NCBI GenBank assembly: GCA_034005815.1 | Contig: JAVETY010000001.1 | Span: 1-58,348, forward strand | Direction of reading: 5' to 3' | Source of the DNA: Sulfurimonadaceae bacterium | GTDB lineage: Bacteria > Campylobacterota > Campylobacteria > Campylobacterales > Sulfurimonadaceae | DNA: 58,348 nucleotides | Shown: positions 1 to 58,348 of the stretch, piece by piece | How positions within the stretch are numbered: position 1 is the first letter of the stretch | Layout: each line of letters begins with the position of its first letter | Position numbers and translations under genes: made by a program | Notes under the pieces: generated by a model | Database searches by the model: none | What the model saw: only the letters and a program-made list of their open reading frames with translations | What the model was told of the DNA's origin: nothing

Positions 1-92
1 ACGCCTGGCTCCATTCCGAACCCAGAAGCTAAGCCTCTCATCGCCGATAATACTGATCCTTGCAGGATTGGAAACGTAGGTCGCTGCCTAGC
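1..92 (+). rRNA. rrf: 5S rRNA, 3' portion (5' end outside the window)
   Basis: Conserved 5S motifs CCATTCCGAACCCAGAAGCTAAGC and GTAGGTCGCTGCC. Confidence 0.93.
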
Positions 93-306
93 TTTCACAT
101 TTTACTCCTTTTACAACATTCTCAAAACAATCACAATCTTTACTTCAATCACAAAATTAATCACTCACTTATCTACCAACTTTTACTATTGTTACTCTTA
201 TCTACTTTTATGCTATTTGCTTTTATGGCATGTTACAAATTTTAGAGTGTATCTCTAATACGAGTATCGTTTATAATGCAGTTTCTCCCAATAAAAACAT
301 AAAATA

Positions 307-315
307 TGCTAAAAT
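307..315 (+). promoter_or_regulatory. Extended -10 promoter TGcTAAAAT, 7 nt upstream of ATG 323 (leaderless geometry)
   Basis: TGn-TAAAAT; no Shine-Dalgarno sequence between the box and the ATG. Confidence 0.6.
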
Positions 316-322
316 TCCACCA

Positions 323-586
323 ATGAAATACAACCTACTTATATCTTTACTATTTTTCATAGCAACTACTCTTATGGCTGTCCATGAGGTGGAACATATT
401 ACTCACGATCATGCTTCGTGTGAAATTTGTATTCTTGTAAATAATTTTGTAAGCCCTGATCTCTCTCTCTCTATTTCAAAGGTTGAAATACTCCATTTTG
501 GCGCTATACTGTGCTATATAACAAAACCTTACTACCACCAACAATCTTCGACGTATGAGCCTCGTGCACCCCCTTCTATCTCCTAA
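323..586 (+). CDS. DUF2946/CruR-like small upstream ORF (hydrophobic N-terminus, His-rich segment, CxxC, C-terminal RAPP)
   Basis: MKYNLLISLLFFIATTLMAVHEVEHITHDHASCEIC...EPRAPPSIS; ATG 323 preferred over 230 because of the promoter position. Confidence 0.8.
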   Translation: MKYNLLISLLFFIATTLMAVHEVEHITHDHASCEICILVNNFVSPDLSLSISKVEILHFGAILCYITKPYYHQQSSTYEPRAPPSIS

Positions 587-638
587 TAGCAAATAAAAAA
601 AACTATACATTTACAAAAATAATAATTAGGAAATTTCT

Positions 639-1919
639 ATGAAAAAAATACTATTATCCTCTGCGCTGTGCGCAACTATTCTGTACGGCGATGCTGCTAA
701 TGTTTTACCAGCTGATAAACGAACTTTTGATCAATCAAAATATATTCCAGATATCTCTGTAATTTTAGATGCTTCTTATGTACAGAGAAATAAATCAAAT
801 GATGTTGTATCAGAGTTAGAGCTTCCAGGTGTAGCACACGGGCTTTTAGGTTCACATGCACATGGTGAGCATAATCACGCATCTTATAATGCAAATCAAG
901 GGTTTAATCTTAACTATGCAGAACTTGTACTCTCAAGTAATGTCGATCCATTTTTAACTATGGATGCTGTATTTCACTTTGATGAACACGGTGTAGAGAT
1001 TGAAGAAGCATACTTTACTACGACAGCACTAGGAAATGGTCTTCGTTTTCGTGGTGGAAAGATGTTTTCAAACTTTGGGTATCTAAACGCACAACACCAC
1101 CACTATTGGGATTTTGGTGACATGCCATTAGTGTATGAGGCATTTTTAGGAATGCACGGTATCAATGAACTAGGCGCCCAAATCCAATGGACAGCGCCAA
1201 CACCTTTTTATCTTATGGCAGGGTTTGAAGTACTTCAAGGAACAAATGAGCAGATGTTTGGAAATGAAACTATGCGCGATGCGAATGACGATGTGTTTGC
1301 AGAAGCAAAAGATGCACCTTCATTATATGTTGGATATATAAAAACATCTGCTGATGTGGGGGATACTACATTTTTTGGAGGGCTCTCTTATGCGCAAGGT
1401 ACTGCTAGAATCGATCATACAGAAGATGAGCATGCTCCACACGCATTTAGTGGAACAAGTAAGCTCTATGGAGCAGATTTTGTAGTGCTTCATGCCCTTG
1501 ATTCTTATAGCTCTATCAAATGGCAAACTGAATGGCTCAGTAGAGATATGGATGGAAAAAGCTATATGCTTGATGACACTACAAGACTTTTAACAGGCTC
1601 TGCTGATACTAGAAAAAAACAAACTGGTCTTTATAGTCAACTTATCTATACATATGATACGAACTGGAAAATGGGTGTGCGATACGACACTATTTATCAA
1701 AACGATGTGAAAATAAATGGTGTAAAAAAATCTTTACCTAATGATTTCCAAAAATACTCTGCAATGGTGGAATACCATACAAGTGAGTTTGCGCGTTTTA
1801 GACTTCAGTATAACCACAACGAATCACTTTATGATGGAAATGATAGACAAAAAACAATCAACACAATCATGCTTCAAGCAAACATTGCTATCGGAGCACA
1901 CGGAGCACATAGTTTCTAA
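639..1919 (+). CDS. His-rich outer-membrane beta-barrel protein, probable Zn/metal uptake porin
   Basis: Signal peptide; HAHGEHNH; GFNLNYAEL and EIEEAYF motifs; C-terminal GAHGAHSF with terminal Phe. Confidence 0.75.
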   Translation: MKKILLSSALCATILYGDAANVLPADKRTFDQSKYIPDISVILDASYVQRNKSNDVVSELELPGVAHGLLGSHAHGEHNHASYNANQGFNLNYAELVLSSNVDPFLTMDAVFHFDEHGVEIEEAYFTTTALGNGLRFRGGKMFSNFGYLNAQHHHYWDFGDMPLVYEAFLGMHGINELGAQIQWTAPTPFYLMAGFEVLQGTNEQMFGNETMRDANDDVFAEAKDAPSLYVGYIKTSADVGDTTFFGGLSYAQGTARIDHTEDEHAPHAFSGTSKLYGADFVVLHALDSYSSIKWQTEWLSRDMDGKSYMLDDTTRLLTGSADTRKKQTGLYSQLIYTYDTNWKMGVRYDTIYQNDVKINGVKKSLPNDFQKYSAMVEYHTSEFARFRLQYNHNESLYDGNDRQKTINTIMLQANIAIGAHGAHSF

Positions 1920-1925
1920 TACATC

Positions 1926-1953
1926 ATGGCATGTCACTTTTTATGGCATGTCA
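1926..1953 (+). repeat. Direct pair of ATGGCATGTCA (1926 and 1943)
   Basis: Read directly from the sequence. Confidence 0.9.
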
Positions 1954-1980
1954 TAAAGTTAAAACTTATAAAGGATTTTT

Positions 1981-2856
1981 ATGAAAACAGTTTTATTATT
2001 TTTTCTTCTTCCACTCAGCCTTTTTGCAAAACTTAGTATTGCTGTAAGTTATCCCTATATTGGAACTCTTGTAAATACTATAGGAGGAGAACATGCCCAG
2101 AGTGTTGTTTTAGCACAAGGGAAGTGGGATCCGCACTTTATTATTCCTAAGCCATCTCTTATCGCAAAAGTACGTAATGCGGATGCGATGATAATCAACG
2201 GAGCACAACTAGAAATAGGTTGGCTTCCTCCACTTATTAACCGTGCATCCAATGCGAAAACGATGCCAAATGCACCTACATTTTTAAATCTCTCTCACTA
2301 CATAGAACTTTTGGATAAGCCACTGGATGTCAATAGAAAAGATGGGGATATACATCCCGATGGGAATCCGCACTTTCATCTAAGCCCACATAATATTCTT
2401 CCATTAGCCAAAGCAACAAAAGAGTTCCTTATAAAGCTTGATGCTACACATGCAAAGGAATATGAAGAGAATTACAACCAATTTGCTATGATATGGCAAG
2501 AAAAGCTTCTCTTGTGGCAAAAAAAGATGGCAGAGAAAAAAGGACTCCAAGTGGTGCAGTTTCATGATAATCTTGCTTATTTTAATAATGCGTATGGATT
2601 ACAAAATATTGCAACTTTAGAGCCACTTCCAGGGATTCCACCCTCTTCTAAACATACATTACATGTGATAGAACTTATCAAGAAAGAGAAGCCATGTTGT
2701 ATCTTACATGATGTCTACCACTCTACAAAAACGGCGGATTATATAAGTGAAAAAACAGCTATCAAGATTGTTTTAATGCCTCATGATATAGGTGCGATAA
2801 ACGAAGTAGATGATTTAATTTCACTTTTTGATTATCTCGTAGGAAGATTTGAATGA
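1981..2856 (+). CDS. Zn/Mn ABC transporter substrate-binding protein (ZnuA/TroA family)
   Basis: DPH, NGAQLE, GNPHFHL and LEPLPGIPPS motifs. Confidence 0.9.
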   Translation: MKTVLLFFLLPLSLFAKLSIAVSYPYIGTLVNTIGGEHAQSVVLAQGKWDPHFIIPKPSLIAKVRNADAMIINGAQLEIGWLPPLINRASNAKTMPNAPTFLNLSHYIELLDKPLDVNRKDGDIHPDGNPHFHLSPHNILPLAKATKEFLIKLDATHAKEYEENYNQFAMIWQEKLLLWQKKMAEKKGLQVVQFHDNLAYFNNAYGLQNIATLEPLPGIPPSSKHTLHVIELIKKEKPCCILHDVYHSTKTADYISEKTAIKIVLMPHDIGAINEVDDLISLFDYLVGRFE

Positions 2857-3593
2857 TAGACATACTTCTTACTCCCATCGCTTTAGTCATTATCCTTGTG
2901 ATGCTCCATGCATACTTTGGAATGGAGATTTTAGCGCGTGGGATTATATTTACAGATTTGGCAATTGCGCAGTTTGCAGCGCTTGGTTCTGCTATTAGTC
3001 TTGGGTTTTTTCATGAGGAATATTTTTATCTTCTTACACTTAGTTTTGCACTTTTTTGTGCACTGCTAATCGCTTTTGCTTCGACTAGACGCATCCATCT
3101 TGAGGCATTTATAGGGATATTGTATATCTTTGGTGCGAGTGGGATTATGATGGTTTTAGCACATTCATCAGAAGGTATGGAACATTTCAAATCACTTCTT
3201 GCAAGTGATATACTCTTTACGCCACCAAGTGAGGTGTACAAAAGTGCTCTTATTTATGCGATTATCGGTTTATGTTTATATATTATTTATCCAAGACTCA
3301 AAGGATTTTTAAGAGAACTTTTGTTCTTCTCTCTTTTAGCTCTTACTGTTACCTCTTCTGTGATGCTAGCAGGTGTCCTTGTCGTGTTTGTACTACTTAT
3401 AGCGCCAGCACTTGTTGCCATCTCTCTTAAAGTACACAAACCTCTTTTGGTGAGTTTTATTTATGGATGGAGTTTTAGTATAGCAGCAATCATTCTTAGC
3501 TTCTATCTTGATTTGCCAACGGGATATACTATTGTTTCCTTAGGTGCGATTATCACTGCATCTATCGTATTATTTAGCTCTAAAAAAGCTTAA
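2853..3593 (+). CDS. Metal ABC transporter permease (ZnuB/ABC-3 family)
   Basis: Multi-TM; RGIIFTDLAIAQ and GVLVVFVLLIAPA motifs; 4-bp overlap with upstream gene. Confidence 0.88.
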   Translation: MIDILLTPIALVIILVMLHAYFGMEILARGIIFTDLAIAQFAALGSAISLGFFHEEYFYLLTLSFALFCALLIAFASTRRIHLEAFIGILYIFGASGIMMVLAHSSEGMEHFKSLLASDILFTPPSEVYKSALIYAIIGLCLYIIYPRLKGFLRELLFFSLLALTVTSSVMLAGVLVVFVLLIAPALVAISLKVHKPLLVSFIYGWSFSIAAIILSFYLDLPTGYTIVSLGAIITASIVLFSSKKA

Positions 3594-5905
3594 GCCTCTA
3601 GGCTTAAAATCTTTTCTAGTTTTTTCTTCTTGAGTATCTCTTCTATTTGTGCGATTGGCATTGGTCTGTAGTAGAGATATCCTTGTGCTTCAAAACATTT
3701 GTGATTTTTCAAAAATTTTGCTTGCTCTTCAGTCTCTACACCCTCAGCAATAACGCTGAGATTTAAGCTGTGTGCAATTGCTATAATCGCACGAGTAAGT
3801 TCCATATCATCTTTATCTATAGCTAGATCTCGTACAAATGATTGATCAATCTTTATTTTATTGATAGGTAAGCGCTTGAGATAAGAGAGTGAAGATTGCC
3901 CCGTTCCAAAATCATCAATCGCAATTTTAAATCCGAGTGCTCTTATCTCTTTTAAGACCTTGATAGTATCATCAGGGTTACTCATAATCTGTGTTTCAGT
4001 CACTTCAAACATTACAGTTTGTGTCTCTAACCCATACTCACGTACCATATTGGAAGCAACTTCTACAAAATCATCTGTTGCAAGTTGCATCATAGAGAGG
4101 TTAAGTGAAAGTACACCTGTATCTAAACCATCTCTCTTCCAAGCAGAAAAACTTTTAAGTGCTTTTTTCATCACAAGCCTATCGAGTGGCACTATAAGAC
4201 GGGTATCTTCTGCAAGAGGGATAAACTCGGCAGGGGATATCATCGTTCCATCCTCTTTTATCCAGCGTACTAGCGCTTCCATCCCTATTATGTCTTTATC
4301 TTTTGTAAGCATATTGACCTGTGGTTGGAGATAAACAAGGAGCTCCTCATTTTCAATTGCTTTTCGTAGTTGTGTCTCTAAAATAATACGTTCATACGCT
4401 TTGTCCGTCATATTTTTTGTATAAAACTGATAGTTATTACGCCCTTTATCCTTTGCTTTGTACATCGCAGCATCGGCATTTTTTAAAATCTCATCTGAAC
4501 TTGAACCATTTTGTGGATAGAGTGCTATACCAATACTACATGAAATATAAAATTCATGTCCATCTATTTTGTGGATCTCTTTCATCTTTTCCATCACATC
4601 ATTAACACTATCTATTACTTTGTTTTCATTGTGGATGTCTGGTAATAAAATAGCAAATTCGTCTCCACCAAGTCTTGCTATGGTGTCTGATTTTTTTGTT
4701 ACTTCTGCTAAGAGGTGTCCTATATTTTGTAGAAGTTTATCCCCTACACTATGTCCAAAACTATCATTTATCTCTTTAAAATGGTCCAAATCTAAAAATA
4801 ATACAGCGACCATAGTAGACCCATTGATTGAATTCATTATCGCTTGTTCAAGCCTATCAAGAAATAAGAGTCTATTTGGCAAGCTTGTAAGTAAATCATG
4901 GCGTGCTTGATATTGTAACATGAGGGAGTGTTCATCAAAAACTTTTGCAAGTGCATCAATCTCATCATCTGTGCCCATAGGACTACAAAGTGTGTCTTCA
5001 CTTCCATCAGAGTTTCTTACACGTTTATAGAGCTCTAAAATCGGATAGGTTATCTTGTTTGCAACTATATATGCAGCGATAATTCCCAATGTCATAAACA
5101 AAAATCCCATAAGTGAAAGATAAAATAAAGCTCTTTTGATGGGTAGTAAATAATCATCCTCTAAAGCTCCAAGAGAGATTACTAATCCAAGCTTTTGAAT
5201 CCAAAATGTTTTATCCAAAGGAGCAAGTTTAAAAAAAGTATACGTTTTACTTGCGTCATGGCGGTAGCTATATAAAAGATTTTCACCCTTATAGAGCATA
5301 AGTGCAGTGTTACTATCATTTGGTAAAAGACGTGCACCAATCGCTTTTGTATTAAAAACAGCAATAATAGCACCTTGCGTTGTATTGTAGTAACGTATAG
5401 GAACCATGAGTATAATATTTTTTGTAGCTTCATCAAAAAATATTACCTCTTTTCCAAGCGCCAAAGAGGATCGAAGTGCTTGCGAAGTTGCATACGTTGG
5501 CATTTTGTCTAATGTTTTATAGAGAGTAGCCCCATCAAAATCAACTACTCCAAGTGCGACAATATCTTTACTCTCAATAAAATTATCGACTATAGGGGTA
5601 AGATAGCTCTCCCGTTTTTTTGCATCGATAAGTGCATTAATGATAAATTCATTTCTCGCTAAAAGTAGTGTGCTATCGACTAAATATTGTAAACGCTCCT
5701 CAATTCTATGTTGGGTTGCATACGCGTTGTTGCTTAAAAGGTTTTTCATTTGTGTCTGCATCTGATAGTTTGAGAGCAGAGTAGCCATGAGTCCCATACC
5801 AAAAACTGTCAGGCCAATAAGTAGAGAGACCTGCCAAATTACCCTTATTTTTATACTTTTTTTAATTGGATAAGAGATGCCAGAGGAGAGAGGATCAAGT
5901 TTCAC
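3590..5905 (-). CDS. Membrane-bound GGDEF-EAL c-di-GMP enzyme with periplasmic sensor and HAMP domain
   Basis: HDLLTSLPNR, RLGGDEF, EALVRW and IDDFGTG motifs; two TM segments. Confidence 0.95.
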   Translation of the reverse strand: MKLDPLSSGISYPIKKSIKIRVIWQVSLLIGLTVFGMGLMATLLSNYQMQTQMKNLLSNNAYATQHRIEERLQYLVDSTLLLARNEFIINALIDAKKRESYLTPIVDNFIESKDIVALGVVDFDGATLYKTLDKMPTYATSQALRSSLALGKEVIFFDEATKNIILMVPIRYYNTTQGAIIAVFNTKAIGARLLPNDSNTALMLYKGENLLYSYRHDASKTYTFFKLAPLDKTFWIQKLGLVISLGALEDDYLLPIKRALFYLSLMGFLFMTLGIIAAYIVANKITYPILELYKRVRNSDGSEDTLCSPMGTDDEIDALAKVFDEHSLMLQYQARHDLLTSLPNRLLFLDRLEQAIMNSINGSTMVAVLFLDLDHFKEINDSFGHSVGDKLLQNIGHLLAEVTKKSDTIARLGGDEFAILLPDIHNENKVIDSVNDVMEKMKEIHKIDGHEFYISCSIGIALYPQNGSSSDEILKNADAAMYKAKDKGRNNYQFYTKNMTDKAYERIILETQLRKAIENEELLVYLQPQVNMLTKDKDIIGMEALVRWIKEDGTMISPAEFIPLAEDTRLIVPLDRLVMKKALKSFSAWKRDGLDTGVLSLNLSMMQLATDDFVEVASNMVREYGLETQTVMFEVTETQIMSNPDDTIKVLKEIRALGFKIAIDDFGTGQSSLSYLKRLPINKIKIDQSFVRDLAIDKDDMELTRAIIAIAHSLNLSVIAEGVETEEQAKFLKNHKCFEAQGYLYYRPMPIAQIEEILKKKKLEKILSLEA

Positions 5906-8037
5906 TTATTTCCTCCATGAAGTGGGATGATTTTACCATCTTCGCTATACTTTGCCATGCGATAATCCTCTTTTGAAAAAGCCTCATGGACACCTTGTTT
6001 AAAAGGATTTATATATCGTTTTAAAGCTCCATCATATGTTTTTATTGCTTCAAGTGCTTGTATCACTTTGGGATATTCAAAACTATTTGCATCCTGTATT
6101 GCTTGAAAAAGGAGTTGCACACTATCATAGCTTTGTAACACTGCAAAAGAGAGGTTCTCATAATCTTCATCTAAAAAATCATAGGTTTGTTCATATTTTG
6201 CTAAAAGATTTTTTGCTTTTTTTGATACAAAATCATTATAAATAAAAGTTTGAATAAAACATAAATCCAACAAAGGAAGTACAGCTTTTGTTTGTTCAAA
6301 AAGCTCTCCACCTACAAGACCCCAGTGAGAGACTATAGGTAAGGGATTTTTTTGTTTTGCCATTTCAAGAAGAATTGCAGAACTCTCTTTTGGATTTGAT
6401 ACTATTACTAAAATCTCTGCACCATCTTCATAAATAGAGGCTATCTTTTTGCTAAAATCTAGTTCACCTCTATTAAATGCGATACCTTCAAGTTTTTTAT
6501 CATGCTGTGCAAGAAAACGTTCCATGTTTTCAAAGTTGCTACGACCCCACACTGAGTTTTCATATAAAACAGCTATCTTATCACTTCGAGTAAGAGCATG
6601 CTCTATTAGAAACTCTGAAGCATAGAGACTATTGGCAGAGACTCTAAAAACATTATTTGTTTCCCCATTTACTTTTGTTAAACCTGAGTGGGATGACCAT
6701 CCAAGCATAAGTGGAATTTGTTTCTCTTGAAAGAGCTTTATCTCTTCAAAAACAATGGCACTATGAATTCCACCCAAAAGCCCTATAAGATTTTCAAACT
6801 CTAATAAATCACGCACATTCTCCACCCCTCTTGAAGCAATAGCACGGTTATCTTTTGCAACAAGCACCACTTTTTTTCCAAGAAGTCCACCTTTTGCATT
6901 TATCTCATCGATTGCTAGTTCTGCACCACGTTTGAGTGCGAGTCCTGCTTTACCAACTTCCAAAGATAAATCAGCATCAAACCCTAAAACCACTTCATTT
7001 TTTGGATTTTGATATTTTTTATATAAAAACTCTTGTGACTTTGAGATAATATCGCTTCCAATAATTGATTCAAATTTTTTTGGGATATTTTGCATAAGAT
7101 GCTGAAATCTATCTTGTTGTTCTTTTGAAAGTGTATCGATTTTGATACTTGATTCGGCTATTTTAGCTAGTAACTCTTTCTCTTTGAGCTTTGTTTGCTC
7201 TCTCTCCCACGGGGTTACTTCGAGTGCTGTTTCAATTAATATATCTCTATATTCCATAGGAAGTGATTGATATGTTTTTGCGCTGATACCAAAGATATAA
7301 CCCATAAAAGCATGCTCACTCAGGGTCATATGTTTTTGTGCGAGATGAAAGCCCATTGTGTAAATGGCAACTAATGGGTTTTCTTGTCCATCAACTGCAT
7401 TATCTTTGAGTGCCTCTTTGGTTGCATGAAAATCTATAGCAACGGGATCAGCTCCTAAAAGTCTAAACTGCTCCATCAAGATTCGACTTTTCATCACACG
7501 TATCTTTTTACCATTAAAATCATCAGGAGTTAAAAGTGGAGTATTGGCTGTGAAATGTTTAAAGCCATTATCCCAAACACTCACTCCAACTAAATCAATA
7601 GCAGAGAGTTTATCTAAAAGTATGCGACCAACTTCCCCATCTAAGAGCGCGTATACATCCTCACGAGAAGGGAAATAAAAAGGCAAATCAGCATATTGCA
7701 TCGCAGGAATAGCAGCACTCATCTTTGCTGTTGGGATGAGGACAATATCAAGCTCACCTAAGCGTGCAAGTTCAAGCATCTGATAATCATTCCCTAAAGC
7801 TTGGTTGGGATAAAGTTCTACTATAACTTTTCCATTTGTTTTTTGTTTTACACTCTGAGCAAAACGCTCTGCAGCTTGATGTAAAACACTCTCTTTTGGG
7901 ATGTTATATCCAAAACGAAGCACTATCTCTTTTGTGGCTATTTTCACTTCTGGTAAAAGCTCAGGTTCAAATGCTTTATATACAAGATATAAAATACCAA
8001 TAGATATAATTCCAAAAAATAAAACAAACTTTTTCAT
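5902..8037 (-). CDS. Fusion of a TRAP DctP solute-binding domain and a LivK-like type 1 periplasmic binding domain
   Basis: N-half YPNQALG, GKKIRV, VDGQENP; C-half GAELAIDEINAKGGLLGKKV, YDSVQLL. Confidence 0.88.
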   Translation of the reverse strand: MKKFVLFFGIISIGILYLVYKAFEPELLPEVKIATKEIVLRFGYNIPKESVLHQAAERFAQSVKQKTNGKVIVELYPNQALGNDYQMLELARLGELDIVLIPTAKMSAAIPAMQYADLPFYFPSREDVYALLDGEVGRILLDKLSAIDLVGVSVWDNGFKHFTANTPLLTPDDFNGKKIRVMKSRILMEQFRLLGADPVAIDFHATKEALKDNAVDGQENPLVAIYTMGFHLAQKHMTLSEHAFMGYIFGISAKTYQSLPMEYRDILIETALEVTPWEREQTKLKEKELLAKIAESSIKIDTLSKEQQDRFQHLMQNIPKKFESIIGSDIISKSQEFLYKKYQNPKNEVVLGFDADLSLEVGKAGLALKRGAELAIDEINAKGGLLGKKVVLVAKDNRAIASRGVENVRDLLEFENLIGLLGGIHSAIVFEEIKLFQEKQIPLMLGWSSHSGLTKVNGETNNVFRVSANSLYASEFLIEHALTRSDKIAVLYENSVWGRSNFENMERFLAQHDKKLEGIAFNRGELDFSKKIASIYEDGAEILVIVSNPKESSAILLEMAKQKNPLPIVSHWGLVGGELFEQTKAVLPLLDLCFIQTFIYNDFVSKKAKNLLAKYEQTYDFLDEDYENLSFAVLQSYDSVQLLFQAIQDANSFEYPKVIQALEAIKTYDGALKRYINPFKQGVHEAFSKEDYRMAKYSEDGKIIPLHGGNK

Positions 8038-8155
8038 CTATTCATCACTTTTTTTAATCTTGATTTTCTCTATACATAAATTATGTTCTTATTATATTTA
8101 ATTTTTCCATTATTTTAGTTGATTATAATCAAGCGACTTAAAATAGGAGCATAGA

Positions 8156-8467
8156 GTGAGATTTCCTAATGAATGGACACAAAAAGAATATCTACAAAAT
8201 AAAGTTTTATTAGAAAAAGAAGGGATAAAAGTATTGCTTATAGACACGATTTTATCCCCTATAGAAAAAGCAGACACAGTGCTTTACAACCCTTTTTTAT
8301 TAAGCAAAGAGCCAGAGGGAAGCGTTTTCGTTTTTTACTGCGATACTGGTAAAGCAACCTTGAACCGCCTCAAAGAGTACAAAGCAAAATTTCCAAACCA
8401 TTATTGTATATCGCTCAAAGGTGGTAGAGGATACTGGCGTGTGAATATGAGTAAAGAAAATATATGA
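8156..8467 (+). CDS. Small rhodanese-like protein
   Basis: VFYCDTG and SLKGG motifs; GTG start after AGGAG. Confidence 0.55.
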   Translation: MRFPNEWTQKEYLQNKVLLEKEGIKVLLIDTILSPIEKADTVLYNPFLLSKEPEGSVFVFYCDTGKATLNRLKEYKAKFPNHYCISLKGGRGYWRVNMSKENI

Positions 8468-8802
8468 GAGAAACATTGGAGCAATTCTTGGCATGTTTAT
8501 ACCAAGAGAGATTTTTTGAAGCACATGAAGTGCTTGAATCTCTCTGGTTTCCTCGAAGGTTTGAGTTATGTGATGAAATAAAACTACTTAAAGGGTTTAT
8601 AAATGCTGCTGTGAGTTTTGAACTTCTCAAAAAAGAGCGTCCCAAGGCAGCCCAAAAAGTATGGCAAAATTATCTCAAATATAAACCTCTTATCTCCTCG
8701 ATAAACTCTGAATATAAAGAGGATTTTTATAAACTTTCATGGCATGTCGAAAAGATACATGCCATGAAAAACTCCCTAGTTTCACACGAAGCTAGGTTAT
8801 AA
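8464..8802 (+). CDS. DUF309 family protein
   Basis: FFEAHEVLESLW and KGFINAAV motifs. Confidence 0.85.
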   Translation: MRETLEQFLACLYQERFFEAHEVLESLWFPRRFELCDEIKLLKGFINAAVSFELLKKERPKAAQKVWQNYLKYKPLISSINSEYKEDFYKLSWHVEKIHAMKNSLVSHEARL

Positions 8803-8804
8803 TT
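8684..8804 (+). repeat. Direct repeat copy 1 (121 bp, one mismatch against 12494-12614)
   Basis: Base-by-base comparison; contains the inverted ATGGCATGT pair at 8739/8757. Confidence 0.95.
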
Positions 8805-8820
8805 ACAAAAATAAAATCAA

Positions 8821-9322
8821 ATGGGTAATAAAGTGAACTTTTCCGGATTATTAGAACAAATAACTTTATTTGCAAATGAATATAGTTTGAAAATAATTGG
8901 AGTGATTCTTATTTTTGTAATAGGAAGATTTCTTGCAAAACAATTAACTATTTTTTCAAGAAAAATTATGATAAAAGCAAGAATAGATATCACTTTAGTA
9001 GTATTTTTAAGTAATATTATCTATTTTACACTTTTACTTATGGTGTTTATTGCAGCGTTAAATGCATTAGATATTAATACCACTTCATTTATTGCAGTAC
9101 TTGGTGCGGCGGTTATTATTATATTTCGTCCTTTTAAAGTGGATGATCTTGTTGAAGTGTCTGGCGTTACGGGAGTAGTAAAAGAGATTAATCTCTTTTC
9201 AACTATTTTAGAGCCTGTGGATAAAAGTATTGTTACTATGAAGAACCTCGCATCCTCAAAGACCCAGAATCTTTAGTTGTTGTCAATGCGCTAAGTGAAA
9301 ATAGTGTAGATTTGCTCTTTCG
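8821..9322 (+). pseudogene. mscS: Decayed mscS paralog (two internal deletions, 3' truncation)
   Basis: Aligns to 12632-13450 but lacks TLGIGLALKDSLANIGAA; jumps from ...KSIVT to EEPRI...VDLLFR out of frame, then stops. Confidence 0.88.
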
Positions 9323-9433
9323 GCACTTGCATCTATGGCTGGTTTAGCTCCGAGACTTAGCTCTGCAATTGTTGGTTATGGAATTCTTATATCGTTTATA
9401 ACCACGTGGATTGTTTACAAAATAATTATCTAA
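9323..9433 (+). pseudogene. C-terminal remnant of an AEC (auxin efflux carrier)-like membrane transporter
   Basis: Translates as ALASMAGLAPRLSSAIVGYGILISFITTWIVYKIII*; fused directly to the mscS remnant. Confidence 0.55.
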
Positions 9434-9444
9434 GGAGAGCCATA

Positions 9445-9885
9445 ATGGAGTGTTACTGTAAAAGTAAAAAAGAGTTTAGCGAGTGCTGCGAGCCATATTT
9501 AAGTGGTGATAAAAAAGCTCCATCTGCGCTTGAACTTATGAGAAGCAGATATAGCGCTTATGTTTTAGGAAATGGTTATTACATAGTAAACACAGCATCA
9601 AAAGAATCACGCTATAAAGATGATATAACACTTATAGAAGAGTACGCCAGAAGTGTTAGATGGCTAGGGCTTGAAATAGTAAAAGCAGAGAAAAATGTAG
9701 TCGAGTTCAAAGCCTACTATGAAGATAACAGTGGACTACATGTACAACATGAGAGAAGCAACTTCATCTTTGAAGATGGCTTCTGGCTCTACAAAGATGG
9801 AAAATTATTTAACTCCAAAATAGAGCGAAACATACAATGCCCATGTCAAAGTGGTAAGAAGTATAAAAAGTGTTGTAAAAATTAG
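9445..9885 (+). CDS. ychJ: YchJ family protein with SEC-C motifs
   Basis: CYC..CC, LMRSRYSAY, HERSNF and CPCQSGKKYKKCC; AGGAG before ATG 9445. Confidence 0.92.
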   Translation: MECYCKSKKEFSECCEPYLSGDKKAPSALELMRSRYSAYVLGNGYYIVNTASKESRYKDDITLIEEYARSVRWLGLEIVKAEKNVVEFKAYYEDNSGLHVQHERSNFIFEDGFWLYKDGKLFNSKIERNIQCPCQSGKKYKKCCKN

Positions 9886-9967
9886 TGAGGCAAAATCATC
9901 TCTCTTGGATACAATGTTTCAACCTTGCCTTTGCGAAGATAAATCATTGCTTCTGGCTTAATACTTC

Positions 9968-11062
9968 TTAATTAGCAGAGAGTTTTTTTATATAGTTTTG
10001 AACTTCCTCGGCATTTCCTCTAAAAGAGACCATATGTGAGCGTTTTTGTATCTGATAATCATACATAGGGTCATAATACTCTTCTAAGAGGAACTTTGCC
10101 CACTCTCTATATCCATCATAAGAACCATTTCTTTTTTGCTCATCTAGCGCATTCTCGAATATGCCAGATACTTTTTTGTATTTTTCAAGTCCTAAACGCC
10201 TTGTTATTCTACTCATTGCATCTTGTATATTCTTGCTCCACTCTTCTAGCGCAGATTCAAAACCAGCTTTTATATAAGCTTCTTGAGCTTGGATTACATA
10301 CTCATCTAGTGTGATATCAACTCTCTCATGCATCTGCGCTTCAAGGATAACAAGCGGTGCATTTAGGGTTGTGGTGATAAGGTTATCTGGCATAAAAGAG
10401 CTACCGATATGCTTTCCCTCATCTTCAAAAACAAGAGTTTTAAAACCATCTTCTATCTTTTGAATTAGCTCGTATGCCAAATTATTTTCAAAATCTATCT
10501 GCATGGGTTGAAGGTTTATTTTGCTTCCAAAAGATGAGCCTCTATGGTTTGCTAAGCTCTCTAAATCTATAGAGTTTTGCATTTTTTTAAGCACGATAGT
10601 CTTTCCAGAACCTGTTCTTCCGCCTAGTATTATGGGCTTAAAGTGATTGGTAGATTCCTTTAACTCATTTATGAGATAAGCTCTAAATGCTTTATATCCA
10701 CCCTTTAGTCGTACTATCTCTCGACCTCTTTCATGTAACCATTCTTGAGCGATTTTAGAGCGTTGTCCGCCTCTAAAGCAGTAAAGTAGAGCAGAAGGAT
10801 TTGCATCTATAAAATTTATCCATGAAACGATGCGCTCTTCTCTTATATCTGCGCTTACTAAAGTATGCCCCAACTCTATGGCTTTTTTATTGCCTTGATT
10901 TTTATAACAAATTCCTACCAAGTGACGCTCTTCATCGTTCATGATAGGCAGATTTACCGCGTTTAAAAATGCACCTTTTTTAAACTCTACTGGTGCACGA
11001 ACATCAAGAAGTGGGGTTTTATTTAGAACAATGGACTTAAAATCATCATATAAAAGACTCAC
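9968..11062 (-). CDS. mnmH: tRNA 2-selenouridine(34) synthase MnmH/SelU
   Basis: Rhodanese DVRAPVEF and YCFRGGQRS; P-loop GGRTGSGKT; ANHRGSSFG; YYDPMY. Confidence 0.96.
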
Positions 11063-12093
11063 TAAAGAACCTCTATCACGTGTTTACCTTTTGTAGTCGT
11101 CTCACCTATTGGCTCAAGGTTTAAACCAAACTCTTTAGCACTCTTGTAAAACTCATCTACACCACTTTTTTTTACAAAAACCAAAAGTCCGCCTGAAGTT
11201 TGTGCATCACAAAGTATTTCTTTTTGCTCATCGCTCATAGCACTTATCTTATGACCATAACTCATAAAGTTTTTACGCGAACCCCCAGGAATACACCCTA
11301 ACGTTCTGTATTTCTCAACATTTTTTAAAAGTGGAACACTCTTAAAGTTTATCTTCGCACTAACATCACTAGCTTCGCAAACTTCACTAAGATGCCCCAA
11401 AAGGCCAAATCCTGTAACGTCTGTCATAGTAACAACGCTATCAAGTGCTGCAAAAGTAGCTCCTGCTTTATTTAACGTAACCATCGCTTCAATGGCAACG
11501 TCAATGTCCCCATCTTCTATCTTCTTTTGTTTTTGGGCAGTTGTAAGTATTCCGATTCCGATAGGTTTTGTAAGAAATATATAACAATCATCCGTTGCAG
11601 AGCTATTTTTCATAAGGTTTTTATTATCCACTAACCCTGTAACAGCAAGTCCAAAAATTGGCTCAGGAGAGTCTATAGAGTGACCTCCAGCCAAAGGGAT
11701 TCCACTCTCAAGGCAGACTGCACGGCCACCTTCTATAACTTCTCTTGCAACATCTGCTGAGAGTTTATCTATAGGCCATCCAAAAATTGCGATAGCCATA
11801 AGTGGGCGACCACCCATAGCATAAATATCACTAAGTGCGTTTGTTGCAGCAATGCGTCCAAATGTAAAAGGATCATCTACTATTGGCATAAAAAAATCTG
11901 TTGTAGAGAGAACTGATTTGCCATCTCCCAAATCAAACGCCGCAGCATCATCTTTATGTTCATTCCCAACCAAAAGTTCTGCAAATAACGGCATTTGTGT
12001 ATTTGTTTTTAAAATCTCATCTAGTAGCATCGGAGATATTTTACATCCGCACCCTGCTCCATGGCTATATTCTGTAAGTTTTATCTGCTCCAC
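11062..12093 (-). CDS. selD: Selenide, water dikinase SelD (Cys form)
   Basis: [32 protein letters not shown] and DAQTSGGLL motifs. Confidence 0.97.
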
Positions 12094-12111
12094 TGTTTTC
12101 CTTAAATCTTA

Positions 12112-12234
12112 TTATATTTTTTTATGTAGTAAAAGTTCTTTTGCAAGATACTCTCCCGTATAACTGCCTGTCTTTTTATGGTTTTTTGCAACCTCTTCAG
12201 GACTTCCCTCAGCGATGATTAAACCGCCTCCGCT
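12112..12234 (-). pseudogene. uvrA: C-terminal remnant of uvrA
   Basis: Translates as SGGGLIIAEGSPEEVAKNHKKTGSYTGEYLAKELLLHKKI*, matching the UvrA C-terminal GGG..GTPEEVA..SYTG.YL pattern. Confidence 0.8.
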
Positions 12235-12239
12235 CTATC

Positions 12240-12497
12240 TCTATGTGCACTCCGATATAAACACCAATAAATGAAGCCAAACCTATGACAACTCCACTAT
12301 AAAAATCTATCTCTATTTAGAGAGTGAGATATCAAACCTGCAACAGATGAAAAAACTACAAAAAAAGTCCAGCTGATATAGCACGTTTTAAATCTACATG
12401 TAAGAAGCCTACTAGTATTGGAACTAAAAGGATACTTCCACCAACGCCAATTAGCATGCTAAGTGTACCTAAAACCACTCCTATAAAAAATAGAACC
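12240..12497 (-). pseudogene. Frameshifted internal remnant of a TauE/SafE (TSUP) transporter
   Basis: Translates as FFIGVVLGTLSMLIGVGGSILLVPIL...AISAG...VVFSSVAG...GLASFIGVYIG. Confidence 0.72.
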
Positions 12498-12614
12498 TCT
12501 TATCTCCTCGATAAACTCTGAATATAAAGAGGATTTTTATAAACTTTCATGGCATGTCGAAAAGATACATGCCATGAAAAACTCCCTAGTTTCACACAAA
12601 GCTAGGTTATAATT
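12494..12614 (+). repeat. Direct repeat copy 2 (3' end of the DUF309 gene plus mscS upstream region)
   Basis: Matches 8684-8804 except for one base. Confidence 0.95.
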
Positions 12615-12631
12615 TCAAAAAATAAGAACAA

Positions 12632-13450
12632 ATGGATCATAAAGTGAACTTTTCAGGATTTTTAGAACAAATCACTATATTTGCAAATGAGTATAGTTTT
12701 AAAATTGTTGCGGTAGTTCTTATCTTTGTAATAGGAAGATTCGTTGCAAAACAATTAACTATATTTTTCAAAAAAGTTATGATAAGAGCAAGAATAGATG
12801 CTACTTTAGTGGTATTTATGAGCAATATTATCTATTTTATACTTTTACTTATAATATTTATTTCAGCACTTAATGCTGTAGATATCAATACAACATCTTT
12901 TATCGCAGTCCTTGGTGCGGCTACTTTAGGTATAGGTTTAGCACTGAAAGATTCACTTGCAAATATTGGTGCAGCGGTTGTGATTATAATATTTCGTCCA
13001 TTTCGAGTGGGTGATCTTGTTGAACTCTCTGGTGCTACAGGAATTGTACAAGAGATTAACCTTTTCTCTACAATTATAGAACCTGTGGATAAAAGCATTG
13101 TGACTATCCCTAACGCGCATGTTTTAGGACGTATTATTATAAACTACTCAAAGCGTAAAGAACGTCGAGTCGAGCATATATTTCGTATCAGTTATGATGA
13201 TGATTTGAAATATGCCAAAGAGATTTTGCAGAGAATTATCGATGAAGAACCACGTATCTTAAATGAACCAGAATCTTTAGTAGTTGTCAATGCGCTAAGT
13301 GAAAATAGTGTGGATTTGCTCTTTCGTGCGTGGACACTGGTCGATGACTTTTGGGCAGTGCATTACGCTATCTTAGAGCGAGTGAAGCTAGAGTTTGACG
13401 CAGCAGGTATATCGATACCTAAAAAACAGATCGATATCCGTACAAAATAA
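12632..13450 (+). CDS. mscS: Small-conductance mechanosensitive channel
   Basis: GAATLGIGLALKDSLAN, RPFRVGD, INYS and FDAAGISIP motifs. Confidence 0.95.
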   Translation: MDHKVNFSGFLEQITIFANEYSFKIVAVVLIFVIGRFVAKQLTIFFKKVMIRARIDATLVVFMSNIIYFILLLIIFISALNAVDINTTSFIAVLGAATLGIGLALKDSLANIGAAVVIIIFRPFRVGDLVELSGATGIVQEINLFSTIIEPVDKSIVTIPNAHVLGRIIINYSKRKERRVEHIFRISYDDDLKYAKEILQRIIDEEPRILNEPESLVVVNALSENSVDLLFRAWTLVDDFWAVHYAILERVKLEFDAAGISIPKKQIDIRTK

Positions 13451-13480
13451 AATCCAATTCAAATCAAAGGAAAATCGTTA

Positions 13481-14305
13481 ATGAAAAAAGTTATATTAGT
13501 ATCATGTATAAGCGCAACACTTTTACTGGCAAATAGTGCTCCAAGTGAGGAGTTGACGTCACAAATCACAGATGTAAAAGCAAAACTAGAAATCTTAGGT
13601 AATGAACTTAAAACATTAGAGTCAAGACTGCCAAAAAAAGAGCCTACATTTGCAACGCATACAGAGCTTGGATATATACAAACGAAGGGAAATACTAATA
13701 CAGAAACCTTTAATCTTGATGCAAAAGCTAAAAAGCAATGGGACGCTAACTCTATAGCACTCTCATTAGATGGCCAATATGCTAAAGATAAAAAAGTAAC
13801 AACGAAAAATCGTTATACATCAGAGTTGAACTATGGTTATGACATGACAGAAAAATTTACTCTTGGTTACCTTGCAGGGTTTAAGAAAGATAAATTTTCA
13901 GGATATAACTACCAAGCGTATACTGGACCAGAAGCAAAATATAAACTCTTAAATAGCGATATACAAAAGCTCTCTGCAGAAGTTGCAGTTCTTTATGCGC
14001 AAGATAAGATAGAAAATCCCGCACCAATAGAAGATGAAACTGAGAAATACGGTTCTTACCGTCTTAAAGCAGTCTATGAGTTGGAATTTATTGAGAATAT
14101 GAAATTTTATCAAGATGCATCATACCGTGGTTCAATGAAAGATAGTGATATCTACTTTATTACAACAAAAACAGCTTTAACAGGGAAGATAAACAGTACT
14201 TTTTCTGCAGGTCTTAGCTATAAAGTGGATTATGCAAATATAGCACCAGATGATAAAGTACGTACTGATAAAACATTAACACTTAACCTTATCATAGACT
14301 ATTAA
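13481..14305 (+). CDS. DUF481 (YdiY-like) outer-membrane beta-barrel with N-terminal coiled coil
   Basis: Signal peptide; ELGYIQTKGNT; DKFSGY; aromatic C-terminal beta strand. Confidence 0.8.
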   Translation: MKKVILVSCISATLLLANSAPSEELTSQITDVKAKLEILGNELKTLESRLPKKEPTFATHTELGYIQTKGNTNTETFNLDAKAKKQWDANSIALSLDGQYAKDKKVTTKNRYTSELNYGYDMTEKFTLGYLAGFKKDKFSGYNYQAYTGPEAKYKLLNSDIQKLSAEVAVLYAQDKIENPAPIEDETEKYGSYRLKAVYELEFIENMKFYQDASYRGSMKDSDIYFITTKTALTGKINSTFSAGLSYKVDYANIAPDDKVRTDKTLTLNLIIDY

Positions 14306-14313
14306 GAGAGATT

Positions 14314-15066
14314 ATGAGATCTTTTGTTTCTTTTATCTTCTTGATGGTAAGTTCTAGTTCTCTGTTTGCTCTTGTTACCATCTCTCCCGTAGATATTGGC
14401 AGCAAGCCAGGGTTTTCTACCAAAACTGCACTCTCTTTGGAAACAAAGCGTGGTAATAGTGAAAAAGATAACTATAAAGGTTCTTGGCGCACCACCTATG
14501 ATAGCAATACTAGTTTTGTGACATGGTTAGAGTTCTCAGGAGAGTATGGAAAATCTAATGATCAAAGAGATACAAATAAGCTTTTCTCACATCTACGACA
14601 TATACATGCCACACCATTAGAAAATTTAAATGTTGAATTCTTTGGACAGATACAAGATAATGAGTTTAAACTTATCAAAAATCGTACTTTGGCAGGAGCT
14701 GGGTTACGATATAAATTTTCCTCTATATTTGATAGAGATAGAGCGTATATAGGGGTGGGAGGGATGTATGAGAGAATTCGCTATAGTTCACAAGATCCTC
14801 TAGAAAATAATGCTCGCATTAGTACATATTTCACTTACACACTTGATTTTAGTGAGAAATCACAATTTTCTTACATGCTTTACTACCAACCATTGGCGGA
14901 AGATTTTAGAGATTATGTAAAATCGCATGAGTTAGAGTTAAAGCTTCATGTGATAAAAAAGTTTTTTTTACAATTTACACTTAGTTATGAAGTGGATTCC
15001 ACCCCTGCTACCGATGTAAAGCGTTATGATTTTACGCAGAACACTTCTTTTGTTTTTGAGTTCTAG
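14314..15066 (+). CDS. DUF481 family outer-membrane protein (second copy)
   Basis: Signal peptide; KRGNS; R.LAGAGLRY; C-terminal Phe. Confidence 0.75.
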   Translation: MRSFVSFIFLMVSSSSLFALVTISPVDIGSKPGFSTKTALSLETKRGNSEKDNYKGSWRTTYDSNTSFVTWLEFSGEYGKSNDQRDTNKLFSHLRHIHATPLENLNVEFFGQIQDNEFKLIKNRTLAGAGLRYKFSSIFDRDRAYIGVGGMYERIRYSSQDPLENNARISTYFTYTLDFSEKSQFSYMLYYQPLAEDFRDYVKSHELELKLHVIKKFFLQFTLSYEVDSTPATDVKRYDFTQNTSFVFEF

Positions 15067-16147
15067 CCCAAAGGGTAAGCGCTAAAAAAGCAAGAAGCGC
15101 TAAAAAAGTAGAACTTAAAAAGAGGTAGTTTGGATATATCTCATAGATATATCCCGATACCAAGGCTCCCACAAATCCCCCAAGCCCGTATGTAATTCCT
15201 GAAAAAAACTGTTGTGCAAGTGATTTGTGTTTATAAAGCTGATAAAGATAACTAATCGCTGCCGTATGAAAAAGTGCAAAACTTAAGGCATGTAAGGATT
15301 GAGAGAAAAATAAAATTGGTAGCGTTTGGGGAAAACTAAAGAGCAAAAACCATCGAATTGCACTTACAAAAGTTGTGATTTGTAAAAGTACAAGAAGATT
15401 TCCTCCCAGAAGCCTTCCTTGAAAATAGAGCATAGCAATCTCCATAATCACCCCAAACGTCCATAGATAGATTGTTATGTCAAGTGCTATACCATGGTTT
15501 GTTTCATAGATAGTAAAAAAATTATAAAAGGCTCCAAAACTCACCTGCATAAGAGTAAGCCCTAACCAAAGTTGCCAATGCTTAAGAAGGGAAATATCGT
15601 TTTTACACTCTTCTGTTTTTGCGAGTGTGGTTTTTGCTTTGTTTGCTAGATAGATAGCTATAAGAGAAGTAAAGATAGTAAGTGTAAGCATCGTGCCAAG
15701 TGCAACAGAAGCGGAGCTTAAAAACTTTACAAGTACAAGAGCGACAAGGATAAATCCAAGTGAACCAAACAAGCGTACTTTGCCATAGCGCTCTTTGCCA
15801 ATGGCTCCAAGTGCGATAAGTTCTATATAAGGCAGGGCTAAACTAAGCCCGATTCCTAGAACTATATTGGAAGCTAAGAGTTTATAAAAACTCTCCACAT
15901 TCATATAAAAACCAAACGCTCCTACAATCATAAATCCAAGTGCTACATAAAAAGTATTGAGACTTAGCTTGAGACCTCTGATAAAAATAAAGGGAACGAT
16001 AAAACGCACAAGCGGGGCAGCTGAGAAGATAATTCCAATCTCACTTGGAGCATATCCAAGCATATCGAGTACTTTTGGCATAAAGATAACATACACACCA
16101 ATAATGGAAAAATAAAAGAAGTAAAAAAGAGAAAGTGCTATTGGCAT
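15032..16147 (-). CDS. MFS transporter (HcaT/MFS_1-like)
   Basis: YGKVRLFGSLGF and QSLHALSFA motifs; about 12 TM; likely start MPIALS at 16147. Confidence 0.88.
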   Translation of the reverse strand: MPIALSLFYFFYFSIIGVYVIFMPKVLDMLGYAPSEIGIIFSAAPLVRFIVPFIFIRGLKLSLNTFYVALGFMIVGAFGFYMNVESFYKLLASNIVLGIGLSLALPYIELIALGAIGKERYGKVRLFGSLGFILVALVLVKFLSSASVALGTMLTLTIFTSLIAIYLANKAKTTLAKTEECKNDISLLKHWQLWLGLTLMQVSFGAFYNFFTIYETNHGIALDITIYLWTFGVIMEIAMLYFQGRLLGGNLLVLLQITTFVSAIRWFLLFSFPQTLPILFFSQSLHALSFALFHTAAISYLYQLYKHKSLAQQFFSGITYGLGGFVGALVSGYIYEIYPNYLFLSSTFLALLAFLALTLWARTQKQKKCSA

Positions 16148-16154
16148 GTGATAC

Positions 16155-16667
16155 TTAGTGGTTTGTATAAACAACCGCTGTTGCACTTAAAATGTCGTGC
16201 AAGGTTCTCTTGTCTTTGCGAAAAAATCCAATAAAAAACCCAATTATCGAAATAAAAGAGATAAAATAACCTAGAAAACGAATAATGAGTTGAAGATAAG
16301 AAGCGTTCTCTAGTGTTTTATTATCAACCACTTTAATCTGCGCAAACTTCTTTCCAGGAGTTTGTCCACCTCTGCGCCAAAGTATGACATGTACACCCAT
16401 AATAAGTACGATTTGTACAATGGAAGCTGTAGGATTTGGACGGTGTTCTAGTGCTGTCTCATCTTGAACTATGATATCAAGCGCACCTGCTGATTTGGTC
16501 TCTTGGTATCCAAAAATAACCATAATTACGAGTGCGACAGGAAGCCCTATCATGAAAATATCAGTGATAAATGCTTTTGCACGGGAGAGAAAACCAGCAT
16601 AAGGAATGGGCTGTTTTGTTTGCTTTAATGGTTGTTTTTGGTATCTTTTTAAATCTCTAAATCTCAT
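16155..16667 (-). CDS. RDD family protein
   Basis: YAGFLSR..A..D, GQTPGK and RTLHD motifs. Confidence 0.92.
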   Translation of the reverse strand: MRFRDLKRYQKQPLKQTKQPIPYAGFLSRAKAFITDIFMIGLPVALVIMVIFGYQETKSAGALDIIVQDETALEHRPNPTASIVQIVLIMGVHVILWRRGGQTPGKKFAQIKVVDNKTLENASYLQLIIRFLGYFISFISIIGFFIGFFRKDKRTLHDILSATAVVYTNH

Positions 16668-16761
16668 AGTGCAATTTTACCTTAGATTTGAGAAAATACA
16701 AAAAGAATTAACACTTCCTGAACCCATTTACTAAACATTTACTTATAATAAATATAATTTT

Positions 16762-16876
16762 ACATCTCAATTATGTTTTCCCCCTTTCATAAGTGAGACT
16801 ATATACTCTTATACATTTTCTATACGAGTTCAAGCCTCTGTACCCCAACCCCTTGAGGCTTGATTCTTTCTCTTTT
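16762..16876 (+). ncRNA. Candidate small RNA with three stem-loops, two with C-rich loops, ending in an intrinsic terminator
   Basis: TATAAT at 16744 and 16753; stems TCTCAATTATG/CATAAGTGAGA, ACTC-TTATA/TATA-CGAGT and TCAAGCCTC/GAGGCTTGA followed by a T-rich tail. Confidence 0.55.
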
Positions 16877-16893
16877 ATGCTAAAATTCTTTTT

Positions 16894-18393
16894 ATGAAAA
16901 TCCTCCTCACAACCCTAAATGCAAGATTTACCCATACGGCGCTTTCTATCCGTTGTCTTTATGCAAACCTTCATGAGTTTCAGCGTGAAGCTATTATGAT
17001 GGAATTTACTATCAATGATGCTATCCAAACGATTGCAGAGGATATTTTAAAACATACCCCCGATGTGATAGGGATAGGCGTTTATATCTGGAATGCTTCA
17101 GAAGTGCATGAGCTGATACATATCATTAAGCAAGTTGCGCCACAAACTACTATCATACTTGGTGGTCCAGAGGTAAGCTATACACCATTTCGAGTTCCAT
17201 TTGATGATGCAGATTATATTATTCAAGGAGAAGGTGAGAAAAGTTTTTATGAGCTTTGTAAAAAACTCTCAACGGGCGACATGCCAAAAGAAAAAATTAT
17301 CCCCATCGATTTACCTGATCTTAAAAATACAGTTTTGCCTTATTCCTATTACACCGATGAGGATATAAAAAATCGTTATATCTATGTTGAGGTTTCACGT
17401 GGATGCCCTTTTGAGTGTGAGTTTTGTTTGAGCTCTATGGATGAGAAAGTACGTGCATTTGATTTAGATAAAGTGATAGAGATGTTTGAAGCCTTATGGC
17501 AAAGGGGTGCGAGAAATTATAAGTTTGTAGATAGAACTTTTAACCTCAATATGAAGACAGCAAACCGTATATTAGATTTTTTTCTCGCCAAAAAAGAGCA
17601 ATATTTTGTGCACTTTGAAGTTGTTCCTGATCACTTTCCACTTTCACTAAGAGAGAAAATAAAACAATTTCCACATGGTGCCTTGCAACTTGAAATTGGG
17701 ATACAAACACTCAACCCAGAGGTTGCAAAAAATATCTCTCGCGTATTAAATATCCAAAAAATGGAAGAAAATATAAGTTTTTTAGAGCATGAAACCACAG
17801 CACATATCCATCTTGACCTTATAGTAGGGCTTCCTGGAGAATCTTTAGAGAGCTTTGGAACAAACTTAGATGCATTAGTGAAGATGAGTAGTTGTGAGAT
17901 ACAGATAGGGATTTTAAAGAAGCTCTCGGGAACATATATCGATAGACATGATGTGATACATGGGATGATTTACAGCTCAATTCCCCCTTATGATATTTTA
18001 AAAAATAATGATTTAAGTTTTGAGACGATTCAGATAATGAAGCGTTTTTCAAGATTTTGGGATCTCTTTTATAATAGTGGTAATTTTAAAAAAACGATTT
18101 CACTTTTATGGAATGAAGAAAGTGTATTTCAAAATTTTTATCACTATGGCATGTGGATTTATGGGCAAACCAAGGCGACACATAAAATCTCGCTTGAGCG
18201 TCAAGGGGAACTACTCTTCTCTTATCTTATAGAGGTGAAAAAACTGAAACCACAAGAGGTGGCAGATGTACTCCTTCAAGATATGACAAAGCTCCAAGGA
18301 CGTGCTATTCCTAGCTATTTAAGGGCCTATGCAACGAACTTTATTATCGAGGCTAAAGCGGGTACATCAGGGTTTAACAAAAGACAAAATTAG
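16894..18393 (+). CDS. B12-binding radical SAM protein (DUF4080 type)
   Basis: GVYIWN, LGGPEVS, RGCPFECEFC, FVDRTFN and DLIVGLPGE motifs. Confidence 0.92.
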   Translation: MKILLTTLNARFTHTALSIRCLYANLHEFQREAIMMEFTINDAIQTIAEDILKHTPDVIGIGVYIWNASEVHELIHIIKQVAPQTTIILGGPEVSYTPFRVPFDDADYIIQGEGEKSFYELCKKLSTGDMPKEKIIPIDLPDLKNTVLPYSYYTDEDIKNRYIYVEVSRGCPFECEFCLSSMDEKVRAFDLDKVIEMFEALWQRGARNYKFVDRTFNLNMKTANRILDFFLAKKEQYFVHFEVVPDHFPLSLREKIKQFPHGALQLEIGIQTLNPEVAKNISRVLNIQKMEENISFLEHETTAHIHLDLIVGLPGESLESFGTNLDALVKMSSCEIQIGILKKLSGTYIDRHDVIHGMIYSSIPPYDILKNNDLSFETIQIMKRFSRFWDLFYNSGNFKKTISLLWNEESVFQNFYHYGMWIYGQTKATHKISLERQGELLFSYLIEVKKLKPQEVADVLLQDMTKLQGRAIPSYLRAYATNFIIEAKAGTSGFNKRQN

Positions 18394-18415
18394 TTTTTTT
18401 TGAGTATAATCTCTT

Positions 18416-19087
18416 ATGGTTTTACGTAAGTTTATCACGGTGAGAAAAGTAGTTTTGACTACCTTTTTGCTCCCTTTTTTCATCATTACTGTTTTATATG
18501 CCCAAGAGCCTTATATCAATGAAGCGATGCTTGTTGCAGTGGAGAAAAAGTATAATCTTTTTGCAAAAAAAAGATTTATCTATCTTCAAAAAACACTCGA
18601 TTCACTTGAGGGAAAAGATGATTTGGCAAAACTCAATGGGGTAAATCAGTTTTATAATGATGTGCGTTATGGATCTGATATAAAAACCTATGGACAAAGT
18701 GATTATTGGGCTACACCGTGGGAATTTTTAGCAAAAGATGCAGGAGATTGTGAAGATTATGTGATTGCAAAACATCATGCTCTTCTTTATCTCGGGGTTG
18801 ATCCTAAAAAACTATTCTTTACCTATGTTCGCTCTACGAAATTTAAAGAGCCTCACATGGTTCTTACTTACTTTGAAACTCCACGCTCTGAACCACTCAT
18901 CCTAGATAACAATAATCTTCGTATCTTCCCCGCTTCCAAAAGACCAGACTTGATTCCTATTTATAATTTCAACGGTGTATCACTTCATCGTGCGGCTAGC
19001 GTAGGAACAGGGGAAAAAGTTGAAGAAAATAAATCTCACAAAAAATGGGATGAACTGCAAAAAAACATCCAAAGGAAAAAGATATGA
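18416..19087 (+). CDS. lapG: Transglutaminase-like cysteine peptidase (LapG/BTLCP)
   Basis: DYWATP, GDCEDY, HMVL and LILDN (Cys-His-Asp triad). Confidence 0.9.
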   Translation: MVLRKFITVRKVVLTTFLLPFFIITVLYAQEPYINEAMLVAVEKKYNLFAKKRFIYLQKTLDSLEGKDDLAKLNGVNQFYNDVRYGSDIKTYGQSDYWATPWEFLAKDAGDCEDYVIAKHHALLYLGVDPKKLFFTYVRSTKFKEPHMVLTYFETPRSEPLILDNNNLRIFPASKRPDLIPIYNFNGVSLHRAASVGTGEKVEENKSHKKWDELQKNIQRKKI

Positions 19088-21009
19088 CACTCTTTCGACA
19101 AATAGCGATTTTACTATCGATTTTTCTCATTATTTTACTTGCAACAGTCTTGCTGCTTAACTTTCAAAGTGCAAATCAATCAGCAAAAGAGAGACTCTAT
19201 GAAGATGCCAAGAATACCTCTTCATCTCTAGCGCTCTCTCTAGGTAGTGCCAATGGGGATCTTAGTATGATGGCAACGATGATAAACGCTAACTTTGATA
19301 GTGGTAACTACAACCGCATTGTTTTGTTTAATGTGGATGGAGAGATTATTCACGAGAAAAAAAATGAATTACGTGCCATGGATGCACCTCAATGGTTTAT
19401 AGATACGATACATATTGAAGCACCTATAGCAATATCAAATGTTTCTGCTGGATGGAGTCAAGTGGGACTGTTAGAGGTGCAAAGTGATGTGGGATACGCG
19501 TATGTGTATCTTTATACTATTTTTAAAAATCTTTTACTCTCTTTTGCTACTCTCTCTTTTATAGGACTTCTTGTGCTAAATCTTATTTTAGCACTTATAC
19601 TTCGACCACTAAAGAGGATAGAACACCAAGCTGCAGCAGTACTTAGAAATGAGTTTATTATCCAAGAGAATATCCCTTATACAAAAGAATTTCGTGATGT
19701 AATACTCGGGATGAACGCGATGATAACGAAGCTTAAATCTATGTTTGATAAAGCAAGTGATGAACTTAAAAAATATAAAGAACAAGAGTATGTAGATGGA
19801 GTTACAAAACTACGTAATCGTAAATATCTTATAGATAAACTTCCGGAATTTCTGAAAATAGATGCATCTTCTCGCGGGGGTATGAGTATGATGGTAGCTC
19901 TTGTAGGAGCAAAAGAGGCAAATGAACAGATAGGCCATAGAGATGTTGATAATCTTTATGTTGATATTGCTCATATTTTTCAATCTCAGGCAAGGATTTT
20001 TACAAATGCAATTGTCTCACGTATTAATGGGACGGAGTTCTCCCTCTTTTTACCTAATTGCACCGCAGATGAAGGGCTTGCTTTTGCTCAAGAGATTCAT
20101 AAATCGGTACAAGAGTCTATATTATCACGCAATCTAGATGATACAAAAACTTATATTGCGATAGGGCTTTATGAGTACAATCACAAACAAACTATCGCAG
20201 AGTTGCTTTCATACTCTGATAATGCACTCTCAAAAGCAAAATTTACCAATACTCTTATCCATCTTGATACCGCTGAAGAGTCAGTTGAAGTTATGGGAAA
20301 AGATGCATGGCGTAATATTATGAGTGATGCTATAGATTATGCACGTTTTAGTTTTGTTTCTTGGCATGTATATAATGCAAAATTATCCAAAGTAGATCAT
20401 AATGTACTCAGTATTTCGATGCAAGATGAAAAGGGAAATACTTACTCCTATGGGCAGTATATGGCTTCTGCAATCGAGCTAGGGCTTAGTTCTAAAGTGT
20501 ACCAAGCGGCGATAGAGCTTCTTTTTAGGGTCCCAGAGACAAAGCTTAAAAATACAACATGCTCTTTACGCCTCTCTTATGAATACCTTGCATGGGGTGG
20601 CACGTATGGACAACTCACAACACTTTTTGAAGAATTTGCAAATGATTTGCCATTTAAACTTATAGTAGAGGTTCCTGATAAATTAGTACGAGAGAAAAAA
20701 GAGCTTATGCAAAAGTATAAAACTCTTTTTGAAACCTACAATATCGAGATAGGGCTTTTTGAGTTTATAGGAGAGGGGGAGGATTATAACTACCTTCAAG
20801 ATCTACGACCTATTTATATAAAAGCAGAGAGTAGTTACTTTGTAAGTCAAAGTGATGCATCACTGAGTACGCTACGACTTATTACCGATACTATCGGTAC
20901 TTCACTTATTGCTACAAGTGTGATGGATAAAACAACTTATTTAGAGCTAGAGAAAAAAGGAATTTTTATAGTACAAGGAAAGATTACAGAGGTGCTTAAA
21001 CTGATGTAA
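19084..21009 (+). CDS. lapD: LapD/MoxY-type c-di-GMP receptor (degenerate GGDEF and EAL)
   Basis: MTLFRQI, FDSGNY, APQWF and AGW motifs; GGDEF position reads NGTEF; overlaps lapG. Confidence 0.88.
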   Translation: MTLFRQIAILLSIFLIILLATVLLLNFQSANQSAKERLYEDAKNTSSSLALSLGSANGDLSMMATMINANFDSGNYNRIVLFNVDGEIIHEKKNELRAMDAPQWFIDTIHIEAPIAISNVSAGWSQVGLLEVQSDVGYAYVYLYTIFKNLLLSFATLSFIGLLVLNLILALILRPLKRIEHQAAAVLRNEFIIQENIPYTKEFRDVILGMNAMITKLKSMFDKASDELKKYKEQEYVDGVTKLRNRKYLIDKLPEFLKIDASSRGGMSMMVALVGAKEANEQIGHRDVDNLYVDIAHIFQSQARIFTNAIVSRINGTEFSLFLPNCTADEGLAFAQEIHKSVQESILSRNLDDTKTYIAIGLYEYNHKQTIAELLSYSDNALSKAKFTNTLIHLDTAEESVEVMGKDAWRNIMSDAIDYARFSFVSWHVYNAKLSKVDHNVLSISMQDEKGNTYSYGQYMASAIELGLSSKVYQAAIELLFRVPETKLKNTTCSLRLSYEYLAWGGTYGQLTTLFEEFANDLPFKLIVEVPDKLVREKKELMQKYKTLFETYNIEIGLFEFIGEGEDYNYLQDLRPIYIKAESSYFVSQSDASLSTLRLITDTIGTSLIATSVMDKTTYLELEKKGIFIVQGKITEVLKLM

Positions 21010-21020
21010 ACAAGAGAGGC

Positions 21021-21461
21021 TTATGCGTCTCTTGAGTTGAGCCCCTTTGTAACTGCTTCATTTATCTCTTTCTTATATTCAGGATTAAGAGCAGTTAGTT
21101 CTTTATCGAGCATTAAAATTATCTCTTTTGTTGTATTTTTATGTCTACAAATAGCAATCAAAATTGTGTGATAGATAGAAAAATCAGGATGGAGTCTTAG
21201 ACCCATTTTAGGATGGAATTTTCCGTGATATTTGAGAAGCAAACGGCTTGCTTCTTCAAGCTCTTTTTGCGTAGATGTAGGTCTTCTCATCACAGACGCC
21301 AAAGAAGCGAGATCAGTTTTCATCCCATTTTCAATAATAATATCTGCTTTTTTTATTTTTTTTATTTTTTCTTTTTTTGCTGGTGCAAAAAGGAAATAAA
21401 GCAAAATTCCTAAAACTGCAACAAGCCCAATAATCGATTTAATAAGTAGTGTTATTTCCAC
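21021..21461 (-). CDS. Hypothetical protein with N-terminal membrane anchor
   Basis: 146-aa ORF with a single TM followed by a Lys-rich segment. Confidence 0.7.
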   Translation of the reverse strand: MEITLLIKSIIGLVAVLGILLYFLFAPAKKEKIKKIKKADIIIENGMKTDLASLASVMRRPTSTQKELEEASRLLLKYHGKFHPKMGLRLHPDFSIYHTILIAICRHKNTTKEIILMLDKELTALNPEYKKEINEAVTKGLNSRDA

Positions 21462-21570
21462 ATGCCATCTTTTTTTTGCAAATTATACCTTTATCTTAGT
21501 AAAAGAAAAATTTCTCTACTTCAAAGGAGTGAAAATATCTTTTTTAACTAATAATAATTATAATCATGTC

Positions 21571-21909
21571 ATGAAAATCTTAAGACGACATTTCAATAAT
21601 CTCTTTGAGCAAGAGTTAAACCGTGCAAAAAGAGACTCAAAATCTATTTGCCTTATAATGCTAGATGTAGATATGTTTAAGCTATACAACGACAACTATG
21701 GGCACCAAAAAGGAGACTTTGCACTCCAAGAGGTAGCCAAAGTCCTAAAAGCACACGCACGAAGAGCTGGAGACTTTGCATTTCGTTTAGGTGGGGAAGA
21801 GTTTGGTGTTATCCTCACATCAAGCGACTATGAACAATCGCTTCAAGTAGCAGAATCCATTCACCTCAATATAGAAAAATCTGCAATAGAGTTGTGGCTA
21901 CTTCTATAG
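21571..21909 (+). pseudogene. Truncated stand-alone GGDEF domain fragment
   Basis: RRHF, DVDMFKLYNDNYGH and RLGGEEF present; N-terminal D.LT.L.N and C-terminal T.S.G strand absent. Confidence 0.7.
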
Positions 21910-21916
21910 AAGAGGA

Positions 21917-23431
21917 TTAGTTCACTCTTCTTCTATAGCTCAGAGCTTCTAAGAGATGTTTTTTTTGTATCACTTCACTAGAGTCTAAATCTGCTAGTGT
22001 ACGTGCGACTTTTTGTATCTTTTTGATACTTCTAAATGAAAGTGCAAACCTCTCTATAGCGACATCAAGAGTCTCTTTTGCGTCTTCTTCCATTACACAA
22101 TAAAGTTCTACACCTTTATCATCAAGGCGTGCATTAAACTCTTCTTGTCCCCTTTTTTTGGCAAATATATGTGCTTCAAGTACCTTTTTGTGCATCTCTT
22201 TTGAACCCATTGATGAGATGTCATTCTTGTTGACATTTTGCATCACAACATTTAAATCTATCCTATCCAAAAAAGGGTCAGAGAGTCTATTTTTATAGTT
22301 TTGAATCTCTTTGTCGCTACATCTACATGGCATGTGCTGATGGAGCAAGTTTCCGCAGGGGCAAGGATTCATAGCACCGATAAACATAAAATCGCTTGGA
22401 TATTCTACTTTTGAGTGCACACGTGAGATACGTATTTTTGCATCTTGCATAGGTTCACGAAGTGCTTCTAAAACATTTTTACTAAAGTGGGGTAACTCGT
22501 CAAAAAATAAAACTCCACCGTGGGCGAGCCCAACTTCTCCTATCATAGCCTTGTGCGAGCCTCCACCAAATACACTTGCTAGTGTGGAAGAGTGATGTGG
22601 TGCCCGCAAGTTTCTATGGGGCTTAAATGTAGGCTCTTTAGCTTCTAGTACGTCAAGTTTTGCTTGGTCGAGGATCTCATCCATCTTCATAGGTGGTAAG
22701 ATATAGCGGATGCGTTTGACTATCATACTTTTACCACATCCTGGGCTTCCCTCAAAGAGTATATTATGAAATCCTGCTGCTGCTATAAGTGCTGCTCGTT
22801 TTGCTACTTCTTGCCCCTTTACATCTATAAAATCTTCAGGATACTCTTTGGTATAAAAATATTTCTCTTTTTCTATCTCATAAAAAGGGTACTCATCTGT
22901 GACTTCTGGGATAAAAGGTAGGGCATGTTCTTGATTGCGTAAAAGGGTGCTTGCTTCCTCAAGAGTTTTTACCCCATAAAAAGTGATATCTGGTATTTTA
23001 GAGAGCTTAGGAAGTATGGCATGTGGGACTATCACTTTTGATAAAAGCTTTTGATTTGCAAGTGAGAGAATCAGTGGATAGAGGAGGAGGTTTTCTTTTA
23101 CCATCCCATCAAGTCCTAGCTCACCAAAAACAAACCATTCCCCCAAATCCTCCTCTAAATCATTGAGGATAATCAAAAGAGCGATACTGAGATCAAATTG
23201 GCTTCCCTCTTTACGTAAATCGCTAGGAGAAAGACTCATGGTGATGCGTTTGGGTGGGAAAGTAAAGTTATTACTTAAGAGGGCTGATTTTACTCTCTCT
23301 TTTGCTTCAGTAATCGAAGCAGATGCGATGCCTACAATGGAGAATGAGGGGAGGCCTTTTGTAAGGGTTGATTCCACGGCGACAACTTTTGCTTCAAGAC
23401 CCTCATAGGTTGCACAACGAACATGCTTCAT
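21917..23431 (-). CDS. comM: YifB/ComM Mg-chelatase-like AAA ATPase
   Basis: GLPSFSIVG, GSPGCGKS, RAPHH, FFDELPHF and AMNPCPCG motifs. Confidence 0.93.
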   Translation of the reverse strand: MKHVRCATYEGLEAKVVAVESTLTKGLPSFSIVGIASASITEAKERVKSALLSNNFTFPPKRITMSLSPSDLRKEGSQFDLSIALLIILNDLEEDLGEWFVFGELGLDGMVKENLLLYPLILSLANQKLLSKVIVPHAILPKLSKIPDITFYGVKTLEEASTLLRNQEHALPFIPEVTDEYPFYEIEKEKYFYTKEYPEDFIDVKGQEVAKRAALIAAAGFHNILFEGSPGCGKSMIVKRIRYILPPMKMDEILDQAKLDVLEAKEPTFKPHRNLRAPHHSSTLASVFGGGSHKAMIGEVGLAHGGVLFFDELPHFSKNVLEALREPMQDAKIRISRVHSKVEYPSDFMFIGAMNPCPCGNLLHQHMPCRCSDKEIQNYKNRLSDPFLDRIDLNVVMQNVNKNDISSMGSKEMHKKVLEAHIFAKKRGQEEFNARLDDKGVELYCVMEEDAKETLDVAIERFALSFRSIKKIQKVARTLADLDSSEVIQKKHLLEALSYRRRVN

Positions 23432-23509
23432 AAAACCACCTTTAATAAAGTGGTTCTATTATAATGTATTGATAATACAAAATGTTATTTTATGTCAAAT
23501 TGCAATAAT

Positions 23510-24031
23510 TTAACCTCTATTTTTCTCTTTTTGAAGTTTTTTATACTCTTTTTCAAATTTTTTACGTCTTGAGTAGGTAAGTTTATCAATAAATAAAACT
23601 CCCACAAGATGATCCATCTCATGTTGGATAGCGATACTAAGAAGCTCATCTGCATCAAGCTCATGTGTATTACCATCTCTATCTTGGTACACCACCGTGA
23701 TAGTATCAAAACGCTCTACCTCTTCATAAAATGCTGGAACACTAAGACAACCCTCTTGGTAGCTTGTAGTGCCTTCTTTGGAGAGTATTTTAGGGTTTAT
23801 CATCTCTATGAGTGTTTCTCTTGTTTGCTCATCTTCTGCATCAGGAATGTTTAAAATCAAAATTTGTTTTTGCACGCCTACTTGTATGGCGGCTAAACCT
23901 ATCCCATTTGATTCTAGCATCGTCTCATACATATTATCTAAAAATTGATGTAATTTTGTATCAAAAACCTCTACTGGGAGAGATTTTTGTTTCAGTCGTT
24001 TGTCTGGGTATTCTATAATTTGGAGTATCAT
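23510..24031 (-). CDS. def: Peptide deformylase
   Basis: GIGLAAIQ, EGCLS and QHEMDH motifs. Confidence 0.98.
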   Translation of the reverse strand: MILQIIEYPDKRLKQKSLPVEVFDTKLHQFLDNMYETMLESNGIGLAAIQVGVQKQILILNIPDAEDEQTRETLIEMINPKILSKEGTTSYQEGCLSVPAFYEEVERFDTITVVYQDRDGNTHELDADELLSIAIQHEMDHLVGVLFIDKLTYSRRKKFEKEYKKLQKEKNRG

Positions 24032-25111
24032 CTAAGCCTCTGGAGTTGGTTCTTCTTTTTTTCTAAGCGAAACAGCAAAATCTGCATTTGATTTTGCATA
24101 TGCTTGCTCTATTCCATCAAGTGCACTTACAACTATCTCTTCTACTGAATAGTTGACTGATATATCAGTGATACCTATGGAGATTTTGAGCTGTACCTCT
24201 TGGTCTGCTAGGAAAAAGTTGCTATTTGCAACTAAATCACAAAGTCTTTCACTTGCTTTTTTGGCACTCTCTATATCAGTATGTTTGAGAAGCATAGAGA
24301 ATACTCCATTACCATAGTGTGCTACGGTATCGCTTCTTCTTGATGTTTTTAAAAGGAGTCTTGCTAATGTTCTCGTTGTTAAAAGTATAGACTTTTCATT
24401 TTTTATACTTCGTCTTAAATCTTTATCAAGCTCTATCATGATTAAAGAACTTCTGTGTCTAAACTCTTTAATAAGCCCTATCTCTTGCTCTATTCTAGTT
24501 AAGAGGTAGCGTTTATTGTAGACACCAAATTTATTATCAAAGATAGTTTCATTTTCCACTGTTTTTACGATACCTGCAGTTTCATCGTAAAGTTCTCGCA
24601 TTTGAGTAGTTTGTTTTTTGAGGATTGTATTGAGTTTTTCCACATCTTCCCGCAAAGACTTTGTAATACCTATTCCAATATCAGGATTATCATTAAGTCC
24701 AAATTCCTCTTTTCTTTTATCTAAAATCCTACTCATTAGAACAACATTTTTATAAAGGTTTGCAGTGACTGTAAGGATGTTTTTAATTGATGAGAAACCT
24801 TTTTTAAGCGTTTGCTCTAATTCAACAGTATTCTCATCATTATTTCCCTCTTCAAGCTCTAAAATGGAGATAATTTGCTTACGTAAGTGCTCACTTTTCT
24901 CTTCTAAAAGACGATCAAAGTAGAGAGAGAAATTATTTGGTGTTGGAGGAAGATTATCTTTTATAAGAGCATTAAGAACCTCTTTAGAGTAGAGTTCAAT
25001 GTCACTTGATGGTTCTTCAATCCCAAAAGAAGAGCCTATAATGCTAGTCGTTTCATCATCAGCTTCATCGCCTATTACACGACGTTTCCTGCTTCTTAAA
25101 GAACCTGACAT
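24032..25111 (-). CDS. Degenerate GGDEF-domain protein
   Basis: LPPTPNNF N-domain; C-terminal GGDEF fold with the active site replaced by YGNGVF. Confidence 0.75.
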   Translation of the reverse strand: MSGSLRSRKRRVIGDEADDETTSIIGSSFGIEEPSSDIELYSKEVLNALIKDNLPPTPNNFSLYFDRLLEEKSEHLRKQIISILELEEGNNDENTVELEQTLKKGFSSIKNILTVTANLYKNVVLMSRILDKRKEEFGLNDNPDIGIGITKSLREDVEKLNTILKKQTTQMRELYDETAGIVKTVENETIFDNKFGVYNKRYLLTRIEQEIGLIKEFRHRSSLIMIELDKDLRRSIKNEKSILLTTRTLARLLLKTSRRSDTVAHYGNGVFSMLLKHTDIESAKKASERLCDLVANSNFFLADQEVQLKISIGITDISVNYSVEEIVVSALDGIEQAYAKSNADFAVSLRKKEEPTPEA

Positions 25112-25120
25112 CTCTACTCC

Positions 25121-25714
25121 TTAGGACTCTTTGTCATTTTTAACTAAAATCTCATCAATCAAACCATATTCGATACACTCGTGTGCGCTCATAAAGTTAT
25201 CTCTATCTGTATCTTTTTCTACTTTTTCAACAGATTGGTTACAGTTTTTTGCCAAAATCTCATTGAGTTCTGCTTTGATACGTAAAATCTCTTTTGCTTG
25301 AATAGCAATATCTGTTGCTTGACCTTGCGCTCCACCTAGTGGTTGGTGAATCATAATTCTTGAATGAGGAAGTGCGTAGCGCTTCCCTTTTTCTCCACTT
25401 GAGAGTAAAAATGCTCCCATAGATGCAGCCTGACCAATACAAATAGTTGCTACTTTGGGACGAATATAGTTTATAGTATCATAGATAGCCATCCCTGCAG
25501 TAACTACACCACCTGGAGAGTTTATGTAGAAGAAGATATCTTTTTCAGGATCTTCTGCTTCTAGGAAAAGGAATTGCGCTACTATAGAAGATGCAACTGC
25601 ATCATTGACTTCACCACTTAGCATAACAATTCTATCTTTTAACAGACGTGAATAAATATCATAAGAGCGTTCACCACGCCCTGTTTTTTCAACTACATAA
25701 GGGATATAACTCAT
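25121..25714 (-). CDS. clpP: ATP-dependent Clp protease proteolytic subunit
   Basis: [20 protein letters not shown] and IHQP motifs. Confidence 0.99.
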
Positions 25715-25715
25715 A

Positions 25716-27020
25716 TTATACCTCTTTCATCTTTAGGTTTAAAAGCTTGCTTAGAACTTTATCTTCTACCATTGCCATTTGAATTGCTGGAATATATCCC
25801 GCTTTTTTATAGTGCTCATACGCTGCCATTGGGTCTTGACCCATTTGCATCGCTTCAAAGTAGATTGTTTGCATCACTTCTTGCTCACCCACTTTAATGC
25901 TCTCTGCTGTTGCAAGAGCGTCGATGATAAATGTAGCTTTTACACTTTTTGTTGCATCTTCGCGGAATGTTTCACGAAGTTCATTTAATTTTTCTTCGCT
26001 ATTTCTAAGTACTTCAATCTCTTCCGGAGTCATTTCACCCGCTTTTTTATTGAGGGACATATCAATCTCTTGCTCTACTACAAACTCTGGTAAGTCAAAG
26101 TTGAAAGTTGCAACAAAAGTCTCTAAAAGTGCTGGTTTTAACTCATCATTATAAAGTTTTGAAAGCTCTTCATTTTCAATTTGTGTTTTTACTTGCTCTT
26201 TTAATTTTTCTAAAGAAGCATCTTCTTGACCTGGAAGCATTTTTTTCGCTAACTCATCATCAACAGTAACAGCACCTTTTGTTTGGATAGCATTTACTTT
26301 TACTTTAAACTCTGCATCTTTTCCTGCAAGTTTTTCACCGCCGTAGTTTTCTGGGAAAGTTACTTTAACAACTTTTTCTTCCCCTTTTTTCATACCGATG
26401 ATTTGTTCTTCAAATCCTGGGATAAATTGCCCTGAACCAATACGAAGTGAGAAATCTTTTGCAGTACCGCCCTCAAAAAGAATGCCATCCACAGAACCTT
26501 CAAAATCGATAACTGTTGTGTCGCCACTGATGACTGCTCTTTTTTCTTTTACATCTACAAAAGGAGCTTGTGCTTCTGCTAACTCTTCGATTCTTTTTGT
26601 GATATCAGCATCTGTAACTTTTGGTTTATCAAACTCTTTTATTAAAGAAGCATAATCACCCATATCGATTTCTGGTCTCATTGCAACTTTTACAGTTACT
26701 TCGATTGTGTTCTCTTTTTTATCAAATTTAGAAATATTTGGCTCACCGATAAGTGTATCTGCAGCAATGCTTAATGCTTCTAAACCTCTTTTTAAAACTT
26801 CACGTAATGCTTCTGCTTCTGCATCTTGTACTAAACGCTCACCATATTGCTTTTTAACAGCACTTACTGGAACTTTACCTTTTCTAAAACCTGCAATTTT
26901 TGCAGTTTTTGTAAGCTCTTTTGCGATTTTCTCTAAGTTTGTATCGATAATTGCCTGAGTAATTACCGCTTCGATTTGGGCATTTGCACCGTTGATTTTA
27001 TTTGACTTAATTTGCATCAA
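25716..27020 (-). CDS. tig: Trigger factor
   Basis: GFRKGKVP ribosome-binding motif; FIPGFEE. Confidence 0.98.
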
Positions 27021-27103
27021 TTTCCTTTATTTTCTTTTATATATTTATAGTAGTAGCACTATTTAGTTTGGTAATAATATCCAAAATCTTCTTTTATCTA
27101 TCT

Positions 27104-27559
27104 TTAGTTTTTACAAAAATGTGGTTTGAAATGAAGCACTAAAAACCAAACAACTGCCACATCAATCATTACATCTGCAAAATTAAACACTGCAAAATCA
27201 AATCCGCAATGCCAATAGACCATATCCACCACCCCACCGTGGATAAAACGATCATATACATTTGAAATTGCGCCACCGAGTAAAAGCCCTGCTGGGAATG
27301 CATAACAAAGTTTACCTAGATATATGATGTAGCCAAAAATTCCAATTACCATAACAAATTGGATATATTTGAGCCACTCCTCTAAAAATGCAAACATAGA
27401 AAATGCTACCCCTTTGTTATAAACCAAAATCAAATCTATACACTGAGTGTAGTAGCGAAAACCATCCACAAAAAGCATCTTGATATTCTGATCTATAATA
27501 AATATCCCTGTGAGTGTTAAGACAAGAACACTCAGAAAAAGTGTTTTTTCTTTAGCCAT
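27104..27559 (-). CDS. lspA: Lipoprotein signal peptidase
   Basis: [18 protein letters not shown] and FNFAD motifs. Confidence 0.96.
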
Positions 27560-28892
27560 TGAGAGCTTTTTCAAAAAAACTTTTTATTCTACCCATTGCA
27601 GTGTTCATCTTTTTTGCATCTTTACACTCTAAAAGGATACGAAGCTTATTTTCTGTTCCAGAGTAGCGTACCAAGTGGCGAATCTGATCTTTCTCTAATG
27701 CTTTGAGTTCCGCATCTAAACCCTCTATTGTTTCAAGTGGTTTCTTTATCCCAATATTGAGATTCACTAATATTTGTGGATAAAGGGAAAATGGACGAAG
27801 CGCTACCGAAGCTGTTTGTTTTTTGCTTATAAGGAGGGCTAACACTTGAAGTGCACTGATAAGTCCATCGCCTGTTTTTGCAAAATCGTTAATGATAACA
27901 TGTCCACTTTGCTCGCCTCCAAAATTTATTCCATTTTTCTTCATTAACTCTAAAACATGTTTATCTCCAACATCGGAGCGAAAAAGCATGAGATTTTTTG
28001 AAGTTAAATACTCATGAAGCCCCTCGTTGCTCATTACAGTAGTAACAATACCGCCACCTTTTAAACTTCCTTTAGAGTGTAGATAGACACCAAGCGCACC
28101 TAAAAGCTGATCTCCATCGACTACATCACCGTTTTCATCTACTATAACTAATCTATCAGCATCACCATCAAGTGCAATCCCTAAATCAGCTCTATATTTT
28201 AAAACAGCGTCACATAAATCTTTTGTATGAAGTGCACCACAATTTTCATTTATATTAAAACCATCTGGTTTATTATGAAGTATGATAACATCCGCGCCAA
28301 GCTCTTCAAAAACTGTAGGACCCACTTTGTATCCTGCACCATTTGCAGTATCTAAAACGATTCGCATCCCTTTTAACGTCAGTTCTCTTGGGAAAGAGTT
28401 TTTGAGTTGTACTATATAACGGCCGATGACATCATCGATTCTTTTTGCTTTACCAATATCTTTTGCTGTTGCTTGTGCCTCTTGAATAAGTGTATCATTT
28501 AAAAAAATCTCTTCTATTTTTTTCTCAACATCGCCTGAGAGCTTATCCCCATGTGCATCAAAAAATTTAATCCCATTATCTTCATATGAGTTATGGGATG
28601 CACTAATCATAATTCCAGCATCACATCGCATGTTTTCAGTTAAAAAGGCAATTGCAGGTGTTGGCATGGGACCTATTTGTATCACATCGTAGCCAATAGC
28701 AGTAAGCCCACTTACAATAGCGTTTTCTATCATATATCCGCTACGTCTTGTATCTTTTCCAACCAAAATTTTATTTGTTGTGGCATGTGCTTTGAAGTAA
28801 ATTCCAGCAGCCATAGCAACTCGCATTGCAAGCTGTGCACTCAAAAAAGAGCCTGCTTCTCCACGGACTCCATCTGTTCCAAAAAGTTTCAT
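27552..28892 (-). CDS. glmM: Phosphoglucosamine mutase
   Basis: [26 protein letters not shown] and RYSGTE motifs. Confidence 0.98.
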
Positions 28893-29039
28893 AGTTATTT
28901 TCCATTTTTAAGGTGTTGCATTTTAACATATTTTAGAGCACAAAGATGAAATAATGAAACTCTAGCTTGTCTTTAACTTAATTTTAATTATTTTTAAGCT
29001 AGAATTGCGCACTAAATTTATATGAGAAGGACTCATTAC

Positions 29040-29300
29040 ATGGCAAATCATAAGTCATCTATTAAGAGAATTCGCCAAACACTCGTTCGTACTGAGCGTA
29101 ATCGTTTTTACAGAACTCGTCTTAAAAACATTGTAAAAGATGTTACATCTGCTGTTACAGCGGGAAACAAAGAAGAAGCTACAGCAGCATTTAAAGTTGC
29201 TAACAAACAAATTCACAAATTTGTAAGCAAAGGTGTCTTGAAAAAAGAAACTGCAGCTAGAAAAGTAAGTCGTCTACACAAATCTGTAAACGCTCTATAA
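29040..29300 (+). CDS. rpsT: 30S ribosomal protein S20
   Basis: [10 protein letters not shown]...AARKVSRL. Confidence 0.98.
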
Positions 29301-29313
29301 GGTTAACACACCG

Positions 29314-30381
29314 ATGTTAGCAGATAAACTCAACCCGTTTATCAATCGCTATAATGAACTTAGCAACTTGCTAAGTTCCCCTGATATCACCTCTGATATC
29401 AAAAGAATGACAGCCCTCTCCAAAGAACAATCCTCCCTTTCTAAGATAGTTGCAAAAGCAAAAGAGTACAAATCTGTTTTACAACAAATTACAGAAACTA
29501 AAGCGCTATTAGCAGACTCTGAGATGATGGATATGGCAAAAGAGGAATTAAAATCTCTTGAGCCTCGAGTGGATGAGTTAGAAGATGATATCAAACTTCT
29601 TCTTCTTCCTAAAGATCCCAATGATGATAGAAATATTATCGTGGAACTTCGTGCTGGAGCTGGTGGAGATGAAGCAGCTATCTTTGTTGGAGACCTTTTT
29701 GAGGCTTATGTTCGTTACGCTGAAGTAAAAGATTGGAAAGTAGAGATACTGAGTTCATCTTCTTCAGATGCGGGTGGATATAAAGAGATGATTGCTCTTA
29801 TCAAAGGGGATCAGGTTTATAGTAGGTTGAAATATGAAGGTGGAACACACCGTGTACAGCGTGTTCCTGCAACAGAATCTCAAGGGCGTGTTCACACCTC
29901 TGCTATTACAGTTGCTGTAATGCCAGAAGTGGAAGATGTTGAGATTCAAATCAATGAAAATGACCTTAAAATTGACGTAATGCGTTCAAGTGGATGTGGT
30001 GGACAAAGTGTTAACACGACAGACTCCGCGGTGCGTATCACTCACTTACCAACTGGTATAGTGGTGACCAACCAAGATCAAAAATCGCAACACAAAAATA
30101 AAGAAAAAGCGATGAAAGTACTCAAAGCTAGACTTTATGATTTAGAGATGCAAGAAGCTATGGCCAAAGATAGTGCAAATCGCGCATCTCAAGTTGGTAC
30201 GGGTGATAGAAGTGGGCGTATTAGAACCTACAATTATCCACAAAACCGTATGAGCGATCATAGAATTAACCTTACACTCTACCGTTTGGAAGAGCTTATG
30301 GGAGCTGGATTACTTGATGAAGTTATCGAGCCACTCATAGCAGACCACCAAGCAAAAATCGTAGAAGCAGCAGGACTGTAA
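29314..30381 (+). CDS. prfA: Peptide chain release factor 1
   Basis: GGQ motif and PAT (PxT) tripeptide in VQRVPATE. Confidence 0.98.
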
Positions 30382-30394
30382 TACTTTTTATCAT

Positions 30395-30417
30395 CTTCAT
30401 GCCATATGGGCATGGAG
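30395..30417. terminator. Hairpin between convergent prfA and pgm, built from degenerate copies of the ATGGCATGT motif
   Basis: CTTCATGCC-ATATG-GGCATGGAG. Confidence 0.65.
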
Positions 30418-30421
30418 ACTT

Positions 30422-32056
30422 TTAAATCAAAGACTTCACCATCGTTATAGCTTCATCTTGAATCTCTTTTAGATGTGTAGCACTTATAAAACTCTCCGCA
30501 TATATCTTATAAATCGGTTCTGTTCCTGATGGACGCAGTGCAAACCAACCATTTTCACTTACCACTTTAAGTCCCCCTATCGCAGCATTATTTCCTGTTG
30601 CATGTGTGAGGATTTGTGTGATTTTCTCGCCTGCTAGAGTTGTTGCTTTGACATCTTCACGAGTGAGATTTTTTAGCTTTGCCATAATCTCCATAGTCGC
30701 TGGTGCATCGATGCGCTCATAAAGAGGTGCGCCATATTGTGCCACTAAATCTTTGTAATGTTCTCCCGCATCTTTTCCTGTTTTTGCAAGGATTTCTGCT
30801 GAGAGCAGTGTCATGATGATTCCATCTTTATCCGTCGTCCAAACAGTTCCATCTTTGCGTAAGAAGCTAGCACCCGCACTCTCTTCTCCACCAAAAAAGA
30901 GGGTTCCATTGTATAAACCATCTACAAACCATTTAAAGCCAACTGGAACTTCTACCACTTTTTTCTCTAAAGATTGCCCGACTCTATCTATCATTGAGCT
31001 ACTTACAAGTGTTTTTCCAATCCCTAAATCACTCTTCCATAGAGGTCTATTTTGCGCTAGATAATGAATCGCAACGGCAAGATAATGATTAGGATTCATA
31101 AGTCCAACACTCTTTGTTACAATCCCATGTCTATCAAAATCTGTATCATTTCCAAATGCGATATCAAAATTATCTTTGAGTGCTACAAGTCCTGCCATCG
31201 CATACGAAGAGGAGCAATCCATACGGATTTTTCCATCTTTATCACAGTGCATAAAAGAGAAAGTAAAATCTGCACTATCGTTAAAAATCTCCATATTAAG
31301 GTTATAGCGCTCTTTTATTGCTTTATAATATGCAAATCCAGAGCCACCCATCGCATCTGCACCAATTTTTATTTTAGACTTCGCTATAACATCCATATCG
31401 ATTACATTTTGTAAATCTTCTACATAAGGAGTGATATAGTCATGCTCTTTGACATGTACAGATTTGAGCGCCTCTGCAACGGAGAGTTTTTTGACACCTG
31501 AAAGATTATTTTGAAGTAATTCATTTGCTCTTTTTTCTATGATGCTTGTTACATCCGTGTCAGCTGGTCCACCGTGAGGAGGGTTGTATTTAAATCCTCC
31601 ATCGCTTGGAGGATTGTGTGATGGAGTTATAACAATACCATCACATAAGTTTTTACTCGTTTTATTGTGAATAAGTATGGCATGTGAGATTGCAGGTGTT
31701 GGGGTATATCCACCATCTTTGGCAATGGCTACATCTGCACCATTTGCTGCTAAAACTTGAAGTGCAGTGAGTTGTGCAGGGTGAGAAAGTGCGTGTGTAT
31801 CTATACCTAAAAAAAGAGTTCCATTTATATTATTTTTGGCGCGATATTCACATACTGCTTGAGTAATTGCTAATATATGGTCTTCGTTAAAACTATGAAG
31901 AAGAGAACTTCCTCTATGTCCAGACGTTCCAAAACTAACGAGCTGTGATTTGTTTGTAGTATCAGGTTTTTGGGTGTAATAAAGAGAGACAAGCTCTGCT
32001 ACATTGACTAAGATAGATTTTGGTGCAAGTTTTCCTGCGTTTGGGTGGATTGCCAT
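30422..32056 (-). CDS. pgm: Phosphoglucomutase
   Basis: [26 protein letters not shown] and RPSGTE motifs. Confidence 0.97.
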
Positions 32057-32148
32057 ACGGACTCCTAATTGTAAGATGTATATACTATTATCTTACTAAA
32101 AAAAAGTAGTATTTATCCTTTAGGACGTGGTTTTTACACCTTTGTATT

Positions 32149-32742
32149 TTAGAGATATTTCTCTTTTATCATCTCTACAAACGCTTCACACTCTTTTTGC
32201 AAATGTTTGAGATCTTTTGAGTTATCAATCACCCAAGTAGCGCGTTTTTTTTTCTCTTCTATATCGATTTGTGATTCTATACGGCGGAGGGATTCCTCTT
32301 TTGTAAAACCATTACGTTTCATAAAACGCTCAAGCTGAATCTCTTTTGGTGTGTAAACCACCACACTCTCTTTGATAGGGTAGGAACCTTTTTCAAAAAA
32401 AAGCGGGATATCGATGAGGTAAGGAAAAGCAAATTTATCTTGCGCTTCTGAACGCATCTCTATCTCTTTTTTGATTTTTGGATGTAAAAAATCTTCTAAA
32501 GTCTTTTTCATTTGGGGACTTGAAAATATCAACATGCCAAGTTTTGAGCGGTTTACTTTTTTGCCATCAAGATACTCTTCTCCAAATGTTTCACGTACCC
32601 ACTCATACGAATCATCAAGTATCTCATGGGAAATTTTATCGGCATCGATAATGCGGATACCACCAAGATTTAAAAGCGATGCAACTGTACTTTTCCCAGT
32701 TGCAATCCCACCTGTAAGTGCTATTGCGTACGAGTACGCCAT
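32149..32742 (-). CDS. coaE: Dephospho-CoA kinase
   Basis: LTGGIATGKS, IDAD and DIPLFFE motifs. Confidence 0.96.
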   Translation of the reverse strand: MAYSYAIALTGGIATGKSTVASLLNLGGIRIIDADKISHEILDDSYEWVRETFGEEYLDGKKVNRSKLGMLIFSSPQMKKTLEDFLHPKIKKEIEMRSEAQDKFAFPYLIDIPLFFEKGSYPIKESVVVYTPKEIQLERFMKRNGFTKEESLRRIESQIDIEEKKKRATWVIDNSKDLKHLQKECEAFVEMIKEKYL

Positions 32743-33287
32743 TAGTTTTTAAAGAGGCCGAGGTATTGTTTTCTGATGCTATTGCCCATCGCAAATGCTG
32801 CTGGATGGATATCACAATTGTAGTGCTTTAAATCATCAAGCATATCTAAGCGGTGCAAAATTACATCCGCAGTTGGGTGGTAACTTTTTGAAGCCAGAAG
32901 AGCGGTTGCATCACCACTTATGTGGTATGGCATGATGATTTTAAAATAGTTTCCTAAAATTTGTAAGAGGTTTTTATTTGCTTCGCTATCCTCTAAAGAT
33001 GGATGTTTTGTAACTAAAAGTCCATCCTCTTTTAAAATACGATTGATATGTGCCAGCATTGCCGCATCACAAGAGAACTCACATATTATTACATCTATGC
33101 TTGCATCTGCACAACCACGAAGTGCTTCTAGAGTTGGTGCAATTGTATGTGTGTGCATCTCTTGATGTTTTTGTACTTCAGATACAAATGCGCTCGGATC
33201 AGAACTGATTAGAAGTATCTCTTTTGGATCCTTGTGCGTGCATAATGGCACATGCGTCATCATTTCAGAGTAGATAAATGGTTTCAT
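32742..33287 (-). CDS. Short spermidine synthase-like protein
   Basis: FIYSEMMTHVPLCTH resembles SpeE, but the glycine-rich dcSAM-binding loop is missing. Confidence 0.65.
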   Translation of the reverse strand: MKPFIYSEMMTHVPLCTHKDPKEILLISSDPSAFVSEVQKHQEMHTHTIAPTLEALRGCADASIDVIICEFSCDAAMLAHINRILKEDGLLVTKHPSLEDSEANKNLLQILGNYFKIIMPYHISGDATALLASKSYHPTADVILHRLDMLDDLKHYNCDIHPAAFAMGNSIRKQYLGLFKN

Positions 33288-33427
33288 TATAAAATTTCCT
33301 CAATTTAAAGTTGCGGCGATTGTAGCATATTTGATTTAAAAATAATTTATAAAACTTTTTGATACTTAATTATTAACTTAACTTATTATTGCTACAATCT
33401 TCTAAATTTTTTACAAGGGAACATGCC

Positions 33428-33628
33428 ATGAACTACAATAAAATAAGATCGTTTTGTAGAGTTTTTCGTATTATCTTAGGATTAGTACTTATCATAACAG
33501 GAGTTATTCAACTTGGAGCTATGCCTTATGCGGCTTGGTTTTTCTTAGGATTTATTCCATTAATCGCAGGAATTTTCAATATTTGTCCACTTTGTATGAT
33601 TACAAAAAAGTGTGATGTAATCAAATAA
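33428..33628 (+). CDS. DUF2892 (YgaP-like) small membrane protein
   Basis: RIILG, PLIAG and CPLC motifs. Confidence 0.8.
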   Translation: MNYNKIRSFCRVFRIILGLVLIITGVIQLGAMPYAAWFFLGFIPLIAGIFNICPLCMITKKCDVIK

Positions 33629-33641
33629 AACACCTTCACAA

Positions 33642-33667
33642 AAACCCTCTTTTTAGTAAGAGGGTTT
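33642..33667 (+). terminator. Intrinsic terminator-like hairpin
   Basis: AAACCCTCTT/AAGAGGGTTT stem. Confidence 0.7.
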
Positions 33668-33724
33668 AACACTTCTCTCAACTATCATACGCTACAATCC
33701 TACACTTTTTTTATGGAGCCTACA

Positions 33725-34723
33725 ATGAGCCAAATCAGCTATAAAGATGCTGGTGTCGATATAGACGCTGGAAATAGTTTTGTTGAAAACATCAAACCTT
33801 TCGTTAAATCTACAGCAATTCCAGGAGTTCTTGGAGGCATTGGTTCTTTTGCCGGAGCTTTTGAGCTTCCAAAAGGTTTTAAAGAACCTGTTTTACTTGC
33901 TGCAACTGATGGAGTTGGGACAAAACTAAAACTTGCAATTGACTCAGGTATCCACAACACGGTAGGGATTGACCTCGTGGCAATGTGTGTCAATGACCTC
34001 CTTTGTAACTTTGGAACGCCTTCATTCTTTCTTGATTATTATGCAACAGGCAAACTTGATGTAAAAGCTGCAACAGATGTTGTAGCTGGAATCGCAGAGG
34101 GTTGTAGACAAGCAGAGTGCGCACTAATCGGTGGTGAAACTGCTGAGATGCCAGGGATGTATCATAATGATGATTACGATTTAGCTGGATTTGCTGTAGG
34201 TGTTGCAGAAAAATCTGAGATGGACCGCATTTCTCTCGTACAAGCTGGATATAAACTGATAGCACTTCCAAGCTCAGGACTTCACTCCAATGGTTTTTCT
34301 CTTGCTAGAAAAGTATTGTTTGAGAAAATGGGTATGAAGTTTGAGGATAAAGTGGGTGATAAAACACTTATCAAAACACTTTTAGAGCCAACACGTATCT
34401 ATGTGAAAACATTTAAAGAGCTAAAAGATAAAATCGTAGCTCTCGCACATATCACAGGTGGCGGAATCGTAGAAAATCTTCCACGTGTACTACCAGAAAA
34501 CCTAAGAGCAGAGATACAAAAAGATGCGATTAAAGTACTTCCAATCTTCAAACTTATGTCTGAACATGTAGCTGAAGCGGAAATGTACCGCGCATTTAAT
34601 ATGGGTATCGGAATGGTTTTAGTTGTAAAACCTGAGGATGTGGAGGCTGTTTTAGCACAAGCGAAAGATGCATACCTGATAGGTGAGATTGTTTCTGGAA
34701 AAAGAGAAGCAGTTTTACTCTAA
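33725..34723 (+). CDS. purM: Phosphoribosylformylglycinamidine cyclo-ligase (AIR synthase)
   Basis: YKDAGVD, TDGVGTK, GGETAEMPG, SSGLHSNG and HITGGG motifs. Confidence 0.98.
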   Translation: MSQISYKDAGVDIDAGNSFVENIKPFVKSTAIPGVLGGIGSFAGAFELPKGFKEPVLLAATDGVGTKLKLAIDSGIHNTVGIDLVAMCVNDLLCNFGTPSFFLDYYATGKLDVKAATDVVAGIAEGCRQAECALIGGETAEMPGMYHNDDYDLAGFAVGVAEKSEMDRISLVQAGYKLIALPSSGLHSNGFSLARKVLFEKMGMKFEDKVGDKTLIKTLLEPTRIYVKTFKELKDKIVALAHITGGGIVENLPRVLPENLRAEIQKDAIKVLPIFKLMSEHVAEAEMYRAFNMGIGMVLVVKPEDVEAVLAQAKDAYLIGEIVSGKREAVLL

Positions 34724-34729
34724 AAATAT

Positions 34730-34755
34730 ATGGCATGTCAACGATGACATGCCAT
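34730..34755. terminator. Perfect hairpin of two inverted ATGGCATGTCA copies between convergent purM and modE
   Basis: ATGGCATGTCA-ACGA-TGACATGCCAT. Confidence 0.8.
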
Positions 34756-35546
34756 TACACAAGCCCCAAAATAACACTACTTGCTTTACAAAAAGCGATA
34801 ACTTCACTTCCATTTTTTATCCCTAAACTTTCTAAAGATTCATTTGTAAGAGTTGCACAAAGTGTATTTGCACCTTTTAGTTCTATTATCACTTCACTAT
34901 TAACACTTCCTTCGCTTATACGAGACACTTTACCCTCTAAACGATTTCTGCTACTAATACGAAGATTAGTATCTACCCCAAGCATTACGGCGCTTGATTT
35001 AAACAAAGCATAGGCATCTAAGTCAATACGCAAATCTAGTAAATCTATCGATTCATTGGTTACAACTGCGGTGATAGTATCTCCACCACTTAGTTTTAAT
35101 ACAACTTCACTATGGACACTTCCTTTGTGAATCATCACGATGCGCCCTAGAAGCTGATTCCTCGCACTCACACGCATGCTCATACTATCAATAAAGCGAA
35201 GATGCCCTGATGTATCATTGATGCGTAAAGAGAGATTATTTAAAAAGCGTTCGTGCTCTTCGTGGATAACTTTATAGGTATCAATAAGCTTTTTAGCGTA
35301 AGGTGTAAGAGATGTTCCACCTCCACCCTTGCCACCTACGATTCTCTCTACGAGTGGTTCTTCGGCGAGGTTGTTCATAGCATCTAAAGCATCCCAAGCT
35401 GCTTTATAACCCATCTTCATCTCTTTTGCTGCCTTGGATATGGATCCAGTAGCATCGATACGCTCTAGAAGCTCTATACGACCTTTGCCCAAAAAACTAT
35501 GGTCTGATTTACTAAGCCACAATCTTCCATCAATACTATTTTGCAT
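34755..35546 (-). CDS. modE: Molybdate-responsive regulator ModE (wHTH plus TOBE/Mop domains)
   Basis: GSISKAAK.M.MGYKAAW, GGKGGGG and SARNQL/SSRNRL motifs. Confidence 0.95.
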   Translation of the reverse strand: MQNSIDGRLWLSKSDHSFLGKGRIELLERIDATGSISKAAKEMKMGYKAAWDALDAMNNLAEEPLVERIVGGKGGGGTSLTPYAKKLIDTYKVIHEEHERFLNNLSLRINDTSGHLRFIDSMSMRVSARNQLLGRIVMIHKGSVHSEVVLKLSGGDTITAVVTNESIDLLDLRIDLDAYALFKSSAVMLGVDTNLRISSRNRLEGKVSRISEGSVNSEVIIELKGANTLCATLTNESLESLGIKNGSEVIAFCKASSVILGLV

Positions 35547-35610
35547 AATCTCTCTTTATATAATTTTTAAATCTTGTAGAAAAATATATTTTTTGAACTA
35601 TGTATCTCTT

Positions 35611-36774
35611 CTAAAAGAGATAGTTGAGTTGTACACTAAAGCTAGATTGGCTATGTTTTGCTTCGATTTTGCGTGTAGTAGCGCCATCTGGATTATATAC
35701 ATCTGCACTTTGTTTTGTCTCGAGTGCGTGTACATATGCCCCATCTAATGAAACTATAGGGCTAAAGTGGTACGTTGCGCCAACTGTAATATGCGATTCC
35801 ACAATTGCTGGAAAACCTAAAAGGTTGAGAGTGTTTTCTAAGCTGTATGCTAAGCCTCTATCTTTTATAGGAGATTTTGCGTAGTTATAGCCTAAACGTA
35901 GTGCGTAGTCCTCTGCATCAAACATATATCCAAAAGCAAATACATTTTGGTTTTCCCATAGAAAATCTTTATATCCTTTTGCATCTGCAAAGCGTAGTTG
36001 TTTATAATCAAATGCAAAAATATTTTTATCATATTTATAACTTATTCCCAAACCGATTTCAGCTGGTGTTGAAAGAGTGTCATTAGTATATATAACTCCA
36101 AATCCACCCATAGCTTTTGATAATTGTGACGTATATTCCATATCAATTTGTGATTTGTACATAAGACCAAACGTAAAATCATCGTAATGTATTGCAGCTC
36201 CAATGTTGTATCCAAGTGCTAAGTCTTGCGAAACTCCTGAACCAACATTACCTGCAGGTGTTTCATAGTTGATATCTAAAGAACCATATTGGATAACAGG
36301 AGTGATGGAAAGACTAAACATATCTTGTTTATAAGCAAGAGGAACTCCAAACTGCATAAGTTGCAAATTTGTAACCATCGCAAAATTATCTGTATGACTT
36401 CTATAATCGACACCCATTCCAGCTGTGCCCCACATGCCAATACCAAAATAAAAATGCTCATTCACACGAGTAGCCAAAGAGATTTCAGGGATAATATTCA
36501 TATCCGCTTTACTCTTATAACTCCCACCTCCCATTCCATTATCAAAAGTGACATCAGGCATAAAGAGTGTAGCTCCAATGGAGATTTCAGTCTTATCTAC
36601 AGAGGTAATAAGTGCACCATTAGATAAACCAGACTCTGCACCATGACTATAGCCTATACCAATCCCACCCATTCCCCGAGCTTTAGAACCGAGCCCTATA
36701 AGATTGGAACCATTCGTTGCGAAAAGGCTTGTGAAGGAAAAAAGAGAGATGAGTAGAAGATGTTTAATATTCAT
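35611..36774 (-). CDS. OmpP1/FadL-family outer-membrane transport protein
   Basis: ATNG..LIG.G..ARGMGG; YALRLGYNY; C-terminal Phe. Confidence 0.85.
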   Translation of the reverse strand: MNIKHLLLISLFSFTSLFATNGSNLIGLGSKARGMGGIGIGYSHGAESGLSNGALITSVDKTEISIGATLFMPDVTFDNGMGGGSYKSKADMNIIPEISLATRVNEHFYFGIGMWGTAGMGVDYRSHTDNFAMVTNLQLMQFGVPLAYKQDMFSLSITPVIQYGSLDINYETPAGNVGSGVSQDLALGYNIGAAIHYDDFTFGLMYKSQIDMEYTSQLSKAMGGFGVIYTNDTLSTPAEIGLGISYKYDKNIFAFDYKQLRFADAKGYKDFLWENQNVFAFGYMFDAEDYALRLGYNYAKSPIKDRGLAYSLENTLNLLGFPAIVESHITVGATYHFSPIVSLDGAYVHALETKQSADVYNPDGATTRKIEAKHSQSSFSVQLNYLF

Positions 36775-36905
36775 AAGAATTCCTAATAATGGAGAATAGA
36801 GTTATTATAAACTAGGAGAGTTAAAAAGATATTAAATATGAGTATAAATAAGTACAATTTTCTTATTACTAGTTGGAATGTATAATTTTTGAAGAGATGG
36901 AAAAT

Positions 36906-36981
36906 TGGTGGAGTATAGCAGGATCGAACTGCTGACCTCTTCACTGCCAGCGAAGCGCTCTCCCATCTGAGCTAATACCCC
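36906..36981 (-). tRNA. tRNA-Ala (GGC)
   Basis: 76-nt cloverleaf; anticodon arm CTTCG-CTGGCAG-TGAAG; G3:U70; encoded CCA. Confidence 0.97.
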
Positions 36982-37020
36982 AAAGTGGTTATGACATGTC
37001 ATTATTTTGGATTGTGTAAA

Positions 37021-37097
<77 letters not shown>

Positions 37098-37169
37098 GTT
37101 TGAAGAGAATCATTATATAAAAAATAAGCTAATAATGCAAGTGTTTTGATAATGAATGTTTATAACATG

Positions 37170-37823
37170 TCATAAACGAAACTTCTCAAAAAGCTTTCTT
37201 TTACCTGTTTGTATCTCAACCGTCTCAATAGTGTTTGATTTTTTAAATTTGCGGTAGAGCATATACTGAAAATAGAGAGCAATAATCCCTATAAGACTCA
37301 GATAAATAAGAAGGCTAGGGAGTTTGATATCAAGTGCGTCAGCTATCATCGCACTAAGCCCTCCAAATACAATCGCACCGGAAATCATAAGAGAACGTAT
37401 CATCAGATAGTCTTTGAGACTTACTGCTTCCTCTTGCATAAAATCGGTCGTATGGATACGCGCTATCTCAAAAGTAATTCCCTGAATTGTAAAAATTGTG
37501 AGGATAAGATAGGTAAAACCGATAACACTAAAATCATAAAAAAAGTAGCTAATCATCTGAATGATGTCTAAGAGAATCGCGAAAAGATAGATATGATGGA
37601 GCTTAATACGGTTAAAAAATGGCTGTATAAACCCATCAAGTGCGCCTATAAGCATAAAAAAACTAATCATATAAACAGGTAGATATGTTCCTTCGAGCTT
37701 GGTGATAAAAGGCATAAGTGTCCAGTCTATATACGTGGTGAAGAATATAGCAAAAGCTTGAAGACGGAGAAGTTTACTTTTTTTTATTTCTCTAAAAAGA
37801 GATTGGTACTGCAACATCGGCAC
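37170..37823 (-). CDS. Hypothetical membrane protein (about 6 TM)
   Basis: Hydrophobic 217-aa ORF downstream of the Bfd-like gene. Confidence 0.7.
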   Translation of the reverse strand: MPMLQYQSLFREIKKSKLLRLQAFAIFFTTYIDWTLMPFITKLEGTYLPVYMISFFMLIGALDGFIQPFFNRIKLHHIYLFAILLDIIQMISYFFYDFSVIGFTYLILTIFTIQGITFEIARIHTTDFMQEEAVSLKDYLMIRSLMISGAIVFGGLSAMIADALDIKLPSLLIYLSLIGIIALYFQYMLYRKFKKSNTIETVEIQTGKRKLFEKFRL

Positions 37824-37894
37824 GTTGTGTTCCTCTTGGAGCTAGAAATTACAAGAAATTGTATCGCTTTTTCTAGCTTTCAGAGGAGGGAAAT

Positions 37895-38092
37895 TTATTT
37901 GAGCTCGAGAAGAGCCTTTTTGATTGCTAAAGGTAGAGGGAGTTCTACTTTTTCACACTCCTCTTCGAGACAACAGCTACACGCTAAGCCTGCTTCTGTT
38001 GCATTTTGGATCGCCTCTCTATTATCACCATATTTTGTAACTGCTTCTTTTATGGTTTCATAATATATATCTTCACAATCACACACTAACAT
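37895..38092 (-). CDS. BFD-like [2Fe-2S]-binding protein
   Basis: VCDC...AGLACSCC spacing. Confidence 0.8.
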   Translation of the reverse strand: MLVCDCEDIYYETIKEAVTKYGDNREAIQNATEAGLACSCCLEEECEKVELPLPLAIKKALLELK

Positions 38093-38599
38093 CTAACAAT
38101 TCACTTCTATAAAAGAGGTTCCTTTGACACCACAAATAGGGCATTTTTCAGGTGGTGTACCGATTTCGATGTAACCACAAACAGGGCAGAGGTAGATACC
38201 TAGTGCAGCATCAATATCTTTACCACTTTGTACTGCTTCGAGAGCTTTTTTATAAAGGTCTGCGTGAACTTTTTCTGCTTCAAGCGCATAACCAAACATT
38301 TTTTTTGCTTTATGGTTCTCTTTGACCGCTTGTTCATACATAGCTGGATACATGTCATCATACTCGTAAGTCTCACCACTGATAGCAGCTTCAAGATTTT
38401 CTACAGTTGAGCCTACTTTTTCCATTGCATTTAAGTGTCCCTCTGCATGGATACGCTCTGCGGCTGCTGTTGTTTCAAAAAGTTTTGCTATATTTGTAAA
38501 TCCATCTTTTCTTGCTTTTTTAGCAAAAGCCATATATTTTTGATACGCTTCACTCTCCCCGCAAAATGCAGTTTTTAAGTTTTCTAATGTTGTTGGCAT
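38093..38599 (-). CDS. rbr: Rubrerythrin
   Basis: GES.A...Y, E..HA (twice), GE..E; rubredoxin-type CPVCG and CPICG. Confidence 0.95.
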   Translation of the reverse strand: MPTTLENLKTAFCGESEAYQKYMAFAKKARKDGFTNIAKLFETTAAAERIHAEGHLNAMEKVGSTVENLEAAISGETYEYDDMYPAMYEQAVKENHKAKKMFGYALEAEKVHADLYKKALEAVQSGKDIDAALGIYLCPVCGYIEIGTPPEKCPICGVKGTSFIEVNC

Positions 38600-38660
38600 G
38601 GCAGTTCCTTTTTATTTTGGTATATGATTATTGTAGCAATAGTTTATAAAAAAACAGTTA

Positions 38661-39872
38661 TTAGCTCTTTTTGGAAGATGTGCCAAGGAGCTCTAAAGAG
38701 ATTTTATAGATTTGCTCCTCTTGGCTCTCTAGAAGATTCCAGCAGTAGTGATTTGCAAGAGTTTTAGCAATTTGTAAACCTTTTCCTGTTGCATCAATAA
38801 GTGTATGTTTCTCTTTTGCGATGTTATTTTGTAAAGAGAAAACACCATTTTCATAGGAGAGCAAAATAGTAGAGTCTTTTTCTGAGTAATTGATACTATT
38901 TTCTATAAGTATTCGTAATACACGCATGATTGCTAATTTTGGAAGTGTCATCGTGATTGTTTTTTTCATAGATATATCAAATGTAAGCTCTTTATGAAGA
39001 GAAAGCGGTCTTAAATCAGCTAAAAGTTCCTCTATCTCTTTATAAAGATTGATTTTATCCATCGCTTCATGGTTTTCTCTGGAGTGAAGAATTTGTGTGA
39101 TTTTTTTAGAAATAGTATCTATCTCTTCTCTTGCTTCTTCTATACTCTCTTTTTTCCAATCACCTTTTTGGTCTGCTAGGTCTATACGAAGTCGTAGTTG
39201 TGCGAGTGGAGTTTTGAGCTCGTGGGTAAGTGCTTTCATAGATTCTTGTTGTGCATTTTGTAAGCGGCTTATCCGTTGTTGTAAGGTTGCTATCGCATCA
39301 CGAAGGGCAACGATTTCTACTCCACCGTGTACCTTATCGGGTACTTTTTCTGGATTATCACATGTGAGACAATGCTCCACAAGTTGGCTTAGTGGTGCAA
39401 AAAGATGGCGTACTAATACATAGATAAGTCCACTAGTAAATAAAAAGCCAAAAACAAAAAATATCCACCGTTTTGTGATGATATCCACAAGTTCAGCATC
39501 TATTTTTTTAGTAGAAGAACTAAGAATAAGAAAGCGTCCATCTTCCAATAGTTTTGATTTTTGAAGTCTTGTTTCTGTAGGCTCTGCTACAGTTGTCATT
39601 ATCTCTATGTTTAAATCATCCAAAAGACCACCATCTAAAAAACCTTGTAATTGAGGATTTTTAGAGATAGTTTTTTTGAGCTCGTCATCCCATTCGTTGA
39701 GGTTATACTCGATAACAATCATATTACTAAGAAGTGAAAGACTGCGGTTAAGACATCGTTGCATATGTTGGTAATAAATATCTGCTAACCCATAACCAAA
39801 GATACCCACAGAAACGATAGTCATTCCCAAAGAGACGGCAAGGATACGACTTTTAAGTGTTTTTAAGAGCAT
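38661..39872 (-). CDS. Sensor histidine kinase (two TM, HAMP-like linker containing CxxC)
   Basis: THELKTPL H-box, ENSINY N-box, GKGL. Confidence 0.92.
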   Translation of the reverse strand: MLLKTLKSRILAVSLGMTIVSVGIFGYGLADIYYQHMQRCLNRSLSLLSNMIVIEYNLNEWDDELKKTISKNPQLQGFLDGGLLDDLNIEIMTTVAEPTETRLQKSKLLEDGRFLILSSSTKKIDAELVDIITKRWIFFVFGFLFTSGLIYVLVRHLFAPLSQLVEHCLTCDNPEKVPDKVHGGVEIVALRDAIATLQQRISRLQNAQQESMKALTHELKTPLAQLRLRIDLADQKGDWKKESIEEAREEIDTISKKITQILHSRENHEAMDKINLYKEIEELLADLRPLSLHKELTFDISMKKTITMTLPKLAIMRVLRILIENSINYSEKDSTILLSYENGVFSLQNNIAKEKHTLIDATGKGLQIAKTLANHYCWNLLESQEEQIYKISLELLGTSSKKS

Positions 39873-40503
39873 AACCCCTGCCTTTCATGGTTTCTATTGG
39901 GTTTATAGGAAGTTTTTTTCTTATGTTTTTGATTATCGCATCGATTGTATTTGAATTTGTGGCACTTGGGTCACTATAGATAGCGTTGGCAATATCATCA
40001 CGCGAGAAAACTTTATCTGGGTGCGAAGCTAAAAAGAAAAGTAAATCATGCTCTTTTTTAGAGAGTGTAAGACTTACGTCTTCGTAGGTGAGTAAACCAT
40101 GTTTTATATTGATATGGAGCCCATCTAGTTCGAGTAGATCAGGTGCGTGTCGTTTGATAAGCACATCAATGCGCATCTTGAGCTCACGTAAATCGTAAGG
40201 TTTCTCTATATAATCATCTGCTCCCGCACTTAAACCTGCTATACGCTCTTCTACCCCTCCATACGCGCTTGCTATTATTATGGCACATGCCGGTTGTGAT
40301 TTTTTAAGTTTAGGGATGAGCAGCATCCCCTCATCACTGCCATCAAGGTCTCTATCGAGTAAAACTGCTTCATAGGTGAAACTCTCTATAAACTCTAGTC
40401 CCTCATCTAAAGAACTTGCCGTATCTATCGTATAAAACTGCTCTAAGGCATCCTTGAGCATAGTTTTCATTTTTTTGTCATCTTCTAGGATTAATATTCT
40501 CAT
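39853..40503 (-). CDS. OmpR-family response regulator
   Basis: LEDD, LLD, GADDYIEKP and IETMKGRGY motifs. Confidence 0.95.
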   Translation of the reverse strand: MRILILEDDKKMKTMLKDALEQFYTIDTASSLDEGLEFIESFTYEAVLLDRDLDGSDEGMLLIPKLKKSQPACAIIIASAYGGVEERIAGLSAGADDYIEKPYDLRELKMRIDVLIKRHAPDLLELDGLHINIKHGLLTYEDVSLTLSKKEHDLLFFLASHPDKVFSRDDIANAIYSDPSATNSNTIDAIIKNIRKKLPINPIETMKGRGYALKNT

Positions 40504-40630
40504 GGCATCTATTGTAATTCATAATGTATAAATTATTGATTTAATCATCAAAAAGTTATCACATTTGTCATGATTTTTTCATTTTGCATCGCTACAATAC
40601 AAAGGTAATCAAAAAAAGGGAGAAATAATT

Positions 40631-42103
40631 ATGAAAAAAAAGATAGCTTTATCTTTATCTGCACTTATAGCAACGGGGTTAGTAGCTGCAGAAGATTTAA
40701 ACTCAATGTTACAAGAGGGGAAATTTGATGGGTATGTAAGACTCCACCATATCAATCCATCTACTTCAGATACAGTAGCAATCACTGGTAGTTTTATCGG
40801 TGGTAAACTTAAATATGAGACAGGTGCTCTGTATGGTTTAAGCCTTGGAACTGCGATGTATACATCACATGATACGGGTCTTACAAAGTGGGATTATCTC
40901 ACAAAAGATGGATATAACCAAGTAGCTGGTGGACTTGCTGGAAATAAAGAGCTACCTGCTGATGGAGGACGTTTTAATAACTATACGACTATTGGAGAAG
41001 CGTATTTAAATTATAAGTATTCTAAAACTTCTGCAAAGATAGGGCGCCAACCATTTGCATCACCTATGACTACAAGCGAAGTAACGATTATTCCAAACCT
41101 TTATGAAGCTGGGGTACTAACATTTAAAGAGGTAGATGGTCTTACTATCCAAGCGGCATATCTTGCAAGAATGATGTATGGAACACGTGCAACAACAGAA
41201 GTGCAACTCATAGGAGATGGTGTATATGGAATTGTATCGGGTGCAGGATTTGTGCACTCAAAACCAACAGAGGGTAAAGAAAGATTTTACACAATGGGTG
41301 AAGCAGCTTTTGGTGCGAATAGTGGTGGAATCAAAGACAATAAGAATGACAATGGTGTAGCGACTCTCAGTGTCGAGTATGATAAAGGTCCAATTAAGCT
41401 TCGTGTGTGGGATTACTATGCGCAAGATATGTTCAATACTGCATACGCTGATATAGATTATAAAATGGATGTAAGTGGAGCGAAACTCTTTTTTAGTGCA
41501 CAAGCATTACATCAAAAAGATATAGGAGACTTTAGTACATCGAATGCTGGAAAAATACTAAGTGCAGACCGTACAGTGACAGATATTTCAGGTAAGAAAA
41601 AACGTTACGACACGAAGCTAGCAACAAATGGTGAGATTGATGCATTTTTCTGGGGTCTCCAAGCAAAAGCGAAGATGGGTGACTTTATGCTCAACGCTGC
41701 ATTTACTCAAAATACAAAAGGACATATCATCGATCCTTGGGGTGGAAACTTTGGATACACAAGTACAATATTTTCGCGTGATGAAAATCGTGCAGAGACT
41801 GATGCGTATAAGCTAGGATTTAACTATGATTTTGGAACGCTTGGAGTCAAAGGTCTGAAATTTATCTATAACTATGGAGCATATAAAAGTGATGTAGAAA
41901 CAACTGCTACATATACGGGTGCTACTAGAAATGCAGGGATGGGCTCACACACTGAAAAATCAGACGAACACGACTTTATGTTCCGTTATGACTCGCCTGA
42001 TGTAAAAGGGTTATGGTTTACACTCTTTCACGTAGAGCGTGATAATGATACAAGAGACTATAAACAATCACATACAAGACTGGTAGCAAATCTAAATTTT
42101 TAA
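40631..42103 (+). CDS. OprD-like outer-membrane porin
   Basis: Signal peptide; GEAYLNY, KIGRQ and PWGG motifs; C-terminal Phe. Confidence 0.82.
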   Translation: MKKKIALSLSALIATGLVAAEDLNSMLQEGKFDGYVRLHHINPSTSDTVAITGSFIGGKLKYETGALYGLSLGTAMYTSHDTGLTKWDYLTKDGYNQVAGGLAGNKELPADGGRFNNYTTIGEAYLNYKYSKTSAKIGRQPFASPMTTSEVTIIPNLYEAGVLTFKEVDGLTIQAAYLARMMYGTRATTEVQLIGDGVYGIVSGAGFVHSKPTEGKERFYTMGEAAFGANSGGIKDNKNDNGVATLSVEYDKGPIKLRVWDYYAQDMFNTAYADIDYKMDVSGAKLFFSAQALHQKDIGDFSTSNAGKILSADRTVTDISGKKKRYDTKLATNGEIDAFFWGLQAKAKMGDFMLNAAFTQNTKGHIIDPWGGNFGYTSTIFSRDENRAETDAYKLGFNYDFGTLGVKGLKFIYNYGAYKSDVETTATYTGATRNAGMGSHTEKSDEHDFMFRYDSPDVKGLWFTLFHVERDNDTRDYKQSHTRLVANLNF

Positions 42104-42112
42104 GGAGAAGAG

Positions 42113-43489
42113 ATGAATCAATCAAGACGTAATATACTCAAAGCTTCGGGACTTAGTCTCGCAGCAATTGCTGTAACAGGATGTGGCGCAGCAGTAGCTG
42201 GTACGCCAGAACCAACAAAGAGTAATGCAGTTGCAACAAAAGCACTTATGCCAAAATCAACTGGTAAAAGAGTTGTAGTAGTTGGTGGTGGATGGGGTGG
42301 TCTTAGTGCTGCTAGAAAGATAAAAGAAAAAGCTCCAGAGAGTGAAGTAATCGTACTAGAAAAAAGAGATGTATTTACATCTTGCCCACTTAGCAATGAG
42401 TGGCTTGTCGATGAAATACCATTAGACTTTTTAACACGTAACTTTTTTACTTCGGCAAAAGAGTATGGATATAAATTTATCCAAACAACAGTTACAGATA
42501 TTGACCGCAACACAAGAAGTGTAGATACTACATGTGGTGCGATTGATTATGACTATCTCGTACTTGCTCCTGGTATTCGTTATGATTATACTGCATGGTT
42601 TGGTGATGATACACAAATGGCTGAGAGATGTCGCCAAGAGTGTCCTCCAGCACTTGTGAGTGGAAGCGAGCATGCAGCTTTGAAGAAAATATTAGAAGAG
42701 TTTGAAGGCGGTAACTTTGTTATCTCTGTTCCAGATGGTGCATATAGATGTCCACCAGCTCCATATGAGCGAGCGGCACTTGTGGCAAACTACTTTAGAA
42801 AAAACAATATCAATGGGAAGGTGATTATCCTCGATCCTAAAGAAAAACCAGCTCCAAAAGGGCCAGGATTTATGGCAGCCTACAAAGAGCTTTATGCTGA
42901 TATCGTAGAGTACCACCCACACTCTCTTGTAAAAGGTGTGAATTTAGATACAAAAGAGTTACGTGTAGATGTAACAGATAAAGATCTCAATACAAAAACT
43001 ATCACAATGAAGTTTGATGCTGCAAACCTAATCCCAACCAATGCTGCTTCAGAACTTATCGCAAAAGCGGGAGTTTCTATGGGTAAAGCAGGTTGGGGAC
43101 AAATGAAAGCTCCAACGTTTCAAACACTTAAAGACGAGCGCGTGTTTGTTATAGGTGACTCTGTTGGCGGATATCCATATCCAAAAAGTGGCTCTATCGC
43201 AAATGGTCAAGGTCATATAGTGGCTGATCAAATTGCAAATATCATCAAAGGGCACAAAGCATTAACAGATGTAGCACTTCCTGTAAATACATGTTATTCG
43301 ATGCTTAATGATACGGAAGGGATTTCAGTTTCTGCTACATTCTCCCTAGTAGATGACAAGGATGCAAAAGGCAATCCTATCAAAAAAATAAAAGGAGATA
43401 TGAAAGCTAACAATCAACGTTCAACTGCTCTAGGCAAAGGAACACACAACTGGTACCAAGGTATGATGACGGATATCTTCGGTTCATAA
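42113..43489 (+). CDS. fccB: Flavocytochrome c sulfide dehydrogenase flavoprotein (FccB/SoxF-like), Tat lipoprotein
   Basis: SRRNILK Tat motif, lipobox AVTGC, VVGGGWGG, SCPLSN, YRCPPAPYERA, PKSG and NTCYS. Confidence 0.9.
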   Translation: MNQSRRNILKASGLSLAAIAVTGCGAAVAGTPEPTKSNAVATKALMPKSTGKRVVVVGGGWGGLSAARKIKEKAPESEVIVLEKRDVFTSCPLSNEWLVDEIPLDFLTRNFFTSAKEYGYKFIQTTVTDIDRNTRSVDTTCGAIDYDYLVLAPGIRYDYTAWFGDDTQMAERCRQECPPALVSGSEHAALKKILEEFEGGNFVISVPDGAYRCPPAPYERAALVANYFRKNNINGKVIILDPKEKPAPKGPGFMAAYKELYADIVEYHPHSLVKGVNLDTKELRVDVTDKDLNTKTITMKFDAANLIPTNAASELIAKAGVSMGKAGWGQMKAPTFQTLKDERVFVIGDSVGGYPYPKSGSIANGQGHIVADQIANIIKGHKALTDVALPVNTCYSMLNDTEGISVSATFSLVDDKDAKGNPIKKIKGDMKANNQRSTALGKGTHNWYQGMMTDIFGS

Positions 43490-43535
43490 GCCTTCAACAA
43501 AATTTTTCAATTCGATTCCCCAGATTTTATTTAAC

Positions 43536-43561
43536 AACAAGAGGCATTACGTCCTCTTGTT
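43536..43561 (+). terminator. Terminator-like hairpin after fccB
   Basis: AACAAGAGG/CCTCTTGTT stem. Confidence 0.65.
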
Positions 43562-43606
43562 CTCCTGAATTTATCACTATTTCGCACCGTTTCGCTACAA
43601 TATCGC

Positions 43607-46405
43607 ATGGCAAAGAAAAATAAAAAAATAACAAAAATCAATGAAAAAATTAGACTTTATTTCGATGGTGATCCTTTTGATGTGGGGATTGAAAATCTAA
43701 GTTCACAAAAGCTAAGTGAGATGATGCATTCTCTTGGCATTATGGATATAGAACACAATAAAAAAGCACTTGTAAAACTACTTCGTCAACTCTGGTCGGA
43801 TGGTGATATAGACCAACGACAAGATATTTTAAATTTTTTGAAAAATGATGGAATGGTTTATAAATCAAACATCTCAAAAGAAGTAAATATTGATAAAGAG
43901 CAAAAGATAGATGAACTTTTAGAGGAGCTCGGAGCAACGAGGCATGAGAGTACACTCATCCACGAAGCATTTTCTGATGTGCGTGCAAAAAAAATAACGA
44001 TAGAAAAAATAGAATCGAAACTTGCACACATAAGGTTTCAAGCGAAAAAGATAGAACTTGAAAAACTGCTGAGTGGCGCATTTGATTTAGATGATAGTTT
44101 TGAGTTTAACGCATCTTTTCATTACACACTTTATGGGGAAATATTTCATAAGATATTAACTCTTAGTACAAAACCGTATAGCTATGAGTTTTTACAAACC
44201 ACGTCTATAGAAGAATTAAAAATACGTTTAGAAGATGACATGCTAGTAGAGATTGCACAAAAGCAAAAAAACATAGAACTCTTTATACAAACACTCCAAG
44301 ATCCACATCCACATCTTTCTCACAAAGAGATTATCCACGCATTGCGCTCTGCACCACCAAAAGCAAAATATAAATACCCTTTTCTAAGACCAACTCTCAT
44401 AGAAATAATCATCGCAAAAGAGCTTCAAATCAATAAGCTAGAATTACACGAACAAGAGCTTTTAATTTCACTCGATGATACGATAATTTTGCCTTATTCT
44501 GATATGAAATTTGATTATGAGCTAGAGTTACATCTAGAGCTTAATGCACTTTTAGAAGAGATTTGGAAAGGGGAAGCGCTTGATTTTAAAGGGGTACTCG
44601 AAGCTGGTAAAAAAGAGCATAGAGATGTTTTCTTAACAGATTTAGATGCTCTTGTTTCACAATGTGGTGAGTATGCAACTTTGCTTCATTTTACAACACA
44701 AGAACTTTATGCAAGAGTGTATGAGATTTTACTCGAATTCTTACCCCAAAATCTTCATATCAGCTCAAAAACTTCAGGGAAAGTTTTAAAAATCTTTATA
44801 GATACTGTCCATGAAAAGCTGATTAAAAAACAAAGAGAAACACTTTTAGCGCGTACTATCCGTGATTTTAAAAACCTCTTTCCACTTGCACGTAATTTAA
44901 GACGTAAACTAATTCTGCATATAGGACCAACCAATAGTGGAAAAACCTACCAAGCGATGCAAAAACTTCAAAATGCAGATACAGGTTACTACCTTGCACC
45001 TTTGCGTCTTCTGGCATTAGAGGGGTTTGAGACGATGCGTGAAAATGGTGTTGGTGTATCCCTTATCACAGGAGAAGAACAGATACTTGATGAGGATGCA
45101 ACACATATAAGCTCTACGATAGAGATGCTTAGTTTTGATGTGGATGTGGATGTGTGTGTTATTGATGAGGTGCAGATGATTGATGACAGAGACCGTGGTT
45201 GGGCTTGGGCTAATGCCATCATCGGAGCACCCGCAAAAGAGGTGATTATGACAGGCTCATCCAATGCCAAGGGTGCAATTATAGCTTTAGCTGAGTATTT
45301 AGGTGAAGAGCTTGAAATTATAGAGTTTGAGCGCATGAATCCACTGCATCTTTTAGAACACCACACAAATCCAAAAGATGTAGAAGCGGCAACTGCTATC
45401 ATTGCTTTTAGTCGTAAGGATGTTCTACGTCTTAAACAAAACTTTTCGCAATTTTTTGATGTAAGTGTAGTATATGGAAACCTCTCTCCAGAAGTACGCC
45501 GTGAAGAAGCGCGCCGTTTTCGAGCAAAAGAAACGCAGATACTTATAGCCACCGACGCGATTGCGATGGGGATGAACCTACCTATAAAAACGATTTTATT
45601 TTCCAAAGCAGATAAGTTTGATGGAATTACTCAAAGAAATCTTTTCCCAACAGAGGTGCATCAAATAGCAGGGCGAGCAGGGCGTTATGGGCTTAATGAA
45701 GAGGGATTTGTAGGAGCTCTAAGTAGTGAAGTACTAAGCATAGTCAAAAAGGTTTACACAAAAGAAGACCGCATCATCGAGACACCTTTTAAGGTGATGG
45801 CAAATCTAGAACATATCAAACTTGTAAACTCTATTTTGGAAGAGAAATCACTCTATCTTATCCTCAAATTTTTTGTTGAAAATATGGAGTTTAGTGGGCC
45901 ATTTCGTGCAACAAACCTTGATGATATGCAAGAAGCTGCGCAAATTGTGGATAACTACGATATTGATATCGCGATGAAATACCATCTTGCATGTGCACCG
46001 CTCACACTTAAATCTCCTTATATTATAGGAGCGTTTGAGAGCTATATTGCAGCATTAGAGAAAAAAGAGTTAGTTCCATTTATGCCTGTGATGCTCAGTT
46101 CAGAGTATGCACATACCGCAGATGAGCTTTTGCGTGCAGAGGATATGGTTAAAGAGATATCACTTTATTTGTGGTTGAGCTATAGATTTAAAGAGTATTT
46201 TTTAGATGCAGAGCGAGCAAGAGAACATAGAGGAGTCTTAAATAAGTTTATAGAAAGCTCTTTACAACAAAGTCATTTCGTACCACGTTGTCGTATTTGT
46301 GAGGCTACACTTCCACTTAATTCTAAATATGCTATTTGTCAAAATTGTTTTAAAAAGAATTATACAGGGAAACAAGCAAGAACACCTAGGATACAAAGGG
46401 GATAA
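43607..46405 (+). CDS. SUV3-family RNA helicase
   Basis: HIGPTNSGKT, PLRLLA, IDEVQM, ATDAIAMGMN, QIAGRAGRYG and YLWLSYRF motifs. Confidence 0.93.
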   Translation: MAKKNKKITKINEKIRLYFDGDPFDVGIENLSSQKLSEMMHSLGIMDIEHNKKALVKLLRQLWSDGDIDQRQDILNFLKNDGMVYKSNISKEVNIDKEQKIDELLEELGATRHESTLIHEAFSDVRAKKITIEKIESKLAHIRFQAKKIELEKLLSGAFDLDDSFEFNASFHYTLYGEIFHKILTLSTKPYSYEFLQTTSIEELKIRLEDDMLVEIAQKQKNIELFIQTLQDPHPHLSHKEIIHALRSAPPKAKYKYPFLRPTLIEIIIAKELQINKLELHEQELLISLDDTIILPYSDMKFDYELELHLELNALLEEIWKGEALDFKGVLEAGKKEHRDVFLTDLDALVSQCGEYATLLHFTTQELYARVYEILLEFLPQNLHISSKTSGKVLKIFIDTVHEKLIKKQRETLLARTIRDFKNLFPLARNLRRKLILHIGPTNSGKTYQAMQKLQNADTGYYLAPLRLLALEGFETMRENGVGVSLITGEEQILDEDATHISSTIEMLSFDVDVDVCVIDEVQMIDDRDRGWAWANAIIGAPAKEVIMTGSSNAKGAIIALAEYLGEELEIIEFERMNPLHLLEHHTNPKDVEAATAIIAFSRKDVLRLKQNFSQFFDVSVVYGNLSPEVRREEARRFRAKETQILIATDAIAMGMNLPIKTILFSKADKFDGITQRNLFPTEVHQIAGRAGRYGLNEEGFVGALSSEVLSIVKKVYTKEDRIIETPFKVMANLEHIKLVNSILEEKSLYLILKFFVENMEFSGPFRATNLDDMQEAAQIVDNYDIDIAMKYHLACAPLTLKSPYIIGAFESYIAALEKKELVPFMPVMLSSEYAHTADELLRAEDMVKEISLYLWLSYRFKEYFLDAERAREHRGVLNKFIESSLQQSHFVPRCRICEATLPLNSKYAICQNCFKKNYTGKQARTPRIQRG

Positions 46406-46427
46406 ACCCTTTGATACTTTAAGCTTT

Positions 46428-48017
46428 TTAGCTTTTAAACTCTTCAATCGTCGCTTGAAGTGAAGATGCAACTTGGACTAATTGTTTGAGGTCATCTTCT
46501 ATATTTTCTACGCTGATTCCATTTTCATTGGAGAGCTCTTCGATAGTTTTTATATCTTTGATAATGCTTTGAAGTTGTTTTGACATCTCTTCATTATCCT
46601 CACGTGATTGGTTTGCTATCGTAGAAGTTGATTCTATCGCCTCTGTAGTGGAGATGATTTTAATCTCTACTTCATGCGAAACTGCAGTGAGGTTTACTAT
46701 ATTTTTTGCATTTTCACTCATTTTATCACTTACATCGTTGATAGATTGTACGATTGTGCTTACGCTTATATCTATCTCTGTTAGGCTTTTTTGTGTGCGT
46801 TCCGCTAGTTTTCTTACTTCATCAGCAACTACCGCAAATCCACGCCCTTGCTCACCTGCGCGCGCTGCTTCGATGGCAGCATTGAGTGCGAGAAGATTTG
46901 TTTGGTCTGCTATATCTTTGATGATATCTAAAACATGTTTGACTTGGTCTGCATCACCTCTAAGTTCTAGAAGACGGTGGGAAAGTTCATTTTCTGTTTC
47001 TACAAACTTATCAACTTCATCACTCAAAGTAGCAAGAGTTGTACGTGCATTTGCAAGTTCTTTATTGGCATGTTGTGCTTTTTCTTGTGTTTGTTGTGTA
47101 GTTTCAATACTTTGCGCTAAAAGATGTACTATCGATGCACTTTTATCTGTCGTAGCAGAAACTATTGTTTTTTCTTGCTGTGTGCCTTTACGGATTGTAT
47201 GGCTTGAACGCTCAATCTCCACTGCGATTTTAGAGTTTTGTATCCCTAACTCTTTTATATCATTGACTGTGGTTTGTATCATCTCGATAAAAAGGTTCAT
47301 CTCTTTTGCGGTTGCGCCAAACTCATTTTTGCTTGTAGCATTAAGGCGTTTTGTAAGGTCTTTATCACCACTTACAAGGTCTGCTACACGCGTTTTAAGA
47401 GTAAGGAGTGGGGTGAAAATTTGTGCGTTAAAAAACACAGTTGCTGCAAAGGTAAAAATCAGTGAAAATAGAAGAAGCGTTGCAACAAGTTTAAATTCTG
47501 TTGCTGCTATTTTTTTATCATTTTCATTGAGAGAGATCGTTAAATCAACTGCACCGAGGACATTTCCTGCTGATGCATTGTAATGACATGCCAAACATCT
47601 ATCTTCTGCGATAACTGGTTTTATCATTCGTATAGTGTGGTCTACTTTATCTTTGTTTTCAATAACTTTTGCAGTTTTATTGAGAAGTACATCACGGATC
47701 AAAGGATCGCTTGTAAAGCTTTCATTTGGAGTGAAAACTTCGATGACCTCTTTTGATTTTGCGATTTCTAGATGAGCGATACCATCGATTGCTTTTGCTT
47801 GTTGGTATGCAAATGTAATAGCATCTGGATCTCCAAGCATCATGCTTGTAGTCATAGTTTGAAAGATAGATTCACTCAGCATTTTAAGCGATTGTTGTGT
47901 TGCGTCATTAGAAAGGTCTTTAAGAGTTGTTGAGAGGTGTAGTGTCATACCTATAAGAGTAAAAGCACTCACAGCTATTACTGCCGATATAACTTTTGAT
48001 TTGACCGTCGTAAACAT
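46428..48017 (-). CDS. Methyl-accepting chemotaxis protein with periplasmic CxxCH
   Basis: [37 protein letters not shown]; CLACH between the TMs. Confidence 0.95.
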
Positions 48018-48177
48018 TAGTGACTCCCAAGAAATAAATTTTTAAAATAGACTACATTGTACCCCAAAAGTGTTGCAATGAAAATATATTAGAGGATTGT
48101 TCTTAAACAATTTTGTTAAGTGTGAAGATTTATAGAAATTTTAAACATTTAAAAATATTTAGTTATGTCATCTCATA

Positions 48178-49569
48178 TTAGTTTGAATATTTGATATGAT
48201 CGAGGAGCATGCCCATATCAAGATGCTCTTCAACATGCGCTGTAAACTCTCTAATAGCATTTTGTTTATACTCTTTAAAAACATACCCCTTATATTCGGG
48301 ATGTAGTGCATGAAAGAGTTCATATCGAAAGAGGTCATTTTCAAAAAAGCCATGTAAGAAAGTACCATAAAAGTTCTTTCCTTTTTTAGCTCGTTTTTTT
48401 GAAACACCATTGTGTATTTCATACCCATCAACCATTGCATCTAAAAGGCGGTAAGTCCCTTTGGTGACAATTTTTTCTTTCTCAAACACGACGTCGCCTT
48501 TGACACGACCGAACCCTTCAGTTTTTACGACAGAAGACTCCACATGCCATGGATCAAGTATATGCTCGTGCATCATCTCGTACCCACCACAAATAGCGAG
48601 AATATACTTCTCTTTAGAAAGCAAGATAGGCTCAAATCCACGCTCTTTGAGCCATGCTAAATCATCTACAACCCGCTTGCTTCCTGGAACTATCACGACG
48701 TCACAGCTTTGTGCTTCGCTAGGATGGGTGATAAAACTCACTTCTAATTCTTCATCTGCGATAAGAGGTTCAAAGTCGTTAAAATTGCTAATATGGGGAA
48801 GTTTGATAACACCTACCCGTAAAAGTGCTTTGGAGAGATTTTGTGTGTAATTTGCAAGTGACTGGATATCTTCAAAGCCTAAGTTAAATGGTTTATAGGG
48901 GATTACTCCGAGCACTTTGAGCCCAAAACGCTCTTCGATAATCGCTACTCCATCATCAAAAAGACTTATATCTCCGCGAAATTTATTGATAATCACACCA
49001 ATAACATTTTTCTTTAGTTTTTTTGGCAAGAGCGCGTACACACCAAAGATAGAAGCAAAAACCCCGCCACGCTCTATATCTGCAACTAAAATAATCTTTG
49101 TATTAAATTCTTGTGCTACATAAATATTTGAGAGATCTTTCTCCATAATATTAAGCTCTACAGGACTTCCTGCACCTTCAGCGATGATACAGTCATATTT
49201 TTTTTGTAGTTTTTTGAATGATTTTTTCACATAAGGTTTGAGTAAATCTATATCGTCGTAGTACTGTTGGAGCTCTTTTTCCCCTACATCTTTACCATTT
49301 ACTATAAGGTGTGCAGCATTTTTATGACCTGATTTTATAAGAATAGGATTCATATGTATGCTTGTTTTTATCCCTATAGCTTCAGCCGCAAAATGTTGCG
49401 CGATAGCTATTTCACCAAAATCATCCGCTACAGCAGAATTATTGGAGATATTTTGAGCTTTAAAGGGTGCGACACGAATGCCGTGCTGATGGACTAAGTA
49501 GGTAAGAGCAAAGGCAAGAGTCGATTTACCAGCATCGCTGCCAGTTCCAAAAATGCTAAGGGAATTCAT
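48178..49569 (-). CDS. cobQ: Cobyric acid synthase
   Basis: GTGSDAGKS, PFKAQN, EGAGSP, DIERGG, ISNFND, ICGGY and GYEIH motifs. Confidence 0.95.
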   Translation of the reverse strand: MNSLSIFGTGSDAGKSTLAFALTYLVHQHGIRVAPFKAQNISNNSAVADDFGEIAIAQHFAAEAIGIKTSIHMNPILIKSGHKNAAHLIVNGKDVGEKELQQYYDDIDLLKPYVKKSFKKLQKKYDCIIAEGAGSPVELNIMEKDLSNIYVAQEFNTKIILVADIERGGVFASIFGVYALLPKKLKKNVIGVIINKFRGDISLFDDGVAIIEERFGLKVLGVIPYKPFNLGFEDIQSLANYTQNLSKALLRVGVIKLPHISNFNDFEPLIADEELEVSFITHPSEAQSCDVVIVPGSKRVVDDLAWLKERGFEPILLSKEKYILAICGGYEMMHEHILDPWHVESSVVKTEGFGRVKGDVVFEKEKIVTKGTYRLLDAMVDGYEIHNGVSKKRAKKGKNFYGTFLHGFFENDLFRYELFHALHPEYKGYVFKEYKQNAIREFTAHVEEHLDMGMLLDHIKYSN

Positions 49570-49699
49570 AGGTCCAATTGTACACATTACAAATATAATT
49601 TATGTTGAATTGAAATATAATTAAATTTCATAAGTTTTTTCTATTATATTAAGTATATTTTTGTTAAAGTAATCAACTTTTATTTTTACAGGGGGAAAT

Positions 49700-50215
49700 A
49701 TGAGATTTTTTTTATCGTTTGTAGCTCTTTTAGTCATGGTATCTGGGCTTATGGCAAATGGATCTGATGAAGGCGTCCAAGCGCACAAGGAACACGATTT
49801 TACAGAAATAGCATCGAATTATGACAAAGCATGTCAAGAGAACGATTATAAGGGATGTACGGAGTTAGGATTTATCTACTTTTCTGGATTTGGATTAAAA
49901 AAAGATTCAAATAAAGCATTTGGGCTTTTAGAAAAAGCGTGCAATGGAGGAAATGTTATAGGATGCCGTGGTTTAGCTAGGATGTATGATTTAGGTGAGG
50001 GAACAAAGAAAAATAGTCAAAAAGCGATAGAACTCTACACAAAAGCGTGTCAATCTGGTGACACTATAGGGTGTATGAATCTAGGTATCATCTATGAATA
50101 TGGGGAAAACGTACAACAAGATACAGAAAAAGCCAAAGAGTATTACTCAAAAGCATGCGATAATGGGGATAAACAAGGATGTGAGCTTTTAGCCGAACTT
50201 ACAGGCAACAGATGA
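49700..50215 (+). CDS. Secreted Sel1-repeat (Hcp-like cysteine-rich) protein
   Basis: Signal peptide; repeated KAC..G...GC..LG..Y..G. Confidence 0.9.
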   Translation: MRFFLSFVALLVMVSGLMANGSDEGVQAHKEHDFTEIASNYDKACQENDYKGCTELGFIYFSGFGLKKDSNKAFGLLEKACNGGNVIGCRGLARMYDLGEGTKKNSQKAIELYTKACQSGDTIGCMNLGIIYEYGENVQQDTEKAKEYYSKACDNGDKQGCELLAELTGNR

Positions 50216-50508
50216 GAATATTTGTAATCGTTGCATTAGCTATGATGGCAATGTTTTTGAATGCAGATGATTTTGAAGTAGGAAAAAAAGCGTACCAAAC
50301 GAGTGATTACGCAAAAGCCAAAAACCTTTTTGAAGTGACATGCCATCAAAACAACAATCCACAAGCATGTGCGATTTTGGCAGTGATGTATGTCAATGGT
50401 CAAGGGGTTAAAAAAGATATTAATAAAGCAAAAGAGCTGTATAAAAAGTCGTGTGATAATAACTTTGAGCTAGGATGCCAAGGATACAATGAGCTGAGTA
50501 GAAACTAA
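50212..50508 (+). CDS. Short secreted Sel1-repeat protein
   Basis: Signal peptide; ACAILAVMYVNGQGV and KKSCD...GC. Confidence 0.85.
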   Translation: MRIFVIVALAMMAMFLNADDFEVGKKAYQTSDYAKAKNLFEVTCHQNNNPQACAILAVMYVNGQGVKKDINKAKELYKKSCDNNFELGCQGYNELSRN

Positions 50509-50945
50509 TCTTTCTTTGTACTGCTAAAACACTTTTGCATTATTAGTTTCCAATCTAAATCAAAATATTTACTTACAAATGCTTTCGTGTGTGGAACGCT
50601 ACATTTTGCGCAGTCTTGATGGATGGCATCACCATAGACTCCAGCCACTCCATCTTTTGCTTCAATCGCGCAAAAACTATACTTCGTTTTGCCATCCACT
50701 ATTTCTAAGCCAGTATCATCAAAACGAAAGTGCGGACAAGCACAAAGATAACAGTTGAGATATTGTCTGTCATGGCACTTTTTATTTTCTGCGTAGAGTG
50801 GACAAAAATCATTTTCATGCTCCACCATATTTTCAAATACAAAGTACTCTATAATCTCCTCTTTATCCATCCCACTCGCTAGAAGTTTCTCTACGATATT
50901 TCTATGCTTTATGGCATGTGAAGCGATCCAAGAGGCATAACTCAT
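50505..50945 (-). CDS. Cysteine-rich small-domain (zf-like) protein
   Basis: CPLY..KCH...NCYLCACP...C...DCAKC.VPH. Confidence 0.7.
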   Translation of the reverse strand: MSYASWIASHAIKHRNIVEKLLASGMDKEEIIEYFVFENMVEHENDFCPLYAENKKCHDRQYLNCYLCACPHFRFDDTGLEIVDGKTKYSFCAIEAKDGVAGVYGDAIHQDCAKCSVPHTKAFVSKYFDLDWKLIMQKCFSSTKKD

Positions 50946-52564
50946 TGCATTATCTTCTTTTTGTGCTCGGCAAGTCTGTCATACATGTTAAGGATATTTT
51001 TATATTCTTGATGAAGTGTTATATCTACAAAACTCTTTTTATTATCTAATATGAGAAGTGTTTTTTCTAACATCTCCTGACCAAAAAGAGACGCAAACGC
51101 TAGTTTGAAATCTTCCAAAGATTCATTTATCTCTTGCATCAGGATAAGCTCGCCTAAAAGTATGGCATGTGGCTGTTTGGAGTATGGCAAAAGCTCAAGA
51201 GCTTCTTCGTACATCTCTAGCTTGAGATAGGTATCGATTTTAAAGTCACAAAGTGTGAAGTTGTGAGCAAATACTACGCCGATATATTTTTGCATATCGA
51301 GTGAGTCTTCGAGATTTTCTACCATAGTGAGGATATCTTCTGTATCGTATTTGTGAGGATTCAAAACCATATCACGAATCTCTTTACCACGGTTTTTATT
51401 ATTATAGATAAGGTCATTGATAGGATATACTTCAGAGAAACCTGGCACGATCATTTGGCATGTATAAAACCCTAGATAATCATACTCTCGGATATATATG
51501 TTTTTATTCATGGCATGTAAGATATTTACAAGATACTCGTACTCATCATCGATAGAGCTGCCAGTATAGGTATAAGAGGTAAACTCAAAACTTTTTTGTG
51601 CAGATAAAAATCCAAGCCCCATAATCCCATTGGAATCTACAAAATGTGACTCTATATTAAAGCTATCTGCTACGATACTCATATCAAAAGTAGGGACCTC
51701 AAAGGTGTCAAGATTGTCAAGATTGCGTCCTTGCATCAGCTCTGTCATAGTACGTTCAAGGGAGACTTCTAAGATAGGATGTGCACCAAAAGAGACAAAT
51801 AGAGTCGCATTTTTTGGATTGATAAGAGAGATAGCCGTTACAGGAAATTTGCCACCCAAAGAGGCATCTAAAACCTCTATAATATAGCCATGAGAGCGAA
51901 GTGTACATAGATCTTCATAGACTTTTTTGTATTTTTTTAAGTCCGCCTCAGCAAATGGAGGGAGTGCGTAGTTATTTTTGATAATTTCTATCTTGGTGTA
52001 ACGTTCTATGATTTCACTAAGCGCTTGTACTTGCGCCTCTTTTGGAGTATTGCCTGTTGCAAGACCATTGCTTACATAAAGATTTGTAAGGATATTGATA
52101 GGAAAATATGCTTGTGTACTCTCACTTAGCTTGGTAAATGGCAAACATACGATTGCATCATCTTTGTCACTATTAAAATCTACTAAATCCTCTAGTGCCA
52201 ACTCTTGGTGTGGATCATAAATCTCTAAAAGTTCTGGGCTCAGATATCCACCATCCAAATCAAATGCTACTTCATCCGGATAATATGCACGTGAGGGTAG
52301 ATAGAAATCTATAAAAAAAGTATTGCTCTGCAACCTCTCTATATATTCCCCCAAAGCACTCGCTATAGAAGCCTCACTCAGCGTGCCTTTACCATTTGTA
52401 TAGATAAGACTCGGTGCTTCTGTTGAGGCTAAGTTATGAGAAAAACAGTGCTCTAACGGATGCTTTTGTGTAGAAAAAGTAGTGTCATAACCTGCGTTTG
52501 TAAGGGCTTTTTGCATAGAGGCGATACTTGTTTGCAGTGGAGATGCTTTAGATGGGAAGTTCAT
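50942..52564 (-). CDS. ycaO: YcaO family protein (E. coli YcaO-like subtype)
   Basis: TNGKG, ASALGEYIER, SNGLATGNT, SEIIER, SFGAHP, ERTMTELMQGR and VPGFSEVYP motifs. Confidence 0.9.
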   Translation of the reverse strand: MNFPSKASPLQTSIASMQKALTNAGYDTTFSTQKHPLEHCFSHNLASTEAPSLIYTNGKGTLSEASIASALGEYIERLQSNTFFIDFYLPSRAYYPDEVAFDLDGGYLSPELLEIYDPHQELALEDLVDFNSDKDDAIVCLPFTKLSESTQAYFPINILTNLYVSNGLATGNTPKEAQVQALSEIIERYTKIEIIKNNYALPPFAEADLKKYKKVYEDLCTLRSHGYIIEVLDASLGGKFPVTAISLINPKNATLFVSFGAHPILEVSLERTMTELMQGRNLDNLDTFEVPTFDMSIVADSFNIESHFVDSNGIMGLGFLSAQKSFEFTSYTYTGSSIDDEYEYLVNILHAMNKNIYIREYDYLGFYTCQMIVPGFSEVYPINDLIYNNKNRGKEIRDMVLNPHKYDTEDILTMVENLEDSLDMQKYIGVVFAHNFTLCDFKIDTYLKLEMYEEALELLPYSKQPHAILLGELILMQEINESLEDFKLAFASLFGQEMLEKTLLILDNKKSFVDITLHQEYKNILNMYDRLAEHKKKIMQ

Positions 52565-52806
52565 TATCGTGTCTTTCTATTATGATATTTAAGAAGAGAA
52601 GTATAGCATTTTATAATTTCACTCTTCTTTGGGTTTGTTGTAATGAGCAATCTCGCATAACATGCTATGGCCATTCACTGTACAAGAGCAAAGATTAGCC
52701 TCGAATTAATTTAAAGTTCCAAAAAGTGCAAAGTAAAACCAAATGGTTAGAAAATCACTTTAAGCTATAATTGCACAAATATAAGCAACTAAAGGGTTAA
52801 AATAGG

Positions 52807-54255
52807 ATGGAATCTCTCGATCTTTTTCTTCTTGTTATTGCTTTTTTAATTTTGCTAAGCGTACTTGCTAGTAAACTCTCCAACACTTTTGGAATTCCAT
52901 CACTCTTTATTTTCTTAGGTTTAGGAATGCTTGCAGGCTCAGATGGGATACTAGGAATACAGTTTGACAATGTTCAAATAGCACGAAATGTAGGTACGGT
53001 TGCTCTGATTTTTATTCTTTTTGGTGGAGGGTTGGATACTGCTTGGAAGGCGATTCGACCTGTTTTAAAAGAGGGGATTATACTAGCTACTTTTGGGGTT
53101 ATCGTTACCGCGTTCATAGTAGCTGTCGGAGTCTACTTTCTCTTTAATTTTAACTTTTTAGAGTCCTTGCTCATAGGTGCTATTATCTCCTCTACGGACG
53201 CTGCAGCAGTCTTTGCGATACTACGAGCCAAGGGTGTGCATCTCAAGAAAAACCTCACACCCTTACTAGAGTTAGAATCAGGAAGCAACGACCCTATGGC
53301 AATTTTTCTCACTATTGCTATTTTACAACTGATTATTATGCCAGAAGCTCCCTCTGTAATAGAGTGGATTTCAGGGTTTTTCTTACAGTTTCTTATAGGT
53401 GGAACACTAGGATATCTTTTTGGAATCACACTTCCTATGATTTTAAATAGAGTTCATTTGAGTTTTTATGGACTCTATCCAGTTCTTACTATTGGATGGA
53501 TTTTATTACTTTTTTCAAGCACTTCTATGCTAGATGGAAATGGATTTTTAGCGGTTTATTTAGCAGGGATTGTTGCCAATACTAAAGAGTTTGTTCATAA
53601 AAAAAGTCTTATTGGTTTTCATGAGGGTATATCGTGGATGATGCAGATCGCGGTCTTCTTAGTTTTAGGACTATTGGTTTTTCCATCAGAACTTCCAAGT
53701 GTTGCACTCTCTGCTTTAGCTATTGCTTTTTGGTTAATGTTCGTGGCTCGTCCTATAGGAGTCTTTTTAGGTCTGGCGTTTAGTAATTTTCCTTTTAAAG
53801 ATAAACTTTTTATCTCATGGGTAGGACTGCGTGGCGCGGTTCCTATTGTTTTGGCGACATATCCATTTATAGAAAACTTTGAGCACTCTCATCTGATTTT
53901 TAACATGGTGTTTTTTATCGTACTTGCATCTATTTTGATTCAAGGAAGCTCTTTGCCATTTGTCGCCAGACTACTCAAAGTAGATGCTAGTAAAAACAAA
54001 AAAGATGAAACACTACTCTCTTCTCCACTTCTCTATAAGACACTCAAGCAATTTTATATTGAAAAAGGTTCTCCAGTCATTCATAAAAGTATCATAGAAC
54101 TTGATCTACCCTCAAACTTTTTAATCCTTTTGATTAAACGAGATAATAAATATATCAAGCCCACAGGCTCTACACTACTTGAAGAAAATGATATGTTGCT
54201 TATTCAAAGCAGTACAAAAAAGCAGTATCTTAAGGTTTTAGAGCGTTTTAGTTGA
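52807..54255 (+). CDS. nhaP2: K+/H+ antiporter NhaP2/CvrA with C-terminal TrkA-C-like domain
   Basis: GMLAGSDG, SSTDAAAVF, LELESGSNDPMA and WVGLRGAVPI motifs. Confidence 0.93.
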   Translation: MESLDLFLLVIAFLILLSVLASKLSNTFGIPSLFIFLGLGMLAGSDGILGIQFDNVQIARNVGTVALIFILFGGGLDTAWKAIRPVLKEGIILATFGVIVTAFIVAVGVYFLFNFNFLESLLIGAIISSTDAAAVFAILRAKGVHLKKNLTPLLELESGSNDPMAIFLTIAILQLIIMPEAPSVIEWISGFFLQFLIGGTLGYLFGITLPMILNRVHLSFYGLYPVLTIGWILLLFSSTSMLDGNGFLAVYLAGIVANTKEFVHKKSLIGFHEGISWMMQIAVFLVLGLLVFPSELPSVALSALAIAFWLMFVARPIGVFLGLAFSNFPFKDKLFISWVGLRGAVPIVLATYPFIENFEHSHLIFNMVFFIVLASILIQGSSLPFVARLLKVDASKNKKDETLLSSPLLYKTLKQFYIEKGSPVIHKSIIELDLPSNFLILLIKRDNKYIKPTGSTLLEENDMLLIQSSTKKQYLKVLERFS

Positions 54256-54306
54256 AAAATTAATTCGGATATGTTTCATCAGATCAATGAGTAATATGGA
54301 TCATTG

Positions 54307-54334
54307 TGTGGTTCAATTCCGCACGCCTCCACCA
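54307..54334 (+). other. Isolated tmRNA/tRNA-Ala-like 3' end (T-arm, acceptor strand, CCA); probable att site
   Basis: TGTGG-TTCAATT-CCGCA-CGCCTCC-A-CCA; no matching 5' half upstream. Confidence 0.7.
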
Positions 54335-54430
54335 ATCACAATATTTAACATAAAAAAACAAGTCCTAAAAATAGGGCTCAATTAGCCTATTTAATCCCAA
54401 CACAAATCATAAAAATTTAAAGCAGATAAA

Positions 54431-54463
54431 AAAATACTACAAAAATACTACTATCATTGCTAC
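54431..54463 (+). repeat. Tandem AAAATACTAC repeats (possible integrase arm-type sites)
   Basis: Copies at 54431 and 54442, plus degenerate TGCTAC ending at 54463; about 100 bp from the att-like core. Confidence 0.45.
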
Positions 54464-54585
54464 TTTTCAGTATTCCTAAACTTCTTATACTATTGCACAT
54501 CATAAGAAGCTTTTTCAAGTAAGGATTTGTCTCTAATAATGAAGTTATAGTACTTTCATAGCTTACTAAATATTATTCTATGAAT

Positions 54586-55458
54586 TTATTTAGTTTTTCG
54601 AAGAACCTCTATATCAATATATTCATCACAATTAGTTTCACCAACCCATTCTTTAACAGCTTGTCTTGCAGATGCATTTTTGAAATTCAAAGATTCTTCG
54701 TTATTAGCCCACTCATACATATCTTTAAAGATTTTCTCATTATGGTTATATTTATCTCTTGCTGATTTTGTCTCTGTGACTACAAACTCTACTTTAACAA
54801 CTTTATGGGCACTTTTAATTTGAACCACTTCCACATCAAGACTGGTAAACTCGTTTATGGAATCGACAGAACTTTTTATAACCTTGCTATTAAGGTCTTT
54901 AAAGTTTTTGTACTGGTTCTCTTTAAAACCCAAAGTGTGCAATAATTCTGTGATAGAATATTGCTTATTATATCTTCTATTTAAAAGTTGTCTTAGAAGC
55001 AAATAAATACGCTTTGTATTAACATTTTTTAATGCCAAAAATTCGTTCATGTACCCTTTAAAGTAAGGTGTCTTAGAATTAATTGTAAGAAAAAATCTTT
55101 TAAAAGCATCATTCAATTTTAGTTGTAGTAGATTGCCATCAATTGTAAAAACAGAAAATATATTTATCTCTACAGGTGACTCTTCTTTAAGACTTATTTG
55201 AATAGTTTGTTCAAAAAGTTCTTCTCGTGCCTTATGGATTGTTAGCTTGTTGATCCTTTTTTTCTTAAAGATCTCTTCAAGTTCTTTTGTTGTAAGTTGA
55301 TATGTAAAAAAATCCTCGTCATTTTTACTATCAATTTGTGTAACTAATAGCAACAACAAGTTGATCGAAAACTCATTTAAGCGAAAGAAAGAAAAATCCA
55401 ATTCATTGAATTCATTTTTGATGGAAAACTGTTGTCTCTTTTTACTAATTGATTCCAC
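54586..55458 (-). CDS. Plasmid replication initiator (Rep_3/RepB family)
   Basis: N-terminal K.N.F, L...E..LL, L.S/N....RIY.LL, Y..FKDLN.KVIK..V..IN pattern; GTG start with GAGGTAA RBS. Confidence 0.85.
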   Translation of the reverse strand: MESISKKRQQFSIKNEFNELDFSFFRLNEFSINLLLLLVTQIDSKNDEDFFTYQLTTKELEEIFKKKRINKLTIHKAREELFEQTIQISLKEESPVEINIFSVFTIDGNLLQLKLNDAFKRFFLTINSKTPYFKGYMNEFLALKNVNTKRIYLLLRQLLNRRYNKQYSITELLHTLGFKENQYKNFKDLNSKVIKSSVDSINEFTSLDVEVVQIKSAHKVVKVEFVVTETKSARDKYNHNEKIFKDMYEWANNEESLNFKNASARQAVKEWVGETNCDEYIDIEVLRKTK

Positions 55459-55479
55459 TATTACCTCATTTATTTTGAT

Positions 55480-55595
55480 TGCATTTATTATACACTTTTT
55501 GCATTTTATATCAACTTTTGATGCATTTTCTTTCTACCTAATTGTCTTATTTTTGCACTTCTTATCTACCTCAATGCATTTCTTGTCTACCTTAA
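55480..55595. repeat. Five degenerate iterons of about 21 bp (consensus TGCAtttyttrTCtACcTyaa) upstream of rep; probable oriV
   Basis: TGCA-anchored copies at 55480, 55500, 55522, 55554 and 55575. Confidence 0.75.
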
Positions 55596-56027
55596 TAGCT
55601 TTAAAATACCTTAAGCAACGAGATTAGTAGAGACATGAAAACAAGTTAGAAAACCAAAAGAGAAAACGATTTGAAAGAAACTTAAAATCTTTTTTCTTTT
55701 TATATTTTTCATTCTTTAATACTCAAACTTGTTTGAGAATAGAAACTTCAATCTACGTGATTTCATTAGCTTTTATGAAAATTGAGAATTAAAAGCCATT
55801 CTCATCCCTTGAATAATAGATAGTTAGGATTTCTATGCCTTTTAATTCTTTTTGTCTCTGAGGCTTTATTTTCATGCAATTAAGAGCATTTTATTCTGCT
55901 TTGCATTAACACTTTGTTCTCTCAGAAGTTTTCTATTGCAATACCTGTTAATATTACAAGCTTCTAAAACCACACAATAAGACTTCATCCAATTTTCTTA
56001 GGAAATTTAATGAAGTTAAAGAAGAGC

Positions 56028-56117
56028 AACTGATAGCTCAGTTACTTATCAATCTGAAACTTTCAGATTGATCTATATAGGAGGGGCACGAATCGACATC
56101 GATGTCGTGCTTGCTTG
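56028..56117. promoter_or_regulatory. Palindrome cluster; oriT candidate
   Basis: AACTGA/TCAGTT; ATCAATCTGAAA-C-TTTCAGATTGAT; GCACGA..CGACATCGATGTCG..TGC followed by TTGC. Confidence 0.45.
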
Positions 56118-56326
56118 ATTTCGCTTTAAACTGTTCTATCAAGGTGTTTCCAAAGAATAAATTCATCTATTAGTTTGGAAATATTTGTTCTCTATGATTA
56201 TTGAATCCAGTGAATATTTTTTTGAATTCTTGCCTGATTTAGGGAATTTCAAGTGATTCCACACAATGTTCAATATTTTTTTATTTTTTTTGATACTACA
56301 AATAAAATACTTAGGAGGTAGAGAGC

Positions 56327-56797
56327 ATGGCAAAAGAAAATTGGAGTGCAAGAATTGAGAGAGAGTTAAAAAAAGAACTGCAAGAGTTTTTGAAAAATTC
56401 AAATAATACAAACGAAGATGTGGTGATTCAAGGGTATGAGGCATTAAAAAAACTACAAGGGCTACATTGCGATTCAGCTTTAAAAGTCACTTCAGCAGAT
56501 AAAAATATTTTCACTGGAGATGTATTCGATATAAATCTTTTTCAAGAGTTAGATATATCAAATATAAACAGAAGTAATCTTCAATATATGTTATCAAGAA
56601 TAAGTTTTTGGAAGCCTTACCAAACTCTTTTGAAAATCAAAAATAGTAGATACCTATTCGTTAAAGAAGTTGATAGTCAGTTTGATGCGATAACTTTTGG
56701 TGTAGTTGGTGAAGAGCTGGAAAGTGTGATATCTCTTCAAAGAATCATCAATGAAGTTGAAAACATAGAAAAAATCTTCGAACTAAGAGTTGGATAA
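56327..56797 (+). CDS. Hypothetical protein upstream of the coupling protein (possible relaxosome accessory factor)
   Basis: AGGAGG RBS; N-terminal WSARIERELKKEL could be ribbon-helix-helix-like (inference). Confidence 0.65.
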   Translation: MAKENWSARIERELKKELQEFLKNSNNTNEDVVIQGYEALKKLQGLHCDSALKVTSADKNIFTGDVFDINLFQELDISNINRSNLQYMLSRISFWKPYQTLLKIKNSRYLFVKEVDSQFDAITFGVVGEELESVISLQRIINEVENIEKIFELRVG

Positions 56798-56801
56798 GAA
56801 G

Positions 56802-58348
56802 ATGAGTAGCTTTATTCAAAGTTTTAACATTGGTGCAAACAATGTATCAATGACAGCTAAATATTTTAAGTTTATAGTAGCTGGAGCAATACTATTTTCA
56901 GCATTAACAATACTCTTGAGCACAACTCTATTTCAAGAGTTTTTTGATTTAAAGATGGAGCCACAAGTTACATCCATACTCGAAGATCTTTCGACACTTA
57001 TCAATATTTTTTTAATGAGTTTTGGAGTTGGAGTAGCACTCACAACCTTAATAGCATATAGATTCGCAAGTGTGTATAAAAAGAAGATTGAAGATGAACA
57101 CATCAAGGGGAGCAGTATTTTATCTGAAGATGATTTTACGAAATATCAATCCCAAAACAGTATCCAAGGGTATGAAATATCTCCAAAAGTGAAGCTCAAT
57201 AAAGATGACTTGACTCGAATGATTGGAATCTTTGGCTCAACTGGTGCGGGAAAGTCTGTGTTACTCAGAAAACTGTTTAAGCAAATCACTCAAGACAATC
57301 AAGATGCGAAGGTTGTTTTTTATGATCCTAAGCCTGAGTTTTTTACGGAATTCTACGAGCCTAATAGAGATTTGATTTTAAGCTTAGAAGACAAAAGAAG
57401 CATTCATATAAATTTATTAAAGCTCATAAAAAGCACAAGGGATCTAAATCGAATTGTAGCTTCTATTATTCCTTCTGCTACAAAAGCGGAAGAAGAAGGA
57501 TGGGTTGTCATGAGCCGCTCTATTCTGAGTGGAATATTTATCTACTGCATCAAAAAAGATATCCAAACTATGCAAGAGTTACGATCTCTTTGCATACTTC
57601 CATTTAACAAGCTACTTGAAAAACTATCAGAAGTTGAAGGAACCGAAGTAGCCATCCAGTTTTTAGATATAGATGAAAAGCAACAAACCATATATCAAGG
57701 CGTATTTAGCTCTAAAATCTCTTTTATAGCAGATTATCCCTGCTTAGATTGTCCTCCTACTAAAAACGGTCATATAGACTTTGAAGAGTTTTTCACATCA
57801 AAAGAAAGAAGAACACTTTGGATTCTTGGAGATGATAGTGATGAGAAAGAGAGACTCAAAAGAACTGTCAGTGTTGCTATAGAACTGGCTTCTAATGCTC
57901 TTTTTGCACTTGGTGAAGATCAAGAGAGAAAGGTGTTCTTCTTCATAGATGAGTTTTCAGAACTCAAAAAAATGGACTCACTCCAAAAACTTATTGTTAA
58001 GGGGCGAAGCTTTGGATGTAGCATTTTTCTCTTGATGCAAAACCCCTTTCAGCTTCAAAAGACTTATGGCAGGGAAGATGCAGAAACAATACTCTCTTGT
58101 TTAAACACTAACATCATCTTTAAAAGCAATGGAGATAAAACACTTGAGATACTCTCAAATATGATTGGTAAAAGTAAAGTAAAAGAGGTGAATAGCAATC
58201 AGTCTTATGGCTTATCGTTGATGCGTGATGGTGCAAGTCACAACGAGAGTAGAAAGATTGAAAACGCAGTTCTTGGTAGTGAAATTCAAAAGCTCAAACG
58301 CGGAGAGATTTACTTTGGGGATATTGAGGGCAACTGGGTAAAGACTGA
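56802..58348 (+). CDS. Type IV secretion coupling protein (TrwB/TraD family), runs off the window; absent from the ORF track
   Basis: Own translation: two N-terminal TMs, Walker A GSTGAGKS, YDPKPEF, Walker B FFIDEF, KGRSFG, Q...QL..TYG. Confidence 0.92.
   Translation, partial: MSSFIQSFNIGANNVSMTAKYFKFIVAGAILFSALTILLSTTLFQEFFDLKMEPQVTSILEDLSTLINIFLMSFGVGVALTTLIAYRFASVYKKKIEDEHIKGSSILSEDDFTKYQSQNSIQGYEISPKVKLNKDDLTRMIGIFGSTGAGKSVLLRKLFKQITQDNQDAKVVFYDPKPEFFTEFYEPNRDLILSLEDKRSIHINLLKLIKSTRDLNRIVASIIPSATKAEEEGWVVMSRSILSGIFIYCIKKDIQTMQELRSLCILPFNKLLEKLSEVEGTEVAIQFLDIDEKQQTIYQGVFSSKISFIADYPCLDCPPTKNGHIDFEEFFTSKERRTLWILGDDSDEKERLKRTVSVAIELASNALFALGEDQERKVFFFIDEFSELKKMDSLQKLIVKGRSFGCSIFLLMQNPFQLQKTYGREDAETILSCLNTNIIFKSNGDKTLEILSNMIGKSKVKEVNSNQSYGLSLMRDGASHNESRKIENAVLGSEIQKLKRGEIYFGDIEGNWVKT

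What the first reader, a model, noticed from the sequence alone, without database searches (positions are those of the whole stretch)
225..51518. Highly iterated 9-mer ATGGCATGT: candidate new DNA uptake sequence in Campylobacterota
Seen: exact ATGGCATGT on + at 225, 1926, 1943, 8739, 12549, 18146, 22327, 23016, 31677, 34730, 50911, 51162 and 51510. Its reverse complement ACATGCCAT is at 1120, 8757, 12567, 21460, 33421, 34747, 48542 and 50338. That is at least 21 copies, two of which come from the 121-bp duplication. At least 11 more sites keep the 8-mer TGGCATGT/ACATGCCA (8490, 14604, 16142, 17279, 20362, 28781, 32532, 36432, 47066, 47586, 51456). A hand estimate with independent bases at an assumed ~35% GC gives about 0.4 expected 9-mers for the window, so enrichment is tens-fold. 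Copies lie on both strands, in several reading frames within genes (HA, WH, GM, MP, TCH peptides), between genes, and as inverted pairs at gene ends. I saw none in the mobile element after 54.3 kb, though that is only 4 kb. Established: this distribution is characteristic of the Neisseria DUS (GCCGTCTGAA) and the Pasteurellaceae USS (AAGTGCGGT), whereas C. jejuni is known to select DNA by methylated RAATTY. Inference: a lineage-specific sequence-selective DNA uptake system, or else a HIP1-like iterated motif or a nucleoid-organising protein site. The CATG core could also tie it to a methyltransferase.
Basis: partly seen in the sequence, partly recalled or inferred. Interest (0 to 1): 0.92.

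Follow-up and report, generated by a model that had tools for sequence, protein, structure and literature searches.

The report
Sulfurimonas uptake-like DNA words with dialects
A short DNA word (core TGGCATGT) is written about once every 2 kb through this Sulfurimonas genome and other lineages of the genus carry related but different words, which is the pattern of the self-recognition tags that likely let bacteria take up DNA of their own kind, so far described in only two other bacterial families.

Summary
In detail: 21 ATGGCATGT in the window against 0.51 expected. The genome has 904 TGGCATGT, consensus YWTGGCATGT. It is used at 697 of 1,196 codon positions that allow it, against 89 expected. 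It shows no replichore bias, forms hairpins just after stop codons and is missing from low-GC islands. It is confined to part of Sulfurimonas: 22 of 194 genus genomes, 0 of 280 other genomes of the order. Other lineages carry related words, largely one per genome: YGGCATGTGGA, TTACATGTAA, YKGCGTTT, SGGATGT. No shared type II methyltransferase was found. The genome encodes a Cts/Com uptake apparatus. Best reading: a DNA-uptake-sequence system with dialects (about 0.58). Uptake is untested. Against it: none of the 11 kinds of pilus protein tested tracks the dialects; a genome lacking the pilus keeps a weaker word; some genomes with pilus genes show no word. This scan noted similar words earlier in other phyla, not in Sulfurimonas.

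The parts
225..51518 (.). Dispersed array of the word YWTGRCATGT: 32 TGGCATGT/ACATGCCA and 6 TGACATGT/ACATGTCA matches, both strands, in and between genes
225..233 (+). Single copy downstream of the 5S rRNA gene (1-92)
1926..1953 (+). Two copies of ATGGCATGTCA in direct orientation just after the gene 639-1919; predicted to fold as an RNA hairpin with two G-U pairs (-13.0 kcal/mol with 12-base flanks)
8739..8765 (.). Inverted pair with an extended stem (predicted -18.5 kcal/mol with flanks); first copy of a duplication of about 120 bp
12549..12575 (.). Same inverted pair; second copy of the duplication
34730..34755 (.). Inverted pair filling the 31-bp gap between the convergent genes 33713-34723 (+) and 34755-35546 (-); predicted hairpin, likely a terminator
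36992..37001 (.). Palindromic form TGACATGTCA between the tRNA-Ala and tRNA-Gly genes
1120..1128 (-). Copy inside the gene 639-1919
14604..20369 (.). In-gene copies at 14604, 16142, 16385 (TGAC form), 17279, 18146, 20362
21460..33429 (.). Copies at 21460, 22327, 23016, 28781, 31450 (TGAC form), 31677, 32532, 33421
36432..51518 (.). Copies at 36432, 37165 and 38350 (TGAC form), 47066, 47586, 48542, 50338, 50911, 51162, 51456, 51510
54300..58348 (.). Integrated element without the word (Rep3-type initiator gene 54586-55458); not part of the system, a weak negative control (about 2 copies expected)

Best explanation
The word YWTGGCATGT is likely a DNA uptake sequence, a self tag that the Cts/Com type IV pilus machinery of this Sulfurimonas lineage would bind on outside DNA. 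Step 1 (shown): the genome encodes secretin, CtsP/X/E/F-like proteins, ComEC, a ComEA-like protein, a prepilin peptidase, a PilY1-like protein and several pilins, one with a predicted FimU/GspH/FimT fold and one at the position of C. jejuni cj0683. Step 2 (inferred): a surface component binds the word in either orientation, so tagged fragments enter more often. Step 3 (inferred): repeated replacement by homologous DNA fixes point changes toward the word wherever they are tolerated. This would give the near saturation of permissive codons, the sites at fast-changing positions, the hairpin pairs at gene ends and the absence from newly arrived islands, all of which are shown.
For: Enrichment 24-39-fold over an order-3 model, 6-fold over synonymous and 19-fold over codon-order shuffles. 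697 of 1,196 permissive codon positions are used against 89 expected, in all six frames. No strand bias: 421 against 483 by contig GC skew; heterogeneity chi-square 66 on 56 df, p=0.17. 77 close pairs, 65 intergenic, 75 folding at -8 kcal/mol or lower; 296 site-stop distances within 50 bp after stop codons against about 20 per 25-bp bin upstream. 142 sites in 19.5 kb of convergent gaps against 43 in 40.6 kb of divergent gaps. No TGGCATGT in the glycosylation-type contigs C63 (17 kb, 8.1 expected) and C156 (8 kb, 4.0 expected). Sites differ from non-A orthologues at 2.8-3.6 of 8 bases against 2.0-2.35 for control 8-mers, but 6 of 10 are identical in A-type loci against 8% of controls. Related words are largely exclusive across the genus; B-type loci also put their word in hairpins at gene ends. 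Competence genes; FimT-class fold. These features match those given for DUS/USS in bioRxiv 10.1101/2025.10.24.684340 (abstract, introduction, results part 1 read). In G013, which lacks secretin and a CtsE-size ATPase, the D word is at 0.22/kb against 0.46-0.68/kb in three other D-type samples, as decay would predict; one case only.
Against: Uptake was not tested. None of the 11 kinds of pilus protein aligned (FimT-like pilin, three core minor pilins, priA-adjacent pilin, upstream major pilins, PilY1-like protein, secretin, CtsP, CtsX, a 180-aa Cts protein) groups by dialect. The pilins are mosaic and differ between close kin with the same word, for example G063 and G073. A second FimT-like paralogue was not found in several word-rich genomes such as G088, G102 and G121. 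G013 still carries its word 7-fold over the null without the pilus. G066 has 527 TACATGTA although ctsP is deleted and the PilY1-like gene is short. G017, G072 and G130 have pilins and comEC, yet no clearly iterated word in 35-100 kb samples. Dialect C is a strict palindrome without enriched one-sided forms and is hardly enriched between genes in G061, which suits a dimeric protein or HIP1-like word as well. Spacing is not more even than random (variance/mean 1.17). G198 is moderately raised for both the B and C words.
Confidence: 0.58

Rival explanations
1. The word is read inside the cell by an unmethylated-DNA-binding protein: a nucleoid or transcription-associated protein, or a factor acting after uptake that protects or helps to recombine tagged DNA. 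Selection or biased conversion then spreads the sites.
For: No pilus component tracks the dialects. The word persists in G013 and G066, where the pilus is lost or damaged. Dialect C is a perfect palindrome, as for a homodimer.
Against: The gene-end pairs form stems that are kept with G-U pairs, which points to RNA hairpins built from the word, not to a fixed protein spacing; spacings run from 12 to 24 bp in all orientations. No candidate protein was found or tested. A step after uptake would still be a transformation bias.
Confidence: 0.27
2. A methylation-linked word: HIP1-like, spread by methyl-directed repair, or a counterpart of the methylated RAATTY signal of C. jejuni with a CATG core.
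For: Dialects A, B and C contain CATG and C is a palindrome. C. jejuni selects DNA by methylated RAATTY (PMC10046745, passages). HIP words go with orphan methyltransferases (PMC4390886, start of abstract in the listing).
Against: No PF02086, PF01555 or PF00145 methyltransferase in G000 (91% complete) or in the closed genome G061. G000 has one PF02384 match, a type I M-like gene; G061 has three. CATG itself is at expectation (5,092 against 5,084). Dialects D and E lack CATG.
Confidence: 0.07
3. A chromosome-architecture or recombination signal of the Chi, KOPS, matS or parS type.
For: Short, over-represented, and asymmetric in dialects A, B, D and E.
Against: No bias to the G-rich strand; both strands are used about equally in 16 loci of dialects A, B, D and E. 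Dialect C is even across 20 samples round the closed chromosome G061 (chi-square 14.3 on 19 df). No closed A-type genome was available, so the ori/ter test was on the sister word only.
Confidence: 0.03
4. Remains of a REP or MITE spread by a transposase, or merely a favoured terminator stem.
For: 104 CGTC-type REP units exist in the genome and 20 of 98 palindromic forms lie within 80 bp of one.
Against: Only 18 of 904 TGGCATGT lie near a REP. 702 lie inside reading frames without gaps or conserved flanks.
Confidence: 0.03

Closest known systems
DNA uptake sequence (DUS) of Neisseriaceae and its dialects, read by the minor pilin ComP
   Same: Short word in hundreds to thousands of copies on both strands; in several reading frames; inverted pairs at gene ends; absent from recently acquired DNA; lineage-specific dialects around a shared core (bioRxiv 10.1101/2025.10.24.684340).
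   Different: Unrelated sequence (ATGT or GCGT core, not CTG); lower density than the top Neisseriaceae counts quoted there; many genomes of the genus show none of the words tested; one dialect is a full palindrome; no pilin that follows the dialect; function untested.
Uptake signal sequence (USS) of Pasteurellaceae, predicted receptor PpdA/ComN
   Same: A core intolerant of mismatches with looser flanks (the USS core behaviour is recalled); terminator pairs; a conserved minor pilin is present (FimU Z 11.5, FimT Z 7.2).
   Different: No extended A/T-rich tail; unrelated word; the FimT-class pilin here does not co-vary with the word, whereas PpdA is reported to (PMC12616744, abstract).
Methylated RAATTY selection in Campylobacter jejuni (Cts uptake system, Cj0683)
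   Same: Same order and the same type of uptake machinery; a pilin gene sits before priA as cj0683 does (PMC10046745, passages). The words share an R-x-A-T-x-Y shape (my reading; a weak, degenerate match).
   Different: No PF01555-family methyltransferase found in G000 or G061; the RAATTY 6-mers are at 0.8-1.25 of expectation in G000; the word is longer and strongly enriched.
HIP1 and other highly iterated palindromes of cyanobacteria
   Same: An 8-base word scattered through genes; dialect C is a palindrome.
   Different: No cognate methyltransferase found; dialects A, B, D and E are asymmetric; strong use in gene-end hairpins; no regular spacing.

Membership tests
DUS/USS-type uptake sequence | Short word in hundreds to thousands of copies, far over codon-aware nulls | tested here: met
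   904 copies; 702 in genes against 117.5 and 36.6; 697 of 1,196 permissive positions
DUS/USS-type uptake sequence | Both strands, no replichore polarity or regional clustering | tested here: met
   for this word; evenness round a closed chromosome shown for the sister word only
DUS/USS-type uptake sequence | Inverted pairs forming terminator-like hairpins after genes | tested here: met
   65 of 77 close pairs intergenic, 75 fold; peak after stop codons; termination itself not tested
DUS/USS-type uptake sequence | Depleted in recently acquired DNA | tested here: met
   0 in C63 (8.1 expected), 0 in C156 (4.0), 2 in C82 (7.2); low GC explains part of it
DUS/USS-type uptake sequence | Lineage-specific dialects | tested here: met
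DUS/USS-type uptake sequence | Competence machinery present in carriers | tested here: inconclusive
   Present in G000 and most carriers; lost or damaged in the carriers G013 and G066
DUS/USS-type uptake sequence | A pilus-borne receptor whose specificity follows the dialect | tested here: inconclusive
   None of 11 kinds of protein groups by dialect; a few-residue determinant or an untested protein is not excluded
DUS/USS-type uptake sequence | The word raises DNA uptake or transformation | not testable with these tools
   needs an experiment
Neisseriaceae DUS or Pasteurellaceae USS proper | DUS word with CTG core or USS word, in those families | tested here: not met
   Word and host differ; no ComP family hit among seven pilin-like proteins scanned
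HIP1-type methyltransferase-linked palindrome | Orphan methyltransferase for a sub-sequence in all carriers | tested here: not met
   No PF02086, PF01555, PF00145 in G000 or G061; other families and methylomes not examined
Chi / KOPS | Polarity with replication direction | tested here: not met
   421 against 483; p=0.17 for heterogeneity
matS / parS | Few sites clustered at ter or ori | tested here: not met
   904 sites; per-5-kb variance/mean 1.17; sister word even round G061
REP / MITE | Longer conserved element, mainly intergenic | tested here: not met
   No conservation beyond about 11 bases; 702 of 904 in genes

The most novel reading that the evidence does not exclude
Sulfurimonas has an independent, methylation-free DNA uptake sequence system with at least five dialects, including a fully palindromic one, read by a receptor that is none of the pilins tested. 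It would be a sister solution to the methylated RAATTY selection of C. jejuni on the same Cts machine, caught gaining, switching and losing specificity within one genus.
Probability: 0.4. Interest if true: 0.9.

Novelty: new variant of a known kind. Interest (0 to 1): 0.76.

Why it matters
A 2025 survey names two families with sequence-tag uptake, Neisseriaceae and Pasteurellaceae (bioRxiv 10.1101/2025.10.24.684340). A third case in Campylobacterota, beside the methylation-based choice of C. jejuni on a related machine, would let one ask how DNA self-recognition arises and changes. The genus holds strong, weak, switched and word-free lineages and at least one that lost the pilus, which is a natural experiment on whether uptake bias alone builds such genomes. 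In practice the words predict which DNA each Sulfurimonas lineage should accept, and they are a lineage marker for binning and for spotting foreign islands.

Tried and rejected
Receptor search by tree and by column against dialect: FimT-like pilin (69 genomes), three core minor pilins and the PilY1-like C-terminus (31), full PilY1-like protein (19), priA-adjacent and upstream major pilins (31), secretin, CtsP, CtsX and the 180-aa protein (28-30). None separates the dialects beyond what kinship explains. ComEA, DprA and AddAB were not compared across genomes. The aclAB tree looked discordant and was replaced by a 14-gene tree of 42 genomes. Provisional labels included G087 as E; one search showed no enrichment there (207 against 227) and the label was dropped from then on. 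The F word (TAGATGCT) is only about 3-5-fold over an order-3 model in samples and was not confirmed genome-wide. The G075 word (CTGCGTGAG) rests on 27 kb only. A scan of viral contigs for the hairpin gave 113 stretches (80 with flanks); none showed a host-like density of the word beyond the hairpin, apart from one 625-base locus with 7 copies that was not followed. Literature: no paper in the library holds TGGCATGT, ACATGCCA, ATGGCATGT or TGACATGTCA as whole words, or 'DNA uptake sequence' with Sulfurimonas, or the term sets; TACATGTA appears only in oomycete and fungal promoter papers (listing); one search listed four papers, none on this topic by title or abstract start. PMC3497702 does not mention Sulfurimonas. 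The library lacks most subscription papers, and supplements were not read. Sequence search of solved structures with the pilin profile matched only the N-terminal helix. Rfam found only 5S rRNA and two tRNAs in the window.
Full report
Observation. The 9-mer ATGGCATGT occurs 21 times in the window at the positions given, against 0.51 in shuffles. In the whole assembly (G000, 1,909,862 bases, 198 contigs, 35.3% GC, 91% complete) it occurs 495 times against 12.8 by an order-3 Markov model. The top 8-mer of the genome is TGGCATGT (904 against 37.8); TGACATGT follows (340 against 24.7), 196 of these from 98 palindromes TGACATGTCA. Single changes are enriched at the flanks but not in the CATG core. 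The 5' flank is Y then W even inside genes (79% and 92%), so the word is YWTGGCATGT with a G/A variant.

Host and range. Relatives of the window's glmM gene at 74-85% identity are mostly records titled Sulfurimonas or Sulfurimonadaceae. In the 194 genomes of the genus, 22 have at least about 100 TGGCATGT per Mb (up to 1,820 copies), four more have 50-75 per Mb, and the rest are near background. Of 280 genomes of the order outside the genus, none is enriched in this way; the highest has 140 in 2.7 Mb.

Behaviour in genes. With my own gene calls (1,904 genes), 702 copies lie in coding sequence against 117.5 after synonymous shuffling and 36.6 after codon-order shuffling. Where the amino acids allow the word, it is used at 697 of 1,196 positions against 89 expected from codon usage; all six frames are used, and frames needing Trp are the rarest. 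In aligned orthologues, the sites differ from genomes of other dialects at 2.8-3.6 of 8 bases, more than control 8-mers (2.0-2.35), with few gaps (4 against 360 aligned site comparisons). In two A-type loci 6 of 10 sites are identical against 8% of controls. So the sites arose by substitution at tolerant positions and are kept within the lineage (inference).

Behaviour between genes. 142 sites lie in 19.5 kb of convergent gaps, 43 in 40.6 kb of divergent gaps. Site counts jump from about 20 per 25-bp bin before stop codons to 193 and 103 in the two bins after them; start codons show no peak. Of 77 pairs within 30 bp, 65 are intergenic and 75 fold at -8 kcal/mol or lower; no shuffled control was run for the folding energy. 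Bases inside the loop next to the arms pair in 66% and 76% of 29 cases, against about 27% by chance. Direct pairs also fold, because the word is nearly palindromic and G-U pairs fill the mismatches, as at 1926-1953. These are likely terminators built from the word (inference).

Position on the chromosome. There is no preference for the G-rich strand (421 against 483) and no significant strand heterogeneity among 56 contigs (p=0.17). Density per 5 kb is close to random (variance/mean 1.17). The word is absent from two low-GC sugar-modification contigs, sparse in a contig with a reverse-transcriptase-like gene and toxin-antitoxin-like genes (gene names from my reading of the sequences), and absent from the rpoC-rpsL-rpsG-fusA contig. 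recG carries 7 sites against 0.8 expected; a bias to repair genes was not tested as a class.

Dialects. De novo 8-mer counts in 80 glmM loci and 60 pilin-adjacent loci showed other iterated words, which I then counted genome-wide. B, YGGCATGTGGA: 469-1,570 GCATGTGG in 11 of 138 genomes and 320-368 in four more; G000 has 119 and G203 224. C, (T)TACATGTA(A): 413-850 in 12 of 138 and 101-320 in 16 more; G000 has 39, control 38. D, YKGCGTTT: 3,485, 1,409 and 915 in G091, G127 and G114 against controls of 530, 158 and 89; not raised in G075 or G000. E, SGGATGT: 1,584 against 403 in G109; not raised in G087, G072, G077 or G000. Strong carriers have one word each; G198 is moderately raised for B and C. 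On a 14-gene tree and a secretin tree the words follow kinship broadly, with switches: E is sister to A and D sits beside one C clade. In the closed genome G061 the C word is even over 20 samples round the chromosome (chi-square 14.3 on 19 df) and its one-sided forms are not enriched. B loci put their word at gene ends (2.2 against 0.33 per kb); G061 does so hardly at all (0.37 against 0.29).

Methylation. G000 and the closed G061 have no PF02086, PF01555 or PF00145 match; G016 has no PF00145 match; G203, G191 and G088 have assorted ones. All five genomes tested have PF02384 matches; G000's one is a type I M-like gene. CATG is at expectation in genes. A shared methyltransferase is therefore not the cause as far as these families go.

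Uptake machinery. G000 encodes ComEC, a secretin in a ctsD-P-X-E-F-like operon, a ComEA-like protein, a prepilin peptidase and six full pilin-like genes with the methylation motif; names other than the Pfam hits are my reading of sequence and gene order. One pilin lies before priA, where cj0683, needed for DNA uptake in C. jejuni, lies (PMC10046745, passages). Another, found in 161 of 194 genomes at a loose threshold, gives a confident model (pLDDT 92) that matches FimU (Z 11.5, rmsd 2.5, 123 aligned), EpsH, GspH and the DNA-binding FimT (Z 7.2, rmsd 3.9, 116 aligned); a shared fold shows no function. comEC was found in 87 of 88 genomes, so it does not separate carriers from non-carriers.

The pilins and the PilY1-like protein are highly variable and mosaic. 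G063 and G073 are close kin with the same word (718 and 682 copies) but have unlike FimT-class pilins; G121 has a B word and an A-like pilin domain. No alignment column in the six pilin or adhesin sets separates B from C cleanly in all genomes (best 0.90 in one core pilin), and the best columns in the Cts proteins follow kinship.

Natural experiments. G013 (99% complete) has no secretin, no full-size assembly ATPase and no pilin cluster in the 145 kb sampled. It groups with G127 and G061 and carries the D word at 0.22 per kb against 0.46-0.68 in three other D samples, 7-fold over the null against 11-12-fold. This fits decay after loss but also shows that the word can be present without the pilus. 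In the weak-B group comEC was not found in G201 and is cut to 255 aa in G122, while G019 and G192 have full frames. G066 keeps 527 C words with ctsP deleted. G017, G072 and G130 have machinery genes and no clear word in 35-100 kb.

Comparison and verdict. The word works like DUS/USS in the genomic respects tested, apart from even spacing, and is not a member of either family by sequence or host. The survey of those systems names only Neisseriaceae and Pasteurellaceae (bioRxiv 10.1101/2025.10.24.684340; abstract, introduction and first part of results read). My searches found no description of these words, within a library that lacks most subscription papers. Earlier notes of this scan describe similar words in Verrucomicrobiota, Bacteroidota, Methylotenera-like and other genomes, none in Sulfurimonas; they are unchecked and lend no support, though one prompted the inside-the-cell rival. 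I put uptake sequence at 0.58, an inside reader at 0.27, methylation at 0.07 and the rest at 0.06.

Noticed in passing
G000 genome-wide; none in the window: 104 REP-like palindromic units of two related forms (GTCATTCCG...CGGAATC and GTCATCCTGAA...TTCAGGATC), often in convergent gaps beside the palindromic word. G000:C82:3481-4272 looks like a REP-associated tyrosine transposase (family name recalled, not scanned).
   Followed up: partly
window 54290-58348: Integrated element: begins at a tRNA/tmRNA-like 3' end (GGTTCAATTCC...CCACCA near 54310-54335, not called by ARAGORN or Rfam), then a Rep3_C initiator gene (54586-55458, Pfam E 1e-10) and a frame with a Walker A motif near 57240 that resembles a conjugative coupling protein (my reading).
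   Followed up: partly
window about 8685-8805 and 12495-12615: Duplication of about 120 bp carrying the hairpin, each copy upstream of an MscS-like gene; the first gene is a shortened version of the second.
   Followed up: no
L346-L365, L149-L208, L252-L281: Pilins and the 1,200-2,000-aa PilY1-like protein are extremely variable and mosaic between close relatives (25-60% identity for most pairs), as expected under phage or surface selection with frequent exchange; the G000 protein has no Pfam hit.
   Followed up: partly
L399 (G066), L352 (G122), L402-L409 (G013): Decay of competence genes in single lineages: ctsP deleted and fused to ctsX in G066; comEC cut to 255 aa in G122; pilus genes not found in G013.
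   Followed up: partly
G000:C59:14935-16725: recG holds 7 copies of the word against 0.8 expected, the strongest gene-level excess in the genome.
   Followed up: no
L168, L181, L183, L185, L194 and L418-L421: A weaker candidate word TAGATGCT(A), about 3-5-fold over an order-3 model, in one clade (G036, G067, G159, G160, G202); may be a sixth dialect or a codon effect.
   Followed up: partly
L187 (G075); L206 (G158); L172 (G012): CTGCGTGAG iterated in G075 (14 CTCACGCA in 27 kb); dense local repeats with GCAATGAC (39 copies in 20 kb) in G158 and ATTGCGAG in G012, probably other REP types.
   Followed up: no
G000 and G061 samples: CTCTTTTG/CAAAAGAG is 2.4-fold over an order-3 model in both; CTCTTTTGC is 13 leading against 37 lagging in G061, possibly a codon effect of gene direction.
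   Followed up: partly
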